Source: an uncultured Verrucomicrobiota bacterium (GTDB taxonomy: Bacteria > Verrucomicrobiota > Verrucomicrobiia > Palsa-1439). Taken from it: a stretch of DNA of 64,000 nt. The translations under genes were made by a program, and so were the position numbers. Of the stretch, positions 1-64,000 are shown piece after piece. The DNA lies in NCBI GenBank assembly GCA_964533295.1, contig CAZHLM010000002.1, positions 30,497 through 94,496 of the forward strand. Reading direction: 5' to 3'. How positions within the stretch are numbered: position 1 is the stretch's first letter; the number at the start of each line of letters is the position of its first letter. Below the pieces are notes generated by a model, which was not told where the DNA came from, did no database searches, and worked only from the letters and a program-made list of their open reading frames with translations.

Positions 1-813
1 GATGGATCCGCGTTCGATGACCGCGGCGGGCGGAATTTTTACCACACGCCGGCCGGGTTTCCATTCCCGGATCAGGCGCGCGGCTTCGGCGCCAATCCGG
101 GTGTTGGAAACGTGGATGCTGGCCAAGTTGGGATGACCGGTGTGGCAAAACAGCGCGTCATCGTCCACGCTTAGCACGGAGATTTCCGCGGGCACGGGAA
201 TGCCGTGTTCGGCGCAGACGCGAATGACATGCGCGCCGGGACGATCCGAGTGGGCGAAGATGGCGCAGGGCTTGGGCAGGTGTTGGAGCCAGCGAATCAG
301 TCTGGTTTGGTTGCCGCCGATGTTGCCCGGATGATCTACGCGGCCGCCGCGGGGCGGGGCAAGCCAGAAGGTGTCCAGTGAGTTTTGGCTCTGGGCAATG
401 CGTTGCCGAAAGACGTTGAATCGGGTGGCGTTGGCCGACGCACGGAAGCCGATGATCGCAAGATGCTGGAATCGCAGGGAGAGGAGATGTTCCGCCGCCC
501 GCGTGCCGATGGCTTCGTCGTCAGGGATCACCACCGGTATCGGCAGATCGGGGTGATGGTCCACCGCGACGGCGACCCACGGAACGGCGAGTTGGTGGAG
601 CGTCTCAAAACTGAATTGATCAAAAAAGGCGTGCGTCACGATTGCCTGAGGCATGGTTTCGCGGATGAGACGCCGGAGCACGTGGAGGGTCGTGGTTTGG
701 GGAGAAAAGGTCAACTGCCAGGGTTCGTGCTTTTGCAACTCCCGCGACAAACCGACCGCGATCTGTTGATTTACCCGAACAGCGGGATCGGCAATGAAGA
801 GGACGGTTTTCAT
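1..813 (-). CDS. Partial (3' end outside window) transcriptional regulator, XylR/AraC-type with N-terminal periplasmic-binding-protein-like sugar sensor domain
   Basis: Reverse-strand translation from ATG at 811-813 reads MKTVLFIADPAVRVNQQIAVGLSRE...VVIPDDEAIGTRAAEHLLSLRFQHLAIIGF...IFAHSDRPGAHVIRVCAEHGIPVPAEISVLSVDDD. This is typical of LacI/XylR sugar-binding cores with no N-terminal HTH, so the HTH is probably C-terminal AraC-type and lies beyond position 1. Not in the ORF track because it runs off the window. Confidence 0.4.
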   Translation of the reverse strand, partial: MKTVLFIADPAVRVNQQIAVGLSRELQKHEPWQLTFSPQTTTLHVLRRLIRETMPQAIVTHAFFDQFSFETLHQLAVPWVAVAVDHHPDLPIPVVIPDDEAIGTRAAEHLLSLRFQHLAIIGFRASANATRFNVFRQRIAQSQNSLDTFWLAPPRGGRVDHPGNIGGNQTRLIRWLQHLPKPCAIFAHSDRPGAHVIRVCAEHGIPVPAEISVLSVDDDALFCHTGHPNLASIHVSNTRIGAEAARLIREWKPGRRVVKIPPAAVIERGSI

Positions 814-911
814 GCCCGCAACAAGCGCGCTTTCTACTAACGCACCGCCCGGGGGGGCCGCAACGGAAAAACGCAGTCCCACGGGCAATCCGGCAAACCG
901 ATTGAAATAAA

Positions 912-925
912 TGACTATTAAGTCA
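912..925. promoter_or_regulatory. Perfect 5-4-5 inverted repeat TGACTattaAGTCA inside an AT-rich patch of the divergent intergenic region
   Basis: Region 895-945 is the only AT-rich stretch in the window. The palindrome sits between the divergent regulator (-) and the PEP-CTERM gene (+). Confidence 0.2.
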
Positions 926-1029
926 GTAAAAAAACGTTGCTACGACCTCAAACCGGCGGTAGATAAGGGCGGAGAATGAGAGTGGGTGTGGGAAACACTT
1001 GCGAACAACCAATTGACGCGAGAGCGGGT

Positions 1030-2223
1030 ATGAATGCCAATAAATTGTTTGTCAATGTGGCCGCGCGGGTTGCTCAGTTTACTCGGCGGGTGGGAATGGT
1101 CTCGCTGGTGGCTTTCGCGGTTTGCAGCCTGCCGGCCAACGCGCAGATTGTCATTCTAAATCACAGTTTCGAAGCAAACACCAATACCGGTGTGGGCTAT
1201 GGCCCAATTTCGGATTGGGGCACCATCGGCGCTGGTGTTGGCATCAACGCGTCGAATGCGCTTGCGGCCAACCGTCCGTTCCTGGGCAGCATTCCGCCGC
1301 GTCACGGCACGAATGTGGCCTTTATTCAGGGTGTGGGTAGTATCACGCAATCCATCTCCGGTTATGACCCGACCAAGCTGTACACTGTGACCTACTTCGT
1401 CAACGAACGTGGTGACAGTAGTTCGTCGGCAATGACTAATATTTCTGTCTCGTTGAACGGGGGCACCACAGTCTACACGAACCAGCACGACAGCATTCGC
1501 AAGACCGACCGGTTTCGTCGGATCGTGAGCGGGCCGCTCGCCGTTTCGGGCGCGACCTCGACACTACGGATCGACTCCGGAGCCCCAGTTGGCGATAGCA
1601 CGTTGCTGCTTGACGCCGTCAGCATCACTCGCGCGGTACCTGCCGTGCCCGATGGCGGGTTCGAGAGACCCAAGCAACCCAACGACCAATTTAAATTGGG
1701 CGGCGGCGCTGGTGGTGGCAGTTTGGCCGGTTCCGCGTGGACCTTCAGTGGTTTCGCCGGTATCGCGGACAACGGCAGTGCATTTAGCGCGCCCACAGCA
1801 CTGGAGGGATCGCAGGTGGGTGTGCTGCAGTCCACCTCTTTCTTCTTCACGGCTGTAAGCGGTTTTGAGAACGGCGTGACATATAGCTTGAGCTTTGAAG
1901 CGGCCGGGCGTGGCGGCGGTTTTGGGCCAAACGAGTTTCGAGTCTTGCTCGACGGCGCACTCCTGTCATTCGGCGGGGTGACCACCAACACACCCACCGT
2001 TGGCAGTTGGACGACCTACACCAGCGATTCGTTTACGACCACGGGAGGTGTGTTTACTCTGCGGTTTGAAGGTCTTAATCTCTTTGACAAGACAAGCTTC
2101 ATTGACGACATCCGGTTCAACTTCATTGCCGAAGCCGCCGTAGTTCCTGAGCCCTCCATGCTTGCCTTGATCAGCCTCGGTCTGGTCGCACTCGGATGGT
2201 GGCATCGTCGGCGGGAGCCGTAG
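1030..2223 (+). CDS. PEP-CTERM-anchored secreted protein (Gly/Thr/Ser-rich beta-sandwich/lectin-like)
   Basis: Signal-peptide-like N-terminus MNANKLFVNVAARVAQF...AFAVCSLPANAQ. The C-terminus VPEPSMLALISLGLVALGWWHRRREP is a PEP-CTERM sorting signal (VPEP + TM + Arg cluster). Start could be 1030 or 1096. Confidence 0.65.
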   Translation: MNANKLFVNVAARVAQFTRRVGMVSLVAFAVCSLPANAQIVILNHSFEANTNTGVGYGPISDWGTIGAGVGINASNALAANRPFLGSIPPRHGTNVAFIQGVGSITQSISGYDPTKLYTVTYFVNERGDSSSSAMTNISVSLNGGTTVYTNQHDSIRKTDRFRRIVSGPLAVSGATSTLRIDSGAPVGDSTLLLDAVSITRAVPAVPDGGFERPKQPNDQFKLGGGAGGGSLAGSAWTFSGFAGIADNGSAFSAPTALEGSQVGVLQSTSFFFTAVSGFENGVTYSLSFEAAGRGGGFGPNEFRVLLDGALLSFGGVTTNTPTVGSWTTYTSDSFTTTGGVFTLRFEGLNLFDKTSFIDDIRFNFIAEAAVVPEPSMLALISLGLVALGWWHRRREP

Positions 2224-2551
2224 CTCAGTGTCGGAACCCGGAAAGACCCCTGCGCTTCTGGAAGTCATTTCCCAGCGGGGCGGAGCAGTATTCAGTTCGG
2301 AGGGTTTTGTCACGTAACCAGCGGCGGTGTCGGCCTTCTCCATCCGGAATCGTTGGCACGCGCGGATCTCGGAGATCATCGTTCTTGCCGCATTGGCTCG
2401 CGCAGTGGTGTCACCTTGGGTTGGGAGGGGCAGAGACTGTGGCTTGCGAGCCGCAGACGCCGTGCGGGTGTTGAAGGAGGTAAAACTTGGTGGCAGCCCG
2501 ATTCGGGCCGGTCCGGTATGATTTGTCTGAGGCCATGCTTCGACCACGGAA

Positions 2552-4312
2552 ATGAAGACGGGGTGGAATACTTGGAACGTGCGGAGCGTGTTATCGCACG
2601 TGCGCTTGCCAGAGGGGGTTGCGATCTTGCTCGGACTGAAAACCTACAGCACCGGGCGGTGTTTGCGGGAGGCGTTGATCGGGCGGAAGGGCAAAGGCGA
2701 TGAAGTGATCGTCCCCGGCCCTCATGCCTACGACGGTTCGTACACGTCGTTGGAACTCGAATGGCACAAGACGAAGATCCGCGTCGAAACCGCGCACGCG
2801 GACGGCGATTGGTTTGCCCGGGTCACGCCGCTGGCGATCCATGTGAAGGCCCCGGCGCTGACGATTGAAGGCGCGGTGTTGTGGAACCGGCCCGGTTGCG
2901 TTCGCCGCGAAGGTGACCGGCTGCGCGTCGGCCCGTTGACCGTCGCGGCGACCGGGACGAAGCGCAACGAGGAGCCGGTCGTCGAGATTCCCGGTCCGTA
3001 TCTGCTTGTGGTACTCGACCAGCCGGTATTCGTGGCGAGCAATCCCGACCGGCTTCCCGCGGCAAACGAGGTCATCGAGAAACGCCGGGCAGAGTTTCTG
3101 GCCAGCCGCAAAGGTCTCAGCGAAGTCCATCACGCCATGCAGACTTGTCTGGCGTGGGACACGATTTACGATCCGTTCAAGGACCGGGTGATCTCGCCGG
3201 TCAGCCGGATTTGGAGCTGCGGCTGGGGCGGGTGGGTGTTGTTCGATTGGGACACCTATTTCGCGGCGTGGATGGCCAGCGTCGAGAACAAGGAACTCGC
3301 CTACGCCAACGCCATCGCCATCACCGAGGAAGTGACCGAGACCGGATTTATCCCCAACTTTGCGATGCCGAGCGGATTCAAGTCGCGCGACCGGTCACAG
3401 CCGCCGGTGGGGGCGCTGACCGTGCAGGCAATCTGCGATCGCGTCGTCGAAACCGCGCTGGCGGAGCGATTGTTTGACACGCTGCTGACATGGAATCGTT
3501 GGTGGCCGGCCCACCGCGACCAGGACGGCTATCTGTGTTGGGGGTCTGATCCGTATGAGCCGGTGACCGGGTGCAGTTACGAGACATTGCCGATCAACAC
3601 CCGGTTTGCCTCGGCGCTGGAATCCGGGTTGGACAACTCGCCGATGTATCAGGACATGCCGTACGATGCGAAGGCGCACCGGATGCAACTGGCGGACGTG
3701 GGACTGATGTCGCTTTACATCGCCGATTGCCGGGCGTTGGCGGACCTGGCGAAGCGGATTGGCCGCAACGAAGTCGTGGCCGAGTTGAATGAGCGCGGCG
3801 ACCGGTATGCCGCGAAGTTGAAAACGCTCTGGTGCGAGAAGACCGGCTTGTTCCTGAACAAGCGGCTCGATACCGGCGAGCTGCAGCACCGGCTTTCGCC
3901 GACGCATTTCTATCCGTTGCTGGCCGGCGTGCCGACGCCGGCGCAGGCGGAGCGGATGATCAACGAGCATTTCTTCAATCCGGCCGAGTTCTGGGGCGAA
4001 TGGATTTTGCCGTCCATCGCGCGTAACGATCCGGCGTATCCCGAACAGAACTACTGGCGGGGCCGGATCTGGGCGCCGATGAACTTTTTGGTCTATCTCG
4101 GCCTCTGCAACTACGACCTGCCGAAAGCCCGGCAGGCGTTGGTGGAGAAATCAGCGGCGTTGCTGCTCAAGGAATGGCGCGAACACGGTCACGTCCACGA
4201 AAACTACTGCGCCGAGACCGGCAACGGTTGCGGCAAGGACAACAGCGACGCGTTCTATCACTGGGGCGGACTGTTGGGCCTGATCAGCGTGCTGGAGCAG
4301 GAGGGCGGATGA
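2552..4312 (+). CDS. Six-hairpin glycoside hydrolase, GH63-like (YgjK / mannosyl-oligosaccharide glucosidase type), cytoplasmic
   Basis: 586 aa, no signal peptide. Motifs DWDTYFAAWM and NYWRGRIWAPMNFLVYLGL are typical of GH63/GH37-clan (alpha/alpha)6 enzymes. Confidence 0.5.
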   Translation: MKTGWNTWNVRSVLSHVRLPEGVAILLGLKTYSTGRCLREALIGRKGKGDEVIVPGPHAYDGSYTSLELEWHKTKIRVETAHADGDWFARVTPLAIHVKAPALTIEGAVLWNRPGCVRREGDRLRVGPLTVAATGTKRNEEPVVEIPGPYLLVVLDQPVFVASNPDRLPAANEVIEKRRAEFLASRKGLSEVHHAMQTCLAWDTIYDPFKDRVISPVSRIWSCGWGGWVLFDWDTYFAAWMASVENKELAYANAIAITEEVTETGFIPNFAMPSGFKSRDRSQPPVGALTVQAICDRVVETALAERLFDTLLTWNRWWPAHRDQDGYLCWGSDPYEPVTGCSYETLPINTRFASALESGLDNSPMYQDMPYDAKAHRMQLADVGLMSLYIADCRALADLAKRIGRNEVVAELNERGDRYAAKLKTLWCEKTGLFLNKRLDTGELQHRLSPTHFYPLLAGVPTPAQAERMINEHFFNPAEFWGEWILPSIARNDPAYPEQNYWRGRIWAPMNFLVYLGLCNYDLPKARQALVEKSAALLLKEWREHGHVHENYCAETGNGCGKDNSDAFYHWGGLLGLISVLEQEGG

Positions 4313-5349
4313 GCATCATGAATTCAGGGGCGTACACGGGTGCGAATGGGGGCCGGTGGTCGGCGGAAAAGGCCAATCAGTGGTATGCGCACCAACCGTG
4401 GCCTTGCGGGTTCAATTATATTCCGGCAACGGCCATCAATTACACTGAGATGTGGATGCCGTATTCTTTTGACGTGAAATTGATCGATCAGGAACTGGCA
4501 CTTGCCGAAGGTGTCGGCTTCAATTGCGTTCGCGTCGTGCTGCCGTTTGTCGTGTGGGAGCATGATCCGGGCGCCTTCAAGCAACGCGTCCGCGACTTTC
4601 TCGCCGTCTGCGACCAGCGCGGTCAGCGGGTGATGTTGGTCCTGTTTGACGATTGCGGCGAGATCAAGAATCCGAAATTCGGGCGGCAACCCGACGTCGT
4701 GAAGGGCGTGTATGCCAACGCTTGGTCAGCTTCGCCGGGGCACGACATGGTGCGCAACCCCGCCACCTGGCCGCGCCTGCGGGACTACGTGACGGACGTC
4801 ATCGCGTCGTTTCAGGACGATCCCCGGGTCTGGGTCTGGGATCTCTACAACGAACCCACGAATAGCGGTCTGGGTGACGCCACTTTGCCCTTGCTGGTCG
4901 AAGTCATTGCTTGGGCGCGTCGCGTGGCGCCACCCCAACCCTTGACGGTTGGCCAATGGAACAAGAACGAAGCCTTGAACAACATCTGCTGGGAGCACAG
5001 CGATATCATCACCTTTCACGACTACAACGGTCCCGACCGGCTGGCCGAACACATCGAATCGTTAAAGAGTCACGGCCGGCCGATCATCAACACGGAATGG
5101 CTCTGCCGCCACCAACAGTCCGTTCCCGAGACGTGCCTGCCGATTTTTCGGCGCGAGAATGTCGGCTGCCTGCACTGGGGGCTGGTCAACGGCCGGACGC
5201 AAACGCATCTGCACTGGGGTTGGACCCCCGACCGGGGCGAACCGAATGTCTGGCAGCACGATCTCTATCACGGCGATCACTCGCCATACCAAGCGGCCGA
5301 ACTCCGCCTTTTCCGCCACGTCATCGCTGGCGAAGCTGGGCGCCGATGA
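4309..5349 (+). CDS. Glycoside hydrolase clan GH-A (GH5-like), paralog 1, cytoplasmic
   Basis: VWDLYNEP (acid/base NEP) and INTEWL (nucleophile TEW). Start MSIMNS chosen at 4309 (ATGA overlap with upstream stop); the Arg-rich upstream extension of the ORF was rejected. Confidence 0.7.
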   Translation: MSIMNSGAYTGANGGRWSAEKANQWYAHQPWPCGFNYIPATAINYTEMWMPYSFDVKLIDQELALAEGVGFNCVRVVLPFVVWEHDPGAFKQRVRDFLAVCDQRGQRVMLVLFDDCGEIKNPKFGRQPDVVKGVYANAWSASPGHDMVRNPATWPRLRDYVTDVIASFQDDPRVWVWDLYNEPTNSGLGDATLPLLVEVIAWARRVAPPQPLTVGQWNKNEALNNICWEHSDIITFHDYNGPDRLAEHIESLKSHGRPIINTEWLCRHQQSVPETCLPIFRRENVGCLHWGLVNGRTQTHLHWGWTPDRGEPNVWQHDLYHGDHSPYQAAELRLFRHVIAGEAGRR

Positions 5350-5402
5350 ACTTTCTGGTTTACCTGTATGACCTGCCGAAAGCCCGGCAAGCGTTGGTGG
5401 AA
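5335..5402 (+). pseudogene. 68-bp relic of the 3' end of the GH63-like gene (duplicate of ~4068-4150)
   Basis: ctgggcgccgatgaactttctggtttacctg...gacctgccgaaagcccggcaagcgttggtggaaaa matches the GH63 C-terminal coding sequence (IWAPMNFLVYLGLCNYDLPKARQALVEK) with a 12-nt deletion. It overlaps the last codons of GH5 paralog 1. Confidence 0.65.
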
Positions 5403-5432
5403 AACACGGAACGTTAATAAAGGATTAGAATT

Positions 5433-6446
5433 ATGCAACGATGGACAGTTGCACAAGCACAAGCCTGGGGTCAGAAGCAACCATGGTTCTTTGGCGCGAA
5501 CTTCACGCCGAGCACGGCGATCAACCAACTCGAAATGTGGCAGGCGGAGACGTTCGACCCGGTCACCATCGAGCGCGAGCTCGGCTGCGCGCAGCGCATC
5601 GGCATGAACATCATGCGGGTGTACCTGCATGATCTGTTGTGGGAGCACGACCGGGATGGTTTCATCGCGCGCATCGACCGGTATCTCGCCATCGCGGCCG
5701 GCAAGGGTATCCGAACGATGTTGGTCATCTTCGACGATTGCTGGCGACCCGAGTTTGCGCTCGGACCGCAGCCGGCGCCGGTGCCGTACACACACAACTC
5801 CGGTTGGGTGCAGTCACCGGGCTACCCGATTGTCGAGGACCCGACGCGCTGGCCGCGCCTGGAGCGGTACGTCAAGGAGCTGCTGACGCATTTCCGTGAT
5901 GACCGGCGGATTGCTGTTTGGGACCTTTACAATGAACCGACCAATTCCGTCGGCGACCCGCTGACCGGCAAGCATCGCCCCATCCTTTCGATGCCGTTTT
6001 TGGAGGCCGTCTTCGAATGGGCGCGGTCGGTCAAAGGACTGACGCAGCCGGTGACGGTGGGTGTTTGGAACGACCGGGAAGATTTGAACCAATTCATCCT
6101 GGAGCGCAGCGATGTGGTGACGTTTCACGCCTACATGGCTCCCGCGAAAGGGTTGCTGGCGCGGATTGAAAAGTGCAAGGCGCGCGGTCGGCCGGTGATT
6201 TGCACCGAGTGGCTGGCGCGTGGGCACGGCTCGACGTTTGCGGACTGTTTGCCGGTGTTCCGCCAACACTGTGCGGGGGCCATCAACTGGGGGTTGGTCG
6301 CCGGCAAGACGCAGACCATTTATCCGTGGGGCTGGAACAAGGAGCGGGGCGAGCCAGCCGTCTGTCATCATGACATCTTCCACAAGGACGGCACGTGGCT
6401 TCACCCCGAGGAAGAAGCGCGGATCCAACAAGTGATCCGTTCCTAG
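5433..6446 (+). CDS. Glycoside hydrolase clan GH-A (GH5-like), paralog 2, cytoplasmic
   Basis: AVWDLYNEPTNS and ICTEWLARG. Clear paralog of 4309..5349 with the same motif order (FNYIP/ANFTP, VLFDDC/VIFDDC, TFHDY/TFHAY). Confidence 0.7.
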   Translation: MQRWTVAQAQAWGQKQPWFFGANFTPSTAINQLEMWQAETFDPVTIERELGCAQRIGMNIMRVYLHDLLWEHDRDGFIARIDRYLAIAAGKGIRTMLVIFDDCWRPEFALGPQPAPVPYTHNSGWVQSPGYPIVEDPTRWPRLERYVKELLTHFRDDRRIAVWDLYNEPTNSVGDPLTGKHRPILSMPFLEAVFEWARSVKGLTQPVTVGVWNDREDLNQFILERSDVVTFHAYMAPAKGLLARIEKCKARGRPVICTEWLARGHGSTFADCLPVFRQHCAGAINWGLVAGKTQTIYPWGWNKERGEPAVCHHDIFHKDGTWLHPEEEARIQQVIRS

Positions 6447-6500
6447 CGAAATTACCGGCGACGTCATGAGGGAAACGAAATGGCCAACTGGGTTGGGGAG

Positions 6501-8066
6501 ATGAAGAGACGGGGAATCATCGTGATCGCCGGCATGCTGGTGTCTTGCTTGGGGGAGGGCGCGGCACCGAGTCTGGCGGAGGATCCCATGGCGCGAGTGG
6601 TTCGATACGCGGATTTCGGGGCCAAGGGCGACGGTCAGTCGGATGACACGGAAGCGATTTGTAACGCCCATGCGTACGCCAACGAGCATGGACGGGCGGT
6701 GCGGGCGGATGCTACGGCCACCTATTACCTCGGCGGACAAGACAAACCGATCGTCATTCAGACCGACACGGATTTTGGGCGGGCGAAGTTCATCATTGAC
6801 GACCGATCCGTCACCAACATTCGGTCGCCGGTGTTTCTGGTTAGTTCCAAGCTGGCCTCCATCAAGATCGAGGGCGTCACGTCGCTAAAGAAGAACCAGC
6901 CAACAATCGCGGCGGTGTTGCCGGGGCGTTGCTTGATCACGGCGGTTAACCGTGCGGTAAAACAATACATCCGCTGGGGGCCGAACCAGGACAGCGGCTC
7001 GGCGCAGACGGATGTGTTCCTGGTGGACGCTGCCGGCACCGTGGACAGCAGCACGCCGATCCTGTGGGATTTCGACTCGATCACCAGCATCGAGGCCAGA
7101 CCGGTGGACCCGACGAAGCTGGTCATTCGCGGCGGACGCTTCACGACCATCGCCAACGCGGCCGAATCCAAATACACGTACTACGCCCGGTGCCTCGCGA
7201 TTCGCCGATCCAACGTGGACGTTGTCGGACTCGAGCACTACGTCGAGGGCGAAGGCGAGCAGGGCGCACCTTACGGCGGCTTTATCAGTATCAGCGATTG
7301 CGCCGACGTGACCGTCCGCGATGCTGTGCTGACCGGCCGCAAGCTGTACCGGACCATCGGCCATGCCGGTGCGCCCGTGTCCATGGGTTCGTACGACATC
7401 TCCGTCAATCGGGCGGTCGGCGTCGAGTTTCTCCACTGCCGGCAAAGCAATGACATACACGATAAGAAATTCTGGGGCATCATGGCCTCCAATTACTGCA
7501 AGAACCTCCGGTACGATGGCTGCACCCTGTCGCGATTTGACGCGCACAAGGGCGTCGGCAACGCGACGATTCGCAACTCGACGATTGGGCACGGCGGCAT
7601 CAGCGTCACCGGCCACGGCATGTTGCTCGCGGAGAACACGACGGTTCGGGCCGGGAGCCTGGTTCATCTGCGTCCGGACTACGGCAGCACGTGGGATGGC
7701 GAGTTGGTCATTCGCCACTGCGTGTTTATGCCGACCGGCGAGGCCACCCTGATCAGTGGCCAGAATCTTGGCCAGCACGATTTCGGGTACCCCTGTCGCC
7801 TGCCGTGGCGGATCACCGTGGACGAGTTGCGAATCGAGGACGCGAATCGTCCGGCCCACTACCGCGGACCGGTTCTCTTTGCGAACTTCAATCCCAAGCT
7901 CACCGGTCCCGGTGACGTGGAGAGATTTCCCATCGTTCGCCCGAAGGAAGTGCATTTGAAAAACGTGAAGACCGCGAGCGGGAAACCGTTGCGGTTGAGC
8001 CATCACCCCTTCCTGTTCCAGGATGTACGGGTGACCCTCGACAACACGAACTGGGAGAAACCATGA
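6501..8066 (+). CDS. Secreted right-handed beta-helix protein (pectate-lyase superfamily; GH28/GH55/GH141-like glycosidase)
   Basis: Signal peptide MKRRGIIVIAGMLVSCLG, then YADFGAKGDGQSDDTEAICNAHAYA, the hallmark N-terminal motif of Pectate_lyase_3/GH28-type beta-helices. Confidence 0.5.
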   Translation: MKRRGIIVIAGMLVSCLGEGAAPSLAEDPMARVVRYADFGAKGDGQSDDTEAICNAHAYANEHGRAVRADATATYYLGGQDKPIVIQTDTDFGRAKFIIDDRSVTNIRSPVFLVSSKLASIKIEGVTSLKKNQPTIAAVLPGRCLITAVNRAVKQYIRWGPNQDSGSAQTDVFLVDAAGTVDSSTPILWDFDSITSIEARPVDPTKLVIRGGRFTTIANAAESKYTYYARCLAIRRSNVDVVGLEHYVEGEGEQGAPYGGFISISDCADVTVRDAVLTGRKLYRTIGHAGAPVSMGSYDISVNRAVGVEFLHCRQSNDIHDKKFWGIMASNYCKNLRYDGCTLSRFDAHKGVGNATIRNSTIGHGGISVTGHGMLLAENTTVRAGSLVHLRPDYGSTWDGELVIRHCVFMPTGEATLISGQNLGQHDFGYPCRLPWRITVDELRIEDANRPAHYRGPVLFANFNPKLTGPGDVERFPIVRPKEVHLKNVKTASGKPLRLSHHPFLFQDVRVTLDNTNWEKP

Positions 8067-8147
8067 GTGGGGACGATGAGAGAGGCCGGTGACCGGTGAC
8101 CATCACCGGGTTCTGGTGTTGGAGGGTGGGCAAACCACGGAGATGAC

Positions 8148-10331
8148 ATGGGACAATCAATTCTGAAACTTTGTCTCGGGTTGGCGCTGGGCCAAGCCGC
8201 GTTCGCCGAACCGGTGATCTGGACAACCGCGCCGGTCGTCTTGGAGCCGAATCCGCAGAAGCCGATCAAGTATTTTCAGCAAAAGTGGGGTTCATCGGTG
8301 TATCCCATCGGCCATGGCCGGCTCGGCGCGACGATCTACGGCGATGTCGCGGAGGAACGCATCCAGTTCAATGAGGACTCGCTCTGGACCGGCGACGAAA
8401 GCGAAACGGGCCGGTACCAGAACTTCGGGGATATTTTCATCAAGCTCGACGCGACTGCCTTCAGCAATTACCGGCGCGAATTGAATATCGAGCGCGCACT
8501 GCACACGATCACGTATGAAGCGGGCGGGGTGCGGTACCGGCGGGAGTATTTCGCCAGTCACCCGGCCAACGTGATGGTGTTTCGGTTCACCGCCGACAAG
8601 AAGGGCGCGTATACCGGCCGCGTGACGTTGCGGGACGCGCACAAAGCCGAACCGACCGCCGCCGGCAACACGATCACTTGCGCCGGCAAGATCGGCAGCG
8701 GGATCGGGCTGAATTACGAGTCGCAAATCATGCTGTTGAACACGGGCGGCTCGGTCACGGCGACGAATGGGACGTTGACGTTCCAGGGATGTGACAGTCT
8801 GCTCCTGTTGGTGGATGCCGGGACGGATTATCTCAACGAGCGCGCGCGGGGTTGGAAGCAGGCGCATCCGCACGAGAAAATCAGCGCCCGGCTTGCGGCG
8901 GCCGCGAAGCGGTCGTTTGATGATTTGCTGGCGGTACACGAGAAGGATTACCGGCAGTTGTATGACCGGGTGACGCTGGAACTCGGCACGTCACCGGCGG
9001 AGACGCGCACGTTGACGACCGGCCAGCGGTTGGAGGCCTACCGGAAAGGCGCGGCGGACCCGGATTTGGAGGAGATGCTGTTTCAATATGCCCGGTATCT
9101 GATGATCAGCAGTTCCCGACCGGGCGACTTGCCGGCCAACTTGCAGGGGGTGTGGAATCCCTACAACAATCCACCGTGGCGCTCCGATTATCACACGGAC
9201 GTGAACGTGCAGATGAATTACTGGTTCGTGGATCAGGCGAACCTGTCGGAATGTTTTCTCCCGCTCGCCGACTGGGTGAACTCCATCCGGGAGGTGCGGC
9301 GCGAGGCGACGAAGAAAGAGTTTGGCGTGCGCGGGTGGGCGACGCGGTCGGAGAACGGCATTTTTGGCGGCGCGACGTATCATTGGGTGCCCGGCGACGC
9401 GTCGTGGGTTGCACAGAACTTGTGGGATCATTTCGCGTTCACGCAGGACAAGGAGTATCTGCGGACGCGCGCGTACCCGGTAATGAAGGAGCTGTGCGAG
9501 TATTGGGAAGACTCGTTGAAGACGAATGCCGCCGGCAAGCTGGTCGCTCCGAAGAGCCAGTCGCCGGAACACGGGCCGTTTGCGGAGGGCAATTCCTACG
9601 AGCAGCAACTCGCGTGGGATTTGTTCACGAACTACATCGAGGCCTCGGAGGCATTGGGTGTGGACGCGGATTATCGGAAGAAAGTCGCCGCGATGCGCGA
9701 CCGGCTGCTCGGGCCGCAAATCGGGAAGTGGGGCCAGTTGCAAGAGTGGGCGGACGATCTCGACGATCCCAAAGACCAGCACCGGCATCTCTCGCATTTG
9801 AGCGCGGTGCATCCCGGTCGGCAAATCTCGCCGGTGACCACGCCGAAGCTGGCTGAGGCCGCCAAGGTCTCGATGAACGCGCGCGGCGACGGCGCGACCG
9901 GCTGGAGCAAGGCGTGGAAGATTTGCATCTGGGCGCGGCTGCACGACGGCGACCGGGCGTACAAGCTGTTGAGCGAGTTCATCAAGAGAAACGTCTATCC
10001 GAACCTGTGGGGTTTTCATCCGCCGTTCCAGATTGACTGCAACTTCGGTTACGCGGCCGGCGTGGGCGAGATGTTGGTGCAGTCGGATCTTGGCGTGATT
10101 CATCTCTTGCCGGCATTGCCAAAGGCGTGGCCGACCGGCAAGGTGACCGGCCTGCGCGCGCGCGGCGGATTTGAGGTGGACATCGAATGGAAGGATGGGA
10201 AACTGGTGCGCGCGACCCTTCGCAACGTGTCGAGTCCGACCGGCGAGTGCGCGGTACGTTACGGAGACGTCACTGCGAAGCTGTTCGTGCCGAAGGGAGC
10301 ATCCCGTTTGTTTCCAGAAGCGGTAGAGTAG
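8148..10331 (+). CDS. GH95 alpha-L-fucosidase (secreted)
   Basis: GHGRLGATIYGDVAEERIQFNEDSLWTGDE (GH95 N-terminal signature) and DQHRHLSHLSAVHPG. 727 aa with signal peptide. Confidence 0.8.
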   Translation: MGQSILKLCLGLALGQAAFAEPVIWTTAPVVLEPNPQKPIKYFQQKWGSSVYPIGHGRLGATIYGDVAEERIQFNEDSLWTGDESETGRYQNFGDIFIKLDATAFSNYRRELNIERALHTITYEAGGVRYRREYFASHPANVMVFRFTADKKGAYTGRVTLRDAHKAEPTAAGNTITCAGKIGSGIGLNYESQIMLLNTGGSVTATNGTLTFQGCDSLLLLVDAGTDYLNERARGWKQAHPHEKISARLAAAAKRSFDDLLAVHEKDYRQLYDRVTLELGTSPAETRTLTTGQRLEAYRKGAADPDLEEMLFQYARYLMISSSRPGDLPANLQGVWNPYNNPPWRSDYHTDVNVQMNYWFVDQANLSECFLPLADWVNSIREVRREATKKEFGVRGWATRSENGIFGGATYHWVPGDASWVAQNLWDHFAFTQDKEYLRTRAYPVMKELCEYWEDSLKTNAAGKLVAPKSQSPEHGPFAEGNSYEQQLAWDLFTNYIEASEALGVDADYRKKVAAMRDRLLGPQIGKWGQLQEWADDLDDPKDQHRHLSHLSAVHPGRQISPVTTPKLAEAAKVSMNARGDGATGWSKAWKICIWARLHDGDRAYKLLSEFIKRNVYPNLWGFHPPFQIDCNFGYAAGVGEMLVQSDLGVIHLLPALPKAWPTGKVTGLRARGGFEVDIEWKDGKLVRATLRNVSSPTGECAVRYGDVTAKLFVPKGASRLFPEAVE

Positions 10332-10335
10332 CGAA

Positions 10336-12033
10336 ATGACGATCACCCAAACAAAACCTCACCGGCAGTCGGTGGGAAGGAAATGGACCCAGGCTCTGGT
10401 GCTGGTGGCGGCCCTGCTGGTGGCGGGGGTGCGGCTGCGCGCGGCGGAGTTGCCGGCGCGCCCGAATGTGGTGTTGATCATCTGCGATGATCTCAACGAT
10501 TCCGTGGCGGGGATGGGCGGCCATCCGCAGGCCCGCACGCCCCACCTCGAACGGTTGATGGCGCGCGGGGTGCGGTTCGTCAACGCGCAGTGCAATGCGC
10601 CAATTTGCGGTCCGTCGCGGGCCAGCCTGTGGACCGGATTGTACCCGCACACTACCGGCTACTTCGGTTATGCCCAGCAAGCCAACCGCTGGCGGCGCTT
10701 CCCGGCGATGACGAATGCGGTGACCTTGCCGGAACATTTCAAGGCCAACGGCTATCTGGTCGGCGGCACGGGCAAGGTGTTTCACAACGGTCACGAAGAC
10801 AACAGCGTGTGGAGCCCGGCCGACGCGGCGGTCGGGGGCAGCGGCGTGCGCCCGTCGTTCGGGCCGACGCCGTGGGACGGTGCGAAACACGGCACGGGGC
10901 CGGCCGGCAACGGTCATCCGTCCATGCCGCCGCCGTTGAACCAGTTGTTTTGGGGCAGTTTCGGCTCGCTGGCGGATGTGCCGGTGATCCCCGCGGATCC
11001 GGCGCGGAACATTCCCGGCTACGCGGGCTGGCGGTTGGTGGATCGTCCGTTTCGGTACGTGAACGAGACGGACCGGGATCGGATGCCGGATGAGATGAAT
11101 GCCGCGTGGGCCGCGGAACGGCTCCGCCGACCGCAACCGAAACCGTTTTTGATGATCGTGGGGATGAATCGGCCGCATGTGCCCTGTTATGCGCCGCAGA
11201 AATACTTCGATTTGTTTCCGCTGGAGACGATTCAGTTGCCGCCCTACCGCAAGGATGATTTGGCGGACTGCGCGAAGATTCTCTGGCAAGACCCCGCCAC
11301 CGGTGCGCGGCTGGCCGAGGCGGAGGCGTTGTCCCGCTTGTTGGCGGCGGGCGGGGAGACGCTTTGGAAACGCGCCGTCCAAGCTTATCTCGCCTGTGTT
11401 GCGTTTGTGGACGACCAAATCGGCGTCATCCTGGATGCCGTGGAGAACGGTCCGCACGCCAGCAATACCATTGTGATCGTGACCAGCGACCACGGTCTGC
11501 ATTTGGGGGAGAAAGACCACCGGGAAAAAAACACGTTGTGGGAGGAAACAGCGCGGATCCCGTTGGTCATCGCCGGCCCCGGGTTGGCCACCGGCACCTG
11601 TGATCACCCCGTTTCATTGATTGACCTGTATCCGACGTTGATTGATCTCTGCGGGTTGCCGGCGGATCCGAATGCCGGGGGGAATCGTCGGCCGCTGGAT
11701 GGCCATAGTCTGCGACCGTTTCTCCAGAATCCCGCCACCAACCAGTGGGCGGGGCCGGCGGTGGCGCTGACGTGCCGGCCCAGTAGGGAGTCGGTTCCCA
11801 CCAACACTCCCGCGCCCACGGCGCGGCAACACTTCTCGGTGCGTTCCCGCACGCACCGGTACATTTTGTGCGCGGATGGCGCGGAAGAACTCTATGATCA
11901 CCGAACCGATCCCCACGAATGGACGAATCTGGCTTCCCGCCCCGACCAACAGGCCGAGAAAGCGGAACTGAAACGTCAACTCCTGGCCTTGATCGGCCCG
12001 GGACAATCCCCGGCCGCCAAACCCGCGCCATGA
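10336..12033 (+). CDS. Cys-type sulfatase (secreted)
   Basis: Signal peptide; VVLIICDDLND; active-site CGPSRASLWTGLYPH (CxPxR). Confidence 0.85.
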   Translation: MTITQTKPHRQSVGRKWTQALVLVAALLVAGVRLRAAELPARPNVVLIICDDLNDSVAGMGGHPQARTPHLERLMARGVRFVNAQCNAPICGPSRASLWTGLYPHTTGYFGYAQQANRWRRFPAMTNAVTLPEHFKANGYLVGGTGKVFHNGHEDNSVWSPADAAVGGSGVRPSFGPTPWDGAKHGTGPAGNGHPSMPPPLNQLFWGSFGSLADVPVIPADPARNIPGYAGWRLVDRPFRYVNETDRDRMPDEMNAAWAAERLRRPQPKPFLMIVGMNRPHVPCYAPQKYFDLFPLETIQLPPYRKDDLADCAKILWQDPATGARLAEAEALSRLLAAGGETLWKRAVQAYLACVAFVDDQIGVILDAVENGPHASNTIVIVTSDHGLHLGEKDHREKNTLWEETARIPLVIAGPGLATGTCDHPVSLIDLYPTLIDLCGLPADPNAGGNRRPLDGHSLRPFLQNPATNQWAGPAVALTCRPSRESVPTNTPAPTARQHFSVRSRTHRYILCADGAEELYDHRTDPHEWTNLASRPDQQAEKAELKRQLLALIGPGQSPAAKPAP

Positions 12034-12167
12034 CCGGACCGATTCGCAACGTGTCGAATCCGACCGGCTTGCGCGCGGTGTGTGATGGCGACAGGACAAC
12101 CACGCTGACGGAGTCGAAACCGGAATCGTGGTGTTTTGGGACACACAGTCTGAATCACCATGCGCTG

Positions 12168-13259
12168 ATGATTTGGTTCACGACTGTTCTCGCCGGTATG
12201 TTATCCATGGCGGTGATGGCTGACGCGGCTGAGAAGGACGTTTTGGTCGGGGTCAACTACTTTGCCGGCTGGTGGGAGATGAAACCGAACAAGTGGCATC
12301 ACGGCGATGTGGACTGGCGCCCGTTGTACCCGGACCGCCGCCCGCTGCTGGGCGAGTACAACACGCAGGCGACGATGGATCGCGAGATCGTCGCCGCCGC
12401 GGAACACGGGATTAGCTTCTTTCAAATCCTTTGGTACGGGGCCGATGCACAACGCGAGAATGAACCTCTCCTCAATCGCGGTGTGGAACAGTTCATGAAG
12501 TCGCCCCACGCGGGCCGCTTGAAATTCATGATCGAGTACTGCAACCACCCGCCGTTCGGCATTACGTCCCTCGAGCGTTGGCGCAAAGACGTGGCGTACT
12601 GGGTCAAGTGTATGCAACACCCCTCATACTTGCGGGTCGGTGGACGCCCCGTCTTCAAGATTCATGGTGGCGGTCAATTTTTCGAACAGGTTGGCGGGAC
12701 GGAGGGTGTGGATCGTTTTCTGGGCATCCTCCGCGGCGCCGCGCGCGAGGCCGGGCTGGGCGAGTTGATCATCGGGTGCGGCGGTAACGGCCCGGACCCG
12801 TTTCGGGACGATCACTGGATGTTGAAACGACTGGACTACAACAACGAGTACATGGCCGTGCCCAGCATCGAGCGGACGGAAGCGGACCTTCCCTACGCGA
12901 TGCTCGCCCAGCACCACGCGGCGTGGCGTGCGGGGCACACGAACGACACCATACCCACCGTGCCGACGATTCCGGCAGGGTGGAATCCGCGGCCGTGGCA
13001 AGACGACAAGCGCCCTTGTTTCGCCTTTCCCACACGCGCCGAGTGGACCGACACGCTCCGACAGCTCAAGGCCGATTTGGAGAAAGGTGTCTTCGGCTTT
13101 CCGCTCCCGAACGGCGGTGTCCAACCGGCGTTTACGATTTATGCGTGGAATGAGTTTGGTGAAGGCGGCATTGTGGCGCCGACAAAGGGCAGCGGGTACA
13201 TGATGCTGGAGTGCATCCGGGATGTATTTGTGCCAAAGACAAAGGAGCAGTCGAGATGA
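12168..13259 (+). CDS. Secreted TIM-barrel glycoside-hydrolase-like protein (GH99/GHL-type NE[FW]xEG motif)
   Basis: Signal MIWFTTVLAGMLSMAVMADA. GVNYFAGWWE and AWNEFGEGGIV resemble the WNEWHEG-type motif of GH99-like families. Start reassigned from 11919 to the Met preceding the hydrophobic leader. Confidence 0.35.
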   Translation: MIWFTTVLAGMLSMAVMADAAEKDVLVGVNYFAGWWEMKPNKWHHGDVDWRPLYPDRRPLLGEYNTQATMDREIVAAAEHGISFFQILWYGADAQRENEPLLNRGVEQFMKSPHAGRLKFMIEYCNHPPFGITSLERWRKDVAYWVKCMQHPSYLRVGGRPVFKIHGGGQFFEQVGGTEGVDRFLGILRGAAREAGLGELIIGCGGNGPDPFRDDHWMLKRLDYNNEYMAVPSIERTEADLPYAMLAQHHAAWRAGHTNDTIPTVPTIPAGWNPRPWQDDKRPCFAFPTRAEWTDTLRQLKADLEKGVFGFPLPNGGVQPAFTIYAWNEFGEGGIVAPTKGSGYMMLECIRDVFVPKTKEQSR

Positions 13260-13292
13260 AGGTGCAGTTCAAACCTTTGGGCAGTGACCGGA

Positions 13293-13394
13293 TTGGAGGG
13301 CGCGCATGCCCGTCGTTTGGGGTGCGCGCCGCGAACGACCTTTGCTCTACGCTCTCGGCGGGAAGTCTAAACGACAGGGATTCCCGCCCTACAA
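13293..13394 (+). repeat. Copy 1 of ~100-bp TIR-bounded double-hairpin intergenic element
   Basis: ttggagggcgcgcatgcccGTCGTttggggtgcgcgcc...ggcgggaagtctaaACGACagggattcccgccctacaa. Shares the GTCGT/ACGAC loops and the CGCCCTACAA terminus with copies 2-5. Confidence 0.6.
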
Positions 13395-13443
13395 CCGCCG
13401 GGCCAAAGCTTCTAACTGCACCCTCGAGACAATTGAGAGACCA

Positions 13444-14862
13444 ATGGTGAGAATCATCCGGTACTTATTGCGAACGATCGCGAAGATCGTGATCGCGTTC
13501 GCTTGCCTGCGCGATTTGGCGACATCAGCGGCAGCGGATGCAGGCCGCAAACCAAACGTCATCCTCATCCTCGCCGATGATTTGGGTTATGGCGAACTGG
13601 GATGTTACGGCGGCCCGGTAAAAACGCCGGTAATGGACAAGCTGGCCCGCGAAGGCGTGCGTTGCACCGACGGTTACGCCGCATTTCCCGTTTGCTCGCC
13701 CTCGCGGTCGGCGCTGCTGACGGGACGTTACCCCGCCCGGTACGGCCCGACCTATGAGGACTACCACGGCGCAGGGTCACCGGATCTGGATCCGCAGAAA
13801 CATCCGACCATCGGCCAGATGATGAAGGATGTCGGCTACCGAACGGCCTGCTTCGGCAAATGGAATGTCGCCAACCAGAATCGCCGGCCGGCCAATGACT
13901 ACGGATTTGATACCTGGGTCGGCTTCCATATCAATCACGATTACTACACGCACAAACTGATCGCCAACGGCGAGTTCGCCCTCTTCCAGGACAGTCAGCC
14001 CTTCGACCGGCCCGGCGTCTGGTCGGACACGATCTTTGCCGACGAGGCCATCCGCTTCATTCAGACGAAAAGCGAAAAACCGTTCTTCATCTACCTGCCG
14101 TTCCAAGCGCCGCACGATCCGATTCAAGATCCGGATGTGCCGTTCGACAAGCCGCGCGACAAGAAGAATCCTGAGAACCGTCCCACCTTGATCAAGATGA
14201 TCGAGCGGCTCGACCGGGAAATCGGCCGTGTTCTCCAGGCGCTCGATGACGAGAAGATCGCCGGCAACACGCTGGTGATCGTGAGCAGCGACAATGGCGG
14301 TGAGCCGAAGATTGCCCGCAACCTGCCGCTCTCGGGCGCGAAACAGGAGTTGCGGGAGGGCGGCATCCGCGTGCCGCTCATCTTCCGCTGGCCCGGCGTG
14401 TTGCCCCAAGGAAAAGTTTACTCCCCGCCGGTCACCACGCTGGACCTGACCGCGACCGTGGCCGCGGCGGGCGGCGCGACGCCCCGCGCCGACAAGCCCT
14501 TCGATGGCGTCAATCTTCTGCCCGCCCTGACCGGCCAGCAACCGCTCGCTGCCGAACGTCCGCTCTTCTTCCGCCGCCGATTCGTGGTGGCCAGCGAGGG
14601 ACTGAATTCTATTTGGCAATCGGCGGTGCGTCAGGGCGACTGGAAGCTCCTGCGGACATATCAACAAATCGCTCCCGGCAGGTTCGCCGCCACCTATTCC
14701 ACGGCCCTCTACAACTTGAAAAACGACCTGGCCGAAGCGAACGACCTGGCGGCAACCCATCCCGAACGAACCACGGCGCTTGGAAAACTTCTCGACCAGT
14801 GGGAAGCGGAAATGAGCCGGACCGCAGAGCCGTTCCCAATGCCAAAGGAGGGAAAACAATGA
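13444..14862 (+). CDS. Cys-type sulfatase (secreted)
   Basis: Signal MVRIIRYLLRTIAKIVIAFACL; NVILILADDLGYGELGCYGG; CSPSRSALLTGRYP. Confidence 0.85.
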   Translation: MVRIIRYLLRTIAKIVIAFACLRDLATSAAADAGRKPNVILILADDLGYGELGCYGGPVKTPVMDKLAREGVRCTDGYAAFPVCSPSRSALLTGRYPARYGPTYEDYHGAGSPDLDPQKHPTIGQMMKDVGYRTACFGKWNVANQNRRPANDYGFDTWVGFHINHDYYTHKLIANGEFALFQDSQPFDRPGVWSDTIFADEAIRFIQTKSEKPFFIYLPFQAPHDPIQDPDVPFDKPRDKKNPENRPTLIKMIERLDREIGRVLQALDDEKIAGNTLVIVSSDNGGEPKIARNLPLSGAKQELREGGIRVPLIFRWPGVLPQGKVYSPPVTTLDLTATVAAAGGATPRADKPFDGVNLLPALTGQQPLAAERPLFFRRRFVVASEGLNSIWQSAVRQGDWKLLRTYQQIAPGRFAATYSTALYNLKNDLAEANDLAATHPERTTALGKLLDQWEAEMSRTAEPFPMPKEGKQ

Positions 14863-14935
14863 CCGCTGGTAATCCGCGAACAAGATTCACTCGGACAATC
14901 TCCGGGCGGCGAACGACAAAAACTAACTGTGAGGC

Positions 14936-16858
14936 ATGATGAATAAGTGGCTTTTATTATTCGGTTTGGTATGTGCCGGCGTGGCCGCCGGGGCGGACGT
15001 GAAACGGCCGGTCAAGGTGGTCATCCTCGCCGGCGACGAGAATTGTTTGGAGCAGGCACCGGTGGCCGGGCGCACGGACGGAAGCGACGTGCTGTTGTTC
15101 CTGACGGGCGAGCCGGCAAAAGATGAAGTGGCCGGCATCGTGCACTGCGAGGTGCGCAAGGGCACGACGGTGGCGGCGACCGGGACCGTTGGTCTGGGCG
15201 AGCCGCGGAAGAAAAAGCAGGCGCGGCCCTGGCCGGCGTTTCCAGAGTTGGCGTTTCAGGATGGCTACACGACGGTCGTGCGCGGTTTTCTTGCCGTGCC
15301 GCGTTCGGGCCGGTATGAAGTGTGGCCGGGCGAGGGAGACGCCGCGTTCAACGTCACGACGCTCGCAGGCAAGGAGGTTTACCGACGCGAGGCCGGGCCG
15401 GCCACGGTGACCGCGGTGCACTTGGAGGCGAAGAAGCGGTATCCGTTTGAGACGGTGTACTTCAAGAGGCCGGGGACGGAGTTCCGCGTGCCGCAGGTCA
15501 ACGTTCCCGGTACGCTCGAAACGGTGATGGCCGAGAAAAAGCAGTATGCGTTTTTGAAGGACCTGAAACGCGACGACGTGATTCTCTACGATGCCCATCC
15601 GATCCACAACAACACCCGCGCGCCGGGGCGGCCGTTGCAGGTGACCAACGCGGTCGGGCCGGAGTTGATGCTGGGGAATGTTTTGGGAAATCACTTCGAG
15701 GAACCGGTATTTCTGTTGCGGTTTGCGACGCGGCACCCGGTTTGGTTTCAACGCGGCAGCCGGTCGCTGGGGCACGATTACCTGCCGCCGTCGAGCGGGG
15801 GCGATCCGAATCTGCAGGGCAGTTGGGATGTGATCCATTTCAACTGGGGCGTGTGGGATGCCGGGTGGAAAGACAAGTCATCAAAGTATTACCAAGGGCA
15901 CGGGAACACGACGTCGGTGGCCGATTTCGAGAAGAATCTGCGGACGTTGGTGGCGCGGATGAAGCAGACCGGCGCGACGTTGATCTGGGCCAGCGTGACG
16001 CCGGTGTGGAAGGGCGAACCGGACAAGCCGAACGCCGACGTGGTTGCGTACAACGCGGTGGCGGAAAAAGTGATGAAGGAAAACGGGGTGATCATCAACG
16101 ATCTGAACGCGCTCGTTCCCAAAGGCACCGGCAGTTGGGTGGATCCGAATGTTCACGCCGTCGGCAACCTCGCGCCGCAGGTGATCAAGACCATCCGCGC
16201 GGCGCTGGCGAGTCGCCCGAAGAAAACCAAACCGCTGCCACGCGTGTTGCTCATTGGCGATTCGATTACCGGCTCGTACCAGGAGGCGGTGATGAAAAAC
16301 CTCGATGGCGAGGCGGTGGTGTTCAAGAACCCCGGCAACGCCGAAAGCACCTGGACGGGCTTGAAGAAGATTGATGAGTGGCTTGATTTGAAGCGTTACC
16401 TGCAGAACGGTCAGGAGTATCTCGAACTGGTCAACAGTGTGAACGATTCGCTGGCGCAACTGCCGCGTTTCCTGCCCGGTTATCAAAACCAGGGCTACGA
16501 AATTGCCGGGTTGGTGTGGATGCAGGGGATTGCGGACAGCGGTTCGCCGTCGCACGCGGCGGCGTATGAGCAGAACCTCGCCAACTTGATCCGCGACCTG
16601 CGCCGGGATCTCAAAGCGCCGAAAATGCCGGTCGTGGTGGCGGCGTTGAAAATGGGCGATGGCAAAGTGTACGACGCCCAACGAGCGGTGGGCGACCCGG
16701 TGAAGTATCCCGAGTTTGCCGGCAACGTGACGGTCGTGAACACCCAACCATTTTTCCGTGGCGGCGATCCGCGGACACTCGGCAGCCATGCTGAAACATT
16801 CCTCGAAGTCGGCGAGGCGCTGGGCCAGGCGCTGGTGAAACTTTTGGAGGCCAAATAA
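14936..16858 (+). CDS. Secreted multi-domain carbohydrate esterase: SASA/DUF303-like scaffold (degenerate block I) + PA14-like insert + SGNH hydrolase domain
   Basis: VKVVILAGDENCLEQ stands in place of GQSNM. PA14-like block: YEVWPGEGDAAFNVTTLAGKEVYRRE...RYPFETVYF. SGNH block I: RVLLIGDSITGSYQE. SASA block II: GYEIAGLVWMQGIADS. Confidence 0.65.
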   Translation: MMNKWLLLFGLVCAGVAAGADVKRPVKVVILAGDENCLEQAPVAGRTDGSDVLLFLTGEPAKDEVAGIVHCEVRKGTTVAATGTVGLGEPRKKKQARPWPAFPELAFQDGYTTVVRGFLAVPRSGRYEVWPGEGDAAFNVTTLAGKEVYRREAGPATVTAVHLEAKKRYPFETVYFKRPGTEFRVPQVNVPGTLETVMAEKKQYAFLKDLKRDDVILYDAHPIHNNTRAPGRPLQVTNAVGPELMLGNVLGNHFEEPVFLLRFATRHPVWFQRGSRSLGHDYLPPSSGGDPNLQGSWDVIHFNWGVWDAGWKDKSSKYYQGHGNTTSVADFEKNLRTLVARMKQTGATLIWASVTPVWKGEPDKPNADVVAYNAVAEKVMKENGVIINDLNALVPKGTGSWVDPNVHAVGNLAPQVIKTIRAALASRPKKTKPLPRVLLIGDSITGSYQEAVMKNLDGEAVVFKNPGNAESTWTGLKKIDEWLDLKRYLQNGQEYLELVNSVNDSLAQLPRFLPGYQNQGYEIAGLVWMQGIADSGSPSHAAAYEQNLANLIRDLRRDLKAPKMPVVVAALKMGDGKVYDAQRAVGDPVKYPEFAGNVTVVNTQPFFRGGDPRTLGSHAETFLEVGEALGQALVKLLEAK

Positions 16859-16890
16859 CGACTCGGACAACGGAAACCGACCGATCGAAA

Positions 16891-19800
16891 ATGATGGTTT
16901 GGGCAGTATTCGTTCTGTTTGTGACAGGACTTTTGACCCCGGCTGATGCGATGAACTACTTCGTTTCCAATACCGGCGCGGACAACGCGCCGGGCACCGA
17001 GGAGCGGCCGTTCGCCACACTCGGCAAAGCGTGCAGCGTCCTGCAGCCCGGCGATACCTGTTATTTGCGTGGCGGCGTGTACCGCGAGGTGCTCCGCCCG
17101 GCCCGATCCGGTAAACCCGGCAAGCCCATCATTTTCACCAAGTACCGGGATGAACGGGTCATCCTCAGCGGGGCCGACCCCATCGCCGGCTGGCGACGCG
17201 AGGCGGACGGAGTGTACTCCGCCCCGATGCCGTGGACGATGCCGGATGGTAATCAGGTTTTCTTCAACGAAGAGATGTTGGTCGAGGCCTGTTGGCCCAA
17301 CCCCGGCCCGGCCCACCTGTTTCAGCCCGAACGCGCCACGGCGACGGCGGGCACGGAGACGACGTTGCGTTGCGATCAGCTTACCGGAGCGAAGTACGCC
17401 TGGAAGGGGGCCCGGCTGTGGTGCGCTGGCGGTGCGGGGTGGATCTGCTGGAGCTCGACCGTTACCGGCGTTGACCCTGAAACACACACGCTCACGTTTG
17501 AACCCAAACGCGAGCAATGGTACCGGCCGCGCAAGGGCAATCCGTTCGTCCTGCGCGGCAGCCGACTTGCCCTCGATGCGCCCGGCGAGTGGCTCTATGA
17601 CGCCGAACGCAACCGCCTGCTGCTGATCCCGCCGACCGGGGGCGCGCCGGCCACGGGCGCGGTCGAGGCCAAACGCCGCGATTATGTGATGGATCTTGCC
17701 GGTCGCTCGTGGATCGAGATCGCCGGCATGGAGTTCCAGGCCGGTGGTGTGAAGACCGATGCCGACTCCCACCACATCACGCTGAAGAACCTCACCGGGC
17801 GTTACGTCGCGCACAGCTACGACAAGGACACCAGCGACCGGGCGGTGTTGCTCCATGGCAAACACCTGTTGTTGCTCAACAGCGATATTGGTTACAGCTC
17901 GGCGGCGGTGGTCCACGTGCAGGGCGAGGACAACCGCGTCATCAACTGCCACCTGCACCATGGCGGTTACGCCGGGCTGTGGAGGGGAACGGTCGTTTTG
18001 TCGGGCCGGCGAATTGTGTTCAGCCACAACACCGTGCGTCATGCCGGCCGCGATCTGGTCAATACCCACGGTCTGATGGAGAGTTTTGTCCAGTACAACG
18101 ACCTCTCCGACGCCGGCTGGCTGACCAATGACCTTGGGATGCTCTACGGGCACAACACGGACTACGCCAACACCGAGTTCCGCTACAACCTCGTCCACGA
18201 CAACCGCGCCCGGCAATGCGCGCTGGGCATCTACTTCGACCACCTCAGCCACAACGCCATCGTCCATCACAACGTGATCTGGAATGTGCGCGCCGATCCG
18301 GTCCGCTTCAACAACCCCGCCTACAACAATCTGGTGTTCAATAATTCCTGCTGGAACACCGGCGATTTCTCGACCTTCGACCACTCCAAACGCAACGACC
18401 TGTTCGCCTGCCGGTATTTCAACAATCTTTACAACGGGCAGAGCTTCCTGCCGGCGCACGTCGCGGTGTACCAGAACCTCTCCACGCGCGCGCCCGGTTT
18501 CGAGAATGTCTATCGCAATCCCGAGGCGCTGGACTTCCGGCTGTTGGAGTCGGTCCAGCAATCCAGCTCCGGCATCGGCGCGTATGCAGCGGACGGCAAA
18601 TGGTGGCGCGCCGGCGGCAACCCCGGCAACCCGCCCGATCCGTTGCCCGAATACGCGCCGCCACGGATCGCCTGGATGAACACGGTCCGCAACGCCTGCT
18701 TCGAGTTTGGCACGCTCGAGGGCTGGACGAAGACCGACGCAAAGACGGCGCAACTGACCAAAGGCAACGGGTGGGGCAACGCCGCGTTCGGCGGCAGCAA
18801 GGAAAACCACCCGACCGGCACGTCACGTTTCGAGCTGCAACTCGGTCCCGGCCGCGATGGCGTCGAACAGGTCATAGAAGGACTCAGCCCCGACACCCCG
18901 TACGAACTGTCGGCCTGGCTGCGTGTTTCCGGTGCGGACGAGACGATCATGCTCGGCGTCAAAGACCACGGGATGCCGGAGCAAACCGCCGCCCACTCCG
19001 GTACGGAGTGGACACGCAAAACCGTTGCGTTCACCACCGGCCCGCAGGCCGCCCGCGCGACGATTTACTTGCGCAAGACCTCACCGGGCAACGGCCGGGC
19101 TTGGGCGGACAACGTCACCCTGCCTCTAACCCCCAAGGAAACGAAAGGAACACAACAGATCATGCCGCACACCGACCGGAGCGACCTTCCCGTTGCCCGC
19201 TTGCGGGAGGATTTCCTGAAGCTGAAGTTCGGGATGTTCCTCCACTTCAATTTGGAGACCTACAAGGGGGTGCAGTGGGTCGCGGGCTACCACAGCCCGG
19301 CGGACTTCAATCCGGGCGGCCCGATTGACACTGACGCGTGGGCGGAGGCGGCGAAAGCAGCCGGGATGCAGTACGCCGTGCTGACCGCCAAACATGTCTC
19401 GGGCTTCTGTCTGTGGGACAGCCAGTACACGACGTACGACGTGATGAATCCGGCATGCCCGGATCCGCAGGACCTCGTGGCGCAATTTGTGAAGTCGTTT
19501 ACGAGCCGGGGATTGAACGTCGGATTGTATTACTGCTGGCGGCATCCGGGTTTTCCCGAGAAGCACAAAGTGCTGCCGCCGGAATGCGATCCGGCAACGC
19601 ATTCGTTGCCGGAGCAGATCGAGTTTCAAAAGAAGCAGATTGCGGAGTTGGTCGAGAAGTTTCCGCAGGTCTTCTATCTCTGGAACGATGGGCTCGACCC
19701 GGACATCATGCCGGCCGAGCAGGCGACGGCTTTCATCCGCAGCTTGCGTCCCGGTCTGCTCGCTTCGGGCAACTGGTGGGATTGGAAGAAGAAGGGGCTG

Positions 19801-20079
19801 CCGTATCTGGACATTGCCGTCACCGAGACGCTCCATTTCCCGGCCACCAATGCGGTGCCCGGGGAGACCTGCTGGTGTTTGGAAAAAAGTTGGTTCTCCG
19901 ACGGTACCGGCCCCAAGAGCGCCGAGGAAATCGTCACGCAACTGCGGATCGCCAACAGTCGGAACGCCAATTTTCTGCTGAATGTCGGGCCGGACAAACA
20001 AGGAAAACTCCACGAGGCCAGTGTGACGGTGCTCAGGGAGATCGGACAGCTCCTCAAGCAAACCACGGAGAACAAATGA
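16891..20079 (+). CDS. Secreted tri-modular protein: N-terminal right-handed beta-helix (GH141/PL-like) + CBM-like beta-sandwich + C-terminal GH29 alpha-L-fucosidase
   Basis: NYFVSNTGADNAPGTEERPFATLGKACSVLQPGDTCYLRGGVYRE (beta-helix N-cap). Galactose-binding-like block FEFGTLEGWTK...WADNVTL. GH29 core FGMFLHFNLETY...AVLTAKHVSGFCLWDSQYTTYDVMN...FYLWNDG. Confidence 0.7.
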   Translation: MMVWAVFVLFVTGLLTPADAMNYFVSNTGADNAPGTEERPFATLGKACSVLQPGDTCYLRGGVYREVLRPARSGKPGKPIIFTKYRDERVILSGADPIAGWRREADGVYSAPMPWTMPDGNQVFFNEEMLVEACWPNPGPAHLFQPERATATAGTETTLRCDQLTGAKYAWKGARLWCAGGAGWICWSSTVTGVDPETHTLTFEPKREQWYRPRKGNPFVLRGSRLALDAPGEWLYDAERNRLLLIPPTGGAPATGAVEAKRRDYVMDLAGRSWIEIAGMEFQAGGVKTDADSHHITLKNLTGRYVAHSYDKDTSDRAVLLHGKHLLLLNSDIGYSSAAVVHVQGEDNRVINCHLHHGGYAGLWRGTVVLSGRRIVFSHNTVRHAGRDLVNTHGLMESFVQYNDLSDAGWLTNDLGMLYGHNTDYANTEFRYNLVHDNRARQCALGIYFDHLSHNAIVHHNVIWNVRADPVRFNNPAYNNLVFNNSCWNTGDFSTFDHSKRNDLFACRYFNNLYNGQSFLPAHVAVYQNLSTRAPGFENVYRNPEALDFRLLESVQQSSSGIGAYAADGKWWRAGGNPGNPPDPLPEYAPPRIAWMNTVRNACFEFGTLEGWTKTDAKTAQLTKGNGWGNAAFGGSKENHPTGTSRFELQLGPGRDGVEQVIEGLSPDTPYELSAWLRVSGADETIMLGVKDHGMPEQTAAHSGTEWTRKTVAFTTGPQAARATIYLRKTSPGNGRAWADNVTLPLTPKETKGTQQIMPHTDRSDLPVARLREDFLKLKFGMFLHFNLETYKGVQWVAGYHSPADFNPGGPIDTDAWAEAAKAAGMQYAVLTAKHVSGFCLWDSQYTTYDVMNPACPDPQDLVAQFVKSFTSRGLNVGLYYCWRHPGFPEKHKVLPPECDPATHSLPEQIEFQKKQIAELVEKFPQVFYLWNDGLDPDIMPAEQATAFIRSLRPGLLASGNWWDWKKKGLPYLDIAVTETLHFPATNAVPGETCWCLEKSWFSDGTGPKSAEEIVTQLRIANSRNANFLLNVGPDKQGKLHEASVTVLREIGQLLKQTTENK

Positions 20080-23000
20080 AGACCATGTTGAAATTGGTGA
20101 TGATCGCGCTGGCCGGGATGGCGGGGACAGCCTCCGCCAATAACCTGACCGGGATGGCCAACAGCAAGTATTACCGGGTGCATCCGCTGTTTCATCCGTT
20201 CCCGGAAGAAGACAAGACGTTGCAATCCATTGACCGGTTCGGGCCGGTGGGGGTTGGCATCAACCTCGTGCAACCGGCCTTCCAGATGCAGGTGAAGAAT
20301 GTCGAGCCGGGGTCACCGGCGGCGGCGACCGGCAAGTTGAAGCCGGGGCAGATCATTGACAGCATCAATGGCCGGGTGTTGAAGGACATGGATCCCCGGC
20401 AAATCCTCGGCGACATCATCGCCCAGGCCGAGGCGACGGATGGCGTGGTGAAATTCGTCGTGCGCGAAAAGGCCGGTGCGCCGGCGGAAGAAGTGATCGT
20501 GAACATCCCCGTGCTCGGCGCGTACAGCGCGACATGGCCGGTCCGGTGCGCCAAGTCGGATGCGATCGTGCGCAATCTCGCGGCGTTTGTGGCGAAGAAC
20601 GGGTCCGGCAACATGGGGCTGGGTGCGTTGTTTCTGTTGTCCACCGGCGAGGAGCAGGATTTGGAAGTGGTGCGCGGGTGGATGCAGAAGATCGCGGCGG
20701 AGAACAAGGACAAGACGGAGATGACGCCCGCGACGTGGTACGTGGGGTATCAGGGGTTGGCGTTTTGCGAATACTATCTGCGCAGCGGCGACCCGGCAAT
20801 TCTGCACACGATCAAGCTCTACGCGGATTACATGCAGAAGACGCAGATCAACGGCGCGTGGGGGCACAAGGGGTTTGGCTCGTTCAGTTATTCGGCGAGC
20901 GGTCACTTGAACGCGGCGGGCGCGCATGTGCTGACGTTCCTGCTGCTGGCCAAAGAATGCGGCGTGGCGGTGGACGAGACGATGTTGCAGTCGGCGTTGA
21001 AGCATTTCTACAAGTTTGCCGGGCACGGCAACGTGGCGTATGGCGACAGCTTGCCGGAGAAGAGTTTCGTGGACAACGGCAAGACCGGTATCCTGGCGTT
21101 CGGGATGCAGGCGGCGGCGACGTTGACCCCGGAGGGCGAGAACTCCGTGTACGCGAAGGCGCGGGACATTTCGGCGAGCAAGAGTTTCTACAGCACGTCG
21201 TGGATGTTGCACGGGCATACCGGAGGCGGGATCGGTGAAATCTGGCGCGGCGCGGCGATGGGTTTGGTGCGCGAAAAGCAACCCAAGAAATACCGGGAGT
21301 TCATGAATGAACGCGCGTGGTTTTATGATTTGTCGCGCCGGTGTGACGGCAGTTTCGGCATCATTGGCGGCGGCCGGTATGATGAGCCGAAAGATTGGGG
21401 CATCGGGATGGGGTTGGTGTACACGCTCCCGCGCCAAACGCTGCGGCTGACCGGCGCGCCACCGAGCAAGTTTTGCAAGACGCATCCGCTGCCGAAACGT
21501 CCGTGGGGGACGGCGGCGGATGAAGTGTTCTTCGCGCTCGAAGCGGCGCCGGTGCGCGGCGGCAAACCGCACGATGCGAACAACGAGACGTTGGTGAATG
21601 ATGGTTCGTGGCCGGTGCTGCGCAAGCTGGCGGTACCGGACGTGACCGACGAGACGTTGTTGAAATACGCGCATCATCCGGAACTCGGCATCCGTGAGTA
21701 CGCGGTGAACCAGATCCGGGCGAAGAATCGCGCGGACCTGACGGTGGAGTTGTTGAAGTCGAGCGACCCGCGGGTGCGTCATGCCGGGATCTTGGGCATT
21801 GCCGAGGTGACCGACGAGATGGCCGGGCTGCTTTTGGGCATGGTCAATGACCCGAACGAATCGTGGTGGGTGGCGCGGGGGGCGCTGGAAAAACTGGAGA
21901 CGGTGCGCGCGGAGTTGCTCGCGCCGCACAAGGACCGGTTGCTGTACTGGCTGACGCACGAGGATTGGTGGATGAGCAGCGCGGCGTTGACGGCGGTGAG
22001 TAGTTTGGTGGCGGACAAGGAACACGCCGAGACATTCCTGCCGGTGATTGGCGAGATGATCACCAAGAACGTCCGGCAGTCGCCGATCTGGCAATTGGAG
22101 AAAATGTTGCGCACCGCCAGTCCGGAGGTGCAGGCGTCGGCGTTGCAGGTGTTGGCGCAGGCGTACGCGCAATTCCCCAAAACGGTCACCACGGCGGCGG
22201 GGGTGAAGGTGGACACCGCCGAGCCGCAGCAGGTGGGCGCGTACGCGTGGCTGATGGCAAAATTGCCCACGGGGTACGACGTGCTCTATGAGTTGTCGAA
22301 GAGCCGGTATCCGGGGCAGACGTTGCCGCATCCGAAATTGTTTTTGGAGGCGAATCCCGAGCGGTTCGGTCCGGAATTGCGGAATGGTTTTCAGCGGATC
22401 ATCCGCGAGCAGTTGATTCCCGAGTTCATTGGCCAGGCCAATCACATCGCGTCGAATCGCAAGTTGCTGTTGGAGGAATGCTCCAGCGCCGTGCCGTTCA
22501 AGTCCAACTTGTACTACGGGCGGCCGCGGGTGGAGGACTTGGCGGATTTTCATCGCCGGTTGGGGGTGCGGGATTATGACTGGCACGAGTTCGGCCCGGC
22601 CTTCCACACCATGAAGTTCGATTACTTCACCTTCGACCCGCCGGAGCAGCTTCAACTGGGAACACGCAATCGGTATCGGAAGGTGACGTTCCCGCCGGGC
22701 ATGGACAACTGGTTCGCCACGGATTTTGATCCGCGCAAGGCCGGTTGGTCGAGCGGGCTGCAGCCGTTTGGGCAGATGAACGGCAAACTCGTTCCCCCGG
22801 CGCAGACGTTTTGGGACAAGGAAGTGCTGCTCGCGCGCGGGACGTTCACGTTTCCGAAATTCAAGGAGTCGTGCCGCTATCGGCTCGGAGTGGGCGTGTG
22901 GCAAACCCATCAAGGCGAGGGGTACCGGGTGTATGTGAACGGCAAGCTGATGATGGAACGGGATCGCGGCGTCCTGCCGCGGGAACGCGGCGAATCTTAC

Positions 23001-23582
23001 TACTACATTGACAAGGCGTGGTGGCCGGATTTCCAGAGCGGCAACACCGTGATCGCCTTCACGAGTTTTCTGCAGATGGACGGGAACGGCAAACGGAACA
23101 ACTTTCGGGTGTGGCTGGAGGAAATGAAGTGTCCGCCCATTGGCGAAACGGAAATCCTCGAATCGGTCAAGGCCGTGCCGATGCGTTCGGCGGCGTGGCA
23201 GGCGTTGCAGGATCCGGACAACATGGAGCTTGATCCCGCCGCCGGCCTGTATCGGTGGGACGGGAAGTTTGCGCCGAACGCAAAAGTGGTCGGCACGTGG
23301 GCGCAGTTGGGCGAGGTGGCGACGGTGGAAGCGTTCACGCCGGCGGCCCGGCTGCGGCCGAATTCAGTGCTGCCGGCCAAGCTGACGTTTGCGGAAAATG
23401 GGCGGACGGATGATCCGCTGTTGTATTACACCGGCGACGTGTTGCTGCACCTGAACACCAATCAGGCGCTCCAGATGAAGGTCGTGAACGACCACTTGTT
23501 CATCGAAGCCGGTGGATTCGAAACGAAAAAGGGTGCGAACTGGAAATGTCCGTGGCTGGTGTTCAAACGGGTTCAACCATAA
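20076..23582 (+). CDS. Giant secreted PDZ-(alpha/alpha)6-HEAT-repeat protein, paralog A (1168 aa) with C-terminal GH2-N-like sugar-binding beta-sandwich
   Basis: Signal MKTMLKLVMIALAGMAGTASA. PDZ-like GKLKPGQIIDSINGRVL. Family motifs VIVNIPVLGAYSATWPVRCAKS, WYVGYQGLAFCEYYLRSGD, FYDLSRRCDGSFG. HEAT-type SSDPRVRHAGILGIAEV. C-terminal ...YRLGVGVWQTHQGEGYRVYVNGKLM. ATG overlaps the upstream stop (ATGA). Confidence 0.6.
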   Translation: MKTMLKLVMIALAGMAGTASANNLTGMANSKYYRVHPLFHPFPEEDKTLQSIDRFGPVGVGINLVQPAFQMQVKNVEPGSPAAATGKLKPGQIIDSINGRVLKDMDPRQILGDIIAQAEATDGVVKFVVREKAGAPAEEVIVNIPVLGAYSATWPVRCAKSDAIVRNLAAFVAKNGSGNMGLGALFLLSTGEEQDLEVVRGWMQKIAAENKDKTEMTPATWYVGYQGLAFCEYYLRSGDPAILHTIKLYADYMQKTQINGAWGHKGFGSFSYSASGHLNAAGAHVLTFLLLAKECGVAVDETMLQSALKHFYKFAGHGNVAYGDSLPEKSFVDNGKTGILAFGMQAAATLTPEGENSVYAKARDISASKSFYSTSWMLHGHTGGGIGEIWRGAAMGLVREKQPKKYREFMNERAWFYDLSRRCDGSFGIIGGGRYDEPKDWGIGMGLVYTLPRQTLRLTGAPPSKFCKTHPLPKRPWGTAADEVFFALEAAPVRGGKPHDANNETLVNDGSWPVLRKLAVPDVTDETLLKYAHHPELGIREYAVNQIRAKNRADLTVELLKSSDPRVRHAGILGIAEVTDEMAGLLLGMVNDPNESWWVARGALEKLETVRAELLAPHKDRLLYWLTHEDWWMSSAALTAVSSLVADKEHAETFLPVIGEMITKNVRQSPIWQLEKMLRTASPEVQASALQVLAQAYAQFPKTVTTAAGVKVDTAEPQQVGAYAWLMAKLPTGYDVLYELSKSRYPGQTLPHPKLFLEANPERFGPELRNGFQRIIREQLIPEFIGQANHIASNRKLLLEECSSAVPFKSNLYYGRPRVEDLADFHRRLGVRDYDWHEFGPAFHTMKFDYFTFDPPEQLQLGTRNRYRKVTFPPGMDNWFATDFDPRKAGWSSGLQPFGQMNGKLVPPAQTFWDKEVLLARGTFTFPKFKESCRYRLGVGVWQTHQGEGYRVYVNGKLMMERDRGVLPRERGESYYYIDKAWWPDFQSGNTVIAFTSFLQMDGNGKRNNFRVWLEEMKCPPIGETEILESVKAVPMRSAAWQALQDPDNMELDPAAGLYRWDGKFAPNAKVVGTWAQLGEVATVEAFTPAARLRPNSVLPAKLTFAENGRTDDPLLYYTGDVLLHLNTNQALQMKVVNDHLFIEAGGFETKKGANWKCPWLVFKRVQP

Positions 23583-23601
23583 GAAGGGTGCGCCGCGAGT
23601 T

Positions 23602-23704
23602 ATTGCAGGGCGGGCGCGCCAGTCGTCCAGGCTGGCCGCCGTTGGTTCGGGGTTGAACTACGGTCGCGGCGCGAACCCTAAACAACAGGGATTCGCGCCC
23701 GACA
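23602..23704 (+). repeat. Copy 2 of TIR-bounded double-hairpin intergenic element
   Basis: attgcagggcgggcgcgccaGTCGTccaggctggccgcc...ggcgcgaaccctaaACAACagggattcgcgcccgacaa. Confidence 0.6.
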
Positions 23705-23755
23705 ATTCCGGATCGGCTCAAACCTTGCGGGGCGACCCCCATAAGGAGAAAGATT

Positions 23756-25156
23756 ATGAAAAAACGGAAAATGCTCATCGCGGGATTGGTGATGGTGGCC
23801 GGGTTGGCTTCGGCCAAAGACAGGCCGGTCAAGGTGTATATCCTGTCGGGGCAGTCGAACATGGTCGGCATGGGCGACATCTCCGGCGGCGCCGAGCGTT
23901 GGGGGAAAGAATTCCTCGATGCCGAGGTGTCGGTTTACGAGGGCGAGTACGACCCGAAGGCGGAGTACGACAAGCTGACGCCGATCAAGACGATGAAGTT
24001 GGAGTCGTTCGGCGGCGTGACGCCGACGCCGTATCCCGGGGGCGGCACGCAGGTCGTGCGCGGCCAGCTTCAGCCCCAGCAAACCGGCGTGTATCAGTTT
24101 CATCCGGGGTACGACAAGAGCGTGTACAACATCATGGAAGTGAACGGCGTCGAGGTCTATCGCCGCGAGGTCGGCCAAGAGCCGGTCTGGAAGCCAATCA
24201 AGCTGACCGCCGGCGAAAAAGTTCCGTTCAAGATCACCTACCTGACCCGGGACGCGAATGGGTTGGGTTGGTGGATCAAGACCGATGTTCCCGGCACCCT
24301 GCACACGTTGGTCAAAGCGGAGGGCAAGTTTCCGCATTTGGTGGATGCGGCCGGTAACTGGAAAGCGCGCGACGATGTCATCTACAAGGGCGTCATCTCC
24401 GCCACCGGCCAGGGGCCGTTGCGGGTTGGTGTGCAACAAGGCGGCACGATCGGGCCGGAACTGGGCTTCGGTTGGGTGATCGGCGATTTTCATGAGGAGC
24501 CGGTCCTGCTGATCAAGGCTTCGATCGGCAACCGCAGTCTTGGTTGGGACATCCTGCCGCCCGGCAGCCAACGCTACACGTTTGAGGGCAAAGTCTATGC
24601 CGGTTACAAAGATCCCCAGCCGTGCTGGCCGGTCGGCAGCGAGCCGCAACCCGGCAACTGGTATGCCGGCAAGCAATACGACGAATACACGCAGGCGGTT
24701 CGCGACGTGTTGGAAAAATTCGACACGCTCTTCCCGGATTTCAAAGGGCGCGGCTATGAGATTGCCGGCTTTGTTTGGTGGCAGGGACACAAGGACAGTG
24801 GCGACCCGGCGCACATCGCGAACTACGAAAAAAATCTGGCGGCCCTGATCGAAACGTGGCGCAAGGAGTTCCACGCGCCGAAAGCGCCGTGGGTCATCGC
24901 GACGCTCGGGTTCGGCGGCGACAAGATGCCGGACAAGTTTCTCCGCATCCTCGAAGCGCAGATGGCGGTGGCGGACCCGAAGAAACATCCGGAATTCGCC
25001 GGCAATGTGGCGACCGTGGACACGCGGCCGTTCTGGCGCGAGGCGAGTGTCTCGCCCAAAAGTCAGGACTACCATTACAACCGCAACGCCGAGACCTATT
25101 ACCTTGTCGGGGAAGCGCTCGGGAAAGCGATGGTCAAGTTGCAGGGCGGCCTATGA
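23756..25156 (+). CDS. Secreted SASA/DUF303-family carbohydrate O-acetylesterase with PA14-like insert
   Basis: Signal MKKRKMLIAGLVMVAGLASA. Block I VKVYILSGQSNMVGMG. PA14-like GVYQFHPGYDKSVYNIMEVNGVEVYRRE...GEKVPFKITY. Block II GYEIAGFVWWQGHKDS. Confidence 0.75.
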   Translation: MKKRKMLIAGLVMVAGLASAKDRPVKVYILSGQSNMVGMGDISGGAERWGKEFLDAEVSVYEGEYDPKAEYDKLTPIKTMKLESFGGVTPTPYPGGGTQVVRGQLQPQQTGVYQFHPGYDKSVYNIMEVNGVEVYRREVGQEPVWKPIKLTAGEKVPFKITYLTRDANGLGWWIKTDVPGTLHTLVKAEGKFPHLVDAAGNWKARDDVIYKGVISATGQGPLRVGVQQGGTIGPELGFGWVIGDFHEEPVLLIKASIGNRSLGWDILPPGSQRYTFEGKVYAGYKDPQPCWPVGSEPQPGNWYAGKQYDEYTQAVRDVLEKFDTLFPDFKGRGYEIAGFVWWQGHKDSGDPAHIANYEKNLAALIETWRKEFHAPKAPWVIATLGFGGDKMPDKFLRILEAQMAVADPKKHPEFAGNVATVDTRPFWREASVSPKSQDYHYNRNAETYYLVGEALGKAMVKLQGGL

Positions 25157-26175
25157 GATACGGAAACGTCGAACTGCATAACGTCTGCGAGATCATCCCA
25201 GGCGATGGACTACCGGGCTTTGGAATCTCGCGCCTGCCGGGCGCGATTCGGGAGCAAATCAATTCCGGCGCGCGCAACATGGCCCGGCATGGGGCCGGCT
25301 GCGAGATTCGCGGGATGCTGCCGGAGGGTGGCCGAGCGCGGGTGGTGCTGCGCGCGGTGGACCGCAACAGCACGCCGCCGGTCGTCACGGTGTATCACGG
25401 ATGTTTTTGCGGTCAGTCGGTTCACCTCGAACAAGAACCGACGGAAATCGTCATCCAACCGCCGCCCACGTTGCCGGCGCTGTCCCGGATCAGTCGCGCG
25501 AACCAACTGCCGTTCGATCCCCGGTTGGTTCGCGTCCGGTTGCCCAACATTCATACCGTCCGCATCGAAGCCATCGAAGGCGATCTGAGTTATCCGCCCC
25601 GCGAAGCCTTGCCGGCCAAAACGCTGCTGTGCTACGGCAGCTCGATCACGCACGGCGCGTGCGCGATTCCCCCGGAGGGAACCTACGCCGCGCAGTGCGC
25701 CCGGCGGCTCGGTTGCGACCTCATCAATCTCGGTTTCGGCGGCTCGGCGCAGATGGACCGCGCCGTGGCGGAACACATCGCCTCCCGGCAGGACTGGGAT
25801 TTCGCCACGTTCGAGATGGGCATCAATATCCGCACGTGGCCGCGCGAGCGATTCCGGGAGGTTGTCGAACAATTCGTCGGTATCGTCGCCGCCGCTCATC
25901 CGGACAAGTTCATGTTCTGCATGGATCTGTTCACCAACGATGCCGATTTCGAGGAGCATCCCACGAGAGGTGTCGGCTTCCGCGAGGTGGTGCGCGATGT
26001 CGCGGAGCAATTCAAATCCGGCAAGGTGATTCACGTGGACGGGCGGACGATTCTCACCGACCCGACCGGCCTGCGCACCGATTTGGTTCACCCCGGCGAC
26101 GAAGGGATGCGCGCGATGGGGGCGAATCTGGCAGCGGTCATGATGCGGTACATCACGCCAAGCAGCAGCCGGTAG
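25153..26175 (+). CDS. SGNH/GDSL-family hydrolase (esterase), translationally coupled to upstream SASA gene
   Basis: ATGA overlap at 25153-25156. LLCYGSSITHGA (GDS-like block I) and DLVHPGDEG (block V DxxH). Confidence 0.65.
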   Translation: MRYGNVELHNVCEIIPGDGLPGFGISRLPGAIREQINSGARNMARHGAGCEIRGMLPEGGRARVVLRAVDRNSTPPVVTVYHGCFCGQSVHLEQEPTEIVIQPPPTLPALSRISRANQLPFDPRLVRVRLPNIHTVRIEAIEGDLSYPPREALPAKTLLCYGSSITHGACAIPPEGTYAAQCARRLGCDLINLGFGGSAQMDRAVAEHIASRQDWDFATFEMGINIRTWPRERFREVVEQFVGIVAAAHPDKFMFCMDLFTNDADFEEHPTRGVGFREVVRDVAEQFKSGKVIHVDGRTILTDPTGLRTDLVHPGDEGMRAMGANLAAVMMRYITPSSSR

Positions 26176-26296
26176 GGTGCGCGTTCTCGCGCGCCGTTGG
26201 CAGGGGTGTCGCAGTCGCGTCGAGAGTTTGGCGCGGTTGTGTGGTTCGCACGAAGTGTCCGGTGACGTAGGCTAACCGTCAGCAAGAGGTGATGAA

Positions 26297-27505
26297 ATGC
26301 AATGGGCGCGAATTGGTCTGATGATCTTGGTGGCGGTGATGGGAATGAATGGCGGGCAGGCCGCCCCGCTCAAGGTGTTTATTCTGGCCGGGCAATCGAA
26401 CATGGAGGGGCACGCGAAGGTTACGACGTTCGATTACATCGGCGACGATCCGGTCACGGCGCCGTTGTTGAAGCAAATGAGGAATCCCGACGGCACGCCG
26501 CTTGTGTGCGACCGGGTTTGGATTTCGTATCTGACCGGCGACAACACGGAGAAGCTCGGCAAGCTGACGGTCGGGTATGGCGCGTTGGGGAGCGAGCCGA
26601 AGATCGGGCCGGAGTTCACCTTCGGGATTCGCCTGCAAGAATCGGTGCGCGGTCCGATCCTGCTCATCAAGACGGCGTGGGGCGGCAAGAACTTGCATAC
26701 GGACTTTCGGTCGCCGAGCGCGGGGCCGTTTGAACTGCCGCCGCGGACCCGTGAAATTTGGGACCAGCACCCGCAGGGAGCGCACGGGATTCCGAAGCTC
26801 GAGGATCGCGAAGCTTGGTGGCAGGATGTCCGGTCGCGGACCGGCGTGTATTACCGGCGCATGATCGAGCACGTGAAGAAGGTGCTCGCCGATCCGGGCC
26901 GCGTCTGCCCGGCCTACGATCCGCAGACGGGTTACGAGATCGCCGGCTTTGTCTGGCTGCAGGGTTGGAACGACCTGTGCGACGGCACGCCTTACCCCCA
27001 TGTGGAGAAGGGCAAGCGCTACGCCCTGTATTCGGATCTGCTGGCCCACTTTATTCGCGACGTGCGCAAGGATCTGGGCGCTCCCCAGATGCCGTTTGTG
27101 ATCGGTGTGATGGGCGTGGGCGGGGAGACCACCGACAAAAACATGTTGGACTTTCGGCAGGCCATGACGGCGCCGGCGCGCCTGCCGGAATTCAAGGGGC
27201 GCGTCGTGGCGGTGCCGACCGCGCCGTTTTGGGACGCGCGGTTGGGGGCGATTGACGCGAAACGCGCCCGGGTGAATCAGCGGCGGTGGGAATTGGGCAA
27301 TCAGGTGAAAGCCGGCAAACTGACGAAGGAGGAAGCCGACCGTCAGGTCAGGGAGTTCGAGGAAACCCTCATCACGGAGGAGGACCGGCAGTTGTGGGCG
27401 CGCGGCGCGTCGAATGGCGGGTATCATTATCTCGGCTGCGCGAAGACGTTTGCCCTCATGGGCCGGGCGTTTGCCGATGCGTGGCTGAATCTGGAGAAAC
27501 CGTGA
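26297..27505 (+). CDS. Secreted SASA/DUF303-family carbohydrate O-acetylesterase
   Basis: Signal MQWARIGLMILVAVMGMNGGQA. LKVFILAGQSNMEGHA and GYEIAGFVWLQGWNDL. Confidence 0.75.
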   Translation: MQWARIGLMILVAVMGMNGGQAAPLKVFILAGQSNMEGHAKVTTFDYIGDDPVTAPLLKQMRNPDGTPLVCDRVWISYLTGDNTEKLGKLTVGYGALGSEPKIGPEFTFGIRLQESVRGPILLIKTAWGGKNLHTDFRSPSAGPFELPPRTREIWDQHPQGAHGIPKLEDREAWWQDVRSRTGVYYRRMIEHVKKVLADPGRVCPAYDPQTGYEIAGFVWLQGWNDLCDGTPYPHVEKGKRYALYSDLLAHFIRDVRKDLGAPQMPFVIGVMGVGGETTDKNMLDFRQAMTAPARLPEFKGRVVAVPTAPFWDARLGAIDAKRARVNQRRWELGNQVKAGKLTKEEADRQVREFEETLITEEDRQLWARGASNGGYHYLGCAKTFALMGRAFADAWLNLEKP

Positions 27506-29934
27506 AAGCGATCCTCACCGTTGGTCTGCTCGTGGGACTGGCCGGTACCCTGCTCGCGGCGAAGCCGGTGGCGGAGCCGCCGGATTTGACGCGCAGCAAC
27601 ACCGTGGACCGGACGCGGACGTATAACCTTGGCCCGACCGGGTTGCGCGGGTGGATTTTCACCGCGCCGGAATCGCATCTCGATTCCGTGCAGGGACGGA
27701 CAACGGCCCGGAGCCGGCAGATCTTGGTCACGCATGTCGGGACGAACTCGCCGGCGTTTGGGATCGTCGAGGTCAACGATGTGATTCTCGGCGTGGGCGG
27801 GGAACTGTTCCGCGACGACGCGCGCCAGAGTTTCGGCCGCGCGATCACCGAGGCGGAAAAGACGGGGGTAATGCGGTTGACGTTTTTTCGGGCCGGCACG
27901 ACGAACGAGGCGCAGATCAAAATGTGCGTGCTGGGGGCGTACCGCGCAACGGCACCGTACGATTGTCCGAAATCAAAACGCATCTTGGCCGAGGCGTACC
28001 GGATTTTGGAGCAGGAACCGTTGCCGAAAAATTGGCACGGCGCGATTAGCGGTCTGGCCTTGCTGGCGGCCGGCGATTCGTCAGTGTCGCCCAACGTGCG
28101 GGACTTTGCCCGGTCCATCCAGCCCGGCGAGTTGAATCCCGACAAGTGTAGTTCATGGGAATGGGGGTACCTGAACCTTTTTCTGTGCGAGTACTACCTG
28201 CGGACGGGCGACAAGGAAGTGTTACCGGCGATTCGGGAGTACACGGTCAATCTCGCCCGGGCGCAAAGTTTGTACGGCACGTTTGGTCATGGCGGGGCCG
28301 GACGAACGGCGGCGGGCGGGTTTCATGGGTCGGTGCCGGCATACGGCCCGGTGAATCAAGCCGGGCTGAGCGCGAACCTGGCCATCGTGATGGGCAAGAG
28401 GTGCGGGATTCGCGATCCGGAGATTGATCCGGCCATCGAACGGGCCTCGCGGTTTTTCAGTTACTATGTGGGCAAGGGCACGATTCCCTACGGCGAACAC
28501 ATGCCGTGGCCCTATCACGAAAACAACGGCAAGAGCGCGATGGCAGCGGTCTTTTTTGCCGCGCAGGGGAACCGTCCCGTTGCGACGAAATATTTTGCGA
28601 AGATGGCCACCGCCGGTTATGCGAACCGGGAATACGGTCATACCGGGCAGGGATTCAGCTATTTGTGGGGCGTTCTGGGCGCCAATGCCGGCGGACCGGC
28701 TGCGGCGGCGGCCTTTGTGAAGGAGGCACAGTGGCATTTGGATTTGGTGCGGCGTTGCGACGGGTCGTTCACGTATGACGGCGCGGAACAATACGGCCCG
28801 GGGCAGACGGACGACGACACGTACTGGGGACGGAGCAGTTACAACGGATTGAGTCCGACCGCCTGCCATGTCCTGAGCTATGCCGTTCCGCTGCGGCGGC
28901 TCGTCATTACCGGCCGGGATGCCAGGAGCGCCGACTGGCTGAGCCGGCAGGATGTGGCGGAGGCCATCGCGTCGGGCCGGTTCGATTTGGATCGCAAACG
29001 GAAGAGTGTGCCGGAGTTGTTGCGGGCCTTTAACGATTGGTCGCCGGTGGTTCGCGGTTGGGCGGCCGAAGAACTTGCGGCTCGCCCGGAAGCAAAAACG
29101 CTCGTGCCGGAACTGCTCAAGCTGGCCGAAAGTCCGCAGCCGAATGTCCGGCAGGCGGCTTGTGAAACGCTGGGGAACATCAAGGACCCCGCCGCCGTGC
29201 CGGTGCTGGTGCGGTTGCTGCGCCACGAAGATCGTTGGCTGCGGGTCAAGGCCGGGGAAGCATTGAAGAAGATGGGCGACGCCGCGTTGCCGGTTTTGCC
29301 GGAGATGCTTCGGGCGATGGCGGACACGGCCGAGCCGCTGCAGCCGATTGAGTGGGCCGATCCCATTCAGTTCGCGCAAGGGCAGTTGGCCGAGACGGTG
29401 TTCGCGGGGCCGTTGAAACAGTCGCTGCCGACCGCGGATCGGAAGCGATTGTATCCCGCCATTCGCGCCGTCGCGAAAAATGCGGACGGCATGGCGCGGG
29501 CGCGGTTGCGGGACACGTTCGCGAATCTGCTGACCGAGGAGGATGTCCGGGCGCTGGCGCCGGATCTGATGGCGGCGATTGAGGAGTTGGCGCCGGCGGA
29601 CTTGATGTTCGCCAATGAAATCCGCATGGGCGCGTTGCAGGCGCTCGTGAAATACCGGTTCCGCGAGGCGATTCCGCTCTGTGTCCAATTCGCGCGTACC
29701 CAAAGCAAGCACGGCAGTCAGGAGCGGACCGGCGTGATCCTGAAACTGCTGGAAAGTTACGGTATCGCCGCGCAGGAAGTCTTGCCCGAGCTGCGGGAGT
29801 TTCTCGAGTACTGCCGGACGGAACCGAATTTCCCCGAATGGGCGCGCAAAGAGAAAGCGGCCTCGGTGGAGGCGGCGGTCCGGGCGATTGAAGCGGCCCA
29901 AGAACAGCCGCCGCTAAAGAGCCTGTCCAATTAA
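27502..29934 (+). CDS. Giant secreted PDZ-(alpha/alpha)6-HEAT-repeat protein, paralog B (810 aa)
   Basis: GTG start overlapping the upstream TGA (GTGA). Signal VKAILTVGLLVGLAGTLLAA. IKMCVLGAYRATAPYDCPKS, WEWGYLNLFLCEYYLRTGD, WHLDLVRRCDGSF. HEAT block LAESPQPNVRQAACETLGNIKDPAAVPVLVRLLRHEDRWLRVKAGEAL. Confidence 0.6.
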   Translation: MKAILTVGLLVGLAGTLLAAKPVAEPPDLTRSNTVDRTRTYNLGPTGLRGWIFTAPESHLDSVQGRTTARSRQILVTHVGTNSPAFGIVEVNDVILGVGGELFRDDARQSFGRAITEAEKTGVMRLTFFRAGTTNEAQIKMCVLGAYRATAPYDCPKSKRILAEAYRILEQEPLPKNWHGAISGLALLAAGDSSVSPNVRDFARSIQPGELNPDKCSSWEWGYLNLFLCEYYLRTGDKEVLPAIREYTVNLARAQSLYGTFGHGGAGRTAAGGFHGSVPAYGPVNQAGLSANLAIVMGKRCGIRDPEIDPAIERASRFFSYYVGKGTIPYGEHMPWPYHENNGKSAMAAVFFAAQGNRPVATKYFAKMATAGYANREYGHTGQGFSYLWGVLGANAGGPAAAAAFVKEAQWHLDLVRRCDGSFTYDGAEQYGPGQTDDDTYWGRSSYNGLSPTACHVLSYAVPLRRLVITGRDARSADWLSRQDVAEAIASGRFDLDRKRKSVPELLRAFNDWSPVVRGWAAEELAARPEAKTLVPELLKLAESPQPNVRQAACETLGNIKDPAAVPVLVRLLRHEDRWLRVKAGEALKKMGDAALPVLPEMLRAMADTAEPLQPIEWADPIQFAQGQLAETVFAGPLKQSLPTADRKRLYPAIRAVAKNADGMARARLRDTFANLLTEEDVRALAPDLMAAIEELAPADLMFANEIRMGALQALVKYRFREAIPLCVQFARTQSKHGSQERTGVILKLLESYGIAAQEVLPELREFLEYCRTEPNFPEWARKEKAASVEAAVRAIEAAQEQPPLKSLSN

Positions 29935-29949
29935 AAGAAAGAAGTATCC

Positions 29950-32900
29950 ATGAAGATATCTGAACTCATCACCGGCTTGGCGCTTCTGACGGGATTGGCG
30001 GCAAACCCGGTTGTGGCTGCGGCGGATTATTACACCGAACCGCCGCTGTATCATTCGCGGCCGGACCCGAAGAAGGAACGCCATTTCGGCGACGTCGGCG
30101 TGACCGGGTTGAAGGCGCGCATCTATCCCGGTGTCGTGCTCAAGGTCGAGGAAACGGTGCCGGGAACACCAGCAGACGGCAAGTTCGCCAAGGGCGACGT
30201 GATTACCGGCGTCGACGGCGTTGCGCTGCAGGGGCGGAACCCGTTCGTCGTTCTTGGCGAGGCGTTGACCGCCGCCGAGGCGAAGGACGGCAAGCTGGTG
30301 TTCGAGTTGGAAGGCAAGAAGCCGGTCACGGTGGTCATCCCGGTGCTCGGCGCGTACAGCGCGACGTGGCCGCTGGATTGCCCGAAGTCGCAGGCGATTA
30401 TCAAGGGAGCGGCGGAGTACTACCGGCAGACGTTGGAGTATGCCGGCGAGTCGCACAGCGACCGCGACAGGGAACGGCACGGCATCGGCGGGGCGTTGGC
30501 GTGTTTGTTCCTGCTTTCGACCGGTGATGACCAGTATTTGCCACGGGTGAAATCGTATTTTGATGAGTTGGGCAGGAACATCAAGGGCATCGGCGACAAC
30601 ACATGGGCGAACGGCTACAACGGCATCGCCTGCGCGGAGTATTACTTGCGGACGGGCGACAAGTCGGTGTTGCCGGTCTTGCAGTATTACTGCGACGACG
30701 CCCGCGACCGGCAATTCTACGGCATTGGCTGGGGACACTGGGGCCGGCAGATCAATCCCGGTTACGTCTCCGGCGGGTTGATGAATCCGGCGGGCGCGCA
30801 AGTGGCGACAACGTTGCTGCTGGCGAAGGAATGCGGCGTGAACGTGGATGACCGGACGATGCTCGGCGCGTTGCAATACTTTTACCGGTTCGCCGGGCGC
30901 GGCAGCGTGGCGTATGGCGATCATCGCGGCGAGGGCGGCCTCGGCTCGAATGGCAAGGACGGCATGGTCGCGGCGTTGATGCAGGTGGCGACCGGCGCGC
31001 AGGGCGAGACGAGGGTCTACCGGCAAGCGCGGAACTATTTCGCGTTGTCCATGCTCGACAGTTTTCCCGCGTTGGTGACCGGCCACGGCGACGAAGGACG
31101 CGGCGACGCCATCTGGCGTTCCATCACGTCGGCGTATCTGCGCGACATCAAACCCGAGGCGTACCGGGCGACGATGGACGAGTTGAAATGGTGGTACGAC
31201 TTGAGCCGCCGTCCGTCGGGCGCGTTGGGCGTGGCGACAGCGCAGCGGTTCGACGACGAAGGTTCAGGTGCCGGGTTGGCGATTGCATACACCGCGCCAT
31301 TGCGGACGTTGCGGATTACCGGCGCGGCGCGCTCGAAGTTTGCGAAGGAGTTCACGGTGCCGGCCAACCCCTGGGGCCGACCGGCGGATTTGGCGTTTCT
31401 GTCCACCGAGTCGGACGCGAAAGAGCCGGTGTATCAGTTGGCGCGCAAACTCGGCGACGCGTATAGCGCGGAACCGAACTATGCCGGGATGTCGGCGGCG
31501 GAGCTGGCGCGGATTGCCCGGCACCGCAACTACATGATCCGTGCGCAAGCGGCGAAGGCGTTGATGCATACCGGGGCGTTTGGCGAATTGGAAAAGATGA
31601 TGGCGGACCCGGATCCGCGGGTGCGCCGGGCGGCGTGCGACGGGTTGACGGATTACCGGTATTGGTTTGCGGTCGGGAAGAAGCCGATCCGACCGGAGGA
31701 CGTGTCGCCGAAGATGGTTCAGGCATTGCGGGGGATGTTGGTGGATCCGAACGAGGCGATTTACGTCGTGGACGGGGCGTTGATGGCGTTGAGTTGCGCG
31801 ACGCCGGCCGCCGTGGCGGAATGCGTGCCGGATATTTTGCCGTGGACGACGCACGAGGAATGGTGGGTCCGTCAGTCGGCATTTCGGGCGTTGGCGACGG
31901 CGGCGCAGGCGGAGGGCGTGGCCGCGAAGGTGTTGCCGGTGCTGGCGGAGATGTTGCGGCGCGAACAGCGTCCCACGGCGCGCGAGACGATGAACGGTTT
32001 GTTGGCGCGGCTGGCGCCGACTCTCAAGATGAACCGGGAAATCGTGGCGGCGTTTCAGCGCGCGGTGGCGGAGACGGAAATTCAACCCGGTCCGCGTGCC
32101 GGTGAGGGTGGTTACTACGTTCAGGAAGCGGCCGTGGCCGGGCTAAAGTCCGACTCGGGCGGCGCGCTGAGGATTGCGGAAGCGGTTCAGGTTCGTCTCC
32201 CGAAGCTCGAAACCCGGTATATCATCAACGTCGTGGACGCGCTGGTGGCGGCGCGCGAGACGTTGGCGGCGGAAGCGCGCGAGCAGGTGACCGAACAGCT
32301 CTACGGGAGTTACCGGCGGGAATTGATTCAGCGGATGAATGCCGGCGAGACGCCGCTCGATACGATTGTGACGCTGACGCAACTGAAGCATCCCGAAGCC
32401 GGTTGGCGCGAAGTCGGCCGGCCGGCCGGGGCGGAGCGGGTCTGGCGGTTCACGTCGTTTGAGCCGCAGGGGGCGGACGTGATGCATCCGCGCGAGGGGA
32501 AACGGTTTCGGGATGTGACGTTACCGGCGGGATTGGCGAGTTGGTATCTGCCGGAGTTTGATGCCGGTCAGTGGAACAGCGGCAAGGCGCCGATTGGCAA
32601 GGGGGTGTTCACGGCTCGACGGGGCAAGAAGTCCGCCATTGAAAATCAGTCCACGTGGGGCGACGGCGAGTTTTTGCTGGCGCGGACGACGTTTGAGTTG
32701 GATGCGGTGGATTGCGATTACTACCGGCTTGGCGTGTTGGCGAAACAAGGATTCCACATTTATCTGAACGGGCAGAAGATTCACACGTACATCTGGTGGA
32801 ACGATAATCCCGAGTACCGGAAGATTGGCCTGGGCGCGGACGCGGTGAAGCAGTTGAAGACGGGAACGAATGTGCTGGCCGTGTACGCCAACGCGGGTTA

Positions 32901-32979
32901 CGTGGACGGGGAGCAAGTTGGGCAGTTGGATGTCCGCCTTGAAGGTTTGAAGAAGGCGGAGTTGCTCAAGGAAGAATAA
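29950..32979 (+). CDS. Giant secreted PDZ-(alpha/alpha)6-HEAT-repeat protein, paralog C (1009 aa) with C-terminal GH2-N-like beta-sandwich
   Basis: Signal MKISELITGLALLTGLAANPVVAAA. VTVVIPVLGAYSATWPLDCPKS, WANGYNGIACAEYYLRTGD, WYDLSRRPSGALG. HEAT block MADPDPRVRRAACDGL. C-terminal YRLGVLAKQGFHIYLNGQKI. Confidence 0.6.
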   Translation: MKISELITGLALLTGLAANPVVAAADYYTEPPLYHSRPDPKKERHFGDVGVTGLKARIYPGVVLKVEETVPGTPADGKFAKGDVITGVDGVALQGRNPFVVLGEALTAAEAKDGKLVFELEGKKPVTVVIPVLGAYSATWPLDCPKSQAIIKGAAEYYRQTLEYAGESHSDRDRERHGIGGALACLFLLSTGDDQYLPRVKSYFDELGRNIKGIGDNTWANGYNGIACAEYYLRTGDKSVLPVLQYYCDDARDRQFYGIGWGHWGRQINPGYVSGGLMNPAGAQVATTLLLAKECGVNVDDRTMLGALQYFYRFAGRGSVAYGDHRGEGGLGSNGKDGMVAALMQVATGAQGETRVYRQARNYFALSMLDSFPALVTGHGDEGRGDAIWRSITSAYLRDIKPEAYRATMDELKWWYDLSRRPSGALGVATAQRFDDEGSGAGLAIAYTAPLRTLRITGAARSKFAKEFTVPANPWGRPADLAFLSTESDAKEPVYQLARKLGDAYSAEPNYAGMSAAELARIARHRNYMIRAQAAKALMHTGAFGELEKMMADPDPRVRRAACDGLTDYRYWFAVGKKPIRPEDVSPKMVQALRGMLVDPNEAIYVVDGALMALSCATPAAVAECVPDILPWTTHEEWWVRQSAFRALATAAQAEGVAAKVLPVLAEMLRREQRPTARETMNGLLARLAPTLKMNREIVAAFQRAVAETEIQPGPRAGEGGYYVQEAAVAGLKSDSGGALRIAEAVQVRLPKLETRYIINVVDALVAARETLAAEAREQVTEQLYGSYRRELIQRMNAGETPLDTIVTLTQLKHPEAGWREVGRPAGAERVWRFTSFEPQGADVMHPREGKRFRDVTLPAGLASWYLPEFDAGQWNSGKAPIGKGVFTARRGKKSAIENQSTWGDGEFLLARTTFELDAVDCDYYRLGVLAKQGFHIYLNGQKIHTYIWWNDNPEYRKIGLGADAVKQLKTGTNVLAVYANAGYVDGEQVGQLDVRLEGLKKAELLKEE

Positions 32980-33194
32980 CCTTCCAGAACGCACTCCGCG
33001 CCGTCGGTGTCGGCGGAGGGGGGCTTGCCGGGTCGCTGTTATGTTGGACGATGATCCAGTTTGCTCAAAAGGTGCTCATGGCCCCGAAGCGAGCGTGTCC
33101 GGTCTGGGACGAGATCGCGGGCTTTGTCTGGTTTCGAAGAGGGAATATTCTGCGTGAGGGCGCAACTGCCGCCATTGCCCCCGCCGGGCCGCCT

Positions 33195-35168
33195 TCAGGT
33201 GTATTGGAAAATCGCCATGTGGCGAATCGTGGACGGGTCGGCTCCCAGAAGTAACTGCACAACCGGCACCAGCGTCCACAACGCGTTGGCAAAAATCTCG
33301 CCAAAGATCAGGCCGAGGAACACCGGTTGAGCCACCCGATACGCCCGCGCTCCGCCCAATCGGATCAGGAGTGTCTTGACCAGCCAGCCCAAGAATAGAC
33401 TCATGAACAGCCGGAATCCAATGGATGAATAGACAAAAATCAGACCCATCGGATGCAGCGGCCACCACGGAAAGCGCCCGCAGAGAACGAGCAACACTGC
33501 TCCCAAAAACACTCCCCAGAGAATCGTCAGCCCTTTCTCCACCGGGAACCCGGCATCGCGGCCCGCGATGATCTTGACCACCGGCTCCAGCGTGATCATC
33601 TCCGTCCCGCGTCCCGTGATGGGCCGGTTCAAACCATCCAGGGAACTCGCCCAGTGATACCCCATGTCCAGATGGACGGCCCCGCACACCAAAAACCCCA
33701 GCACGAGCACCACGATACCGGCCAGCGCCACCCGCCGCTGTGCCGGCGGGTGGGCGGCACGGTCCATCCCCAAGGCCAACATCGCCATCGTCGCCGCACT
33801 GACCGCCGACGCTCGATTCGCCAGGATGTAATGAGCTTCCTGCAAGAATGCCGTGGCCACGCTCTGCCACCGGGCCGGGAAGAGACTCGACAGGCGCTCC
33901 GACGTCAGCGCGATAATCCAGACATAGGTCAAACCGGTTTCGGCCACGATGCGCGCCACCACGAGCATGATGATCACGGCCGTTGCCACAAACAACATCG
34001 CCCACCACCAACCCACCCCGGCCCAGACAAACCAACCCAGCATGACAACGCCACCGACCAGAAACAGCCGCCCGGCCAACGCGGCATTGTCCTCTTGCTC
34101 GCGCCCGAAGGCCGCGCGCAACACGCGCCAATAATGTTTCCGTCCGAGCCAGATGATACCGGCCGCCATCGCCAGCAACGCCCCGCACGCCTGGTCATAG
34201 AGCCTCCCCGCATCGAAAAACGGCCGGTAGATCGCCGTGTACATCAGAAAAAAACCAAACAACAACACCGTGAACCAAATCGAAAAACTGTAGCGATTGG
34301 GCATGAAAAACGCCAAACCCACAAACACAAAATAAATCCGCCCCTGCGTCAAAACCCCGGGCATGAATCGCCACACCCCTTCCGTGAACATATCCCGGAT
34401 GTCCCATGTCACCGGAAACGAAGGCACGGCGCCATCCGTGAACATCGCCAACCCCACGCTGGAATGAATCGCCAACACCACACCACAACTCACCCAAAAC
34501 GGAATGGATCGGAACAACGGCGGTAACACCGGCCTCTCTCCCGGTACGTCCAGGATCGCGTGATACACACGCAGCAGCGGGAACGCCAGCCGCTCCACGC
34601 CCACCCACTGCGGAAACACCATTAACCCCATCCCCACCAGCAACACCCAGAACGCCACAAACAAAACGCCCCAAGTCAAGAACGGGACCACCCACGCCGA
34701 CCACGGAATCGCGGCCCCCGGCGCCAGTTCATCCACCAACTGGCTCGCCACCGGCGTCGCCACCCCGTGTCCGATCCGGTCCGGAAACAGCGCCGCCGGC
34801 AGGGTCGAGTCGGCGATGGCCGGCGCCAAGGTCGGCGATTCGTTGATCCGCTCCGTGGCCACCGTCAGGCTGTGCGGCCAGAACCGCAACAGCCCATTGC
34901 TCGGCACCACTGCCGCAAACAGCAGAATCCCGGTCAGGAACGCCAGATGCCGCGACTCCAACACGCAGTCGGGACCGAACCGCCGCAGGAGCGGATTGAT
35001 GACCAAGACGAGAACAACCAGGCACACCAACACAATCTCCGGCAGGTAACTGTCGCTGATGAAACTGTTGTTCAGGACGAAATTGTTGTACGGCACCGCC
35101 AGCCAGAGGCCCACCGCCAGCAGCAACCCGATACCCAGACTGACGACCGTTCGCCGGTCATTCCACAC
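33195..35168 (-). CDS. Polytopic inner-membrane protein of unknown function (>=12 predicted TM helices, 657 aa)
   Basis: Translation is dominated by long hydrophobic segments (e.g. LGIGLLLAVGLWLAV, IVLVCLVVLVLVINPLL, VVPFLTWGVLFVAFWVLLVGMGLMVF, FFDAGRLYDQACGALLAMAAGIIWLG, LISGVFLGAVLLVLCG). No recognisable catalytic motif. Confidence 0.55.
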   Translation of the reverse strand: MWNDRRTVVSLGIGLLLAVGLWLAVPYNNFVLNNSFISDSYLPEIVLVCLVVLVLVINPLLRRFGPDCVLESRHLAFLTGILLFAAVVPSNGLLRFWPHSLTVATERINESPTLAPAIADSTLPAALFPDRIGHGVATPVASQLVDELAPGAAIPWSAWVVPFLTWGVLFVAFWVLLVGMGLMVFPQWVGVERLAFPLLRVYHAILDVPGERPVLPPLFRSIPFWVSCGVVLAIHSSVGLAMFTDGAVPSFPVTWDIRDMFTEGVWRFMPGVLTQGRIYFVFVGLAFFMPNRYSFSIWFTVLLFGFFLMYTAIYRPFFDAGRLYDQACGALLAMAAGIIWLGRKHYWRVLRAAFGREQEDNAALAGRLFLVGGVVMLGWFVWAGVGWWWAMLFVATAVIIMLVVARIVAETGLTYVWIIALTSERLSSLFPARWQSVATAFLQEAHYILANRASAVSAATMAMLALGMDRAAHPPAQRRVALAGIVVLVLGFLVCGAVHLDMGYHWASSLDGLNRPITGRGTEMITLEPVVKIIAGRDAGFPVEKGLTILWGVFLGAVLLVLCGRFPWWPLHPMGLIFVYSSIGFRLFMSLFLGWLVKTLLIRLGGARAYRVAQPVFLGLIFGEIFANALWTLVPVVQLLLGADPSTIRHMAIFQYT

Positions 35169-35256
35169 AGGCGCATCCTACCCGTGCGCCGTCCCACCGG
35201 CAATCCGGCTCATCGAGTCGGGCGCGACTGGGAGTGGCGGTCAACCGAGCGCATTC

Positions 35257-35360
35257 TTGGAGGGCGGGCAGGCCTGTCGTTCAGGCTGCCCGCCGTTGGT
35301 TTGATGCTGGAACAACGCACGCGGCGCGCACCCCCAACGACGGGGATGCGCGCCCTGCAA
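35257..35360 (+). repeat. Copy 3 of TIR-bounded double-hairpin intergenic element
   Basis: ttggagggcgggcaggcctGTCGTtcaggctgcccgcc...ggcgcgcacccccaACGACggggatgcgcgccctgcaa. Confidence 0.6.
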
Positions 35361-35504
35361 CCCTCACGACGGACCGCCACTTCTGGTTGCACCCGACCGA
35401 GGCGGCCGGCAGCGGCAGGTGTCGGCGAGCACGTTGTCCGACACCCCAAGCCGCGCCGCGCGCCGCCGCTGCACGCTTCGCAGGCTGATCCGTGTTCGGC
35501 CGTG

Positions 35505-36656
35505 TCACGGTACCGGGCAGCCCGGCGAAGTCGCTTGTTGCGGCAGGGTCAAGACCGCCCGGAAGGCAGGCTTTGGCTGGAGCGACCGATCCCACAGCAA
35601 CGGGTGATTGGTGCGGCTGCACGGCCAGGTGTTCAACCAACTGCGGCCATCGTGCAGCCCCCAAAACGTGACGCGCCGGATCTTGTCCCGGTGCTTGTAG
35701 AACAACGCGAACAGCCGGCCATATTGATCGGCGAGTCGTTTTTGGACGTCGGGTGGCAGGCCGTTGACGAATGGATCCACCTGGTCCGCTTGCCGGGCGG
35801 AGACATCGGCGCCGCCAACCTGACGCGGCACCACATCAATATCCAGTTCCGTAATCGCCACCGCCAGCCCTTCCCGGTGAAACGCGATGATCGCCTCCTC
35901 GATGGCTGCATAGGGGATTTTATCCAGTTCCCAATGTCCCTGGATGCCAATCCCATCAATCGGCGCGCCGCGCCGTTTGAGATCGCGGATGAGCCGCAAC
36001 GTCTTGGCCCGTTTCTGCGGCCATTCGATGCTGTAGTCGTTGTAGTACAACTGGGCCTGCGGGTCGGCCTTTCGCGCGGCGTGGAACGCCTCCGCCAGAT
36101 AACCCTCGCCGAGCGAGGTCAGCCATTTCGATTTCCGCAGATCATCGTCACCATCCCCGATGGCCTCGTTGACGACGTCCCAGCTCTGCACCTTGCCGGC
36201 ATAGCGGCCGACCACGGTTGCGATGTGGTCGCGCAAGCGGCGGAGCACCCGCCGGCGTCCGCCCGGCAGGCTGGCGCCCGCGAAGAACCAGTCGGGACAT
36301 TGGGCGTGCCAGACGAGCGTGTGACCGTTGACCGTCAGGCCGCTGGCTTGCGCCATTTGCACCAGCGCATCGGCGGCAGCAAACTCGTAGCGGTTCTCGG
36401 CGGGGTGCATCGGCCGCGGTTTCATGCAGTTCTCCGGCGTCACCGTGTTGAAATGCTGCACCAGAAGCTCCTGTTCCGCCGCGCTCAATCCCGAAGCCGG
36501 TATGGCCACCCCGATCGAGAAAGCGTCGGCGTAAGCCTGCCGGAGAGTTTGGGGAACCGTCGGGCGGTGGTGGTCGCGATCGGGCATCGTCTCTCCGTGA
36601 ATGGTGGTCAATGGAAGCGCCAACAGAACGCCCCACCATCCGCAGAGCGTTTTCAT
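35505..36656 (-). CDS. GH10 endo-1,4-beta-xylanase (secreted)
   Basis: Signal MKTLCGWWGVLLALPLTT. TVTPENCMKP, WDVVNEA (acid/base), ITELDI (nucleophile). Confidence 0.85.
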   Translation of the reverse strand: MKTLCGWWGVLLALPLTTIHGETMPDRDHHRPTVPQTLRQAYADAFSIGVAIPASGLSAAEQELLVQHFNTVTPENCMKPRPMHPAENRYEFAAADALVQMAQASGLTVNGHTLVWHAQCPDWFFAGASLPGGRRRVLRRLRDHIATVVGRYAGKVQSWDVVNEAIGDGDDDLRKSKWLTSLGEGYLAEAFHAARKADPQAQLYYNDYSIEWPQKRAKTLRLIRDLKRRGAPIDGIGIQGHWELDKIPYAAIEEAIIAFHREGLAVAITELDIDVVPRQVGGADVSARQADQVDPFVNGLPPDVQKRLADQYGRLFALFYKHRDKIRRVTFWGLHDGRSWLNTWPCSRTNHPLLWDRSLQPKPAFRAVLTLPQQATSPGCPVP

Positions 36657-38452
36657 AACCGGATTCTCGGATCCCGTTTCCCGCGTGCCGAACCGATGCG
36701 CGCACAGATCCCCAGATGCCGGCCCGCCGACGGCGGCGTGAACGCGAGGCGCAATTCGTTCGTTCCGCGACGAAGCGGGAGTCGGATTTTGTATTTCTCG
36801 GGGTCAATCGGCACGCGGGCGGCCGGGTCTGTCAACACGAGCCGGCCATTGCACCACAACTTGAACGGGGCATTGGCGCCGAGCTGCAGCATGGCCTCGA
36901 GTCGCTCCGTGGCGGTCACCGTCGTGCGCAACACATACACGCCGACCCGTTTGTCATCGGCCGGTTTGGGCAGGACGCCGAAGGGCTCGCGCGGCGGCGC
37001 CGTTCGCCAGGTCGTCGCGCGCGACACCCGCGCCCAGCTCGCTTCGGCCAGGGTTTTGACGCCCCGCAACAGAGCGGTCTGCCAGTGGTCGCAGTCCGGC
37101 GCGCGTGTTTTGTCGTGCGGCACCGGCACCGCCTGCATCACCGGCAGACCCATTCCCGCGCAGTCGGTGATGTTGCAACACGGCATGCGGCCGTGACCGT
37201 AGCTGATGCTCATCCGTTCCAATTGCGCCAACACCATGCCGGTATGGAGCAGCACCTGATTTCCGTGGAGCGTGGTCTTGAAAAGACCGAGCGTGTCCTG
37301 TCCGTGCTGGCTTACGATGACAAAGCCGGTCGGCAATCCCGGGCTGATCAGGCCGCCCGTCACATGCCGGTACGTCAACCGCAGCGACCGGGCTTGTTGC
37401 GCGGGGGGCAGGTTCGGCGTCGGAACGATTTCGATTCGTTCCAGCGCAATCCCGGGGCGGGTCGTCAAGCGGGCGAGTCGTCGGCCAAGGATCTGTTGCG
37501 CGCGTCCGCTGAGGTGAATCCCGTCGTCCAATTCCAAATCCACGGCGGGCGCGACGGCCAGGTTTCGGATTCGGGCGGGCAACATTCGTTGCTGTTCCTG
37601 GATATGGTTCCACCACCGCGGGTCCTCGGTGGAGGCATGGCGGCCGATCTGCACCAGGTACCATGGCAGTTGCGGCAAGCCCAGGTCGCGCCGCACCGCC
37701 GCCACCAACGCGACCATCCGCTCGGTATATTTCGGCGCGGCTTCTGCGTTGGCGTCGCTTTCGCCCTGATACCACAACATGCCGGCCACGGGCTGACCGA
37801 GCTTCACATATCGGCGATACATCGCTCCGTACAACGACTCCCCGCCCTGGTCGCGCAACGCCGGCGACCATTGGGCCATGCTCGTGCCGCCGTGGGCGCA
37901 CGCCAGCAACCCTTGCGGCACGCCCGTGCGACGGCGCATCTCCAGGCCAAACGCCAAGCCCGGTGAGACGCCTTTGAGGAGCGCCTTGCGTCCCCGCTCC
38001 AATGCTTGCCGGTTGGGGGGATTGGGCCCGGCATGAACCGCGTCCACCGCTTCGGGCCGGTAATGCAACGGTTCCTCGGCCTGCCGCCATTCATCGGCCA
38101 TCGAGAAACACCGCACCAGCGGATGCGGCTTCGGCGCGTCGCAGAGGTTGCCGACGCCTTCCATGTTCGATTGTCCGGCCAGAATCCACACATCGCCCAC
38201 AAACACGTCGCGGACAATGAGTCGCTCGTCGCCGATGCGGAATTCCACCCGGTACGGTCCGCCGGTTTTCAAGCCGGTCAGCGTGGCGTGAAACGTCCCG
38301 TTGGCCGCGCGGCCGATCGGTTGCCAGCGTTTTCCGATCCGCGCCTCGACCGCGCCGGTCGCCGCGGTCTGGCCGGTAATTCGGGCACGACCGAAACCGT
38401 GTCGGTCGCGTTGCAAGACCTGTCCGTCCAGTAACCCGTGTGTAATCTTCAT
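36653..38452 (-). CDS. SASA/DUF303-family carbohydrate O-acetylesterase (acetyl-xylan/sialate esterase type), no signal peptide
   Basis: VWILAGQSNMEG and GMLWYQGESDA. ATGA-type overlap with both neighbours. Confidence 0.75.
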   Translation of the reverse strand: MKITHGLLDGQVLQRDRHGFGRARITGQTAATGAVEARIGKRWQPIGRAANGTFHATLTGLKTGGPYRVEFRIGDERLIVRDVFVGDVWILAGQSNMEGVGNLCDAPKPHPLVRCFSMADEWRQAEEPLHYRPEAVDAVHAGPNPPNRQALERGRKALLKGVSPGLAFGLEMRRRTGVPQGLLACAHGGTSMAQWSPALRDQGGESLYGAMYRRYVKLGQPVAGMLWYQGESDANAEAAPKYTERMVALVAAVRRDLGLPQLPWYLVQIGRHASTEDPRWWNHIQEQQRMLPARIRNLAVAPAVDLELDDGIHLSGRAQQILGRRLARLTTRPGIALERIEIVPTPNLPPAQQARSLRLTYRHVTGGLISPGLPTGFVIVSQHGQDTLGLFKTTLHGNQVLLHTGMVLAQLERMSISYGHGRMPCCNITDCAGMGLPVMQAVPVPHDKTRAPDCDHWQTALLRGVKTLAEASWARVSRATTWRTAPPREPFGVLPKPADDKRVGVYVLRTTVTATERLEAMLQLGANAPFKLWCNGRLVLTDPAARVPIDPEKYKIRLPLRRGTNELRLAFTPPSAGRHLGICARIGSARGKRDPRIRL

Positions 38453-40143
38453 GTGGGGATGAGTTCGATGGCCGTCAATTTCAGACCGTTGACCGCGTGG
38501 GGATCGAGCCGCGTCGCCACGATGCTCAACTCGTCGTCACCGGCTTCGTCCACGCGAACGTGGCCGACGAGGCTGCGGACGATTTGGAAGGCGGCGGAGT
38601 TCGTGGCCGGTGGGAGGTCTTTGATTCCCACGGTGCCGGTCAGGCTCTGGGCGCCCAGTTGAATCCGCACGTCGTGGTTGCCGAATTTGTGGGGCAGGTT
38701 TTTGTTGCAGCGGGTGCAGACGGTAACGGTATAGGTGCCGGGCGTTTTGAACCGCAGCTTCCAGGTCAGACGGTTGGCGGTATCGGTCCAACCCTCGACG
38801 CCGCGGGTTTGATGCACGGTCAGGGTGCCGCTGACGTGCGCCAGCGGCGCCGGCAATTCGATGGCGGCGCTGCCTTCCTGAATCACGAGTTGCTCGGCGA
38901 CCGGGGTGCCGTCCACCGTCAACGCCACGACGGAAATAATGGGTTCGGGTGGGTTGGCCGGCCACGCGAGGGTCAGGGTGTCGCCGTGTTGGTGGAAGGC
39001 AATTCTCGCGTCAGGTGCGCCGAGGACGCGGATGGAACGAACCCGGTTCTGCAACCCATAAAGGGTGAGATCGCCGGGCGGCCGTGGTTGGATCAGCAGA
39101 TAGAGCGTGGTGCCCTTCATGGTCACGCGACCCCACGACGGATCCTGGAAGAACGGACTGGCCTGGGTGCCGTAGATCGCCTCGCCGTTGCGCCGCAGCC
39201 AGGCGCCGACTTGTTTCAAGACGTCCACGCTCGGCTGCGGGATGACCCCCTCGGCCGTCGGGCCCACGTTGAGCAGATAGTTCACGCCCTTCGACGCGCC
39301 GTTGACGAGCAGGGTCAGCACCTGGTCGAGCGACTTCCAGTGGTGATCGTCTTTTTTGAACCCCCAGGTGTTGTTGAGCGTGGCCGGGGTCTCCCACGCG
39401 CCGGTGAGCCTCCCGACCGGATGCACGTTGTCGCCGAGACTGCCGTAATCGCCGGCGTTGTGCCCGACGCGACCGCTGACCAAACAGGCCGGTTGGAGCC
39501 GGTGAACGAAGTCGCGCAGTTCGATGCTTTGTTCCCTGGACATCGTGACCGGCACATCGAACCAAATCAGACCGATCGGCCCGTAGGTGGTCAGCAACTC
39601 CGTGAGGTTCGGCTTCACCACCGTGTCGAGGTACTTTTGGAAATCCTCTTTCGGTCGCGCATAGTTCGTCCAGTCGTCGCCGGTGCCGACTTCCTCCCAG
39701 TGACCGGCCCCGCCGGGCGCATGCCAGTCCAAATCCTGCGAGTAATAGAAACACATCTTGATCCCGCGTTTGTGGCAGGCGGCGGCCAGTTCTTTCATCG
39801 GATCGCGCTTGAACGGCGTCTGCTGGACGATGTTGTACGGGTTGCTCGGCGAATCGAACATACAGAAACCGTCGTGGTGTTTCGCGGTGATGACGAGATA
39901 TTTCATGCCGGCTTCCTTCGCCAACTCCGCCCACGCTTCGGCGTCGAACCTGACCGGGTTGAATTGCTTGGCGAGTTGCTCGTATTCCGAGATGGGGATT
40001 TTCAAATCGCGCATAATCCACTCGCCGAGGCCGGGAGTCTTCTGTCCTTTCCACTCCCCGGCAAGCACGGCATACAGTCCCCAGTGGATGAACATCCCAA
40101 ACCGCGCTTCCCGCCACCATTGCAATCGTTCTTCGCTCGTCAT
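38449..40143 (-). CDS. GH29 alpha-L-fucosidase
   Basis: ARFGMFIHWGLYAVLAG...KYLVITAKHHDGFCMFDSPSNPYNIV. Classic GH29 core, 564 aa. Confidence 0.9.
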   Translation of the reverse strand: MTSEERLQWWREARFGMFIHWGLYAVLAGEWKGQKTPGLGEWIMRDLKIPISEYEQLAKQFNPVRFDAEAWAELAKEAGMKYLVITAKHHDGFCMFDSPSNPYNIVQQTPFKRDPMKELAAACHKRGIKMCFYYSQDLDWHAPGGAGHWEEVGTGDDWTNYARPKEDFQKYLDTVVKPNLTELLTTYGPIGLIWFDVPVTMSREQSIELRDFVHRLQPACLVSGRVGHNAGDYGSLGDNVHPVGRLTGAWETPATLNNTWGFKKDDHHWKSLDQVLTLLVNGASKGVNYLLNVGPTAEGVIPQPSVDVLKQVGAWLRRNGEAIYGTQASPFFQDPSWGRVTMKGTTLYLLIQPRPPGDLTLYGLQNRVRSIRVLGAPDARIAFHQHGDTLTLAWPANPPEPIISVVALTVDGTPVAEQLVIQEGSAAIELPAPLAHVSGTLTVHQTRGVEGWTDTANRLTWKLRFKTPGTYTVTVCTRCNKNLPHKFGNHDVRIQLGAQSLTGTVGIKDLPPATNSAAFQIVRSLVGHVRVDEAGDDELSIVATRLDPHAVNGLKLTAIELIPT

Positions 40144-40424
40144 GTTCCTCGGGTCCGTTATCGGTTCACCGTGTCGGCCTCGTCGTCGCCGCGAACGCTA
40201 CGTGTTCCCCATTCCAGTGCCTAGCCAAGAATTGCGGCAAACGTAATCTGCCCATGCGACAAAGTGAGCCTTCGACATCGGTGAGGGTGTTGGCGGCATA
40301 GCTCCAACCCGCTACCATCCGCCAACGATGTGACGCGATGCGGATCGTGAGGCGGCCGGATGACACCGAGTCAGCGAATCAGCCCGCCGTTCTGCATCGG
40401 CGACAGTCTCAGGGAGAGGTCAGG

Positions 40425-41408
40425 ATGAAAGAAGCAAGAATGGGCGGCGGACAGGAGCCGGGCGTCGTGGAAGTCGCCGACCCGGTGGTTGCCGACAACT
40501 ATGCGCTGGTGAAAGTGTTCTCCGCGCCGTTGTGCACGGAGTTCAAGCATCGGGACCGCGCCCGTCGCGGCGGTTTTGGCCATGAAGCGGCCGGTGAAGT
40601 GGTGGCGATCGGGCCGAAGGTGCGGTCGGTCGCGGTGGGTGACCGCGTGGTGGTGATGCCGCAAGACGCGTGCGGGCTGTGTGAGCTGTGCCGGTCGGGC
40701 GAGCATATTTATTGTCCGGCGCCGCGCGACGCCCTGAAGATTTGTGGCTCCGCGACCGGGCGGTTTACCGCGGCGCAATACGTCATCCAGCAGGATTGGT
40801 TGCTCGTGCCGATTCCCGGCGACATCAGCTACGACCATGCGGCGATGGCGTGTTGCGGATTCGGGCCGGGCTTCAACGCGATGGAGTCCATGGAGGTCGC
40901 GGCCGGTGAGACGGTGTTGATTTCCGGGCTGGGGCCGGTCGGGTTGGGCGCGGCGGCGGTGGCGCTGTTCCGGGGCGCGCGGGTGGTCGGCGTGGATCCG
41001 AGCGCCTACCGGCGCGAACTGGCCAAACGGATGGGGGTGGAAGCGGTGTTTGATCCGCAGGAGAATCCTGGCGGGAGAAAGTTTCCTTATGGCGTGCATG
41101 TCACCCGCTCCGATGAGGCCGCGAAGGCGTTGATCCGAATGATCCAGCCGCGCGGCAAGGTGGCGTTCATTGGACAGGGCGGCGCCATCGAGATCGCCGC
41201 GGTGGTGGGGAAGGGGCTGCGGTTGTTCGGCTGCTGGCATTGGAATCATCAGAAACACACGGAACAAATGATGGCGACCATCCGTGGGTCTGCGGAGCGA
41301 ATTGATGCGCTGATTACGCACACGTTCCCGCTGGATCGAATCCGGGAAGCGTTTGCGGTGCAGGTGTCCGGTAACTGCGGGAAAGTGGTAATTCATCCAT
41401 GGAATTGA
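40425..41408 (+). CDS. Zn-dependent alcohol/polyol dehydrogenase (MDR superfamily)
   Basis: GFGHEAAGEVVAIGPKV (catalytic-Zn motif), CGLCELCRSGEHIYC (structural-Zn Cys cluster), GLGPVGLGA (Rossmann). RBS-like GGAGAGG upstream of the ATG. Confidence 0.8.
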   Translation: MKEARMGGGQEPGVVEVADPVVADNYALVKVFSAPLCTEFKHRDRARRGGFGHEAAGEVVAIGPKVRSVAVGDRVVVMPQDACGLCELCRSGEHIYCPAPRDALKICGSATGRFTAAQYVIQQDWLLVPIPGDISYDHAAMACCGFGPGFNAMESMEVAAGETVLISGLGPVGLGAAAVALFRGARVVGVDPSAYRRELAKRMGVEAVFDPQENPGGRKFPYGVHVTRSDEAAKALIRMIQPRGKVAFIGQGGAIEIAAVVGKGLRLFGCWHWNHQKHTEQMMATIRGSAERIDALITHTFPLDRIREAFAVQVSGNCGKVVIHPWN

Positions 41409-41435
41409 CTGCGATGGAAAATCTCCGTCCGTCCA

Positions 41436-41536
41436 TTGTAGGGCGGGCAGGCCTGTCGTGCAGGCTGCCCGCCACAAGCGTGGTGGCGCGTCCCCAACGG
41501 CGCGAACCCCAAACGACGGGGATTCGCGCCCTACAA
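41436..41536 (+). repeat. Copy 4 of TIR-bounded double-hairpin intergenic element (most canonical copy)
   Basis: TTGTAGGGCGggcaggcctGTCGTgcaggctgcccgcc...ggcgcgaaccccaaACGACggggattcgCGCCCTACAA. The 10-bp termini are exact reverse complements. Confidence 0.65.
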
Positions 41537-41553
41537 TTTTTTCTCCCGCTATC

Positions 41554-42432
41554 ATGAACGATAACGACCTGTGGGTAACCGTCGGACCGGCGAACGGAAA
41601 ACACATCGTCTTGATCAGCGGCGACGAGGAATACCGGTCGGAGGAGGCGTTGCCGATGTTGGCGCAGGTCCTGAGCGCGCATCACGGGTTTCGGTGCACG
41701 GTGCTGTTTGCGATTGATCCGGCAACGGGACTCGTGGATCCGAATTGCCAGACCAACATTCCCGGCATGCATCTGCTCGACACGGCGGACATGGTGGTGT
41801 TGTTCGTGCGGTTTCGGGAGTTACCGGACGCGGACATGGCGCATTTCGTGAACTATCTTTCCGCCGGTAAACCGCTGCTCGGGTTGCGGACTGCGACGCA
41901 CGCGTTCCGGTATTCACGCAACCCGGCCAGTCCGTACGCCCATCTGCGCGATTTTGGCCGGCAGGTGCTCGGAGAGAATTGGGTCGCGCATCATGGGAAA
42001 CACGGCGTCGAGAGCACGCGCGGCATTCCGCGCGCCGGGCATCCGATTTGTCAGGGCATCGGCACCATTTGGGGGCCGACGGATGTGTACGCGGTGCATC
42101 CGCCCGGCGATGTCGAGGTGTTGGTGGACGGGCACGTGTTGACGGGCATGAACCCCAACGACCCGGTCAAACCCGACACGCCGACCATGCCGGTGGCGTG
42201 GATTCGGGAACGGAACGGGGCGCGGATTTTCTGTTCCACGATGGGCGCGGCGACCGACCTGCTGGATCCATCGTTGCGGCGCTTGCTGGTCAACGGCGTC
42301 TATTGGTGTCTGGGGATGGAGGGCCAGATTTCCTTCCAACGGAATGTGGAGCCGATCGGGCGCTATCAGCCGACTCCGTTCGGATTCCGAAAGACGCCGA
42401 CCGGCAAGCGACCGCGGGAGTTTTTCCGATGA
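41554..42432 (+). CDS. ThuA-like (class-I glutamine-amidotransferase-like fold) protein
   Basis: KHIVLISGDEEYRSEEALPMLAQVL...MVVLFVRFRELPDADMAHFVNYLSAGKPLLGLRTATHAF, the ThuA family pattern. Confidence 0.55.
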   Translation: MNDNDLWVTVGPANGKHIVLISGDEEYRSEEALPMLAQVLSAHHGFRCTVLFAIDPATGLVDPNCQTNIPGMHLLDTADMVVLFVRFRELPDADMAHFVNYLSAGKPLLGLRTATHAFRYSRNPASPYAHLRDFGRQVLGENWVAHHGKHGVESTRGIPRAGHPICQGIGTIWGPTDVYAVHPPGDVEVLVDGHVLTGMNPNDPVKPDTPTMPVAWIRERNGARIFCSTMGAATDLLDPSLRRLLVNGVYWCLGMEGQISFQRNVEPIGRYQPTPFGFRKTPTGKRPREFFR

Positions 42433-44474
42433 AAATGTCTTTGCGACAATGGTTGGTCGTGATCGTCGCGGCGGCGGTGGTTCAGGCGCAAGTGACGAAT
42501 TCGCCGCCGCGACCGGATTGGAAGAAACCGAAACAGTTCACGGTGCTGGCGGCGCATCCGCGGCTGTTTGTGTCGTCAGAACAAATCGAACGGATGGTCG
42601 CGGGCCGGGGCGACACGTTTGCGCGGGCTTGCGAGCAAGTAGCGACGGTGGCCGACGCGGCGCTGGGCGATGTGGAGCAACCGATGCAGGAGATCAGTCC
42701 GTTCGAGCGCGGATTTCTGATTCAAGGACGGCTCACCTCGCTGGCGATTCAGTGGCATCGGACGCGCGACCGGCGGTACTTGGAAGCCGCGCTGAAGACG
42801 GTTCAGGCGATGCGGAGCTGGCTCGAACCGCTGAGGGAGTTCAGTCTGCAACACGGCCAGTACATCGCCGGGATCGCCGTCGCGTATGACCTGCTCTACA
42901 ACGATCTCACGGTCGAGGAACGCGCCGCGGTTGTGGCGTTGGCGCGCGAGCACTGCATCCGGCCGTTCCTGCGACTGACCGGGAAGGGACGCAACTTGCC
43001 GACGGACGGCGAGCGGGGGAGTTGGTGGCAGGAGATTGTCTCGAACTGGAATGCGGTCTGCAACAGCGGGCCCGGCCTGTTGGCGTTGACGATGTATGAA
43101 GACCTCGACGAAGCCCAGACCGTGTTGGACCGGGTGGACGCCTCGTTCAAGCCCATCTTCGACTATTTGCAACAAACCGAGGGCGGCTGGGTGGAAGGGT
43201 TGGGGTATTGGAACTGGACGATCCATTACCTATCGCTTTTCTACATGAGCTACGAGCGCGCAACGGGCTTGAAACATGAAGGCTTCCGATCGCCCGGCTT
43301 TCGTCAATCGCTGACGTTTGGCACGTACTTTGTGCCCTACGACGAGGCTTGCGGGTTCGGTGACAACCAGCATGGCAACATCAGTTCCTCCCTGCTCGCC
43401 GCGGCGGAACATCTCGGCGACAAGGCAGCCCTCAAAACGCTCCAAGATTATCAAGACCGCTACCGGGCCGCTCGCAAATCAAAAGCGGATCGGCGCACTC
43501 CGCAGCCCGGCGCGGTGTCGGTAAAGGCACCAAAGTCCGACGCCACGGCCGGCAACATTGGCTACGGCGTGCCGCAGGATCTGTTGATTCTCCCCGACCC
43601 GCTGACCGACGTTCCTTCCGCGCCCGCGGTGACGAACATGGTGCGGTATTTCCCGAAACAAGGTTGGGCGATGATCGCCGACCGCTGGCCGCAACCGACC
43701 ATCTACGCGGCGATTCGCGGCGGCGAATTGGGCGGACCGCACACGCACGATGACCTGCTCTCGTGGCACGGCGTGGTCGGCACCGAGCGGATGATCAGCA
43801 CGCTGACCAAGGCCGGTTACTACGCCTCGGCGTGGGCGGGCCGCGCGCGTGAGATCAACGAGCGGAACAGCGCCTCCAAAAACACGCTGTTTATTGCCGG
43901 CCTCAGCGCCTACAGCGGGTACAACGAACGCCGCGGCGGTTACGCGCAGGCCAGCGCCACGTCGTTTCTGCTGCCGACCGGCGCGGCGTTGCGACTGGAC
44001 GCCACCCGCGCTTTCTACCTGACCCGCGCCAGTCCGCGACTGGTCACCCGGCTGTTCGCGGTGCTCGGCGACAAAGGCCTCCTCGTGTTGGACCGCATGG
44101 TCGCACCGGCCCGGCACCCGGTCGAGGTGCGCACCTACACCGAGAAACCGGCCCGGTTTGGCGAGCGCGATGTGTTGCTCGAAGGCGAGTGCGAAGTGGC
44201 GCGCATGACGTTTGCCGCCGACCGCCCGGCCCGGTTGCGTCATGCGGTGGCGTTGCTCACCGACGCGCGCGCCGAGCCGCCGACGATGATGCGCTGGCAA
44301 ACACTCGACCCCGAAGCATCCGTCACGCTGGCCTCGTTGCTGACTCGCGGTCGCGAGCCGGTGGATCTGAAGGTGAAATCAGACGCGACGACCGTGGTCG
44401 TCACCGTGACCGGCAAGGGCTGGCGGCAGCGGGTCGAGTTGACCGACAAACTCCTGCCGGTGGCCACGCCATGA
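42429..44474 (+). CDS. Secreted heparinase II/III-like polysaccharide lyase ((alpha/alpha)6 toroid + beta-sandwich)
   Basis: Signal MKMSLRQWLVVIVAAAVVQA. N-terminal DUF4962-like region, then GGPHTHDDLLSWHGVV, typical of the Hepar_II_III catalytic His/Tyr region. ATGA overlap with upstream gene. Confidence 0.55.
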   Translation: MKMSLRQWLVVIVAAAVVQAQVTNSPPRPDWKKPKQFTVLAAHPRLFVSSEQIERMVAGRGDTFARACEQVATVADAALGDVEQPMQEISPFERGFLIQGRLTSLAIQWHRTRDRRYLEAALKTVQAMRSWLEPLREFSLQHGQYIAGIAVAYDLLYNDLTVEERAAVVALAREHCIRPFLRLTGKGRNLPTDGERGSWWQEIVSNWNAVCNSGPGLLALTMYEDLDEAQTVLDRVDASFKPIFDYLQQTEGGWVEGLGYWNWTIHYLSLFYMSYERATGLKHEGFRSPGFRQSLTFGTYFVPYDEACGFGDNQHGNISSSLLAAAEHLGDKAALKTLQDYQDRYRAARKSKADRRTPQPGAVSVKAPKSDATAGNIGYGVPQDLLILPDPLTDVPSAPAVTNMVRYFPKQGWAMIADRWPQPTIYAAIRGGELGGPHTHDDLLSWHGVVGTERMISTLTKAGYYASAWAGRAREINERNSASKNTLFIAGLSAYSGYNERRGGYAQASATSFLLPTGAALRLDATRAFYLTRASPRLVTRLFAVLGDKGLLVLDRMVAPARHPVEVRTYTEKPARFGERDVLLEGECEVARMTFAADRPARLRHAVALLTDARAEPPTMMRWQTLDPEASVTLASLLTRGREPVDLKVKSDATTVVVTVTGKGWRQRVELTDKLLPVATP

Positions 44475-46555
44475 CGAGTTCGCTTACCACCGTTGACTGG
44501 CCGGCGTTTCTCGCGGCGCACGACATGATCTGGGAGACGGTGCCGGACAGTTGGAAGGAAGCGCCCCATTTTGGCAACGCGCTGCTCGGTTCGATGCTGT
44601 ATCGGCGCGACGGGAAACTCTGTCTGGAGATGTTTCGCGCCGACGTTCACGACCGCCGCGACGAAACGCACGGCTGGACTGCGTACAGCCGGCCGCGGTT
44701 TCGGATCGGATATTTCACGCTGGAAAATGCCGGCAAGCTGACCGGCTGTCGGTGGCGGAAGGATTTGTGGAACGCCGAGTTGACCGGCACGATCACCACC
44801 GAGCGCGGCGAGATTGGTCTCCGGCATTTTGTTCACGCCGAGGACCTGGTCGGCGTGACCGAGTGGACGGGCGCGACGGGGTTGCGGTGGCAGTGGCATC
44901 CGTTTGCGGCCCGCACGACGCGCGAGGGCTATCCCACGGACGCGGCCAGCTTGGATGCGTTTGCGAAGCGCTACGGGGAACATTACCGGCCGACGCTTCA
45001 GCCGCTGATCCCGAATCCGCCGGGGCGGTTGGAAAACGGGATGTGGATTCAGGATTTGCTGGCCGGTGGGCGGTATGTGACCGCATGGAAAGAGGAGGCC
45101 AACCGGCTGGTCGTCGGGACATCGGCCAATCTGCAATACGATCCGGAACGTCACCGGGCCTGGTGGCACGCGTATTACCGGCGCAGTTACGTCCGCATCC
45201 CGGACAAGAAATTGGAGGCGTTGTACTGGCAGACGGTGTACCGGCTGGGCTGCACGGCGCGGGCGGGGCGGAGTTTCGTGGATACGTCCGGCATTTGGTT
45301 TCAAGGCGGGTCGTGGCCGTATGCGACGCATGATTGGAACACGCAGGCGGCGCACTGGGGCGTGTATGCGGCCAACCGGCTGGAGCAGGGCGCGGAGATC
45401 GTGAATCGCTTGCAGGCGCATCGCGAGAGCCTCGTTCGCGCCGTCGAGCCGGCAGAATGGCAGACGGACTCGGCGTATCTGGCGTTGGCGACGGCGGGCG
45501 ACCTGGCCGGGACGCGCCGCAGTGACATGCGGTACTATCATCTGGTCGGGTGTCTGCCGTGGTTGCTGCACAACGCGTGGTGGCAATACCGGTATTCGAT
45601 GGATGAGGCGCTGTTGCGGGAGACCGTCTTTCCGTTGCTGCGGCGCGCGGTGAATCTGTATTTGCATCTGCTGGAGGAGGGCGACGATGGCCGGTATCAT
45701 CTCGCGCCGACCTACTCGCCCGAGACCGGCGTGTGGCGGGACGGCAACTTCGATCTCGCGCTGTTGAAGTGGGGCTGTCACATGTTGCTCCAGGCTTGCC
45801 GGCGGTTGCGGATGGATGATCCGCTGATCCCGCGCTGGCGGGAGGTGATCGCGAAGTTGGTGGACTTCCCGGCGGACGAGAAGGGCTACCGGCTCGGCCG
45901 GGATGAGCCGGCGCGGGAGCATCACCGGCATTTGTCGCATCTGCTGATGATGTATCCGTTGTATCTGGTGAACATCGAGCAGCCCGGTAATCGGGAGATT
46001 TTGCGCAAGTCCTGTACCGCGGGCTGGCAACCGGACAAGCCGTTGCAGGCGATGGTGCAGGCCCATGCCGGGCCGATCCAGGCTTCCGTCGGCAATGGCG
46101 ACGCGGTGTTGGCGGGACTGCGTCGGCTCCAGGAGGAATTGCACCCGAACGGTCTGTGGGGCGAGCCGCCGTGCATCGAGTCCACGTTGGCGGTGTTGAA
46201 CAACGTCCAGATGATGCTGCTCCAAAGCTGGAGCGACCCGGCCCGCGATGAACCGGTGTTGATACGAATTTTCCCCGCGCTACCGGCAGCGTGGGAGGAT
46301 GTGGAGTTTCAGGACTTGCGCGCCGAGGGCGCGTTCCTGGTTTCCGCCCGGCGTCGCGGCGGCGCGACGGAATGGGTGCGAGTCAAGAGTCTGGCCGGTG
46401 AGCCGTGTCGGGTGAAACTGGATTTGCGGAGTCCGCAGGTCGAAGCGCACCCGCGGAGCGCGGTTGCCGAGGTGCAGCCGGGAATGTTCGAATTAAATCT
46501 GCCGCGAGATGGGGAAGTCGTGTTTCGCCAACCGGGAGCGAGTGTGCCGGGATGA
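44471..46555 (+). CDS. GH95-like six-hairpin glycosidase (distant fucosidase/galactosidase homolog), cytoplasmic
   Basis: EHHRHLSHLLMMYPL parallels the DQHRHLSHLSAVHPG motif of the bona fide GH95 at 8148. 694 aa, no signal peptide. Confidence 0.5.
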   Translation: MTSSLTTVDWPAFLAAHDMIWETVPDSWKEAPHFGNALLGSMLYRRDGKLCLEMFRADVHDRRDETHGWTAYSRPRFRIGYFTLENAGKLTGCRWRKDLWNAELTGTITTERGEIGLRHFVHAEDLVGVTEWTGATGLRWQWHPFAARTTREGYPTDAASLDAFAKRYGEHYRPTLQPLIPNPPGRLENGMWIQDLLAGGRYVTAWKEEANRLVVGTSANLQYDPERHRAWWHAYYRRSYVRIPDKKLEALYWQTVYRLGCTARAGRSFVDTSGIWFQGGSWPYATHDWNTQAAHWGVYAANRLEQGAEIVNRLQAHRESLVRAVEPAEWQTDSAYLALATAGDLAGTRRSDMRYYHLVGCLPWLLHNAWWQYRYSMDEALLRETVFPLLRRAVNLYLHLLEEGDDGRYHLAPTYSPETGVWRDGNFDLALLKWGCHMLLQACRRLRMDDPLIPRWREVIAKLVDFPADEKGYRLGRDEPAREHHRHLSHLLMMYPLYLVNIEQPGNREILRKSCTAGWQPDKPLQAMVQAHAGPIQASVGNGDAVLAGLRRLQEELHPNGLWGEPPCIESTLAVLNNVQMMLLQSWSDPARDEPVLIRIFPALPAAWEDVEFQDLRAEGAFLVSARRRGGATEWVRVKSLAGEPCRVKLDLRSPQVEAHPRSAVAEVQPGMFELNLPRDGEVVFRQPGASVPG

Positions 46556-46592
46556 TGAAGCGAGCAAGTTTGGGACAGGCTGTTGTAGGGCG

Positions 46593-46682
46593 CGATGGCT
46601 GTCGTTTAGGAATCGCGCCGCGGACAGGGTTGATCATTCCTCGCGGCGCGCACCCCAAACGACGGGGATGCGCGCCCTGCAA
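46593..46682 (+). repeat. Copy 5 of TIR-bounded double-hairpin intergenic element
   Basis: TTGTAGGGCGcgatggctGTCGTttaggaatcgcgcc...ggcgcgcaccccaaACGACggggatgcgCGCCCTGCAA. Both halves here are near-identical inverted units. Confidence 0.6.
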
Positions 46683-46692
46683 ATTCTTTGTG

Positions 46693-47469
46693 ATGCTGGT
46701 GGGCTTTGGCGTGGCGGTTGGCAGTTTCGGGTTGTCCGCCGGGACGGTGCAGGAACACGAACTGTATTCACAAGAGGGAACCGACCCGACGTTCGAGTCG
46801 TTGCTGGCCGAGGGCGTGATTCCGGTGGGCAGCAACAGCACGCGGGGCGTGACCGGCTCTGTCATCCGCGTCAAACATCCCGTGCCCGGCGGCCCGATTC
46901 CGAAAGCGATCGCGATTCACACGTTGTGCAACGCCTCCATTCCCCGCCGCGACTTCGCGAAATGGACGCGGTGGTATCAGGAGGACGGGAACACGCAAAT
47001 CTTCCGGCTGTTCCAGGGCGAGACGAATGTGCGGAACGACCGGAAACTGGCCGCGCGGATTGAAGCGTTTGGTGGACAATGGGACGCCGGCCCGACCAAC
47101 GTCTGGCACGAGTGGGAGGGCACCTGCACGATCGTCAAACCGCACGGCGCGGCGATTTTTCAATCGAAGAACAATCTGAACGACTGGAGCGTCATGATCA
47201 ATCTGTCCGATACCGGCGACATCAAGTTGAACCATCGCCGGCATCAGGAGGATGTGGTGATCGCCACGAACATGACCGGCAAGAGTTTCGGCTTGAAGGT
47301 GCGGGACAATGGCCGCGACTACGAAGTGTATTTCAACGACCAAAAAGTCGGCGCCGGTCATTACGACCGGCCGGTAGGGAAAAACGCGTTCCGCTGGGGC
47401 CTGTATGTCGGCGCCAACGAGGTGCGGCACGACGCGATGATCTTTGTGACGGGGGCCAAATTTCGATGA
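46693..47469 (+). CDS. Secreted/anchored concanavalin-like jelly-roll protein, possibly PL7/alginate_lyase2-type polysaccharide lyase
   Basis: Hydrophobic leader MLVGFGVAVGSFGLSAG. KAIAIHTL, TQIFRLFQGETNVR and RWGLYVGANE loosely resemble the QIH / R-x-E-x-R / YFKAGxY blocks of PL7. Weak call. Confidence 0.3.
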   Translation: MLVGFGVAVGSFGLSAGTVQEHELYSQEGTDPTFESLLAEGVIPVGSNSTRGVTGSVIRVKHPVPGGPIPKAIAIHTLCNASIPRRDFAKWTRWYQEDGNTQIFRLFQGETNVRNDRKLAARIEAFGGQWDAGPTNVWHEWEGTCTIVKPHGAAIFQSKNNLNDWSVMINLSDTGDIKLNHRRHQEDVVIATNMTGKSFGLKVRDNGRDYEVYFNDQKVGAGHYDRPVGKNAFRWGLYVGANEVRHDAMIFVTGAKFR

Positions 47470-48758
47470 GCCACAGAACTCTGGTGAGCAGCGTCCGCGC
47501 AAGAAACCGGACCGATAAGGGTGGGCGGTCGGGCTTTTGCGGGAAAGGACGAGATGTTGACCAAGAAATTATCGCGGCGGCGACTCAAAGCGGGGAGCTG
47601 GCGCGTAACTTGTTCACGCTTTGTGATGACATCGGGCCGCGGTTTGCCGGCACGGATGGCTACCGGCGGGCGGCCGAGTTCATGCGCGACAAACTGCGGG
47701 AATACGGCTTCCCGGATGCGCGGCTGGAACCGTTCGAGTTCAACGCGTGGCGGCGCGGCGCACCGGGCCGATTGACGCAGCGGGGCCGGGAGTTTCCCTG
47801 CTACACGTTGCCGTACAGCGCGGCGGGCGAGGTGCGCGCGCCGTTGGTGGACGTGGGGGGCGGATCCGTCGAGGAGATCGGGCCGGCGGTGGCGGGCCGG
47901 TTGGTCCTGACCGACGCCGCCAGCGGCCATCGCCTGGAGGTGTATGCGCGGTGCGTCGAACACGGAGCGGCGGGATTTGTCCTGAGCAATCGCACGCCCG
48001 GCATGATCCTGCACACCGGCAGCGTGGGGAATGGAGAAAGGGGCGCGATACCGGCGGTGAGCGTGCCGTACGAGACCGGTCGGTTGCTCCAGCGACTGGC
48101 CGGCGCGGGCGAGTGTCAGTTGGTGACGGATGGCCGCTGCGAACGCGCCACGACGTGGAACGTGGTCGGCGAGTGGCCGGGCGGCGACGAACTGGTCATC
48201 ATGGGCGGTCATCTCGACTCGCACGAGATCGGCCCGGGCGCGTACGACAACGCGGCGGGCGTGGCGGTGGTGTGGGAGACGGCGCGGTTGCTCGCGCCGC
48301 ATCGGCGGCATTTCCAACGCGCGTTGCGGTTCATCGCGTTCGGGGCGGAGGAAGTCGGTCTGCTCGGATCGCATCACCACGCGCGGGCGCACGCGGACGA
48401 CTGGCGGCGCGCGCGGTGGATGTTGAACTGCGATATGCCGCCGCTGGCGGGGCCGCGCGGGTTGCTGTTTCACAACTGGCCGGAAGCGGACGCGTTCGTG
48501 GCGCAGCTTTCGGCGCAGATGGGCGAGGCGATTGCGTGCCGCCACCGGATGCAATGCCACTCCGATCATTATCCGTTCGTGTTGCAGGGAGTGAAAACCG
48601 GGGCGATCACGGGTGGCCGGGAGGAGAGGCCGGTGCAACGGTTCCTGCACATGGCCGGGGACACGCCGGAGAAGATTCCCGTGGAGGCGGTGCGGGACAC
48701 AGCGGTGTTTGCGGCACGGGTGTTGTGGCGTGTGGCGGCGGGAGACATGCTCGGATAG
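47466..48758 (+). CDS. M28-family Zn aminopeptidase
   Basis: IMGGHLDSHEIGPGAYDNAAGVAVVWETARLL and IAFGAEEVGLLGSHHH (metal-binding His/Asp/Glu blocks). Start at MSHRTL overlaps the upstream stop; uncertain. Confidence 0.65.
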   Translation: MSHRTLVSSVRARNRTDKGGRSGFCGKGRDVDQEIIAAATQSGELARNLFTLCDDIGPRFAGTDGYRRAAEFMRDKLREYGFPDARLEPFEFNAWRRGAPGRLTQRGREFPCYTLPYSAAGEVRAPLVDVGGGSVEEIGPAVAGRLVLTDAASGHRLEVYARCVEHGAAGFVLSNRTPGMILHTGSVGNGERGAIPAVSVPYETGRLLQRLAGAGECQLVTDGRCERATTWNVVGEWPGGDELVIMGGHLDSHEIGPGAYDNAAGVAVVWETARLLAPHRRHFQRALRFIAFGAEEVGLLGSHHHARAHADDWRRARWMLNCDMPPLAGPRGLLFHNWPEADAFVAQLSAQMGEAIACRHRMQCHSDHYPFVLQGVKTGAITGGREERPVQRFLHMAGDTPEKIPVEAVRDTAVFAARVLWRVAAGDMLG

Positions 48759-48771
48759 AATCGCCGCACCC

Positions 48772-50058
48772 ATGAAGCAGCCACCCAACATTCTCTACAT
48801 CCATTCGCACGACACGGGCCGGTACATTCAGCCTTATGGTCATGCGGTGCCGACGCCGAACCTGCAACGGCTCGCGGAACAGGGGGTGTTGTTCCGGCAC
48901 AACTTCTGTGTCAACCCGACGTGCAGTCCGAGCCGGGCGGCGTTGCTGACCGGCTGTTATCCGCACGAGAACGGCATGACGGGGTTGACCCACCGGGGCT
49001 GGCGGTTGAACGATTACCGGCAGCACATCATCCACACGTTGCGCCAAGTGGGCTACACGTCGGCGCTGGCCGGCGTCCAGCACATTGCGCTCAAGCGGGA
49101 TGACCAAATGCCCTGGCAGGTCATCGGGTATGACCAACATGCCGGTCTGGATGGCTGCGAAGGGGCGGTGTCCTTTCTGGAGAATGCGCCGCCGCAACCG
49201 TTCTTCCTCACGGCTGGTTTCGGCGAAACGCATCGCGAGTTCCCGCCGCTGGAGGAATGTCCGGATGATCCGCGGTATTGTCTGCCGCCCGCGCCGTTGC
49301 CGGATGCGCCGCAGACCCGGCAGGACATGGCCCGCTACAAGGCGTGCGCCCGCATCCTCGATGCGAAGATGGGCAAGGTCTTTGATGCGCTGGAGCGGAC
49401 CGGTCTGGCCAGAAACACGCTCGTCATCTGCACAACCGACCACGGCATCGCGTTCCCGCGCATGAAATGCAACCTCGAAGATTCCGGTATTGGCACAATG
49501 CTGATCTTGCGGTTACCGGGCGTGTTCGATGGCGGTCGCGTGGTGGATGCGATGACCAGTCATCTCGACATTTTTCCAACGGTCTGCGAGCTGGCGGGCG
49601 CGCCTGCACCGGCGTGGTTGCGGGGACGGTCGCTGGTGGGGATTGACGGTGAGATTCATGATGCGCTCTTTTTCGAGGTCAACTATCACGCCGCCTACGA
49701 GCCGATGCGCGCGGTGCGGACGAAACGCTGGAAATACATCCGCCGATTCACGGAGCGCGGGCGGCCGGTGCTGGCCAACTGCGATGACAGCCCGAGCAAA
49801 TCGGTCTGGCTGGAACACGGCTGGCCTGATCGGCCGATGCCGACGGAGGCGCTGTACGATTTGGTGTTTGATCCGAACGAGACGAACAACCTTGCCGGCG
49901 AGTCGGTGACGCAGCCGGTTTTGGAAGAGATGCGGGGAAAGTTGGAAGCTTGGATGAAGGAAACGAACGATCCGTTGCGGACCGGCCCGGTCCCGATGCC
50001 GCCGGGCGCGAAGGTCAATAGCGCCGACGATCTTTCGCCCAAGAGAAATCCGACGTGA
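48772..50058 (+). CDS. Cys-type sulfatase, leaderless (cytoplasmic)
   Basis: MKQPPNILYIHSHDTG...CSPSRAALLTGCYPHENG. No signal peptide. Confidence 0.85.
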   Translation: MKQPPNILYIHSHDTGRYIQPYGHAVPTPNLQRLAEQGVLFRHNFCVNPTCSPSRAALLTGCYPHENGMTGLTHRGWRLNDYRQHIIHTLRQVGYTSALAGVQHIALKRDDQMPWQVIGYDQHAGLDGCEGAVSFLENAPPQPFFLTAGFGETHREFPPLEECPDDPRYCLPPAPLPDAPQTRQDMARYKACARILDAKMGKVFDALERTGLARNTLVICTTDHGIAFPRMKCNLEDSGIGTMLILRLPGVFDGGRVVDAMTSHLDIFPTVCELAGAPAPAWLRGRSLVGIDGEIHDALFFEVNYHAAYEPMRAVRTKRWKYIRRFTERGRPVLANCDDSPSKSVWLEHGWPDRPMPTEALYDLVFDPNETNNLAGESVTQPVLEEMRGKLEAWMKETNDPLRTGPVPMPPGAKVNSADDLSPKRNPT

Positions 50059-51527
50059 AACCGAACCTGATCTTTATCTTGGCCGACGACATGGGTTACG
50101 GCGATGTGTCGTGCCTGAATGAGCGGGCGGCATTCAAGACTGTCCACCTCGACCGGCTCGCGGCGGGCGGGATGCGCTGCACCGACGCGCATTCCAGTTC
50201 CGCCGTTTGCACGCCGTCGCGGTACAGCGTGTTGACGGGCCGGTACAGTTGGCGGTCGGTGTTGAAATCAGGGGTGACCGGCGGGTACTCGCGACCGATT
50301 TTGGAGGATGGGCGGCTGACGGTGGCTTCGATGCTGAAGGAGCAGGGCTACCGGACGGCGTGCGTCGGCAAATGGCATCTCGGACTCGAATGGCGATTGA
50401 AGGATGGCGGGATTGCTTCCACGTATCAGGATGAAGCGCAGGTTGATTTTGCCGCGCCGATCACCAACGGGCCGCTCCAGCACGGGTTTGATTATTTCCA
50501 CGGCATCAGCGCCTCGCTCGACATGCCACCCTACGTTTACATCGAGAACGACCGGGCAAGCTCCGTGCCCACAAGACGCTGGGAACAGGTCACCGGCAAG
50601 CGGTTCATGCGGGCCGGTGTGATGGCGGATGACTTCGATCCGCAGACGGTCCTGCCGACGCTGACCGCGAAGGTGGAAACGTTGATTGCCGGGTACGCCG
50701 CTGGCGGGCAGCCGTTCTTTCTCTACTTTCCGTTACCGGCTCCGCACACGCCGATTTTGCCGACGGCGGAGTTTCGCGGGAAATCGGGCACAAACGAATA
50801 CGGGGATTTTTGTTTGCAGGTGGATGACACGGTCGGGCGTGTGATGGCGGCGTTGGAAAAGCACGGGCTGGCGGAGAACACGATCGTGATTTTCACGTCG
50901 GACAACGGTTGTTCGCCGATGGCCGACTTCCCGGAGCTGGCGAGGTTCCACCACCATCCCAGCCACGTGTTTCGCGGCATGAAATCCGACATCTTCGAGG
51001 GCGGGCACCGGATTCCGTTTCTCATCCGGTGGCCGGCGGTGATTGCGCCCGGTAGTCGCTGCGAGCAGACGTTGTGTCTGTCGGACCTGATGGCGACGAT
51101 GGCGGAGATCACGGGCTACCGGCTGCCCGATTCGGCGGCGGAGGACAGCGTGAGCCTGGCGCCGATATTCCGCGACCCGCACTCCGCATTCCGCAGTCCC
51201 GTGGTTCATCACTCGATCAACGGTTCGTTTTCGATTCGGCAGGGACGATGGAAGTTGGAGATGTGCCCGGACTCGGGCGGCTGGAGCGATCCGAAGCCGG
51301 GGTCGACGGAAGCCGCCGCGTTGCCGCCGATTCAGCTTTACGACCTGGCGCAGGACATCGGGGAACGGCACAACGTGCAGGACCGTTACCCGGCAATCGT
51401 GGCGGAGTTGAAACGCCTGCTCACCCGGTATGTCAAAGACGGGCGCAGCACGCCGGGCGTTCCCCAACCCAACACCGGCAGCAAACACTGGCCGCAACTG
51501 CACTGGCTCACCGAACATGAACTGTAA
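50055..51527 (+). CDS. Cys-type sulfatase, leaderless (cytoplasmic)
   Basis: GTG start overlapping TGA (GTGA). MKPNLIFILADDMGYGDVSCLN...CTPSRYSVLTGRYSW. Confidence 0.85.
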   Translation: MKPNLIFILADDMGYGDVSCLNERAAFKTVHLDRLAAGGMRCTDAHSSSAVCTPSRYSVLTGRYSWRSVLKSGVTGGYSRPILEDGRLTVASMLKEQGYRTACVGKWHLGLEWRLKDGGIASTYQDEAQVDFAAPITNGPLQHGFDYFHGISASLDMPPYVYIENDRASSVPTRRWEQVTGKRFMRAGVMADDFDPQTVLPTLTAKVETLIAGYAAGGQPFFLYFPLPAPHTPILPTAEFRGKSGTNEYGDFCLQVDDTVGRVMAALEKHGLAENTIVIFTSDNGCSPMADFPELARFHHHPSHVFRGMKSDIFEGGHRIPFLIRWPAVIAPGSRCEQTLCLSDLMATMAEITGYRLPDSAAEDSVSLAPIFRDPHSAFRSPVVHHSINGSFSIRQGRWKLEMCPDSGGWSDPKPGSTEAAALPPIQLYDLAQDIGERHNVQDRYPAIVAELKRLLTRYVKDGRSTPGVPQPNTGSKHWPQLHWLTEHEL

Positions 51528-52920
51528 GCCCGACGACAGACCCAACTTCATTTTGATCAACTGTGACGACCTCGGCTACGGCGACCTGGGTTGTTACGGG
51601 TCGGCGGTGAACCGCACGCCCGCGCTCGACCGAATGGCGGCGGAGGGAATGCGCTTCACGGATTACCACGTGATGTCGCCGGTCTGCTCGGCGTCGCGGG
51701 CGGCGTTGCTGACCGGCTGTTACCCGCAACGGGTCGGCATGAAAGGCGTGCTGTTTCCCGGCGACGCGATCGGGCTGAATCCGAAAGAGATTACGATCGC
51801 GAAGCTGCTGAAAGGTCAGGGCTACCGGACCAAGATCGTCGGCAAATGGCATTGCGGCGACCAGCCGGAGTTTTTGCCGACGAATCACGGCTTCGATGAG
51901 TATTACGGCCTGCCGTACAGCAACGACATGGGGATTCAGGGGCCGCCCGAAAATCGTCCGCCGTGGCGCGTGCCCTTGCCGCTGATGCGAAACGCCGAGG
52001 TCATCCAACAGCAGCCCGACCAACGCGGGTTGACGGAGCGGTATTGCGAGGAATGCGTCCGGTTCATCCGCGACAACCGGCGCGGACCGTTCTTCCTCTA
52101 CCTCGCGCACATGTACGTCCACGTGCCGTTGTTCGTGCCGCACCGGTTTCTGCGACAGTCCCGCAACGGCGGCTACGGCGGGGCGGTCGAGTGCATTGAT
52201 TGGGCGGCCGAGGTGTTGTTTCACGAGTTGAAGCAGTTGGGCTTGGACGAGAACACGCTGGTCATTTTCACCAGCGACAACGGTTCCCGCGCCAATGGCG
52301 AAGGCGGCAGCAACGCGCCGTTGCGCGGGACGAAGGCCGAGACGTGGGAAGGCGGTCAGCGCGTGCCGTTCATTGTCCGCTGGCCGGGGAAAGTTCCCGC
52401 CGGCAAGGTCTGCCACGAACTCGTCACCGCGATGGATCTGCTGCCGACGTTGGCGCGGTTGGCCGGAACGACCGAACCGCAGGACCGGGTGATGGATGGC
52501 AGGGATATCGCGCCGTTGCTGTTCGACAAGCCGGGAGCCAGGTCGCCGCATGAGAGTTTCTTTTACTACCGGCACGAAAGCCTGCATGCCGTCCGCAAAG
52601 GAAAATGGAAACTCCATTTTCTCCAGGCCGTCGGCTTCGCCAAGCCGCAAGCCGTCGCGCCTGAGTTGTACGATCTCGACCGGGATGTCGGCGAACAACA
52701 CAACGTCGCCGCCGCGCACCCCGAGGTAGTCGCCGAACTCACCGCTCTCGCCGAGCAAGCCCGGCAAGACTTGGGCGACGCTTTTACCGGCGTGGTGGGC
52801 CGGGGGCGACGCGAGCCGGGGCGGGTCGAGAATCCCAAACCGCTCACGACCTACGACGAGAACCATCCGTACATTGTCGCGTGTTACGACATGCCGGATA
52901 CAAATGTGATGGGCGGATGA
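51517..52920 (+). CDS. Cys-type sulfatase, leaderless (cytoplasmic)
   Basis: MNCKPDDRPNFILINCDDLGYGDLGCYGS...CSASRAALLTGCYPQRVGM. 11-nt overlap with upstream gene. Confidence 0.85.
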   Translation: MNCKPDDRPNFILINCDDLGYGDLGCYGSAVNRTPALDRMAAEGMRFTDYHVMSPVCSASRAALLTGCYPQRVGMKGVLFPGDAIGLNPKEITIAKLLKGQGYRTKIVGKWHCGDQPEFLPTNHGFDEYYGLPYSNDMGIQGPPENRPPWRVPLPLMRNAEVIQQQPDQRGLTERYCEECVRFIRDNRRGPFFLYLAHMYVHVPLFVPHRFLRQSRNGGYGGAVECIDWAAEVLFHELKQLGLDENTLVIFTSDNGSRANGEGGSNAPLRGTKAETWEGGQRVPFIVRWPGKVPAGKVCHELVTAMDLLPTLARLAGTTEPQDRVMDGRDIAPLLFDKPGARSPHESFFYYRHESLHAVRKGKWKLHFLQAVGFAKPQAVAPELYDLDRDVGEQHNVAAAHPEVVAELTALAEQARQDLGDAFTGVVGRGRREPGRVENPKPLTTYDENHPYIVACYDMPDTNVMGG

Positions 52921-54317
52921 ACATTGTCTTAATCACGGCCGACGACCTGAACTGGAACTCCGTCGGCGCGTATGGTTGCCGGACACCCGACGGCACGCCG
53001 AACATGGACGCGCTGGCGGCGGCGGGGATGCGGTTCAACCACGCGCACATCACCATCGCGGTCTGCCAGCCGAGCCGCGGCGCGATCATGACGGGCCGGT
53101 ACCCGCATAAGAGCGGGCAGGAGGGTTTTCATCACATCAACGGCAGCCCGGTGCCGCTGTTGACGGAGGAACTGCGCAAGGGCGGGTACCGGACCGGGAT
53201 CCTTGGGAAAGTCGGCCACTCGTCGCCGAAACAGGAATACCGGTGGGATTTTTCTCAGGACATGCCGGAGTTGGCGTGGGGACGCGACCCGGAGTTGTAT
53301 TACCGGTTCACGAGGGAATTTCTCGCGCAGACGCAGGGCCAGCCGTTCTTTCTGATGGCCAACTCGCATGACCCGCACCGGCCGTTCCACGGCAACGACG
53401 CGGAGTTGCAGGGCAAAAACGGCATCACCTATCCGCCGCCGTCGCGCGTTTTCCAACCGGAAGAAGTCGAGGTGCCGGGGTTCTTGCCGGACCTACCGGA
53501 GGTGCGCCGGGAAATCGCGGAGTACGCGAGCAGTTGCCGGCGGTGCGATGACACGGTTGGGCGCGTGATGGCCGCGCTCCGGGATGCCGGCGTGTACGAG
53601 AACACGCTGATCATGTTTTTGTCCGACAACGGCATGGCGTTTCCGTTTGCGAAGACGAATTGTTATCTGCACAGCACCAAGACGCCGTGGATCGCGTGCT
53701 GGCCGGGACGGATCAAACCCGGCAGCGTGGACAACGACCATTTCATCAACGGGATTGATTACCTGCCGACCGTGCTGGAATCCGCCGGGCTGCCCATACC
53801 GGCCGGTGTGGATGGACGGTCGTTCCTGCCGGTATTGCTGGGCGGGAAAGACGCGACGCGGACGCGAGTGTTCACGCAGTTTCATGAGACGCACGGCAGA
53901 CGCCGGTATCCGATGCGGTGCGTGCAGGACAAACGGTTCGGCTACATTTTCAACCCGTGGTCGGACGGCCAGCGCGTGTTCCAGAACGAGTCGCAGACCG
54001 GTCGCACGTTCCAAGCAATGCAGGCCGATCCCGGTAGCGCCGCGCGGGTGAGGCTGTTTCTCTACCGGGTCTGGGAAGAACTCTACGATTTCGAGAACGA
54101 CCCCGATGCGCTGGTGAATCTGGTGGACGATCCGCGTTACCGGGAGGAATTGGAACGGCTGCGCGGGGAACTGGAAGAATGGATGGTGGAACACGGCGAT
54201 GCGGCGTTGCCGGTCTTTCGCCAGCAGCAATCAGCCGCCGAATTCATGGCGGAGCAGAAAATCCATAGTCAGAAATTATTCGAAACAGGAAACCTTCGGG
54301 TCGGCGCGACTTGCTGA
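52917..54317 (+). CDS. Cys-type sulfatase, leaderless (cytoplasmic)
   Basis: MNIVLITADDLNWNS...CQPSRGAIMTGRYPHKSG. ATGA overlap. Confidence 0.8.
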   Translation: MNIVLITADDLNWNSVGAYGCRTPDGTPNMDALAAAGMRFNHAHITIAVCQPSRGAIMTGRYPHKSGQEGFHHINGSPVPLLTEELRKGGYRTGILGKVGHSSPKQEYRWDFSQDMPELAWGRDPELYYRFTREFLAQTQGQPFFLMANSHDPHRPFHGNDAELQGKNGITYPPPSRVFQPEEVEVPGFLPDLPEVRREIAEYASSCRRCDDTVGRVMAALRDAGVYENTLIMFLSDNGMAFPFAKTNCYLHSTKTPWIACWPGRIKPGSVDNDHFINGIDYLPTVLESAGLPIPAGVDGRSFLPVLLGGKDATRTRVFTQFHETHGRRRYPMRCVQDKRFGYIFNPWSDGQRVFQNESQTGRTFQAMQADPGSAARVRLFLYRVWEELYDFENDPDALVNLVDDPRYREELERLRGELEEWMVEHGDAALPVFRQQQSAAEFMAEQKIHSQKLFETGNLRVGATC

Positions 54318-54377
54318 TCCTGCCGGCGCCGGTGCGCTTTTTTGGGGCGGGGCATTTCAACGTAAGGACGGACCACA

Positions 54378-55604
54378 ATGAACCCTGAACCCTCCGGCGA
54401 ATACTACGATTACACGAAGACGATGAAGCCCGAGCGGCCGTGGTTGTTGCCGTATCACCAGAGCCTGGTGTATCTGATGATGCTGGCGACCCGTGGCGGC
54501 GACGGCAAAATGGACAAGCTCTACCTGACGTTCGAGCAGGCGCTTGATGCGATTCGCAAGATCCACAACCTGACCTGCGGCATCCCGCAGATCGTTTACC
54601 TGATTGGCTGGCACCACGAGGGCCACGACTCGAAGTACCCGGACTGGAGCGAGGTCAACCGGCATCTCAAGCGGCCGCAAGATGCGACGGCGCGGGACAG
54701 CCTGCGGTGGCTCATCCGGGAAGCGCGCCGGTACCGCGCCACCGTCAGTCTGCATCTGAATATGTTTGACGCCTATCCGGACAGTCCGCTCTGGGACGAG
54801 TACGCGGCCAAAGACATCATCGCGAAGGACAAAAACGGCCAGGTCATCCCCGGCAAGGCGTGGGGCGGGATGATGTCGTACCAGATCAGTTACACGCAGG
54901 AATGGAAGCACGGGCTGGTGCAGAAGCGGATTGACGGACTGCTGGCGATGATCCCGGAACTGGTGGAGGGGAAAACCATCCACATTGACGCCTTTCTGGG
55001 CGCGCGCCCGTTGGCCCCGCAGGAGCCGATCAGCCCGTATCTTGGTTACACAAAGGAGCAGGAAGTGGCGACGCAACGGAAGATGTACCGGTACTGGCGG
55101 GACCGGGGGATTGATGTCACCTCCGAATGGGTGAACGGCTTTCGCGGGGACCGCTTCGTCGGATTGCAACCGTGGGCGTGGCACGGCGGGGAAGCGATCC
55201 AGGATTTACCGGCCGAGTTGTACTGCACCAACGTGATGAAGACGAACGTCCGTGAAATCCGGGGCGACCCAGCCGGGCCGGATTACGTGACGTATCCGTC
55301 CGAGTTCTTTCTGCGAGTCCTGCCGTGGGTCTCGCAGAAACCGCCCGATGGCACAGATGTCTGCCTGCCGGTGCCGTGGTGCCAGGAGCCGACGCTTATC
55401 GCTTACAGCCAGGGAGGGTTTGCGAACAAAACGTGGCCCTTGCCGGCGGACTGGAAGGATGTGAAAGAAGTCAACGTCTCCAGGCTGACATGGGAGGGGG
55501 CACAGTTTGTGGCCAGCCAGCCGGTGACGGAGGCGTCCATCCAGTTGAGTCTCGGAAAAAATGAGGCCGTAAACATAACGAGGAAGGAAACAGGAACGTC
55601 CTAA
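54378..55604 (+). CDS. Conserved hypothetical, probable TIM-barrel glycosidase-like enzyme (cytoplasmic)
   Basis: 408 aa, no leader. His/Asp-rich block GIPQIVYLIGWHHEGHDSKYPDW followed by several W/Y-rich strands. Embedded in the sulfatase run; no confident family call from motifs. Confidence 0.3.
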   Translation: MNPEPSGEYYDYTKTMKPERPWLLPYHQSLVYLMMLATRGGDGKMDKLYLTFEQALDAIRKIHNLTCGIPQIVYLIGWHHEGHDSKYPDWSEVNRHLKRPQDATARDSLRWLIREARRYRATVSLHLNMFDAYPDSPLWDEYAAKDIIAKDKNGQVIPGKAWGGMMSYQISYTQEWKHGLVQKRIDGLLAMIPELVEGKTIHIDAFLGARPLAPQEPISPYLGYTKEQEVATQRKMYRYWRDRGIDVTSEWVNGFRGDRFVGLQPWAWHGGEAIQDLPAELYCTNVMKTNVREIRGDPAGPDYVTYPSEFFLRVLPWVSQKPPDGTDVCLPVPWCQEPTLIAYSQGGFANKTWPLPADWKDVKEVNVSRLTWEGAQFVASQPVTEASIQLSLGKNEAVNITRKETGTS

Positions 55605-55782
55605 CAACCGGTCAAGTACCCAGCGTCATGCGATTGCCACCTCGGATGGATGTGTGGTCGCAAGGTTATGCGGGTTGGTAGCACGATGCCGCCCCGGCAA
55701 ATGTTTCAGTTGGCGGAGTGGCGCGGTGCGTGAAGGAATATCTGGCCGGGAAGATGGCCGCGATTGCGGAATTGGAGTGCGA

Positions 55783-56670
55783 ATGTCCACCCCAGTGAAA
55801 ACCGGCGGCTTGGGCTACGAACTATTGCTGTTGTTGGTCTCGGTGATTTGGGGTTCGACGTTTGTGGCCCAGCAGATTGGGATGGAACGCGGGTTGGGGC
55901 CGATGACTTTCAACGCGTTGCGGTTTGCGTTGGGGACGCTGGTGTTGGTGCCGGTGATTTGGCTGCGTCAGACCAGTGATACCGGCCTGCCGCTCAAGGG
56001 CAGCCTCCTGGCCGGGGTGTGTTTGTTTGCGGCGGCGGGCTTTCAACAGGTCGGGCTGCAATACACGTCGAGCGCGAATGCGGGATTCATTACCGGGTTG
56101 TATGTCGTGATGGTGCCGGTGATCGGGTTGTTTCTGGGGCGGCAAGCCCGGCGCAGCTTGTGGGTCGGCGCGGCGGTGTGCGTGGCGGGGTTGTATCTGT
56201 TGAGCGTGACGGCGGAGTTGACGATGGGGAAAGGAGATTTGTTGGTGCTGGTGTGCGCGGTGTTGTGGGCGTTCCAGATTTTGGTCATTGACCACGTGGC
56301 GCAACGGGGCGACCCGGTGCGGATTGCGGCGGTGCAGTTTGCGGTGTGCACCGGGCTCAGCGCCGTGGCGGCGGGGTGGTTTGAGCCATGCACGATGGCG
56401 GCGGTGCGGGCGGGCGCGGGTGCGGTGGCGTATGCCGGGATTTTGTCGGTGGGCGTGGCGTTCACGTTGCAGGTGGTTTGTCAGAAACGTTGTCCGGCGG
56501 GACCGGCGGCGGTGATGATGAGCATGGAAGCGGTGTTTGCCGCGCTGACCGGTTACGTGGTGCTCGGGCAAACGTTGACGCCCCGGGCGCTGCTCGGTTG
56601 TGGCTTGATGCTTGCCGGGATGCTGATGGTGCAGTTGGTGCCGCTGTTGAAAGGAAAGAAAACGGAGTGA
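55783..56670 (+). CDS. EamA/DMT-family (10-TM drug/metabolite) transporter
   Basis: Two repeated 5-TM halves, each carrying EamA-like GSTFVAQQIG / MEAVFAALTGYVVLGQTLT signature segments. Confidence 0.7.
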   Translation: MSTPVKTGGLGYELLLLLVSVIWGSTFVAQQIGMERGLGPMTFNALRFALGTLVLVPVIWLRQTSDTGLPLKGSLLAGVCLFAAAGFQQVGLQYTSSANAGFITGLYVVMVPVIGLFLGRQARRSLWVGAAVCVAGLYLLSVTAELTMGKGDLLVLVCAVLWAFQILVIDHVAQRGDPVRIAAVQFAVCTGLSAVAAGWFEPCTMAAVRAGAGAVAYAGILSVGVAFTLQVVCQKRCPAGPAAVMMSMEAVFAALTGYVVLGQTLTPRALLGCGLMLAGMLMVQLVPLLKGKKTE

Positions 56671-58013
56671 ATCAAAAACCAAATCTGATTTTCGTGTTGG
56701 CCGACCAATGGCGGGCGCAGGCGTTTGGGTATGCCGGTGACCCGAACGTCCAGACGCCGAACATGGACCGGTTCGCGGCGGCGAGCGTGAATTTTGCCAA
56801 CGCCGTGTCGGGCACGCCGGTCTGCACGCCGTACCGGGGAACGTTGATGACGGGAGTGTATCCCCACCGGCACAAGTTGATGGTCAACGACCAGTGTTTG
56901 TATGACCGCTATCCCGGTCCGTTTCTCGGCGAGTGCCTGCGCGACGGCGGTTACCGGACCGCGTACATCGGCAAGTGGCACATTGACGGCCACGGGCGCA
57001 GCGCGTTCGTTCCGCCAGAGCGCCGATTGGGTTTTGCGTGGTGGAAAGGTTACGAATGCTGTCACGATTACCGCAATTCGCCGTACTACTTCGGCGACGA
57101 CCCGCAGCCGCGCCGCTGGCCGGGCTACGACGCCGATGCGCAGACCGACGAGGCATGCCGGTATCTCCGCGAGGAAGTGGACGAGAATCCGTTCGCGCTG
57201 GTGTTGTCGTGGGGGCCGCCGCACAACCCGTTCGGAACGGCACCGGAGCCATTCGAGAAGATGTACGACCCGGCCGCGATCCAGTTGCCGGCGAACGTGC
57301 CGGCTGCGGTGGCCGACCGGGCGCGCAAGGAACTCGCCGGGTACTACGCGCATTGTTCGGCGTTGGATGCGTGTTTTGGCCGGTTGCTCGCCACGCTGGC
57401 CGCGACGGGCCTGGACAAGAACACGATTGTGATCTTCGCGTCGGACCACGGCGACATGCTCGGCAGTCAGGGCATGTTTCGGAAACAGAGGCCGTGGGCG
57501 GAGTCGGTGCGCGTGCCGTTTCTGGTCCGGCATCCGCAGGTGAAACACCCGCGCGTGGATGACACGCCGATTGACGCGCCGGACTTGATGCCGACGTTTC
57601 TCCGTTTGTGCGGACTGCCGGTACCGACCGCTGTGCAAGGCCGGGATTTCAGCGCGACGATTGTGGAGGGCAAACCGTCCGGCATCGAGAGCGCGTTGCT
57701 GGCGTTGTACACGCCGTTCCACGAATGGCGGCGGGAGGATGGCGGGCGGGAGTATCGTGGCTTACACACGGCGCAGTTTACGTATGTGCGGTCGTTGGAC
57801 GGGCCGTGGTTGCTGTACGACAACGTGGCGGACCCGGCGCAGTTGCACAACCTCGTGCCCGATCCGCAGCATGCCGCGCTGGTCCGGGAATTGGACGCGG
57901 CGTTGACGAAGCGGCTGGGGGAAATCGGCGACGAGTTTTTGCCGGGGCCGGAGATCGTCAAACGGGAAGGGTATGCCCTCAACGCGAAGGGGGACATCGC
58001 GTACACGTTGTAA
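56667..58013 (+). CDS. Sulfatase-family protein with variant active-site CTPYR, leaderless; GTG start
   Basis: VNQKPNLIFVLADQWRAQ...CTPYRGTLMTGVYPHRH. GTGA overlap with the EamA stop. Confidence 0.7.
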   Translation: MNQKPNLIFVLADQWRAQAFGYAGDPNVQTPNMDRFAAASVNFANAVSGTPVCTPYRGTLMTGVYPHRHKLMVNDQCLYDRYPGPFLGECLRDGGYRTAYIGKWHIDGHGRSAFVPPERRLGFAWWKGYECCHDYRNSPYYFGDDPQPRRWPGYDADAQTDEACRYLREEVDENPFALVLSWGPPHNPFGTAPEPFEKMYDPAAIQLPANVPAAVADRARKELAGYYAHCSALDACFGRLLATLAATGLDKNTIVIFASDHGDMLGSQGMFRKQRPWAESVRVPFLVRHPQVKHPRVDDTPIDAPDLMPTFLRLCGLPVPTAVQGRDFSATIVEGKPSGIESALLALYTPFHEWRREDGGREYRGLHTAQFTYVRSLDGPWLLYDNVADPAQLHNLVPDPQHAALVRELDAALTKRLGEIGDEFLPGPEIVKREGYALNAKGDIAYTL

Positions 58014-58116
58014 CCGCGGCGAACCCTCTTTCCTCTGTCGCAAATCACTGTAGCACTTGGCGCAACCGTGCCGTAGCGGTCTATGTGGCTTCTCCGGTAT
58101 GTTGGCCGCACAGATT

Positions 58117-61100
58117 ATGAAGCGGACCGGGTTTCTTTTACTGGCGGGTGTGTTTCTCAGTCATGCCATTTTCGGGGCGGAGCCGGTCGTCAAATCCGTC
58201 GTCTGGTCGCCGCATGGCGCGGAGCGCGGGTGCCGGGTCAACTTGGGGCCGACCGGGGCACAGGCGTGGATGCGCGGCTGCCAGTTTGAAATCATGACGG
58301 TGGAGTCCGGGTCGCCGTCAGACGGAATTCTTCAGCCGGGCGACCGGGTGCTGGGGGTGGGGGACACGCGGTTTTCGGAGGAGGGCGATTCGCGGATGTT
58401 GTTGGGCCATGCGATCGGCGCCGCGGAAGCGGCGGACGGCGCGCTCGCGTTGACGATTCGCCGCGAGGGACGCGAGCAGCGTGTGACCGTGCGCGTGCCG
58501 GTGATCGGCGCTTTTGCGGCCAGTTGGCCGTTCAACTGCGCCAAGTCGCAGCGAATTTTGGACGCGGCTTGCGCGTATCTGTTGGACGCCCAGTTGCCCT
58601 CGGGGAAAGTGGTGACCGATGGCGGACACGGCACGTACACCGCCGGGCTGTTGTTGTTGGCGTCGGGTGACGCGCGCTACTTCGACGGTGCGCGGCGGGC
58701 CGCGTACGAGGTCGCCGATACGGACTTGGAGACGATTGACTACAGCAACTGGGCGTTGGGCTACGGCGGGTTGTTGTTGGCGGAGTATTACCTGGCGACG
58801 GGCGACACGAACGTGCTGGCGCGGTTGCAGAGTGTCGTGGATCATCTGGCGCGCGGCCAAATGCGGTGCGGGTCGTGGGGGCACAACAATCCGTCGGGCG
58901 GCTACGGCGCGCTCAACCAATCCGGCATGGTGTGCGCGCTCACGATGGCGTTGGCGCAGGAGTGCGGGCTGCGCGTGGATCGCGTGGCGTTTGACCGGGC
59001 GGTGTCGTTTTACAGCCGGTACGCCGAGTTGGGCGCGGTGCCGTATGGCGATCATCCGCCGGGGGTGAGTCTGCCGGACGACAATGGCAAAAACTCCCTG
59101 GCCGCGGTGCTGTGCTGGTTGTTGCCGCAGCGGCGCGCGGCGGCGGCCGTGTTTGCGCAGTCGGTTGCGATAAGTTATTGGCTGCGGGAAGAAGGTCACA
59201 CGGGCGGGTATTTCTCGATGATGTGGGGAGCACCGGCGTGCGCGTTGGCGGGGCCGGAGGCGTTGCGGACGTTTTTGGATTATCAGACGTGGTACTACAA
59301 TCTTTGCCGGACCTGGCGCGGGGCGTTGGTGATGTTGCCGTATCACGAGGCGCTGACCCGATTTGATGATTCCGGTTACATCTGGTTCGGCGGCGACTTC
59401 ACGACCGGTGGGATGGCCCTGATGTTTGCATTGCCGCAACGGCAACTGCGCGTGCTCGGCGCGCCGCGCAGCGTGTTCGGGGCGGACCTGACCGGACCGC
59501 TGTTGGACGCCCGGCAAGCGTATCAAGCGCGACGGTGGAATGATTTTGATTCGGCCATCGCCGCCGCCGGCAAGGTTGTGTCGAGCGCGGAGGAAAAATA
59601 CTGGTTGTCCCAACTCACGGCCGTGGCGGCGCGGGTGCGCGCCTCGACACAACGCACGCGGCAGCAAATCGAGGCCAATCTGGCGGAAGGCGACGCCTAC
59701 CGGGCCGCGGAACAATACCGGGCGCTGAAGCGGTTTCTCGGCGATGCGGATGAGGTCATCGTGGCGTTGGAGAAACGGTTCGCCGACGGGACGGTGCAGT
59801 GGCACAGCCGGACGGGCAAAAAGTATTATCAGGCGTGGGAGGACTTGCGCGGGGTCGGTGTGATGTCGTGGTTGCCGTACGGCGAGCAGGCCAAAGAGCG
59901 GCTGGCCGCCGTGCCGGGTCTGCAACTGAAGCTTTGGGAAACATTGGCGCCGACGAATTCGGCCGCGGGCGGACAACTTGAGTTTGCGTTGGTGACGACG
60001 AACTATTCGGCGTTGCGGCTGCAGTTGCGCAGTCCGCGGGATGCGCACAGCCGGGTGTTTCTGAATGGGACGCAAGTCGCCGAGGCGACGCGCGGTCAGC
60101 GGTCTGGATATGCGAAGATCGAACTCGACGCGACCGCACGGCGGTTGTTGCGGCCGGGCACAAACGTGCTGGCCATCACCAGCACGTCCACGGGCACCGG
60201 CAACAACGCGCTCGATGTGGGATTGGAGGGAGTGCCCGTTGAATTGTTGCCGGCCGCCACGCCGGCATGGACGGGGCCGGTGTTGACCGAGTTGCCGGCC
60301 AGTGTGCGGGTGGTGTTCGATCGGGCGCGGATGACGTTTGCCGCGACGCGATTGGAATTTCCGGAGAATCCGGCAATCCCAGAGCGGATGCGGGTGCGGG
60401 ACAGTGCCGATCGGTTTAAGAAAACATTGGAGACCGGTTTTGATGCGCTGGCTGAGAATGAATGTATGGAGTGGCTGCGGTCGCCGTTGTCGTATGCGCG
60501 GTTTCTGGCGAGCCGGTCGTTGGCGCGACGCGGCGCAGCCGGTCGGCAGGCGGCGGTGGCCGGGCTGACGGATTCGGATTGGCGCGTGCGCAGCGCGAGC
60601 TGTGATGTGTTGGCGGCTTTGCCCAAGGACAGCTTGCCGGTTGACGATGCGGTGCTCTCGCGGTTGGCGGAACTGGTGGCGGATGAGAACGCGTGGGTTC
60701 GGTTCCGCGCGGCGACCGCGTTGGGCGCAGTGGGACGGCCCGATGCGAAGGCGGCGACGGCATTGGTGAAGGCGGCGCAGGATGAGACGCAGTGGGTGCG
60801 AATCGCGGCGTTGGGCGCGCTGAACCAGGTGGCGAGCGAGCCGCGGGTGATCGTGGCGGCGCTGACGGCGGCGCTGCGCGTGCCGAGCACGTCGTTTGGT
60901 GTTCTGGGCCGGGCGGTGGGGCTGATCGAGAAACTGGACGGAAACGACGCGGAGCTGGTGTCGGCCCTGGCGTTTGCGGTGGAACATCCCGGCGAGGGGA
61001 TGGGAGCGGACAGTGTGAACAAAGCCATGGAGCAGCTCGTGCGATTGGATCCCGACGGGCAGCGGGCGGTGCCGGTATTGGCGCGGGTGGCGGCCGGTGG

Positions 61101-61296
61101 GGACGAGTATGACCGGCTGCGGGGCAACCCGCGGCTGCGGGCGGTTGAAATGCTGGGCAAGCTGGGCGCGCGGGCGGCGGCGGCGAAGCCGGTCTTGGAA
61201 ACGATCGTGGGTGGCACCATCGAGAAAGAGGAGCCGCTGCGCGCGGCGGCGCGGACGGCGTTGGCGCAGATGACGGGCGGGGCGGGAGCAGAGTGA
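58117..61296 (+). CDS. Giant secreted PDZ-(alpha/alpha)6-HEAT-repeat protein, paralog D (~1060 aa) with internal GH2-N-like beta-sandwich
   Basis: Signal MKRTGFLLLAGVFLSHAIFGA (alternative upstream starts 58057/58099). VTVRVPVIGAFAASWPFNCAKS, WALGYGGLLLAEYYLATGD, WYYNLCRTWRGAL. HEAT blocks DSDWRVRSASCDVLAAL, ENAWVRFRAATALGAVG, ETQWVRIAALGALNQV. Confidence 0.6.
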   Translation: MKRTGFLLLAGVFLSHAIFGAEPVVKSVVWSPHGAERGCRVNLGPTGAQAWMRGCQFEIMTVESGSPSDGILQPGDRVLGVGDTRFSEEGDSRMLLGHAIGAAEAADGALALTIRREGREQRVTVRVPVIGAFAASWPFNCAKSQRILDAACAYLLDAQLPSGKVVTDGGHGTYTAGLLLLASGDARYFDGARRAAYEVADTDLETIDYSNWALGYGGLLLAEYYLATGDTNVLARLQSVVDHLARGQMRCGSWGHNNPSGGYGALNQSGMVCALTMALAQECGLRVDRVAFDRAVSFYSRYAELGAVPYGDHPPGVSLPDDNGKNSLAAVLCWLLPQRRAAAAVFAQSVAISYWLREEGHTGGYFSMMWGAPACALAGPEALRTFLDYQTWYYNLCRTWRGALVMLPYHEALTRFDDSGYIWFGGDFTTGGMALMFALPQRQLRVLGAPRSVFGADLTGPLLDARQAYQARRWNDFDSAIAAAGKVVSSAEEKYWLSQLTAVAARVRASTQRTRQQIEANLAEGDAYRAAEQYRALKRFLGDADEVIVALEKRFADGTVQWHSRTGKKYYQAWEDLRGVGVMSWLPYGEQAKERLAAVPGLQLKLWETLAPTNSAAGGQLEFALVTTNYSALRLQLRSPRDAHSRVFLNGTQVAEATRGQRSGYAKIELDATARRLLRPGTNVLAITSTSTGTGNNALDVGLEGVPVELLPAATPAWTGPVLTELPASVRVVFDRARMTFAATRLEFPENPAIPERMRVRDSADRFKKTLETGFDALAENECMEWLRSPLSYARFLASRSLARRGAAGRQAAVAGLTDSDWRVRSASCDVLAALPKDSLPVDDAVLSRLAELVADENAWVRFRAATALGAVGRPDAKAATALVKAAQDETQWVRIAALGALNQVASEPRVIVAALTAALRVPSTSFGVLGRAVGLIEKLDGNDAELVSALAFAVEHPGEGMGADSVNKAMEQLVRLDPDGQRAVPVLARVAAGGDEYDRLRGNPRLRAVEMLGKLGARAAAAKPVLETIVGGTIEKEEPLRAAARTALAQMTGGAGAE

Positions 61297-64000
61297 TGAG
61301 CATCGGACGAATGATTTCCTTTCGATTTCTCGCGGCGTGGGTGGTGGGGAGCCTTGTGACTTCGGCGCTGGCAGCGACGATGTCGGCCAGCCCGAATGCG
61401 CCGGCAATTACCGGGTACGACATCGCCAATTACGGGACGGTGACCGGCAACGAAAAATGGTGGGCGGAAAACTCGGCGGCGGGCGCGGTGAAGGGACAGA
61501 CGTTCACGACCGGCAACGCGCCGGCGTTGCTGAAGGCGGTGACGTATCAGGTCACGGCCAGTCAAAAAGCGGAGCCGACGAAGGTGTACCGGATCCGGGT
61601 CGGGACGGTGACGGGAGCGAATTTCACGGAGATCGCGCGCGAGGAGGCGACCCAGACGTTCACGTGGAACGGCGGGGAGTATATGACGTGGCGGTTCGCG
61701 ACGAATGTGTTGTTGGCGGCCAACACGACGTATGGGGTGGATGTGGGGATGCTCAGTTCGACGTCTTCCTGGACGACCGGGATTCCGTATCTGAATGTCA
61801 CCGGCAATCTGTATCCGGGCGGGGTGCGCTACAGTTCGGGCACCTACGGAATCGGCGACTCCAACCTGACGCTGGTCGCTTCGAGTGATCGGATTTTCCA
61901 TCTCGACATGGAACATCCGTTGCGGCCGTCGCCGGAGGTCGGGGCGTCGGTCCCGGCCGGCGACGTGACGCTGAGTTGGACGAATTACCCGCCGACGACC
62001 GGCACGGATGTGTGGGTGGATGTCTGGTTCGGCACGGATTCGAATGCGTTGACCCAGGTCGTCAGCGCCGGGCTGAACGTGACGAACGTGACGGTCAGCG
62101 TCCCGGTGGGCGGGACGTATTATTGGCGGGTGGACTCGTATCTGGATGGCGCGCCGGGCGGGGCGCCGTTGCTTGGCGCGCTTTTCTATTTTGTCATCGT
62201 TGACAGCGATGGCGATGGGATGCCGGACGCCTACGAGTTGGCGAATACCACGCCGCCGTCGGCCACCGCGCTGACGCCCGACGGCGACGATGACGCGGAC
62301 GGGCTGACGAACTTGCAGGAATATCAACTCGGCACCCGCGCCAATCTCGCCGACACTGATGGCGACGGATTGAGCGACGGGAACGAGGTCAGTTTTTACA
62401 ATACCAGTCCGATCAAGGTGGACACGGACAACGATGGGCTGCGCGACACGGATGAGATTTTCGTCTATCACACCAACCCGCTGCTGCCGGATACAGAGGG
62501 CGACGGGCTGGGCGACGGGGACGAGATCACACTTCACCAAACCGATCCGTTGCTGGCCGACACGGACGATGACGGAGCGGGGGATTGGTATGAAGTGACC
62601 GCCAGCTACACCAGCCCGATCCATGCGTTGTCGAGACCGCCTGTGCCGTATCCGCTGCCGAAGCCGGACGGTTCGCCGGGCACGACGAACAAGCCGGTCA
62701 AAGTCTTTATCCTGTCCGGTCAGTCCAACATGGTCGGCATGGGCAACGTGACCGGTTCGGATGGCGCGGGCGCCCCATTACCGGGCACGCTGCACACGAT
62801 CGCCAAAGTGGAGGGCAAGTTCCCGCATTTGCTGGACACGAACGGCAACTGGTCGGTGCGTCAGGATGTGTTTTACCGGGGCGTGATCACGGCGATCGGC
62901 AATACGAACTTGATGGTCGGGCAGGGCGCCGACTCCGGCAAGATCGGACCCGAACTCGGTTTTGGTCACGTGATGGGTTGGTACTACGATGAGCCGGTGC
63001 TGGTCATCAAAACGTCGCAGGGCAACCGGGGTTTGTTCTGGGACATCCTGCCGCCGGGCAGTCCGGCGTTCACTAACGCCGGGACGATCTATGCCGGCTA
63101 CGGGCAATCGCCGAACAGTTGGCCGACCAACGGCGCGCCGTCGCCCTACGGCTGGTATGCCGGCAAGCAGTACGACGATTTCTTCCTCGCCGAGAATGAC
63201 ATGGGACCGACCATCGGCTGGACCAACGGCGTGGTCTATCCCTCGGGTTGTCAGCTCCGACACAACGGGGTGACGTACATCAGCCGCACCAACCACACTG
63301 CCAGCGCGGTCACGGAGCCGGGCACGGGCGGAACTTCCACCAACTTCTGGAACATCTACTCGGTGTTCAATGTGACCGACGTTCTCGACAACTTCGCCAC
63401 GCACTACCCGCAATGGGCCGCGCAAGGTTTCGAGATTGCCGGCTTCGCGTGGTTTCAGGGGCACTGGGACAGCCAGAGCGCCCTGTACGCCAGCCGCTAC
63501 GAAACCAATCTCGTCAACCTGATCAAGACCGTCCGCCAATACTACGAGGGTCGCTACCCGGGCCGAATCCAGCCCAACGCGCCGTTTGTGATTGCGACGA
63601 TCGGGTTTGACGGCGCGGCGATGTCGGGCAATTACCTGACCGTTTGGAACGCGCAACTGGCCGTCACCAACACCGTGAAATACCCGGAGTTTGCCGGCAA
63701 TGTGAAGTCGAAGGACACGCGCGGGTATTGGCGGAGCAGCGCGGTGTCGCCGACCGCGACCGGGTATCACTACAATCACAACGCCGAGACGTTCATGCTG
63801 GTCGGCGACGCGCTCGGGCGGGGCATGATCGAGTTGCTCAACGGCGGTCCTGCCGGCGATTACGACACCTGGGCGGCGCAGTTTCCGGGCGCCGATCTGA
63901 CGGATCCCGAGGCCGACTACGATGGCGACGGAATGACCAACAACGCCGAGCGGCTGTTCGGTCTCGATCCCACCCGCAGCGCATCACATCAGCCGGTGAC
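61297..64000 (+). CDS. Partial (runs off window) secreted multi-domain protein: N-terminal beta-sandwich, thrombospondin type-3 Ca-binding repeats, then SASA/DUF303 esterase with beta-sandwich insert
   Basis: ATGA overlap with paralog D stop. Signal MSIGRMISFRFLAAWVVGSLVTSALAA. TSP3 repeats DSDGDGMPDAYE / DTDGDGLSDGNE / DTDNDGLRDTDE / DTEGDGLGDGDE / DTDDDGAGD. SASA block I VKVFILSGQSNMVGMG and block II GFAWFQGHWDS. C-terminal DYDGDGMTNNAERLFGLDP. Confidence 0.7.

Follow-up and report, generated by a model that had tools for sequence, protein, structure and literature searches.

A GH63 relic between two GH5-like genes as a probable scar of gene-cluster reshuffling in an uncultured Verrucomicrobiota bacterium

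Results

Layout of the glycoside hydrolase locus

The window, a 64,000-nucleotide stretch of DNA from an uncultured Verrucomicrobiota bacterium, carries a predicted GH63-clan gene followed by two GH5-like genes, with the boundaries given in the initial annotation, and a fragment of GH63-like sequence between the latter two. The features are as follows.

2552-4312, + strand: intact MGH1-like/GH63-clan glycoside hydrolase gene, 586 aa, predicted from sequence; the conserved 'anchor' gene of the locus
4069-4149, + strand: GH63 segment matched by the relic (codons 507-533, WAPMNFLVYLGLCNYDLPKARQALVEK), near-invariant among homologues
4123-4312, + strand: recombinant GH63 tail, from a three-way alignment with the copies in related locus L119
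4309-5349, + strand: GH5-like gene a (GH5a), 346 aa, PF00150, with an ATGA start/stop overlap with GH63
5320-5327, + strand: GTCATCGC, the one surviving copy of an 8-nt direct repeat (two copies in L119), at the junction of a 75-nt deletion
5328-5417, + strand: relic of a putative second GH63 gene (GH63y), with its core at 5336-5404 and a decayed continuation to about 5417
5418-5432, + strand: short spacer, the AATAAAGGATTAGAATT region, with the AAGGA ribosome-binding site of GH5b
5433-6446, + strand: GH5-like gene b (GH5b), intact, 337 aa, an ancient paralogue of GH5a

The product of the first gene matched Pfam profiles PF22422 (9.4e-46, 157 bits, cutoff 27), PF03200 (43.7 bits, cutoff 22.4) and PF01204, and its matches among PDB sequences were the GH63 proteins TTHA0978, glucosidase I and YgjK; with a profile score above the curated threshold, it is assigned to the GH63 clan on predicted sequence. 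At least 120 homologues (58-87% identity) were listed, and across these, codons 507-533 are near-invariant and form the most conserved stretch of the family. The GGAGGG Shine-Dalgarno sequence of GH5a sits within the final GH63 codons. GH5a scored 43.5 bits against Pfam Cellulase (PF00150), above the cutoff of 23.5, and no solved structure matching it at E <= 0.001 was found. GH5b, at 17.6 bits, falls under the same cutoff yet is 44% identical to GH5a, and 'GH5-like' seems a fair label for both.

An internal fragment of GH63 lies between the GH5-like genes

The GH63-derived stretch between the GH5-like genes is genuine: positions 5336-5365 match 4069-4098 at 27 of 30 nt (3 mismatches) and positions 5367-5404 match 4112-4149 at 35 of 38 nt (3 mismatches), with 0 matches expected for either block from 100 shuffles and a tblastn E of 5e-9 for the relic. 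Aligned in this way, the match stands above the level at which it was to have been dismissed as chance similarity (<70% over <40 nt). The two blocks are parted by a 12-nt in-frame gap, and the GLCN codons are absent from the relic. The stretch had been described as nearly identical to the last ~75 nt of GH63, but it corresponds to internal codons 507-533, its end lies 160 nt short of the stop codon (4310-4312), and no copy of the true GH63 tail (4150-4312) was found after GH5a or before GH5b. 'Nearly identical' is also misleading, as relic core and GH63 are separated by a dS of 0.69 and a dN of 0.019 (23 codons, with a wide error on dS). As first noted, the relic supplies the last codons and stop of GH5a in another frame (GEAGRR*, 5328-5349). 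Further downstream, positions 5418-5432 may hold the last codons of GH63y, a TAG stop and a 4-nt spacer, as suggested by weak similarity to related locus L012, in which GH63 ends in TAG and is followed by 4 nt and the ATG of a GH5b orthologue; the upstream sequence of L123 is also weakly similar to this region.

The GH5-like genes are old paralogues

GH5a and GH5b share 44% amino-acid and 55.6% nucleotide identity, with saturated divergence (dS 1.8, dN 0.52). A GH5a orthologue elsewhere reaches 79% (in L040), and GH5b has orthologues at 76-78% in Victivallales/Lentisphaeria/Verrucomicrobiota MAGs; on these predicted sequences, the two genes are old paralogues.

The initial annotation had proposed that a recent unequal crossover duplicated a unit of GH63 tail plus GH5, creating GH5b and leaving the relic as the duplicated tail. 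The locus does resemble a tandem segmental duplication in having two homologous head-to-tail genes separated by a fragment of the upstream gene, and in L119 a GH63 3' piece stands in front of each GH5 gene. However, divergence is neither low nor even along the supposed unit (dS 1.8 for the GH5 genes, 0.69 for the relic core, where seven of eight differences are synonymous), and each GH5 gene has much closer orthologues (76-79%) in other lineages and contexts. Nor is there a head-to-tail junction: the relic comprises codons 507-533 only, the 160-nt tail is missing before GH5b, and the fragment comes from another GH63 copy and lacks the colinearity of a duplication junction. Among relatives, L012 has GH63 and GH5b only, and the gene that it lacks, GH5a, has independent orthologues elsewhere. 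We therefore regard a recent duplication as very improbable. What survives of the proposed unit is that the ancestral locus did repeat a module of GH63 3' part plus GH5 gene, as seen in L119; the relic itself is neither a tail fragment nor a copy of the adjacent GH63.

The relic descends from a different GH63 copy

Of the eight differences between the relic and the window GH63, seven are synonymous and one is nonsynonymous, a bias with a probability of 1.5e-4 (at least 7/8 synonymous) under random decay. This indicates that the relic comes from a different GH63 copy, once functional and shaped by selection, and not from the neighbouring gene. Its silent-site distance from the window GH63 is as large as that of the GH63 genes of L012 and L117 over the same codons.

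The relic is short, sits at the GH5a/GH5b junction and lies 1.27 kb from a same-strand look-alike, which are features of 'filler' DNA templated by the neighbouring GH63 during break repair and decayed since. Decay would, however, hit all codon positions, and the L119 counterpart of the relic is about 190 nt long, carries consensus KSEAL-type codons where the neighbouring GH63 has KSAAL, and runs into a scrap of GH5b, such that we give this origin almost no credence. We consider it probable instead that positions 5328-5417 are a pseudogene scar, all that survives of a second GH63 gene (GH63y), which once stood directly upstream of GH5b. Among the points against this reading, a core of only 23 codons leaves a wide error on dS, and in L119 the core is better kept than the sequence on either side, a possible sign of later gene conversion.

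Related loci retain longer versions of the arrangement

The close relatives L119-L122 (92-94% nucleotide identity) share the gene order GH63, GH29 fucosidase, GH63 tail fragment (codons 525-586), GH5a, relic and GH5b scrap (codons ~11-24). Their relic covers codons ~490-553 (about 190 nt) and has the same 12-nt gap as that of the window; the sequences indicate that the two relics share ancestry. In L119, the relic halts at about codon 553 and then jumps to GH5b codon ~11. It contains indels and many nonsynonymous changes, as against three nonsynonymous changes in the L119 tail fragment, and is the older and more decayed of the two. The fucosidase stop and GH63 codon 525 meet exactly, overlapping as ATGA. 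Because the L119 block has other flanking genes on both sides and lies beside an IS110 transposase, its descent may not be simply vertical.

Comparison with L119 also accounts for the present end of GH5a. L119 contains two copies of GTCATCGC, at 11012 and 11087, with sequence between them that is colinear with GH63 and hence ancestral, so the window lineage evidently lost 75 nt between the two repeats. Judged from this alignment, the deletion took the original C-terminus and stop of GH5a along with the 5' part of the relic, and fused GH5a to the relic to yield the new C-terminus GEAGRR*: the final six codons and stop of GH5a are relic-derived, and the L119 orthologue has 351 aa and a different C-terminus. 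A further deletion in the window lineage took out the stretch of the relic between about codon 538 and a point close to its end.

The adjacency of GH63 (84%) and a GH5b orthologue (78%) in the absence of GH5a was seen in a single MAG (L012). GH63 was found upstream of none of the five other GH5b-orthologue loci (66-78%) with enough upstream sequence, and directly 5' of the GH5a orthologue, the expected donor arrangement, in none of the 38 loci of the GH5a clade that have 1.8 kb or more of upstream sequence. Eight other GH63 loci were searched for GH63 relics, and none was seen. Across the window and L005, L006, L012, L116, L117/118, L119, L126 and L127, seven kinds of gene lie 3' of GH63: GH5a, fucosidase (also adjacent in L117/L118), GH5b, another GH63, beta-helix/PDZ, AP_endonuc_2/GFO and unknown.

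The GH63 tail in the window is a recombinant

Positions 4123-4198 are of the type of the full-length GH63 in L119, and positions 4199-4312 are of the type of the L119 tail fragment upstream of GH5a. Informative sites divide 10:0 on the left of the crossover and 2:7 on its right (Fisher p = 7e-4), with a p value of 1.5e-6 over 4123-4312; the aligned sequences thus indicate that the GH63 tail of the window is chimeric, with a crossover at 4198/4199. Recombination at this point between GH63-tail repeats of ~190 nt would explain why the sister lineage has the fucosidase cassette and the window lacks it. Patterns left by integration would mirror those left by excision, and a loss of the fucosidase in the window is only tentatively preferred here to a gain in L119.

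Assembly of the locus

Most likely, the locus was assembled by homology-facilitated illegitimate recombination (HFIR), or sequential displacement, from modules that each comprise GH63 and a downstream partner gene: GH63+GH5b would have come first and GH63+GH5a next, with an additional GH63+fucosidase module in the sister lineage. On the left, each event would be anchored by recombination in highly conserved GH63 sequence, and on the right it would be closed by an illegitimate join within the 3' region of the resident GH63. One functional GH63 would be kept at the 5' end each time, while what is left of the previous GH63, a truncated 3' piece, would be pushed downstream with its intact partner, and redundant GH63 copies would erode after stacking. 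In support, tracts of gene conversion and of allelic recombination are seen in GH63 copies. The order of arrival, and the preference for HFIR over whole-module insertion with 5' erosion, are what the sequences suggest to us.

Two other histories bear on this route. Under the first, an ancient tandem duplication of the whole GH63+GH5 pair would have been followed by homogenization of the GH63 genes through gene conversion, divergence of the GH5 genes, and recent inactivation and erosion of the second GH63. Tandem GH63 pairs do occur in L116 and L006, and the two copies in L116 are 98-100% identical over the 5' ~700 nt and 82% identical beyond, a contrast that implies gene conversion between them. 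Moreover, the silent-site difference of the relic (0.45, 23 codons) is only marginally under the saturated 0.68 of the GH5 genes. Against this, both GH5 clades occur in distant lineages without an adjacent GH63 (0/38 loci with one for GH5a, and five of six close loci with enough upstream sequence without one for GH5b), where GH5 paralogues adjoin elsewhere the b-like gene usually precedes the a-like one and GH63 is absent between them, and the divergence between the GH63 genes of the window and L012 (84%) keeps pace with that of GH5b (78%), as would be expected of orthologues of the GH5b-linked copy. We consider an ancient duplication unlikely.

Under the second, three complete modules (GH63-fucosidase, GH63-GH5a and GH63-GH5b) stood in tandem, and the spare GH63 genes were cut back by ordinary 5' deletions with no illegitimate join inside GH63. 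Such a history predicts the same end state as stacking by displacement. Deletion is the way in which bacterial pseudogenes erode, the relic itself records two further deletions, and tandem full-length GH63 genes exist; 3' pieces could also persist as carriers of the ribosome-binding site of the next gene (GGAGGG for GH5a). It requires more events, however, and the joins between the fucosidase stop and GH63 codon 525 and between the GH5a end and the relic look single and clean rather than residual, with no intermediate bearing a longer 5' remnant found at the eight other GH63 loci. It, too, seems to us an outside prospect, and sequential displacement is the route that we favor.

Discussion

The suggestion that this stretch is a frozen record of a rearrangement is borne out, and the best reading is that the scar records reshuffling of a gene cluster rather than a recent tandem duplication. 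The same architecture, with HFIR as its proposed origin, has been put forward for sequential or C-terminal displacement arrays, which comprise rhs genes, CDI cdiA-CT/cdiI orphans and the effector-immunity arrays of the Vibrio cholerae T6SS (PMC5361080; Jackson et al. 2009, cited therein). As in those arrays, a conserved 5' sequence would serve as the homologous anchor beside which a new downstream module enters, the old 3' end of the anchor and its partner are displaced downstream as 'orphans', and repeated events leave a string of 3' fragments whose decay rises with age. The present locus matches on several counts: seven kinds of gene follow GH63; orphan 3' fragments accompany older partners (the relic and GH5b in the window; the tail fragment with GH5a, and the relic with the GH5b scrap, in L119); and the orphans derive from other alleles, with the older more decayed (dS 0.69; L119 relic versus tail fragment). 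Donor arrangements are found among relatives for GH63-fucosidase (L117/L118) and GH63-GH5b (L012), and for GH63-GH5a in none of the 38 loci with enough upstream sequence.

There are also differences. All modules are glycoside hydrolases by Pfam, part of a polysaccharide-degradation cluster, and not toxin or immunity genes; conservation extends to the displaced 3' end of GH63, and the variable part is a separate downstream gene; the displaced partners stay intact and are probably expressed, such that the operon would grow; and the pattern comes from one lineage so far, with no GH63-GH5a donor arrangement at 38 loci. By its predicted genes, the locus resembles a displacement array in its working but falls outside the toxin systems.

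HFIR combines one homologous crossover in a conserved gene with one illegitimate join, placing foreign DNA beside the anchor, as envisaged here, and is described in bacteria capable of natural transformation (de Vries & Wackernagel 2002, Prudhomme et al. 2002 and Meier & Wackernagel 2003, as cited in PMC5361080; PMC3240628). At this locus, the mechanism is read from sequence scars, and the original joins have both been modified since, which leaves their microhomology unreadable. The later changes, i.e., the 75-nt loss between copies of GTCATCGC and the crossover between GH63-tail repeats of ~190 nt by which the fucosidase cassette is removed or added, are classic cases of direct-repeat deletion and in no way unusual. 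Such deletion is RecA-dependent between long repeats, and slipped-strand or microhomology-mediated between short ones.

The same operon contains a second scar of this design, a GH95 3' fragment directly behind the gene that follows GH95, a sulfatase (10219-10268 versus 12043-12092). It fits a broader and still tentative idea, namely that GH63, and perhaps also GH95 (8148-10331), may act as a recombination anchor by which bacteria of the PVC group take up carbohydrate-active enzyme genes and stack them in succession. If this is true, sequential displacement would build polysaccharide-degradation operons and leave datable 3' scars as it does so.

Gene layout and a GH63-derived relic

Three co-oriented genes make up the region:

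2552-4312, co-oriented with GH5a and GH5b: MGH1-like/GH63-clan hydrolase, here GH63 (Pfam PF22422, 9.4e-46)
4309-5349, co-oriented with GH63: GH5-like gene a, GH5a (PF00150, 43.5 bits)
5433-6446, co-oriented with GH63: GH5-like gene b, GH5b (PF00150, only 17.6 bits; 44% identical to gene a)

The GH63 stop is overlapped by the ATG of gene a, whose Shine-Dalgarno sequence sits within the final GH63 codons. Between the GH5-like genes lies a GH63-derived remnant (the relic), matching GH63 in two blocks separated by a 12-nt in-frame gap: 5336-5365 against 4069-4098, with 3 mismatches in 30 nt, and 5367-5404 against 4112-4149, with 3 mismatches in 38 nt. None of 100 shuffles reached this level of match, which rules out chance similarity and makes the GH63 fragment reported by the initial annotation a real feature. 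Its homology, however, had been mislocated to the 3' end of GH63: the relic corresponds to internal codons 507-533, the match stops 160 nt short of the GH63 stop, and no second copy of the true GH63 tail was found. The relic does give gene a its stop, as had been claimed, and contributes the final six codons (GEAGRR) as well.

A promoter and terminator scan of 4000-6600 detected none in or near the relic, and a structure-database sequence search with GH5a gave no match. In two independent same-species assemblies, L001 and L003 (Logan SRR16893471, JGI 3300006865), substitution A4963T converts Lys219 of GH5a (AAG) to a TAG stop, splitting the gene into 218 + 124 aa. Codon 219 is intact in the window and in L002. 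From the split gene, GH5a appears to be dispensable in part of the population.

Divergence of the GH5-like genes and origin of the relic

The recent tandem duplication of a GH63 tail with a GH5 gene, as initially proposed, is refuted by the divergence of both the genes and the relic. GH5a and GH5b share 55.6% nucleotide identity, with a saturated dS of 1.8 and a dN of 0.52, and closer orthologues of each occur elsewhere: gene a at 79% in the homologous locus L040 and at 60-69% in dozens of metagenome contigs, gene b at 76-78% in Victivallales, Lentisphaeria and Verrucomicrobiota MAGs. The relic differs from the neighbouring GH63 with a dS of 0.69 and a dN of 0.019, seven of the eight differences being synonymous in the GH63 frame (P = 1.5e-4 under random decay), and its silent-site distance from that gene equals that of other genera's GH63 genes over the same codons. 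Because the differences are nearly all synonymous and the silent sites are as distant as between genera, the relic descends from a different GH63 copy, one that was held under purifying selection and inactivated only later. Its young look is due only to its covering the most conserved stretch of the GH63 family: WAPMNFLVYLGLxxYDLPxARxALVEKS is near-invariant in the 120 homologues listed, at overall identities of 58-87%.

The GLCN residues are present in every one of these 120 homologues, and the 12-nt gap was therefore acquired in the pseudogene; an intact GH63 with a 4-residue deletion, of which there is no example among them, was rejected as the source. Nor could the relic be assigned to a particular known GH63 copy: compared with the window GH63, both tandem copies of the close relative L116, and loci L012, L117, L005 and L006, it showed 11-20 differences in 71 nt, with mixed states that are not diagnostic.

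Gene order in relatives

The arrangement in the same-species loci L001-L004 is identical to that of the window. In L012, a more distant MAG, 4 nt separate GH63 (84%) from a downstream orthologue of GH5b (78%), and gene a is absent. A close relative represented by L119-L122 (92-94% nucleotide identity) was reached via the protein cluster to which gene a belongs at the 90% level.

Gene order in L119
1: IS110 transposase
2: GH63, 593 aa (F)
3: GH29 fucosidase
4: fragment of the GH63 tail (T), spanning codons 525-586 and annotated as an ORF of 63 aa
5: gene a, 351 aa, C-terminus RHVIAESRTNPCTRMY followed by the stop
6: decayed GH63 relic, longer (codons ~490-553), with the 12-nt gap as in the window
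7: gene b scrap, codons ~11-24
8: unrelated 1183-aa gene

With GH63 remnants ahead of both gene a and the gene b scrap, this order shows that the initial idea of a module, a GH63 piece plus a GH5 gene, was right. Because the relic and its 12-nt gap are common to the window and L119, both are older than the lineage split: the relic was joined to gene b in the common ancestor and has since been trimmed differently in each lineage. The sequence GTCATCGC occurs twice in L119, in copies 75 nt apart, and once in the window (5320-5327). The extra 75 nt of L119 comprise the original end and stop of gene a, together with a piece of the relic that aligns colinearly with GH63 codons ~490-503. The window has therefore undergone a deletion, which joined RHVIA to the relic-encoded GEAGRR and stop. 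The window relic has also lost the codons from about 538 onward, whereas in L119 it was the relic's end that disappeared, along with almost all of gene b. These deletions are textbook repeat-mediated events, and the view of the region as the scar of a rearrangement is borne out. In scans for further GH63 relics that covered all 127 retrieved loci and the entire window, such relics were confined to the species of the window and the lineage of L119.

Among relatives, the gene next after GH63 varies widely and may be gene a, the fucosidase, gene b, another GH63, a beta-helix/PDZ gene, AP_endonuc_2/GFO or an unknown gene; look-ups of P0127, P0128, P0004 and P0006 added nothing beyond copies of the L119 type and downstream genes that were new and unrelated. 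In L119 (5125-6095 and flanks), the block has wholly different neighbours on both sides, with 6PGD and an IS110-family transposase upstream and the 1183-aa gene downstream. None of these is in the window; therefore the block from GH63 to GH5a and the relic has moved or its flanks have been rearranged, possibly with the involvement of IS activity.

In many unrelated metagenome and genome contigs, the GH5a-clade gene is directly preceded by another GH5-like paralogue, 45-50% identical to GH5b (L024, L033, L044, L047, L059, L064, L068, L070 and L091); L078 has such a pair in reverse order. The recurrence of these adjacent pairs hints at a functional partnership.

Recombination among GH63 copies

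The GH63 tail of the window is a composite of the two L119 versions, the full-length gene F and the tail fragment T.

Mismatches of the window GH63 tail to F and T
4123-4198: 4/76 to F, 14/76 to T
4199-4266: 7/68 to F, 0/68 to T

Past 4290 and into gene a, the window is likewise T-type, and informative sites are divided 10:0 (F:T) before the switch and 2:7 after it (p = 7e-4). The window tail is F-like before and T-like after 4198/4199; a crossover at this point between the two ~190-nt tail repeats thus separates the window and L119 lineages. The fucosidase cassette was either lost in the window through direct-repeat recombination or gained in L119 through the mirror-image single crossover; an outgroup comparison of the first half of the L119 tail fragment yielded no close relative and did not give the direction. 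A route by homology-facilitated illegitimate recombination (HFIR) in which the ancestor was window-like, and the crossover fell upstream of 4123 or a duplication took place, was rejected on the mismatches to T in the same comparison.

Gene conversion and allelic recombination tracts are present in GH63 copies more widely. The window and L001 genes are 99.5% identical except in a 180-nt tract (2951-3130, 84%), where the window is nearer the L116 copies (93%) and L001 nearer L119 (88%); by this pattern, the tract reads as one of allelic recombination or gene conversion. L116 carries tandem GH63 genes (339-2120 and 2123-3784) that are 98-100% identical over the first ~700 nt and about 82% identical over the remainder, a contrast indicating concerted evolution by gene conversion between the copies.

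A second scar and the wider operon

The GH95 gene (8148-10331) has a partial repeat: about 50 nt of its 3' part, at 10219-10268 (peptide LRNVSSPTGECAVRYGD), recur at 12043-12092. Identity is 82%, and a 26-nt run within the match has just 1 mismatch. The fragment lies directly past the stop of the next gene, a sulfatase (10336-12033), within the called N-terminus of the 409-aa GH71/99-like gene that follows (at 12030). Homologues of the latter (nearest usable, 59%) are without this N-terminal part, covering 81-88% of the query, and the true start is probably the signal-peptide-like MIWFTTVLAG... Built like the GH63 relic and lying in one operon with it, this second scar hints that stacking may be a general mechanism.

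At least five paralogous sulfatase genes with conserved motifs in common (repeat families D1, D3 and D8) lie at 48900-57500; together with GH95, GH29-like and GH63 genes, they are typical of a region for degradation of sulfated fucan or another sulfated glycan. GC-rich palindromic repeats of about 40-100 nt (CGCGGCGCGCACCCCAAACGACGGGGATGCGCGCCC...), which look like REP-type intergenic elements, are scattered in the window:

13354-13394, 23665-23705, 35320-35360, 41496-41536, 46642-46682: palindromic repeats
23595-23647, 35249-35301, 41428-41480: flanking segments

Discussion

The ancestral locus would have been a string of consecutive modules, each pairing a partner gene with a GH63 or with the 3' remnant of one; only the first GH63 is intact, and the remnants are more decayed the farther downstream they lie. 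Such modules could have been stacked by sequential displacement of the HFIR type at the conserved GH63. Ancient duplication of a GH63+GH5 pair, with the GH63 copies in concerted evolution, is possible but less likely, as the a and b clades are distributed independently. Sequential or C-terminal displacement is most likely the best mechanism for the locus. We infer it only, because the original joins have been modified, none of the 38 loci with enough upstream sequence showed the donor arrangement of GH63 immediately ahead of a gene a orthologue, and whole modules that arrived and then eroded from the 5' side would give the same end state.

Architectures of sequential or C-terminal displacement have been described for rhs, CDI and Vibrio T6SS effector-immunity loci (PMC5361080). 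The GH63 locus works like such an array, but it is no member of these toxin systems, since all of its modules are glycoside hydrolases.

For annotation, the locus cautions that a strongly conserved coding segment can show high nucleotide identity without being a recent copy, and that relic codons enter adjacent gene calls, as happened to GH5a at its C-terminus and to the 409-aa gene (12030) at its N-terminus. Taken singly, it is ordinary, a pseudogene scar with well-understood deletions. It is useful as a worked example: the steps by which a glycan-degradation cluster of an uncultured PVC bacterium was put together and cut back are still legible, with cassettes gained and lost at one conserved gene, GH63. 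If the pattern is common, relics could reveal the sequence in which polysaccharide utilisation clusters acquired their genes, and displacement stacking would extend beyond toxin loci.

Follow-up and report, generated by a model that had tools for sequence, protein, structure and literature searches.

A SusC/SusD-less polysaccharide-utilisation island with four DUF6288 paralogs from a PVC bacterium of freshwater swamp sediment

Introduction

SusCD-less clusters that combine GH29, S1_15 and PF03629 genes have been described in marine Verrucomicrobiota, where xylanases are over-represented around GH29 genes. In fucoidan loci from the literature, GH29, GH95 and GH141 occur together with S1 sulfatases and esterases, and the loci of PVC bacteria are devoid of SusCD. 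Specialised fucoidan degraders feature dozens of fucosidases; exo-fucosidases by themselves are found in roughly half of the genomes of Planctomycetota. Here, a 64,000-nucleotide stretch of DNA (the window) was compared with these systems.

Materials and methods

Domains were called with Pfam, and further comparisons were made against NCBIfam, against the sequences in the PDB, and with an AlphaFold model and Foldseek. Signal peptides were called by eye and with a hydrophobicity score rather than with a trained predictor.

Results

Most of a polysaccharide-utilisation island that lacks SusC/D and spans at least 60 kb lies in the window. The island is real and extends from about 2552 to past 64000, beyond the range of 8148-58013 given in a preliminary description. 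Its clustering is not due to chance: some 36 genes are packed tightly into three blocks, of which two are long co-directional runs and the third is an opposing operon of four genes, and adjacent stop and start codons frequently overlap. Signal-peptide-like N-termini were read in about 17 of the products; about 16 products are leaderless, and two are membrane proteins. Pfam detected no SusC/SusD or TonB-receptor domain in the 36 genes, bearing out the absence of SusC/SusD noted earlier. All paralog pairs are deeply diverged (24-37% identity for the sulfatases, 29-32% for the DUF6288 copies, 24-51% for the esterases), which implies different specificities. The flanking, membrane and accessory genes were as follows.

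976-2223, plus: PEP-CTERM protein with an HpiC1-like (CBM-like) domain, flanking the island (g01; PF07589, E 8e-6; PF22825, E 4e-10)
33195-35168, minus: DUF6785/DUF6784 polytopic membrane protein, final gene of the minus-strand operon (g18; PF20581, 233 bits; PF20580, 76 bits)
40425-41408, plus: Zn alcohol dehydrogenase (g22; PF08240 and PF00107)
41554-42432, plus: ThuA-like protein (g23; PF06283)
47466-48758, plus: M28 peptidase with PA domain, leaderless (g27; PF04389, 117 bits)
55783-56670, plus: EamA-family membrane transporter (g33; PF00892, 132 bits)

A literature search returned no publications on DUF6785/DUF6784; g18 is a candidate importer.

The sulfatases all belong to the S1 type and carry the formylglycine motif C-x-[PA]-x-R (7/7).

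10336-12033, plus: exported (g07; PF00884, 148 bits; CGPSR); nearest solved, 6hhm arylsulfatase and iduronate-2-sulfatase
13444-14862, plus: exported (g09; PF00884, 206 bits; CSPSR); nearest solved, exo-4S-kappa-carrageenan sulfatase 6prm, 241 bits
48772-50058, 50055-51527, 51517-52920 and 52917-54317, plus: four leaderless, translationally coupled sulfatases (g28-g31; PF00884, 122-210 bits; motifs read; mutual identity 26-33%); nearest solved, 9bbd; 7oze, 6s20, 9bas; human ARSA; human SGSH
56667-58013, plus: leaderless (g34; PF00884, 175 bits; CTPYR); nearest solved, 8di0, endo-4-O-sulfatase 6s21 and CS/DS 4-O-endosulfatase 6j66

The five leaderless enzymes are start-stop coupled to the preceding gene. 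Specificities were deduced from the nearest solved structures, to which similarity is modest; these are of carrageenan, GalNAc-6S, chondroitin-4S, iduronate-2S, SGSH and ulvan types, and a fucoidan sulfatase is nearest to none of the seven. Among the relatives of g28-g31, we take 9bbd to be S1_8B and 7oze, 6s20 and 9bas to be S1_15-type.

The fucosidases and beta-helix modules were these.

8148-10331, plus: GH95 alpha-L-fucosidase/galactosidase, exported, with the complete set of three GH95 domains (g06; PF22124, 508 bits; PF14498, 164 bits; PF21307, 77 bits)
44471-46555, plus: divergent GH95-like protein, leaderless (g25; PF22124, catalytic, 78 bits; PF21307, C-terminal, 33 bits)
38449-40143, minus: GH29 alpha-L-fucosidase, leaderless (g21; PF01120, 286 bits); PDB sequence matches 9rzy (E 9e-99), 6gn6 and AlfC
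16891-20079, plus: exported fusion (Pfam and PDB) of beta-helix (residues ~20-475), CBM4_9 (597-729) and GH29 (769-1058) (g11)
6480-8066, plus: exported, putative beta-helix, with a signal peptide (g05)

Both domain scores of g25 exceed the Pfam cut-offs. This protein lacks the GH95 N-terminal domain, is 25% identical to g06, and has BH0842 (2rdy; E 6e-13) as its best solved relative in a PDB sequence search. In PDB comparisons of g11, the GH29 part matched solved GH29 fucosidases (E 7.5e-32), residues 21-115 resembled GH120 xylosidase 3vst (E 9e-13), and the beta-helix was weakly similar to GH141 BT_1002 (E 7.5e-4). The sole match of g05 was to PF12708, an N-terminal pectate-lyase-fold motif (residues 44-64, E 4.5e-3).

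The esterases and the remaining glycan-active genes are listed below.

14936-16858, plus: SASA/GDSL carbohydrate esterase, exported (g10; PF03629, E 5e-16; PF13472, E 4e-11)
23756-25156, plus: SASA esterase, exported (g13; PF03629, E 3e-16)
25153-26175, plus: GDSL/SGNH esterase, leaderless (g14; PF13472, E 6e-14; PF14606, E 2e-13)
26297-27505, plus: SASA esterase, exported (g15; PF03629, E 7e-18)
36653-38452, minus: SASA esterase, leaderless (g20; PF03629, 181 bits)
61296-64000, plus: TSP3 repeats and SASA domain, exported, continuing beyond the window (g36; PF18884, E 6e-13; PF03629, E 8e-11)
35505-36656, minus: GH10 endo-xylanase family, exported; its start overlaps the stop of upstream g20 (g19; PF00331, 328 bits)
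42429-44474, plus: DUF4962 and Hepar_II_III_C, exported (g24; Pfam; PDB 8khv, E 6e-13)
46552-47469, plus: beta-jelly-roll protein with a PL7/PL28/PL18-like fold (g26; AlphaFold and Foldseek)
2552-4312, plus: GH63-like (MGH1-like) glycosidase, leaderless (g02; PF22422, 157 bits)
4309-5349, plus: GH5-like TIM-barrel, leaderless (g03; PF00150, E 5e-11)
5433-6446, plus: GH5-like TIM-barrel, leaderless (g04; PF00150, E 3e-3)
12168-13259, plus: WbsX-like exported protein (g08; PF14307, E 5e-7)
54378-55604, plus: GH101-like, leaderless (g32; PF12905, 64 bits)

From its similarity to the PL35 chondroitinase 9o3q (E 6e-12, PDB sequence search), g24 is a candidate PL35-related lyase. The sequence of g26, whose mature part was analysed from 46693, had no match in Pfam, NCBIfam or the PDB. 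Its AlphaFold model (pLDDT 91) matched PL7, PL28 and PL18 lyases in fold (Foldseek to PL7 5zqi, E 1.8e-10, TM 0.58/0.68), and one of its 523 homologues is called 'Polysaccharide lyase' by UniRef. PDB sequence searches gave no match for the paralogs g03 and g04 (44% identity) or for g08. Similarity of g32 to GH101 is partial, covering ~100-200 residues of 408 (EngBF, E 1.5e-6 across ~100 residues).

Most of the inventory in the preliminary description stood: seven sulfatases, with a leaderless group that comprises five of them; one GH95 and one GH95-like gene; GH10 with an acetyl-esterase partner; and a heparinase II/III-like protein. Its three GH29 modules were reduced to two, since 16891-20079 has only one. 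The six SASA/SGNH esterases and the PEP-CTERM protein were recovered, but the sixth esterase and the PEP-CTERM gene lie outside the range to which they had been assigned, as does the second, weakly supported, of two reported beta-helix proteins; the first is inside. The PL7-like call was upheld by fold but not by sequence. The DUF6785/6784 membrane protein and the GH101-, WbsX-, GH63- and two GH5-like genes had been overlooked.

Also overlooked was the dominant feature of the island, four divergent DUF6288-HEAT genes interleaved with esterases and found in both plus-strand blocks.

20076-23582, plus: paralog 1, exported, PDZ-like, barrel and HEAT, 1168 aa (g12; PF19805, 415 bits)
27502-29934, plus: paralog 2, signal peptide, 810 aa, the modelled copy (g16)
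29950-32979, plus: paralog 3, exported, 1009 aa (g17; PF19805, 372 bits)
58117-61296, plus: paralog 4, exported, 1059 aa (g35; PF19805, 325 bits)

The literature search gave no publications on DUF6288, and there is no solved relative. The model of g16 comprises a PDZ-like beta domain (48-140), an (alpha/alpha)6 barrel (~156-470) and a HEAT solenoid (482-800); a whole-model Foldseek search returned HEAT/ARM matches only. Across 167 diverse domain copies, E230, D237, N285, Y330, N342, H380 and R417 are near-invariant. In 80 other PVC-bacterial loci, DUF6288 adjoins or is fused to SASA esterases and sulfatases. Among the genes directly next to DUF6288, SASA is the most frequent family (23/119; sulfatase, 9/119), and the enrichment declines with gene distance. 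SASA-DUF6288 fusions were found in 4/23 of the longest representatives and in P0103; the remaining fusion partners are cell-surface or carbohydrate-binding type domains. DUF6288 probably represents a new enzyme family that cleaves glycans in concert with SASA esterases. It may instead be a binding or scaffold protein, a role that the HEAT and PDZ-like domains suit.

Genes g14-g17, including a g16 whose protein is 100% identical, are present on contigs of SRR10095373 and SRR10095374, and the same 340-aa g14 gene was called on Logan contig L002. Both runs are Liard River Hot Springs 'Cool' sediment (19 °C), from an inland forested swamp in Canada that receives decaying woody biomass. The source is therefore not marine, and the marine framing of the preliminary description was dropped. 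Almost all of the 80 loci with DUF6288 orthologues (54-63% identity) belong to MAGs of Verrucomicrobiota and Planctomycetota from lakes, peat, fens or soils. Marker-gene homologues are nearly confined to the same two phyla, which supports the earlier view that this is a SusC/D-less locus of the Verrucomicrobiota/Planctomycetota type; Akkermansiaceae are among the homologue sources. The host is a PVC bacterium (Verrucomicrobiota or Planctomycetota) of freshwater swamp sediment.

Discussion

The gene content supports a target glycan that is sulfated, O-acetylated and bears alpha-L-fucose. That much of the fucoidan-like island proposed earlier was retained, whereas the fucan or fucoidan itself was not, given, among other points, the sulfatase relatives and the lack of a sequence match between an unassigned candidate and a solved endo-fucanase. 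A heteropolysaccharide that is sulfated and contains fucose is a better fit than a fucan, and the GH10, PL35-like and PL7-fold genes indicate xylose- and uronate-containing parts. On balance, we favour a PVC-type island that works in two compartments on a local, O-acetylated heteropolysaccharide of this kind. Most plausibly, though this is conjecture, the polymer is an exopolymer of cyanobacteria, microalgae, diatoms or other mat or sediment organisms rather than a fucan of brown algae.

Outside the cytoplasm, SASA/SGNH esterases would remove O-acetyl groups and the two exported sulfatases exposed sulfate. Terminal L-fucose would be cleaved by GH95 and the beta-helix-CBM-GH29 fusion, and backbone and side chains would be cut by GH10, the PL35-like and PL7-fold proteins, beta-helix modules and the four DUF6288 proteins. 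Fragments might enter via the DUF6785/6784 protein and/or the EamA transporter, to be finished in the cytoplasm by the leaderless GH29, GH95-like enzyme, esterases and five sulfatases together with the GH101-, GH5- and GH63-like enzymes.

An unlikely alternative is a mosaic of several independent sub-loci that happen to be neighbours but have different substrates. The GH29-SASA-GH10 operon, GH95 and the esterases could, for example, serve acetylated plant xylan or fucosylated xyloglucan, and the PL35-like protein and the 4-O-endosulfatase-like and GalNAc-6-sulfatase-like sulfatases a sulfated glycosaminoglycan-like polymer. Three transcription blocks on two strands could serve different substrates, which counts against a single one; GH10, SASA, GH29 and a membrane protein have their own operon, woody biomass reaches the site, g24 resembles a PL35 chondroitinase, and g34 is closest to chondroitin 4-O-endosulfatases. 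However, block 1 mixes sulfatases with GH95, esterases, GH29 and DUF6288 across gaps of 5-185 nt or overlaps. DUF6288 is shared by both plus-strand blocks and in other loci accompanies esterases and sulfatases jointly, and plant hemicellulose does not call for sulfatases.

A true fucoidan island, built around a sulfated alpha-L-fucan backbone as in Lentimonas CC4 or the marine Planctomycetota strains 892 and 913, is quite improbable, and seaweed fucoidan is probably not the intended target. Two GH29, GH95, the GH141-like beta-helix, many esterases and sulfatases that we take to be S1_15- and S1_16/19-like would suit it, and a freshwater diatom-type fucose-containing sulfated polysaccharide could exist. 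Yet the sediment is inland and freshwater, and the solved GH107/GH168 endo-fucanases matched no unassigned candidate in the PDB sequence search. The (alpha/alpha)6 fold of DUF6288 is neither a TIM barrel, as in GH168, nor a beta-sheet fold, as in GH174/GH187. Two or three fucosidases in ~36 genes contrast with the dozens in specialised degraders, and exo-fucosidases, being so widespread in Planctomycetota, are not diagnostic. The island also encodes GH10 and a pair of lyase-like proteins, the solved enzymes nearest to its sulfatases include no fucoidan sulfatase, and the window contains no fucose-catabolism or microcompartment genes.

Degradation of animal or host mucin-type O-glycans, as in Akkermansia, with fucosidases, sulfatases, sialate-O-acetylesterase-like SASA and a GH101-like endo-alpha-GalNAc-ase, is highly improbable: GH29, GH95, SASA, GH101-like and S1_15-like (GalNAc-6-sulfatase-like) genes and Akkermansiaceae homologues are found, but the 36 genes lack any Pfam match to a sialidase, hexosaminidase or beta-galactosidase family, only part of g32 resembles GH101, mucin would not explain GH10 or the lyase-like genes, and the source is sediment.

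As an island for a fucose-containing sulfated heteropolysaccharide, the locus is of an ordinary, already known kind; it is set apart by the four DUF6288 copies at its core.

DUF6288-HEAT Proteins of the Island

Four genes of the window, the genes of which are numbered g01-g36 from left to right, were missed in the preliminary description. Each encodes a full-length match to PF19805 (DUF6288) together with HEAT repeats:

20076-23582, + strand, g12, DUF6288-HEAT protein
27502-29934, + strand, g16, DUF6288-HEAT protein (810 aa)
29950-32979, + strand, g17, DUF6288-HEAT protein
58117-61296, + strand, g35, DUF6288-HEAT protein

The PF19805 scores were 325-423 bits, and model positions 1-402 or 2-402 of 402 were covered in all four cases. 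Identity between the copies is 29-32%, and the N-terminus of each resembles a signal peptide. Three of the genes are interleaved with three esterase genes, and the fourth is followed by a TSP3-SASA gene (g36). Full-text literature searches for DUF6288 or PF19805 returned no paper, and solved proteins gave no sequence match to DUF6288 outside the HEAT region. When a profile built from the four domains of the window was run against 1.84 billion representatives, the family amounted to 2,489 clusters at 50% identity (853 with E ≤ 1e-30).

AlphaFold2 was used to model g16 (pLDDT 84.9, pTM 0.86). The model consists of a signal peptide, a PDZ-like beta domain (residues 48-140), a twelve-helix barrel (residues ~156-470) and a HEAT solenoid (residues 482-800). 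A Foldseek search of the PDB with the whole model returned HEAT/ARM solenoids only. Judged from the model, the apparent fold relatives of DUF6288 are the (alpha/alpha)6 barrels of the GH76 alpha-1,6-mannanases, the GH88/GH105 unsaturated uronyl hydrolases and the AGE-type epimerases. As in those barrels, conserved acidic, His, Asn, Tyr and Arg residues cluster together in DUF6288; in contrast to them, DUF6288 carries a PDZ-like domain and a long HEAT solenoid in addition, and the identity is 6-16%. GH76 was not matched from DUF6288 by sequence and is a fold relative only (6-12% identity). Assignment to GH174 or GH187 was ruled out by fold: GH168 is a TIM barrel and GH174 and GH187 have beta-sheet folds, so the DUF6288 barrel belongs to none of them.

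Eleven polar residues were nearly invariant in 167 diverse copies of the domain (E119, C155, K157, E230, Y231, D237, N285, Y330, N342, H380 and R417), which is the pattern that would be expected of an active site. We presume that this pattern would suit an (alpha/alpha)-toroid lyase as well as a hydrolase.

Genomic Context of DUF6288

Across Verrucomicrobiota and Planctomycetota, g16 orthologues retain 54-63% identity over ~800 residues, an unusual degree of conservation, and several MAGs hold 3-5 DUF6288 copies. Such a pattern is suggestive of strong constraint, of lateral transfer among PVC bacteria or of both. A small number of record titles among the DUF6288 loci (Klebsiella, Kuenenia, Nealsonbacteria, Anaerolineales) look like labels of mis-binned MAGs. 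A tblastn search of the PLSDB plasmids with DUF6288 returned only one cyanobacterial HEAT-repeat match; a search of plasmids for GH95 returned generic soil and gut plasmids; neither search yielded a link to a known fucoidan megaplasmid.

For a survey of neighbors, genes were called in 80 loci of species-representative genomes, and the 119 immediate neighbors of DUF6288 were scanned with Pfam. SASA was the top family (23 of 119), followed by Laminin_G_3/DUF2341 (~11), sulfatases (9), F5/8 type C (5), GH78 rhamnosidases (4) and GH95 (2). In a BLAST-level comparison, esterase-like genes made up 9.9% of genes at distance 1 and 2.4% at distances of 4 or more; for sulfatases, the share dropped from 7.4% to 0.8%. 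SASA is also fused to DUF6288 in 4 of the 23 longest representatives, and of the 25 families most often fused in these representatives, no other is an enzyme domain. A close homologue, P0103, is a further DUF6288-SASA fusion. Further fused domains are cell-surface or carbohydrate-binding modules, e.g. Big_9, cadherin-like, Laminin_G_3, PA14 and PATR. Fusion, adjacency and the window locus tie DUF6288 to putative extracellular O-acetylesterases and sulfatases.

We tentatively propose, at slightly below an even chance, that the DUF6288 proteins are exported enzymes that cleave glycans as hydrolases or lyases and make up an as yet unrecognised family, with an (alpha/alpha)6 barrel and an active site formed by E230, D237, H380, R417, N285 and Y330, and that this family is an obligate partner of SASA-type O-acetylesterases and sulfatases. 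If this is true, DUF6288 would be a core activity of freshwater and soil Verrucomicrobiota and Planctomycetota in the depolymerisation of exopolysaccharides that are acetylated, sulfated and rich in deoxyhexose, and its ~2,500 clusters at 50% identity would make it a candidate for a new CAZy family.

Gene Layout and Extent

The G+C content of the window is ~62%. Genes were chosen from a mechanical ORF list filtered by third-position GC and by reading of the N-termini, which yielded ~36 genes in three blocks:

976-32979, + strand, block 1, g01-g17
33195-40143, - strand, block 2, g18-g21
40425 to beyond 64000, + strand, block 3, g22-g36

Intergenic spacers are mostly below 200 nt, and stop codons overlap the next start in many places (e.g. 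g11/g12, g13/g14, g15/g16, g23/g24/g25, g26/g27, g28 through g31, g33/g34 and g35/g36). No tRNA or Rfam match and no housekeeping gene was found within the window. The PEP-CTERM protein that had been noted is present at 976-2223. To the left of the GH95 gene at 8148, where the island had been taken to start, a GH63-like gene, two GH5-like genes and a putative beta-helix gene (2552-8066) run in the same direction as that gene. The GH5-like paralogs (g03 and g04) are cytoplasmic (leaderless), 44% identical and without a solved sequence relative; the putative beta-helix protein (g05) is exported. At the other end lies the following gene:

61296-64000, + strand, g36, exported SASA-domain protein that also carries bacterial thrombospondin type-3 repeats and a weak CBM5/12-like stretch

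This gene is cut by the window end, and the island therefore extends past 64000. Block 3 starts with a Zn-dehydrogenase gene and a ThuA-like gene (40425-42432). ThuA-like genes also occur near DUF6288 in 4 of the 80 other loci (L022, L032, L033 and L063), and the ThuA-like and Zn-dehydrogenase genes hint at an oxidative (keto-sugar) step. A scan of ten unassigned proteins with NCBIfam gave nothing useful.

Sulfatases

All seven sulfatases that had been counted are genuine family members: PF00884 scores were 122-210 bits, and the formylglycine maturation motif C-x-[PA]-x-R is present in each (CGPSR, CSPSR twice, CTPSR, CSASR, CQPSR and CTPYR). Leaderless sulfatases had been noted, and five of the seven are leaderless, with starts set by overlap with preceding stop codons. 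The closest solved relatives were as follows:

g07, + strand, 6hhm arylsulfatase and iduronate-2-sulfatase
g09, + strand, kappa/iota-carrageenan 4-sulfatases
g28, + strand, "S1_8B" sulfatase (9bbd)
g29, + strand, GalNAc-6-O-sulfatase and "S1_15A" sulfatase
g30, + strand, human arylsulfatase A
g31, + strand, human SGSH
g34, + strand, chondroitin/dermatan 4-O-endosulfatases

Similarity to these structures is modest (~150-280 bits), and specificity is not fixed by such scores. By sequence comparison, the matches show seven putatively different subfamilies. A fucoidan sulfatase was the closest solved relative of none of the seven; 6hr5 and 7aj0, which we take to be an S1_25 enzyme and a fucoidan sulfatase, respectively, were only lower-ranked matches. 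Recent tandem duplication was ruled out by mutual identities of 24-37%.

The leaderless, start-stop-coupled operon at 47466-58013 opens with a gene for an M28 peptidase, which is followed by four sulfatase genes, a GH101-like gene, the gene of an EamA transporter and one more sulfatase gene, the fifth. In Bacteroidota, sulfatases are periplasmic, whereas this operon would provide for desulfation in the cytoplasm.

Glycosidases, Esterases and Lyase-Like Proteins

The GH95 gene at 8148 (g06) scored 508 bits, with all three GH95 domains of Pfam present. The GH95-like gene at 44471 (g25) was also borne out, with Pfam scores above the cut-offs for a partial catalytic domain (78 bits) and the C-terminal domain (33 bits). 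It lacks the GH95 N-terminal domain and is 25% identical to g06; g25 is therefore a divergent relative. Of three GH29 modules that had been claimed, two were found. The first, at 38449-40143 (- strand), scored 286 bits and is closest to solved exo-fucosidases, e.g. 9rzy, 6gn6 and AlfC. The second lies at residues 769-1058 of g11 (16891-20079; 1062 residues), which had been assigned two modules and has only one. An N-terminal beta-helix and a CBM4_9 domain are also borne by g11, and its beta-helix weakly matched the GH141 protein BT_1002 (E = 7.5e-4, PDB sequence search).

Six SASA/SGNH esterases had been placed between 8148 and 58013; five SASA or GDSL genes lie in that range, and the sixth begins outside it, at 61296. 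The GH10 gene (328 bits), which had been noted with an acetyl-esterase partner, lies downstream of a SASA gene and a GH29 gene in one operon. The heparinase II/III-like gene (g24) has support at the family level, with DUF4962 and Hepar_II_III_C just above the Pfam cut-offs. Its best solved matches were 8khv (E = 6e-13) and the PL35 chondroitinase 9o3q (E = 6e-12), each covering ~180-290 residues. In agreement with the earlier reading, none of the 36 genes has a SusC/SusD-type Pfam domain, so the signature of a Bacteroidota-type PUL is absent.

The protein that had been called PL7-like was taken to be g26 (46552-47469), for which 46693-47469 was analyzed. No Pfam match at E ≤ 1 (and thus no PF08787), no NCBIfam match and no PDB sequence match were found. 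At least 523 homologues are detectable in Verrucomicrobiota, Phycisphaerae and Lentisphaeria; none has a Pfam domain, and one is named "Polysaccharide lyase" in UniRef. An AlphaFold2 model from 30 homologues (pLDDT 91) was compared using Foldseek, which returned PL7 alginate lyases (5zqi, E = 1.8e-10, TM 0.58/0.68), the PL28 ulvan lyase 6d2c, a PL7 glucuronan lyase and PL18. According to the model, g26 would share the beta-jelly-roll fold of these families; its identity to their members is only 8-15%. With a fold match and no sequence match, the PL7-like call therefore holds for the fold and not for membership in PL7 by sequence. R122/E124, Q157 and Y238 are conserved in the g26 family. We take these residues to sit in motifs resembling R-x-E-x-R, Q-x-H and Y-F-K-A-G-x-Y of PL7; a lysine (K159) appears to stand at the presumed position of the PL7 histidine.

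Compartments and Transport

The proposed division of labor between two compartments was drawn from the N-termini only. The predicted exported set (g05-g13, g15-g17, g19, g24, g26, g35 and g36) would act outside the cytoplasm, where the polymer would be deacetylated, partially desulfated, defucosylated and depolymerised. Fragments would then be imported and finished in the cytoplasm by the putatively leaderless set (g02-g04, g14, g20-g23, g25, g27-g32 and g34). The candidate importers are a polytopic DUF6785/6784 protein (g18) and the EamA transporter (g33), which are the sole membrane proteins in the window. The last gene of the GH29-SASA-GH10 operon is g18 (33195-35168, - strand; 657 aa, DUF6785 + DUF6784), and the EamA gene is located inside the leaderless sulfatase operon. 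Literature searches for DUF6785/6784 returned no paper. Where SusCD is absent, g18 may be the oligosaccharide importer, filling the transport role that SusCD has in Bacteroidota.

Habitat

The order g14-g17 is kept on two Logan contigs (SRR10095374 and SRR10095373), and the g16 protein is identical to a homologue recorded on Logan assemblies (P0001). [quoted passage not shown] An exact search of the contig index with the GH95 protein gave no match. Lake, peat, fen, soil or groundwater MAGs account for nearly all of the 80 related loci. The host is therefore an inland freshwater-sediment bacterium, and the marine setting that had been suggested is not upheld. The best named relatives of the island genes are found in both Verrucomicrobiota and Planctomycetota. 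Pedosphaerales and several Planctomycetota are among the MAGs tabulated for the Liard site, none of them with a link to the contig of the window.

Substrate and Comparison with Known Systems

The published core set for fucoidan includes GH29, GH95 and GH141 exo-enzymes, an endo-fucanase of GH107, GH168, GH174 or GH187, sulfatases of S1_15, S1_16, S1_17, S1_22 and S1_25, and esterases. Taken by themselves, exo-fucosidases are present in about half of Planctomycetota genomes, whereas fewer than 3% have endo-fucanases. The reading of the window as a fucoidan-like locus, judged against loci such as those of Lentimonas CC4, Planctomycetota 892/913 and Wenyingzhuangia, held for the exo-fucosidases (two GH29, GH95 and GH95-like) and the esterases; it failed in that no GH107 or GH168 match was found and the habitat is not marine. 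The proteins g03, g04, g05, g08 and g26 had no match to solved chains (E ≤ 0.05), hence none to GH107 or GH168, and g24, g25 and g32 matched only PL35-, GH95- and GH101-type chains, respectively, in this PDB sequence search, which very distant members of those families could escape. A mucin reading was rejected, since sialidase, hexosaminidase and galactosidase genes are absent from the 36 genes. The enzyme set, with its GH10, PL35-like and PL7-fold proteins, points to a heteropolysaccharide containing fucose, sulfate, acetyl groups, xylose and uronic acid, not to a fucan. We presume the natural substrate to be cyanobacterial, microalgal, diatom or bacterial exopolymers of such composition.

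Work on sulfated fucose-containing polysaccharides has been almost exclusively marine; in the sea, their slow turnover is of consequence for carbon storage. The present locus suggests a comparable toolkit in PVC bacteria of inland sediments, which implies freshwater sulfated glycans that are yet to be characterised. With four divergent DUF6288 copies that each adjoin an esterase gene, it also provides a clearly delimited genomic setting in which to seek the function of this large, highly conserved family without studies, and may help with the DUF6785/6784 membrane protein as well.

Fucoidan loci that lack SusC/D, as the window does, are described from the same superphylum in Lentimonas sp. CC4 (Sichert et al. 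2020, as cited in PMC13174399) and Planctomycetota 892/913 (PMC11685898). These loci share GH29, GH95, beta-helix glycosidases, many diverse S1 sulfatases and deacetylating esterases with the window. They are marine, fucoidan-induced and centered on GH168 or GH107 endo-fucanases with S1_17/22/25 and many fucosidase paralogs, whereas the window is of freshwater origin, has no detected endo-fucanase and only two or three fucosidases, adds GH10 and two lyase-like genes, and has four DUF6288 genes at its center. Closer still are clusters described by Orellana et al. 2021 (PMC8857213) in diatom-bloom MAGs of marine Verrucomicrobiota; these clusters combine GH29, S1_15 and PF03629 (SASA) without SusCD, as in the window. 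Xylanases are enriched in those GH29 contexts, and the substrate was inferred to be a microalgal polysaccharide with fucose and sulfate. The clusters differ in being marine (North Sea) and much smaller; DUF6288 is not mentioned, and no cytoplasmic sulfatase operon is described. The window locus is a known sort of system in another habitat, with another and uncharacterised core.

Follow-up and report, generated by a model that had tools for sequence, protein, structure and literature searches.

Five intergenic doublets among glycan-utilisation genes

The window, by which we mean the whole 64-kb stretch of DNA that was analysed, carries five dispersed copies of a repeated element, and the genes that border them encode a sulfatase, a SASA esterase, GH10, DUF6785, ADH, ThuA and GH95 proteins. 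All five copies are intergenic and lie 21–145 nt past stop codons, and four of the five sit between co-directional genes. Each copy is a doublet of two inverted units, which were assigned to subtypes A, B and C, and each unit starts with a short sequence that we call its head. The copies are as follows.

13261–13424, no strand assigned: copy 1 at its full extent, with the core doublet at 13293–13394
23585–23738, no strand assigned: copy 2 at its full extent, with the core doublet at 23603–23705, reading A to B, heads GCAG and GTCG
35257–35360, no strand assigned: copy 3, an A to B doublet, heads GGAG and GCAG
41436–41536, no strand assigned: copy 4, an A to B doublet between an ADH gene that ends at 41408 and a ThuA gene that starts at 41554
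46583–46682, no strand assigned: copy 5, a type C unit and a type B unit, 3′ of a GH95 gene that ends at 46555

A first-pass annotation of this DNA had described five strictly intergenic copies whose halves are inverted versions of one unit of ~38 nt, and both descriptions were borne out: the copies all lie between real genes, the inversion holds in every one of them, and a half-unit profile search of the window returned exactly 10 units in five doublets, with no solitary units or weaker strays. The unit pattern TTGNAGGGCGSGNNNNCNNGTCGTNNNGNNNNNSCGCC matched eight times in the window and not once in 100 shuffles. The local density is five doublets per 64 kb. One site had to be corrected, in that copy 5 starts at 46583 and not at 46593. 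A length of ~100 bp holds for the core doublets, but at least two copies are longer: copies 1 and 2 reach about 155–165 bp because of subfamily-specific outer inverted repeats, and both extended copies fill their spacer from 2–3 nt past the upstream stop codon nearly to the next ribosome-binding site.

The copies differ in their details. In copy 1, a type B unit with the head GGAG stands on the left and an A-variant (GGCGGGAATCCC) with the head GTAG on the right, and the outer inverted repeat is formed by GGTGCAGTTCAAACCTTTGG and CCAAAGCTTCTAACTGCACC; BLAST similarity to three related contigs (L007, L013 and L010) covers 13261–13424, and the orthologous copy is kept in one of them, the MAG contig L010, at 94–95% identity. 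Copy 2 belongs to a widespread subfamily in which GGGCGCACCGCAAGTT precedes the A and B units and TTCCGGACCAGCTCAAAACTTGCGGTGCGCCC follows them, with BLAST matches of ~150 nt at 12 other loci that cover about 23584–23738. Copy 3 lies between two minus-strand genes, DUF6785 (33195–35168) and GH10 (35505–36656), has AGTGGCGGTC and GACCGCCACT in its flanks as a short outer inverted repeat, and adjoins a synteny breakpoint relative to contig L077. Copy 4 is the only copy in the window with GTAG on both heads, and copy 5 combines a type C unit (GGGCGCGATGGCTGTCGTTTAGGAATCGCGCC, head GTAG) with a type B unit (head GCAG). The copies had also been thought to share one orientation on the plus strand, which does not hold when they are read by subtype: copies 2, 3 and 4 run A to B, copy 1 runs B to A and copy 5 runs C to B, and copy 1 aligns better with copies 3, 4 and 5 as its reverse complement. 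The doublet is a near-palindrome, and therefore aligns in either orientation.

A conserved, GTAG-tagged hairpin unit

Each unit opens with the 5′ head TTGTAG, which is unpaired; next comes an imperfect, GC-rich hairpin of 12 bp whose one-base bulge and GTCGT loop are both conserved. GTAG is present in the head of 109 of 153 units and GTCGT in the loop of 126 of 153. Within the window, four of the 10 heads carry GTAG, and the other six carry the single-base variants GCAG, GGAG or GTCG. The hairpin is conserved through compensatory changes: 96.6% of hairpin cells are paired, four stem pairs switch on both sides in 32–46 of 93 distinct sequences, and the covariation score is 0.331, compared with 0.104 in shuffles (none of 500 reached 0.331) and 0.011–0.051 in slid registers.

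Copies 1 and 5 are predicted to form one long hairpin, which in copy 1 is closed by the outer stem, and copy 3 is predicted to form two separate hairpins; in the predicted fold of copy 2 the outer stem is present, with base pairing between the spacer and the right flank. Stability z-scores for the DNA folds range from −2.4 to −5.4, and as RNA the extended copies 1 and 2 have predicted fold energies of −78 and −87 kcal/mol, respectively.

Doublets in related contigs

The element occurs beyond these five copies: we compared the window with 71 related contigs of Verrucomicrobiota MAGs or metagenomes that the unit pattern had picked out (22 from genomes and 49 from metagenomes), and these hold 148 units, for a total of 158 with the 10 in the window. 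Nearly all of the units are paired: we counted 63 head-out doublets, whose modal length is 102–104 nt and whose partners lie about 25 nt apart. Among the 61 that could be typed, 58 are A+B heterodimers, C+B pairs are rare, and A+A pairs are absent. An additional outer inverted repeat surrounds the doublet in some subfamilies, and subfamily-specific flanks and spacers are copied along with the doublet. Tandem arrays occur in four contigs (L008, with a period of about 153, L017, L056 and L072). One fragmented MAG, CAZEQV01, has at least 23 exact-pattern units on 16 contigs. In systems of REPs (repetitive extragenic palindromes), imperfect palindromes of 20–40 nt recur in extragenic DNA, and copies are dispersed chromosome-wide and typically number more than 100.

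Orientation and context are mixed across these contigs. Neighbouring doublets agree in orientation four times and disagree four times; with respect to flanking genes, 13 doublets are sense and six antisense. Divergent intergenic regions hold nine doublets and convergent ones three. The neighbours elsewhere are not confined to glycan loci, and include genes of the enolase superfamily, of ABC transporters and of pseudopilin-like proteins of type II secretion.

RAYT genes flanked by the same doublets

In related genomes, the same doublets are physically linked to genes for cognate RAYTs (REP-associated tyrosine transposases). In each of six independent gene contexts we found a RAYT gene with these doublets as its immediate flanks. 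In loci that had been selected by their REPs (L054, L046 and L071), Y1 transposase genes lie within tens of bp of units; starting from RAYT homologs (58–67% identity; P0004, P0013 and P0027), every context reached (L072, L073/74 and L075/76) has TTGTAGGGCG-headed doublets on both sides of the gene. All doublets that flank a RAYT gene run A to B in the direction of that gene. The proteins match Pfam Y1_Tnp and score 92.6–112.8 bits against the NCBIfam profile NF047646 REP_Tyr_transpos (106–113 bits for those from the REP-selected loci), above its cutoff of 80, and 23–34 bits against the IS200 equivalog profile, below its cutoff of 55. Their only relative in the PDB is the E. coli TnpA-REP structure 4ER8, a weak match (E about 1e-4 over about 95 residues), and the HUH histidines, the tyrosine and the asparagine are invariant in seven RAYT sequences, aligning to H59, H61, Y115 and N119 (Messing et al. 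2012, PMC3479197).

Our search of the 64-kb window returned no RAYT gene. The metagenome Ga0073934, the source of the RAYT contig L054, also yielded two contigs (L050 and L060) that are 99.3–99.8% identical to the window. In addition, L054 matches L001 at 95% identity, and other contigs of the MAG to which L001 belongs (L005 and L010) are 93–95% identical to the window. From this metagenome co-occurrence and matching divergence, we infer that the RAYT gene of L054 probably resides in the same genome as the window.

Polymorphism and doubtful present mobility

The copies are vertically conserved between lineages that are 93–95% identical, and we found two sites at which occupancy differs. In L018 the site orthologous to window positions 840–976 is filled, and in the window it is empty; the indel measures 248 nt, compared with 153 nt for the conserved element, and does not mark out cleanly where an insertion would begin and end, and loss by deletion from the lineage of the window explains it equally well. 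At the site of copy 5, L077 has the B half only, and synteny stops at the REP. Single changes to GTAG impair cleavage in E. coli (Messing et al. 2012, PMC3479197). Given this sensitivity, and because six of the window's 10 heads deviate from GTAG, it is doubtful that the window copies are still mobile; only copy 4 has GTAG on both heads, and thus most of the copies are probably decaying fossils.

Discussion

We consider it very probable that the five copies are GTAG-tagged REPs, small parasitic DNA elements, which are arranged here in head-out doublets (known as HH dimers, REPINs or BIME-like units) and served by a RAYT. The first-pass annotation had proposed a REP- or BIME-like element with a matching RAYT elsewhere, and the GTAG heads, the imperfect hairpins, the head-out doublets and the doublet-flanked RAYT genes of related contigs support that proposal. 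As for mechanism, the doublets would be non-autonomous elements copied in trans by a separately encoded RAYT, a Y1/HUH single-strand DNA nuclease. This enzyme would bind the folded hairpin and the GTAG head on single-stranded DNA and cut beside them, and the elements would settle where they are tolerated, in intergenic spacers just past stop codons. By analogy, cleavage and transposition chemistry would be as in E. coli and Pseudomonas. A secondary effect on the host may exist as well, for example protection of mRNA 3′ ends inside operons.

On one hand, the size of the copies (about 100–165 bp), their dispersed intergenic positions and their two mutually inverted ends (TTGTAGGGCG / CGCCCTACAA) resemble those of a MITE, that is, an IS-derived miniature element recognised through 10-bp terminal inverted repeats by a DDE transposase that makes target-site duplications. 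The first-pass annotation had raised this alternative and had described the terminal repeats as exact. However, perfect termini exist only in copy 4, with one mismatch in copies 1, 3 and 5 and two in copy 2, and the apparent terminal repeat is merely the head of each inverted REP unit, which also occurs in single units and in tandem head-out arrays. A direct duplication, sought at the flanks of all five copies, was found at none, as expected of Y1 elements, and the transposase genes that adjoin units in the 78 loci examined are Y1/HUH RAYTs only, with no DDE gene. The MITE reading is largely refuted by these last two results, and we regard it as very unlikely. Conservation of sites for nucleoid organisation rather than transposition, as in E. 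coli BIMEs that bind IHF, gyrase or Pol I, would account for the resemblance of the A/B heterodimer and its fairly conserved spacer to Y/Z BIMEs, and the sequence conservation of the GTCGT loop and the head is what a protein recognition site would show. Yet a conserved head and hairpin are exactly the target of a RAYT, RAYT genes are linked to the units, and the presence/absence differences between close lineages argue against fixed sites, so that such an architectural role seems extremely improbable.

Selection of the doublets as host regulatory RNAs, whether attenuators, intrinsic terminators or stabilisers of mRNA 3′ ends in polysaccharide-utilisation genes, would fit their placement after stop codons and mostly between co-directional genes as well as the very stable structures predicted for both DNA and RNA, and E. 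coli REPs protect upstream mRNA, according to the literature as summarised in PMC3733652. Against it stand the mixed orientation, the divergent and convergent sites and the presence of the family outside glycan loci. Moreover, no Rfam 15 family matched at gathering thresholds over the window, and none overlapped the elements even at E ≤ 1 between 13000 and 47000. An intrinsic terminator was rejected: none of the 10 REP hairpins was called as one, the total number of calls is within the range of shuffled controls, the hairpins are not followed by a T-run except at copy 4, where it lies 6 nt past the stem, and the only terminator-like call at the elements falls on copy 5, for an alternative stem that is weak and 5 bp long. 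A dedicated, strand-specific regulatory RNA is thus unsupported, and we hold this explanation to be unlikely; a regulatory role would at best be a secondary, copy-by-copy effect on top of a mobile repeat. It is plausible that copies are transcribed within operons as the predicted stable stem-loops, as a side effect. We also grant a small chance to a more unusual reading, in which the A+B rule, the conserved GTCGT loops and the outer stems jointly define a 150–165-nt multi-stem module: this could be an intercistronic element, co-opted by the host for RNA processing or stability, that takes up precisely the space between stop codon and RBS in operons for glycan utilisation, or it could point to a RAYT with a two-hairpin recognition mode unlike that of E. 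coli and Pseudomonas.

Comparison with known systems

Read as RAYT-served REP doublets, the copies share features with several known systems. As in IS200/IS605 elements, the enzyme is of the Y1/HUH type, subterminal imperfect hairpins are combined with a short guide tetranucleotide, and target-site duplications are lacking; unlike those elements, the RAYTs fall under the IS200 equivalog cutoff and over the RAYT cutoff, and the repeats multiply without the gene. With E. coli BIMEs and TnpA-REP (Messing et al. 2012, PMC3479197), they share GTAG 5′ of the foot of an imperfect hairpin, the alternation of two inverted REP subtypes as in Y/Z BIMEs, and, at the RAYT positions aligned to 4ER8, the HUH motif, the catalytic tyrosine and the asparagine ligand. 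The REP sequence, loop and spacing are nevertheless unrelated to those of E. coli, and here the GTCGT loop is itself strongly conserved.

The REPIN-RAYT systems of Pseudomonas and Enterobacteria (Bertels & Rainey 2011; Bertels et al. 2017, PMC5581495) are similar in that an inverted doublet behaves as the replicated unit, the RAYT is flanked by the same REPs, conservation is vertical and singlets look like decayed doublets. In contrast to REPINs, most doublets here are A+B heterodimers with two hairpins and lack the single long hairpin from which REPINs take their name, such a hairpin being confined to copies 1 and 5, and the host belongs to the PVC group rather than to the Proteobacteria.

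The closest parallels are found among the GTAG REP families described in 2013 (Di Nocera et al., PMC3733652), in which, going by the description given there, an unpaired GTAG tag marks one end of a short GC-rich stem-loop, GTAG-outside (HH) dimers predominate and may join partners with different stems, spacers measure 20–100 bp, some dimers lie inside longer palindromes, repeats are intergenic and 3′ of genes, and association with RAYTs forms "REPtrons". The same account includes head-out heterodimers from Verrucomicrobia and presents the verrucomicrobium Opitutus terrae as enriched in GTAG repeats, although its HH dimers are described with partner gaps of 1–2 bp, compared with about 25 nt here. 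Our unit, TTGTAGGGCG..GTCGT..CGCC with a 12-bp stem and a one-base bulge, is likened to families GTAG-1 to GTAG-24 by description and not by consensus sequence. GTAG REPs, HH dimers, heterodimers, dimers inside longer palindromes and REPtrons are thus already known, and there is precedent for every feature that we describe; the element type itself is not new, and what the window and its relatives add is a further example of a GTAG REP-RAYT system, from a Verrucomicrobiota-like genome.

Five copies of a repeat doublet

The five-copy repeat feature in the window is real and far above chance. Each copy is a doublet of two inverted units of ~38 nt, heads outward, and each unit has a head of consensus TTGTAG, an imperfect GC-rich hairpin and a GTCGT loop. 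The cores, with stem subtypes read along the + strand, are:

13293-13394: copy 1, B then A
23603-23705: copy 2, A then B
35257-35360: copy 3, A then B
41436-41536: copy 4, A then B
46583-46682: copy 5, C then B
Stem subtype A: GGGCGGGCA.GCCTG..CAGGCTGCCCGCC
Stem subtype B: GGGCGCG[AC]ATCCC..GGGGT[TG]CGCGCC
Stem subtype C: a rarer type

That there are five dispersed, related copies was read from the sequence in the first-pass annotation, and is borne out by a MAFFT alignment of the ~100-bp elements (77% mean column identity), by a profile built from the window's ten half-units, which finds exactly ten in the 64 kb at E 5e-8 or better (the next match has E = 0.3), and by a degenerate unit pattern, TTGNAGGGCGSGNNNNCNNGTCGTNNNGNNNNNSCGCC, with 8 matches in the window against 0 in 100 dinucleotide shuffles. 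A repeat finder reports both halves as families and pairs them in inverted orientation with complementarity of up to 95%, confirming that one unit makes up the left half and, inverted, the right. Intergenic placement also holds for all five, from gene calls and from the Pfam domains of adjoining genes (WbsX-like, sulfatase, DUF6288, SASA esterase, DUF6785, GH10, zinc ADH, ThuA and GH95); G+C is 62.7%, and codon-position GC gives one gene per region. The elements begin 21–34 nt after the upstream stop codon (copies 1, 2, 4 and 5) or 145 nt after it (copy 3). The longest sulfatase ORF (13306-14862) begins within copy 1, a spurious coding start.

Other details of the first description need revision. 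Perfect 10-bp terminal inverted repeats are found in copy 4 only, the other four having 1–2 mismatches each, and the start of copy 5 moves from 46593 to 46583. The size of ~100 bp is too short for copies 1 and 2, which match copies from other genomes across 13261-13424 and 23585-23738. Their outer inverted repeats are specific to each subfamily (GGTGCAGTTCAAACCTTTGG / CCAAAGCTTCTAACTGCACC in the copy 1 family, GGGCGCACCGCAAG / CTTGCGGTGCGCCC in the copy 2 family), and folding predicts a single closed multi-stem structure for each extended copy, which fills its spacer from 2–3 nt past the stop codon nearly to the next ribosome-binding site. Searched as an independent target repeat, the outer palindrome arms gave noisy matches (12 nt, 2 mismatches allowed). 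Nor do all five copies share one orientation, as the subtype order shows; copy 1 aligns better in reverse than forward with copies 3, 4 and 5. A doublet nearly matches its reverse complement (58–76% self-identity), so the forward alignment of all five is uninformative on this point.

Distribution and structure of the unit

Beyond the window, the unit pattern matched 22 stretches in species-representative genomes, mostly from one Verrucomicrobiota MAG (CAZEQV01) and otherwise from two more Verrucomicrobiota/Verrucomicrobiia MAGs and CAYWBX01, labelled Hyphomicrobiaceae, as well as 49 metagenome contigs. Across the window and 71 loci, the half-unit profile recovers 158 units, with 63 clear head-out doublets of modal length 102–104 nt. 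Pairing is almost always A+B (58 of 61 typed doublets; B+B in 3, A+A in 0), and whole doublets stand in tandem on L008 (three copies, period ~153 nt), L017 and L056. The GTAG head is present in 109/153 units and the GTCGT loop in 126/153.

In a gapless alignment of 93 distinct units, a 12-pair hairpin with a one-base bulge has 96.6% of its cells paired, and four pairs switch on both sides in 32–46 sequences (GC/CG 44:43, CG/AU 56:33, CG/GC, UA/CG/GC). Covariation scores 0.331, compared with 0.104 in shuffles (0/500 reach 0.331) and 0.011–0.051 in slid registers. Since the AU/CG alternative at pair 13-32 is found within both the A and the B subtypes, the signal is not that of two lineages counted repeatedly. 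The hairpin is thus maintained as a structure; in the head and the loop it is the sequence itself that is conserved.

RAYT genes among the doublets

Candidate genes for REP-associated tyrosine transposases (RAYTs) were located with an E. coli YafM-like sequence as probe, which served no other purpose, and each match was then verified by Pfam, NCBIfam and PDB. Four loci matched; their ORFs are Pfam Y1_Tnp, score 92.6–112.8 bits with NCBIfam NF047646 ‘REP-associated tyrosine transposase’ (cutoff 80), and fall below the IS200 equivalog cutoff. Among solved structures the only match is 4ER8, E. coli TnpA-REP, and two HUH histidines, a tyrosine (Tyr132 in L071) and an asparagine, invariant in 7/7 RAYT sequences, align with its active site, H59, H61, Y115 and N119 (Messing et al. 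2012, PMC3479197). Three of the four carry the gene among the repeats:

L054: a doublet on each side of the RAYT; a third doublet begins at the contig end
L046: units on both sides of the gene
L071: a doublet starts at the stop codon, the TAG being shared with the head’s GTAG (844-849)

The same sharing of stop TAG and downstream GTAG head occurs at L072 6595-6600; in L054, where the frame is different, the RAYT ORF runs on through the doublet. In the five REPtrons (RAYT genes flanked by REPs) with readable subtypes, the A to B (or C to X) order of the flanking doublets follows the RAYT gene's own direction. The L071 RAYT has abundant homologs in metagenomes and MAGs of PVC type (Pontiella, Kiritimatiellales, Lentisphaerota), many under the JGI name ‘REP element-mobilizing transposase RayT’. 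In a reverse test that started from RAYT homologs (58–67% identity), TTGTAGGGCG...CGCCCTACAA doublets lay on both sides in all three contexts fetched, with stems that vary by genome. L008 carries six units within 6 kb and no RAYT between the clusters, where we found instead a gene of the enolase superfamily and a large one lacking annotation.

A more distant RAYT subtype is encoded at L036 4181-4948 (26% identical to the L071 RAYT, longer N-terminus, NF047646 92.6 bits). An A/B doublet lies 3.7 kb away, and the gene itself is flanked by different repeats encoding similar C-terminal peptide tails; this RAYT and its repeats may represent a second REP family from this community.

The 64-kb window was searched and has no RAYT. 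Two contigs of metagenome Ga0073934 (L050, L060) are 99.3% and 99.8% identical to it over 2.4–2.5 kb, and two contigs of MAG CAYWBX01 (L005, L010) are 93–95% identical. The RAYT contig L054 is likewise from Ga0073934 and, over 939 nt, shares 95.2% identity with the CAYWBX01 contig L001, whose end is a doublet beside the expected RAYT position. As this divergence matches that between the window and CAYWBX01, L054 is likely, though not proven, to be the RAYT locus of the window’s own population. CAYWBX01, the window’s closest relative (L001, L005, L010; 93–95% DNA identity), is titled ‘uncultured Hyphomicrobiaceae bacterium’, an alphaproteobacterium, whereas Verrucomicrobiota/PVC is indicated by gene content and by every other MAG that carries the repeat; the MAG is probably mislabelled or mis-binned, and the taxonomic placement of the window’s organism is accordingly provisional.

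Signs of turnover and probable decay

Relatives at 93–95% identity retain copies 1 and 4, which fits the long vertical persistence of REPINs (PMC5581495). L077 (~93% identical) retains copy 4 and, at the site of copy 5, the B half only; similarity to the window stops exactly at that B unit. A 50-aa ‘gene’ is called wholly inside the copy 4 ortholog (L077 2518-2670). L018 (~80% identical) has a doublet with flanks between orthologs of window genes 385-840 and 976-2223, where the window spacer has no doublet; the indel is 248 nt, so the insertion boundaries are unclear and a deletion in the window is equally compatible.

Copy 4 is the sole doublet of the window whose heads are both GTAG. TnpA-REP needs GTAG 5' of the hairpin foot and a stem irregularity for binding and cleavage (PMC3479197), and by analogy with this E. 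coli mutagenesis the non-GTAG heads suggest that most window copies are probably no longer good RAYT substrates.

An exact-protein lookup with the window’s GH10 matched no contig. For copy 3, the region in L077, reached via GH10 orthologs, differs in gene order and gives no clean empty-site comparison. L077 1-3825 (85–93% identical to window 35505-36656, 40425-42512 and 46474-46678) carries SASA-GH10 immediately before ADH-copy 4-ThuA and in the same direction, and fuses window ~42512 to ~46474, so that two large genes are absent there. The fucosidase-SASA-GH10 block is thus inverted in the window relative to L077, with copy 3 adjoining one breakpoint, or else L077 is a chimeric assembly.

Alternative explanations

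The leading reading of the first-pass annotation, a REP/BIME-like element with its RAYT elsewhere, was right: the same doublets flank RAYT genes in related contigs. Its other suggestion of a mobile element, a MITE, is not supported, as target-site duplications were sought at the five copies and none found, and no DDE transposase was found beside the units in the 78 loci examined. A regulatory RNA had also been proposed. Intrinsic termination is rejected, with 0 T-runs after the REP hairpins and none of them called by a terminator scan, as is membership of a known RNA family, for which the elements give no match. A strand-specific RNA function is unsupported by the mixed orientations: relative to co-directional flanking genes, 13 doublets are sense and 6 antisense, and of others 9 lie in divergent and 3 in convergent spacers (crude gene calls throughout). 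Where doublets are neighbours on one contig, their orientation is the same in 4 cases and opposite in 4, which also removes the replication-strand argument, and an orientation bias by replication strand or + strand was rejected. A secondary effect on the mRNA stability of individual operons is plausible, because the predicted folds are very stable.

Other genes of the window

Several paralogous families share the window with the doublets:

13444-14862, 48600-58000: sulfatase paralogs in an array, at least five or six genes; repeat families D1, D4, D5, D11 and D17 match conserved sulfatase motifs
19338-23582, 29950-32979, 58057-61296: three large paralogs with stretches of 65–81% identical DNA (families D7, D8); the first has a DUF6288 domain along with PDZ and HEAT-like regions
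23756-25156, 26297-27505, 36653-38452, 62689-63800: ‘GQSNM’-motif esterase paralogs (D6, D9, D10, D12, D14)
62349-62585, 63912-63941: 30-nt direct repeat GCCGACACTGATGGCGACGGATTGAGCGAC, four times inside a long ORF

Such a sulfatase array is a typical layout of sulfated-glycan utilisation loci; 13444-14862, the only array gene so checked, is Pfam Sulfatase. Pfam SASA (sialate O-acetylesterase-like carbohydrate esterase) was assigned to 23756-25156 and, via its L078 ortholog, to 36653-38452. The 30-nt repeat would encode an Asp/Gly-rich (D-x-D-G-D-G-like) repeat of calcium-binding type.

Comparison with known systems

To our knowledge, research on REP-doublet/RAYT systems has been almost wholly on Proteobacteria, and our analysis adds a well-documented one from uncultured Verrucomicrobiota-like bacteria. 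Such repeats disrupt metagenome assemblies, produce spurious ORFs and mark synteny breakpoints, and the strict A+B pairing and conserved loop give a defined substrate set for testing DNA recognition by a non-proteobacterial RAYT.

The element class is not new; this is a REP-doublet/RAYT system of a known kind. GTAG-tagged REPs occur in eight phyla including the PVC superphylum, with Opitutus terrae (Verrucomicrobia) highly enriched (Di Nocera et al. 2013, PMC3733652). In that survey, dimers with GTAG ends outside predominate, heterodimers with different stems are often preferred, spacers are typically 20–100 bp and conserved in such dimers, and some dimers lie within longer palindromes; RAYT genes flanked by them are the REPtrons. 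Each structural feature described here has a counterpart in that survey and in published work on REPIN-RAYT systems and BIMEs. Specific to this system are its unit sequence, the conservation of the GTCGT loop, an A+B rule that is almost absolute, and the lineage of the host.
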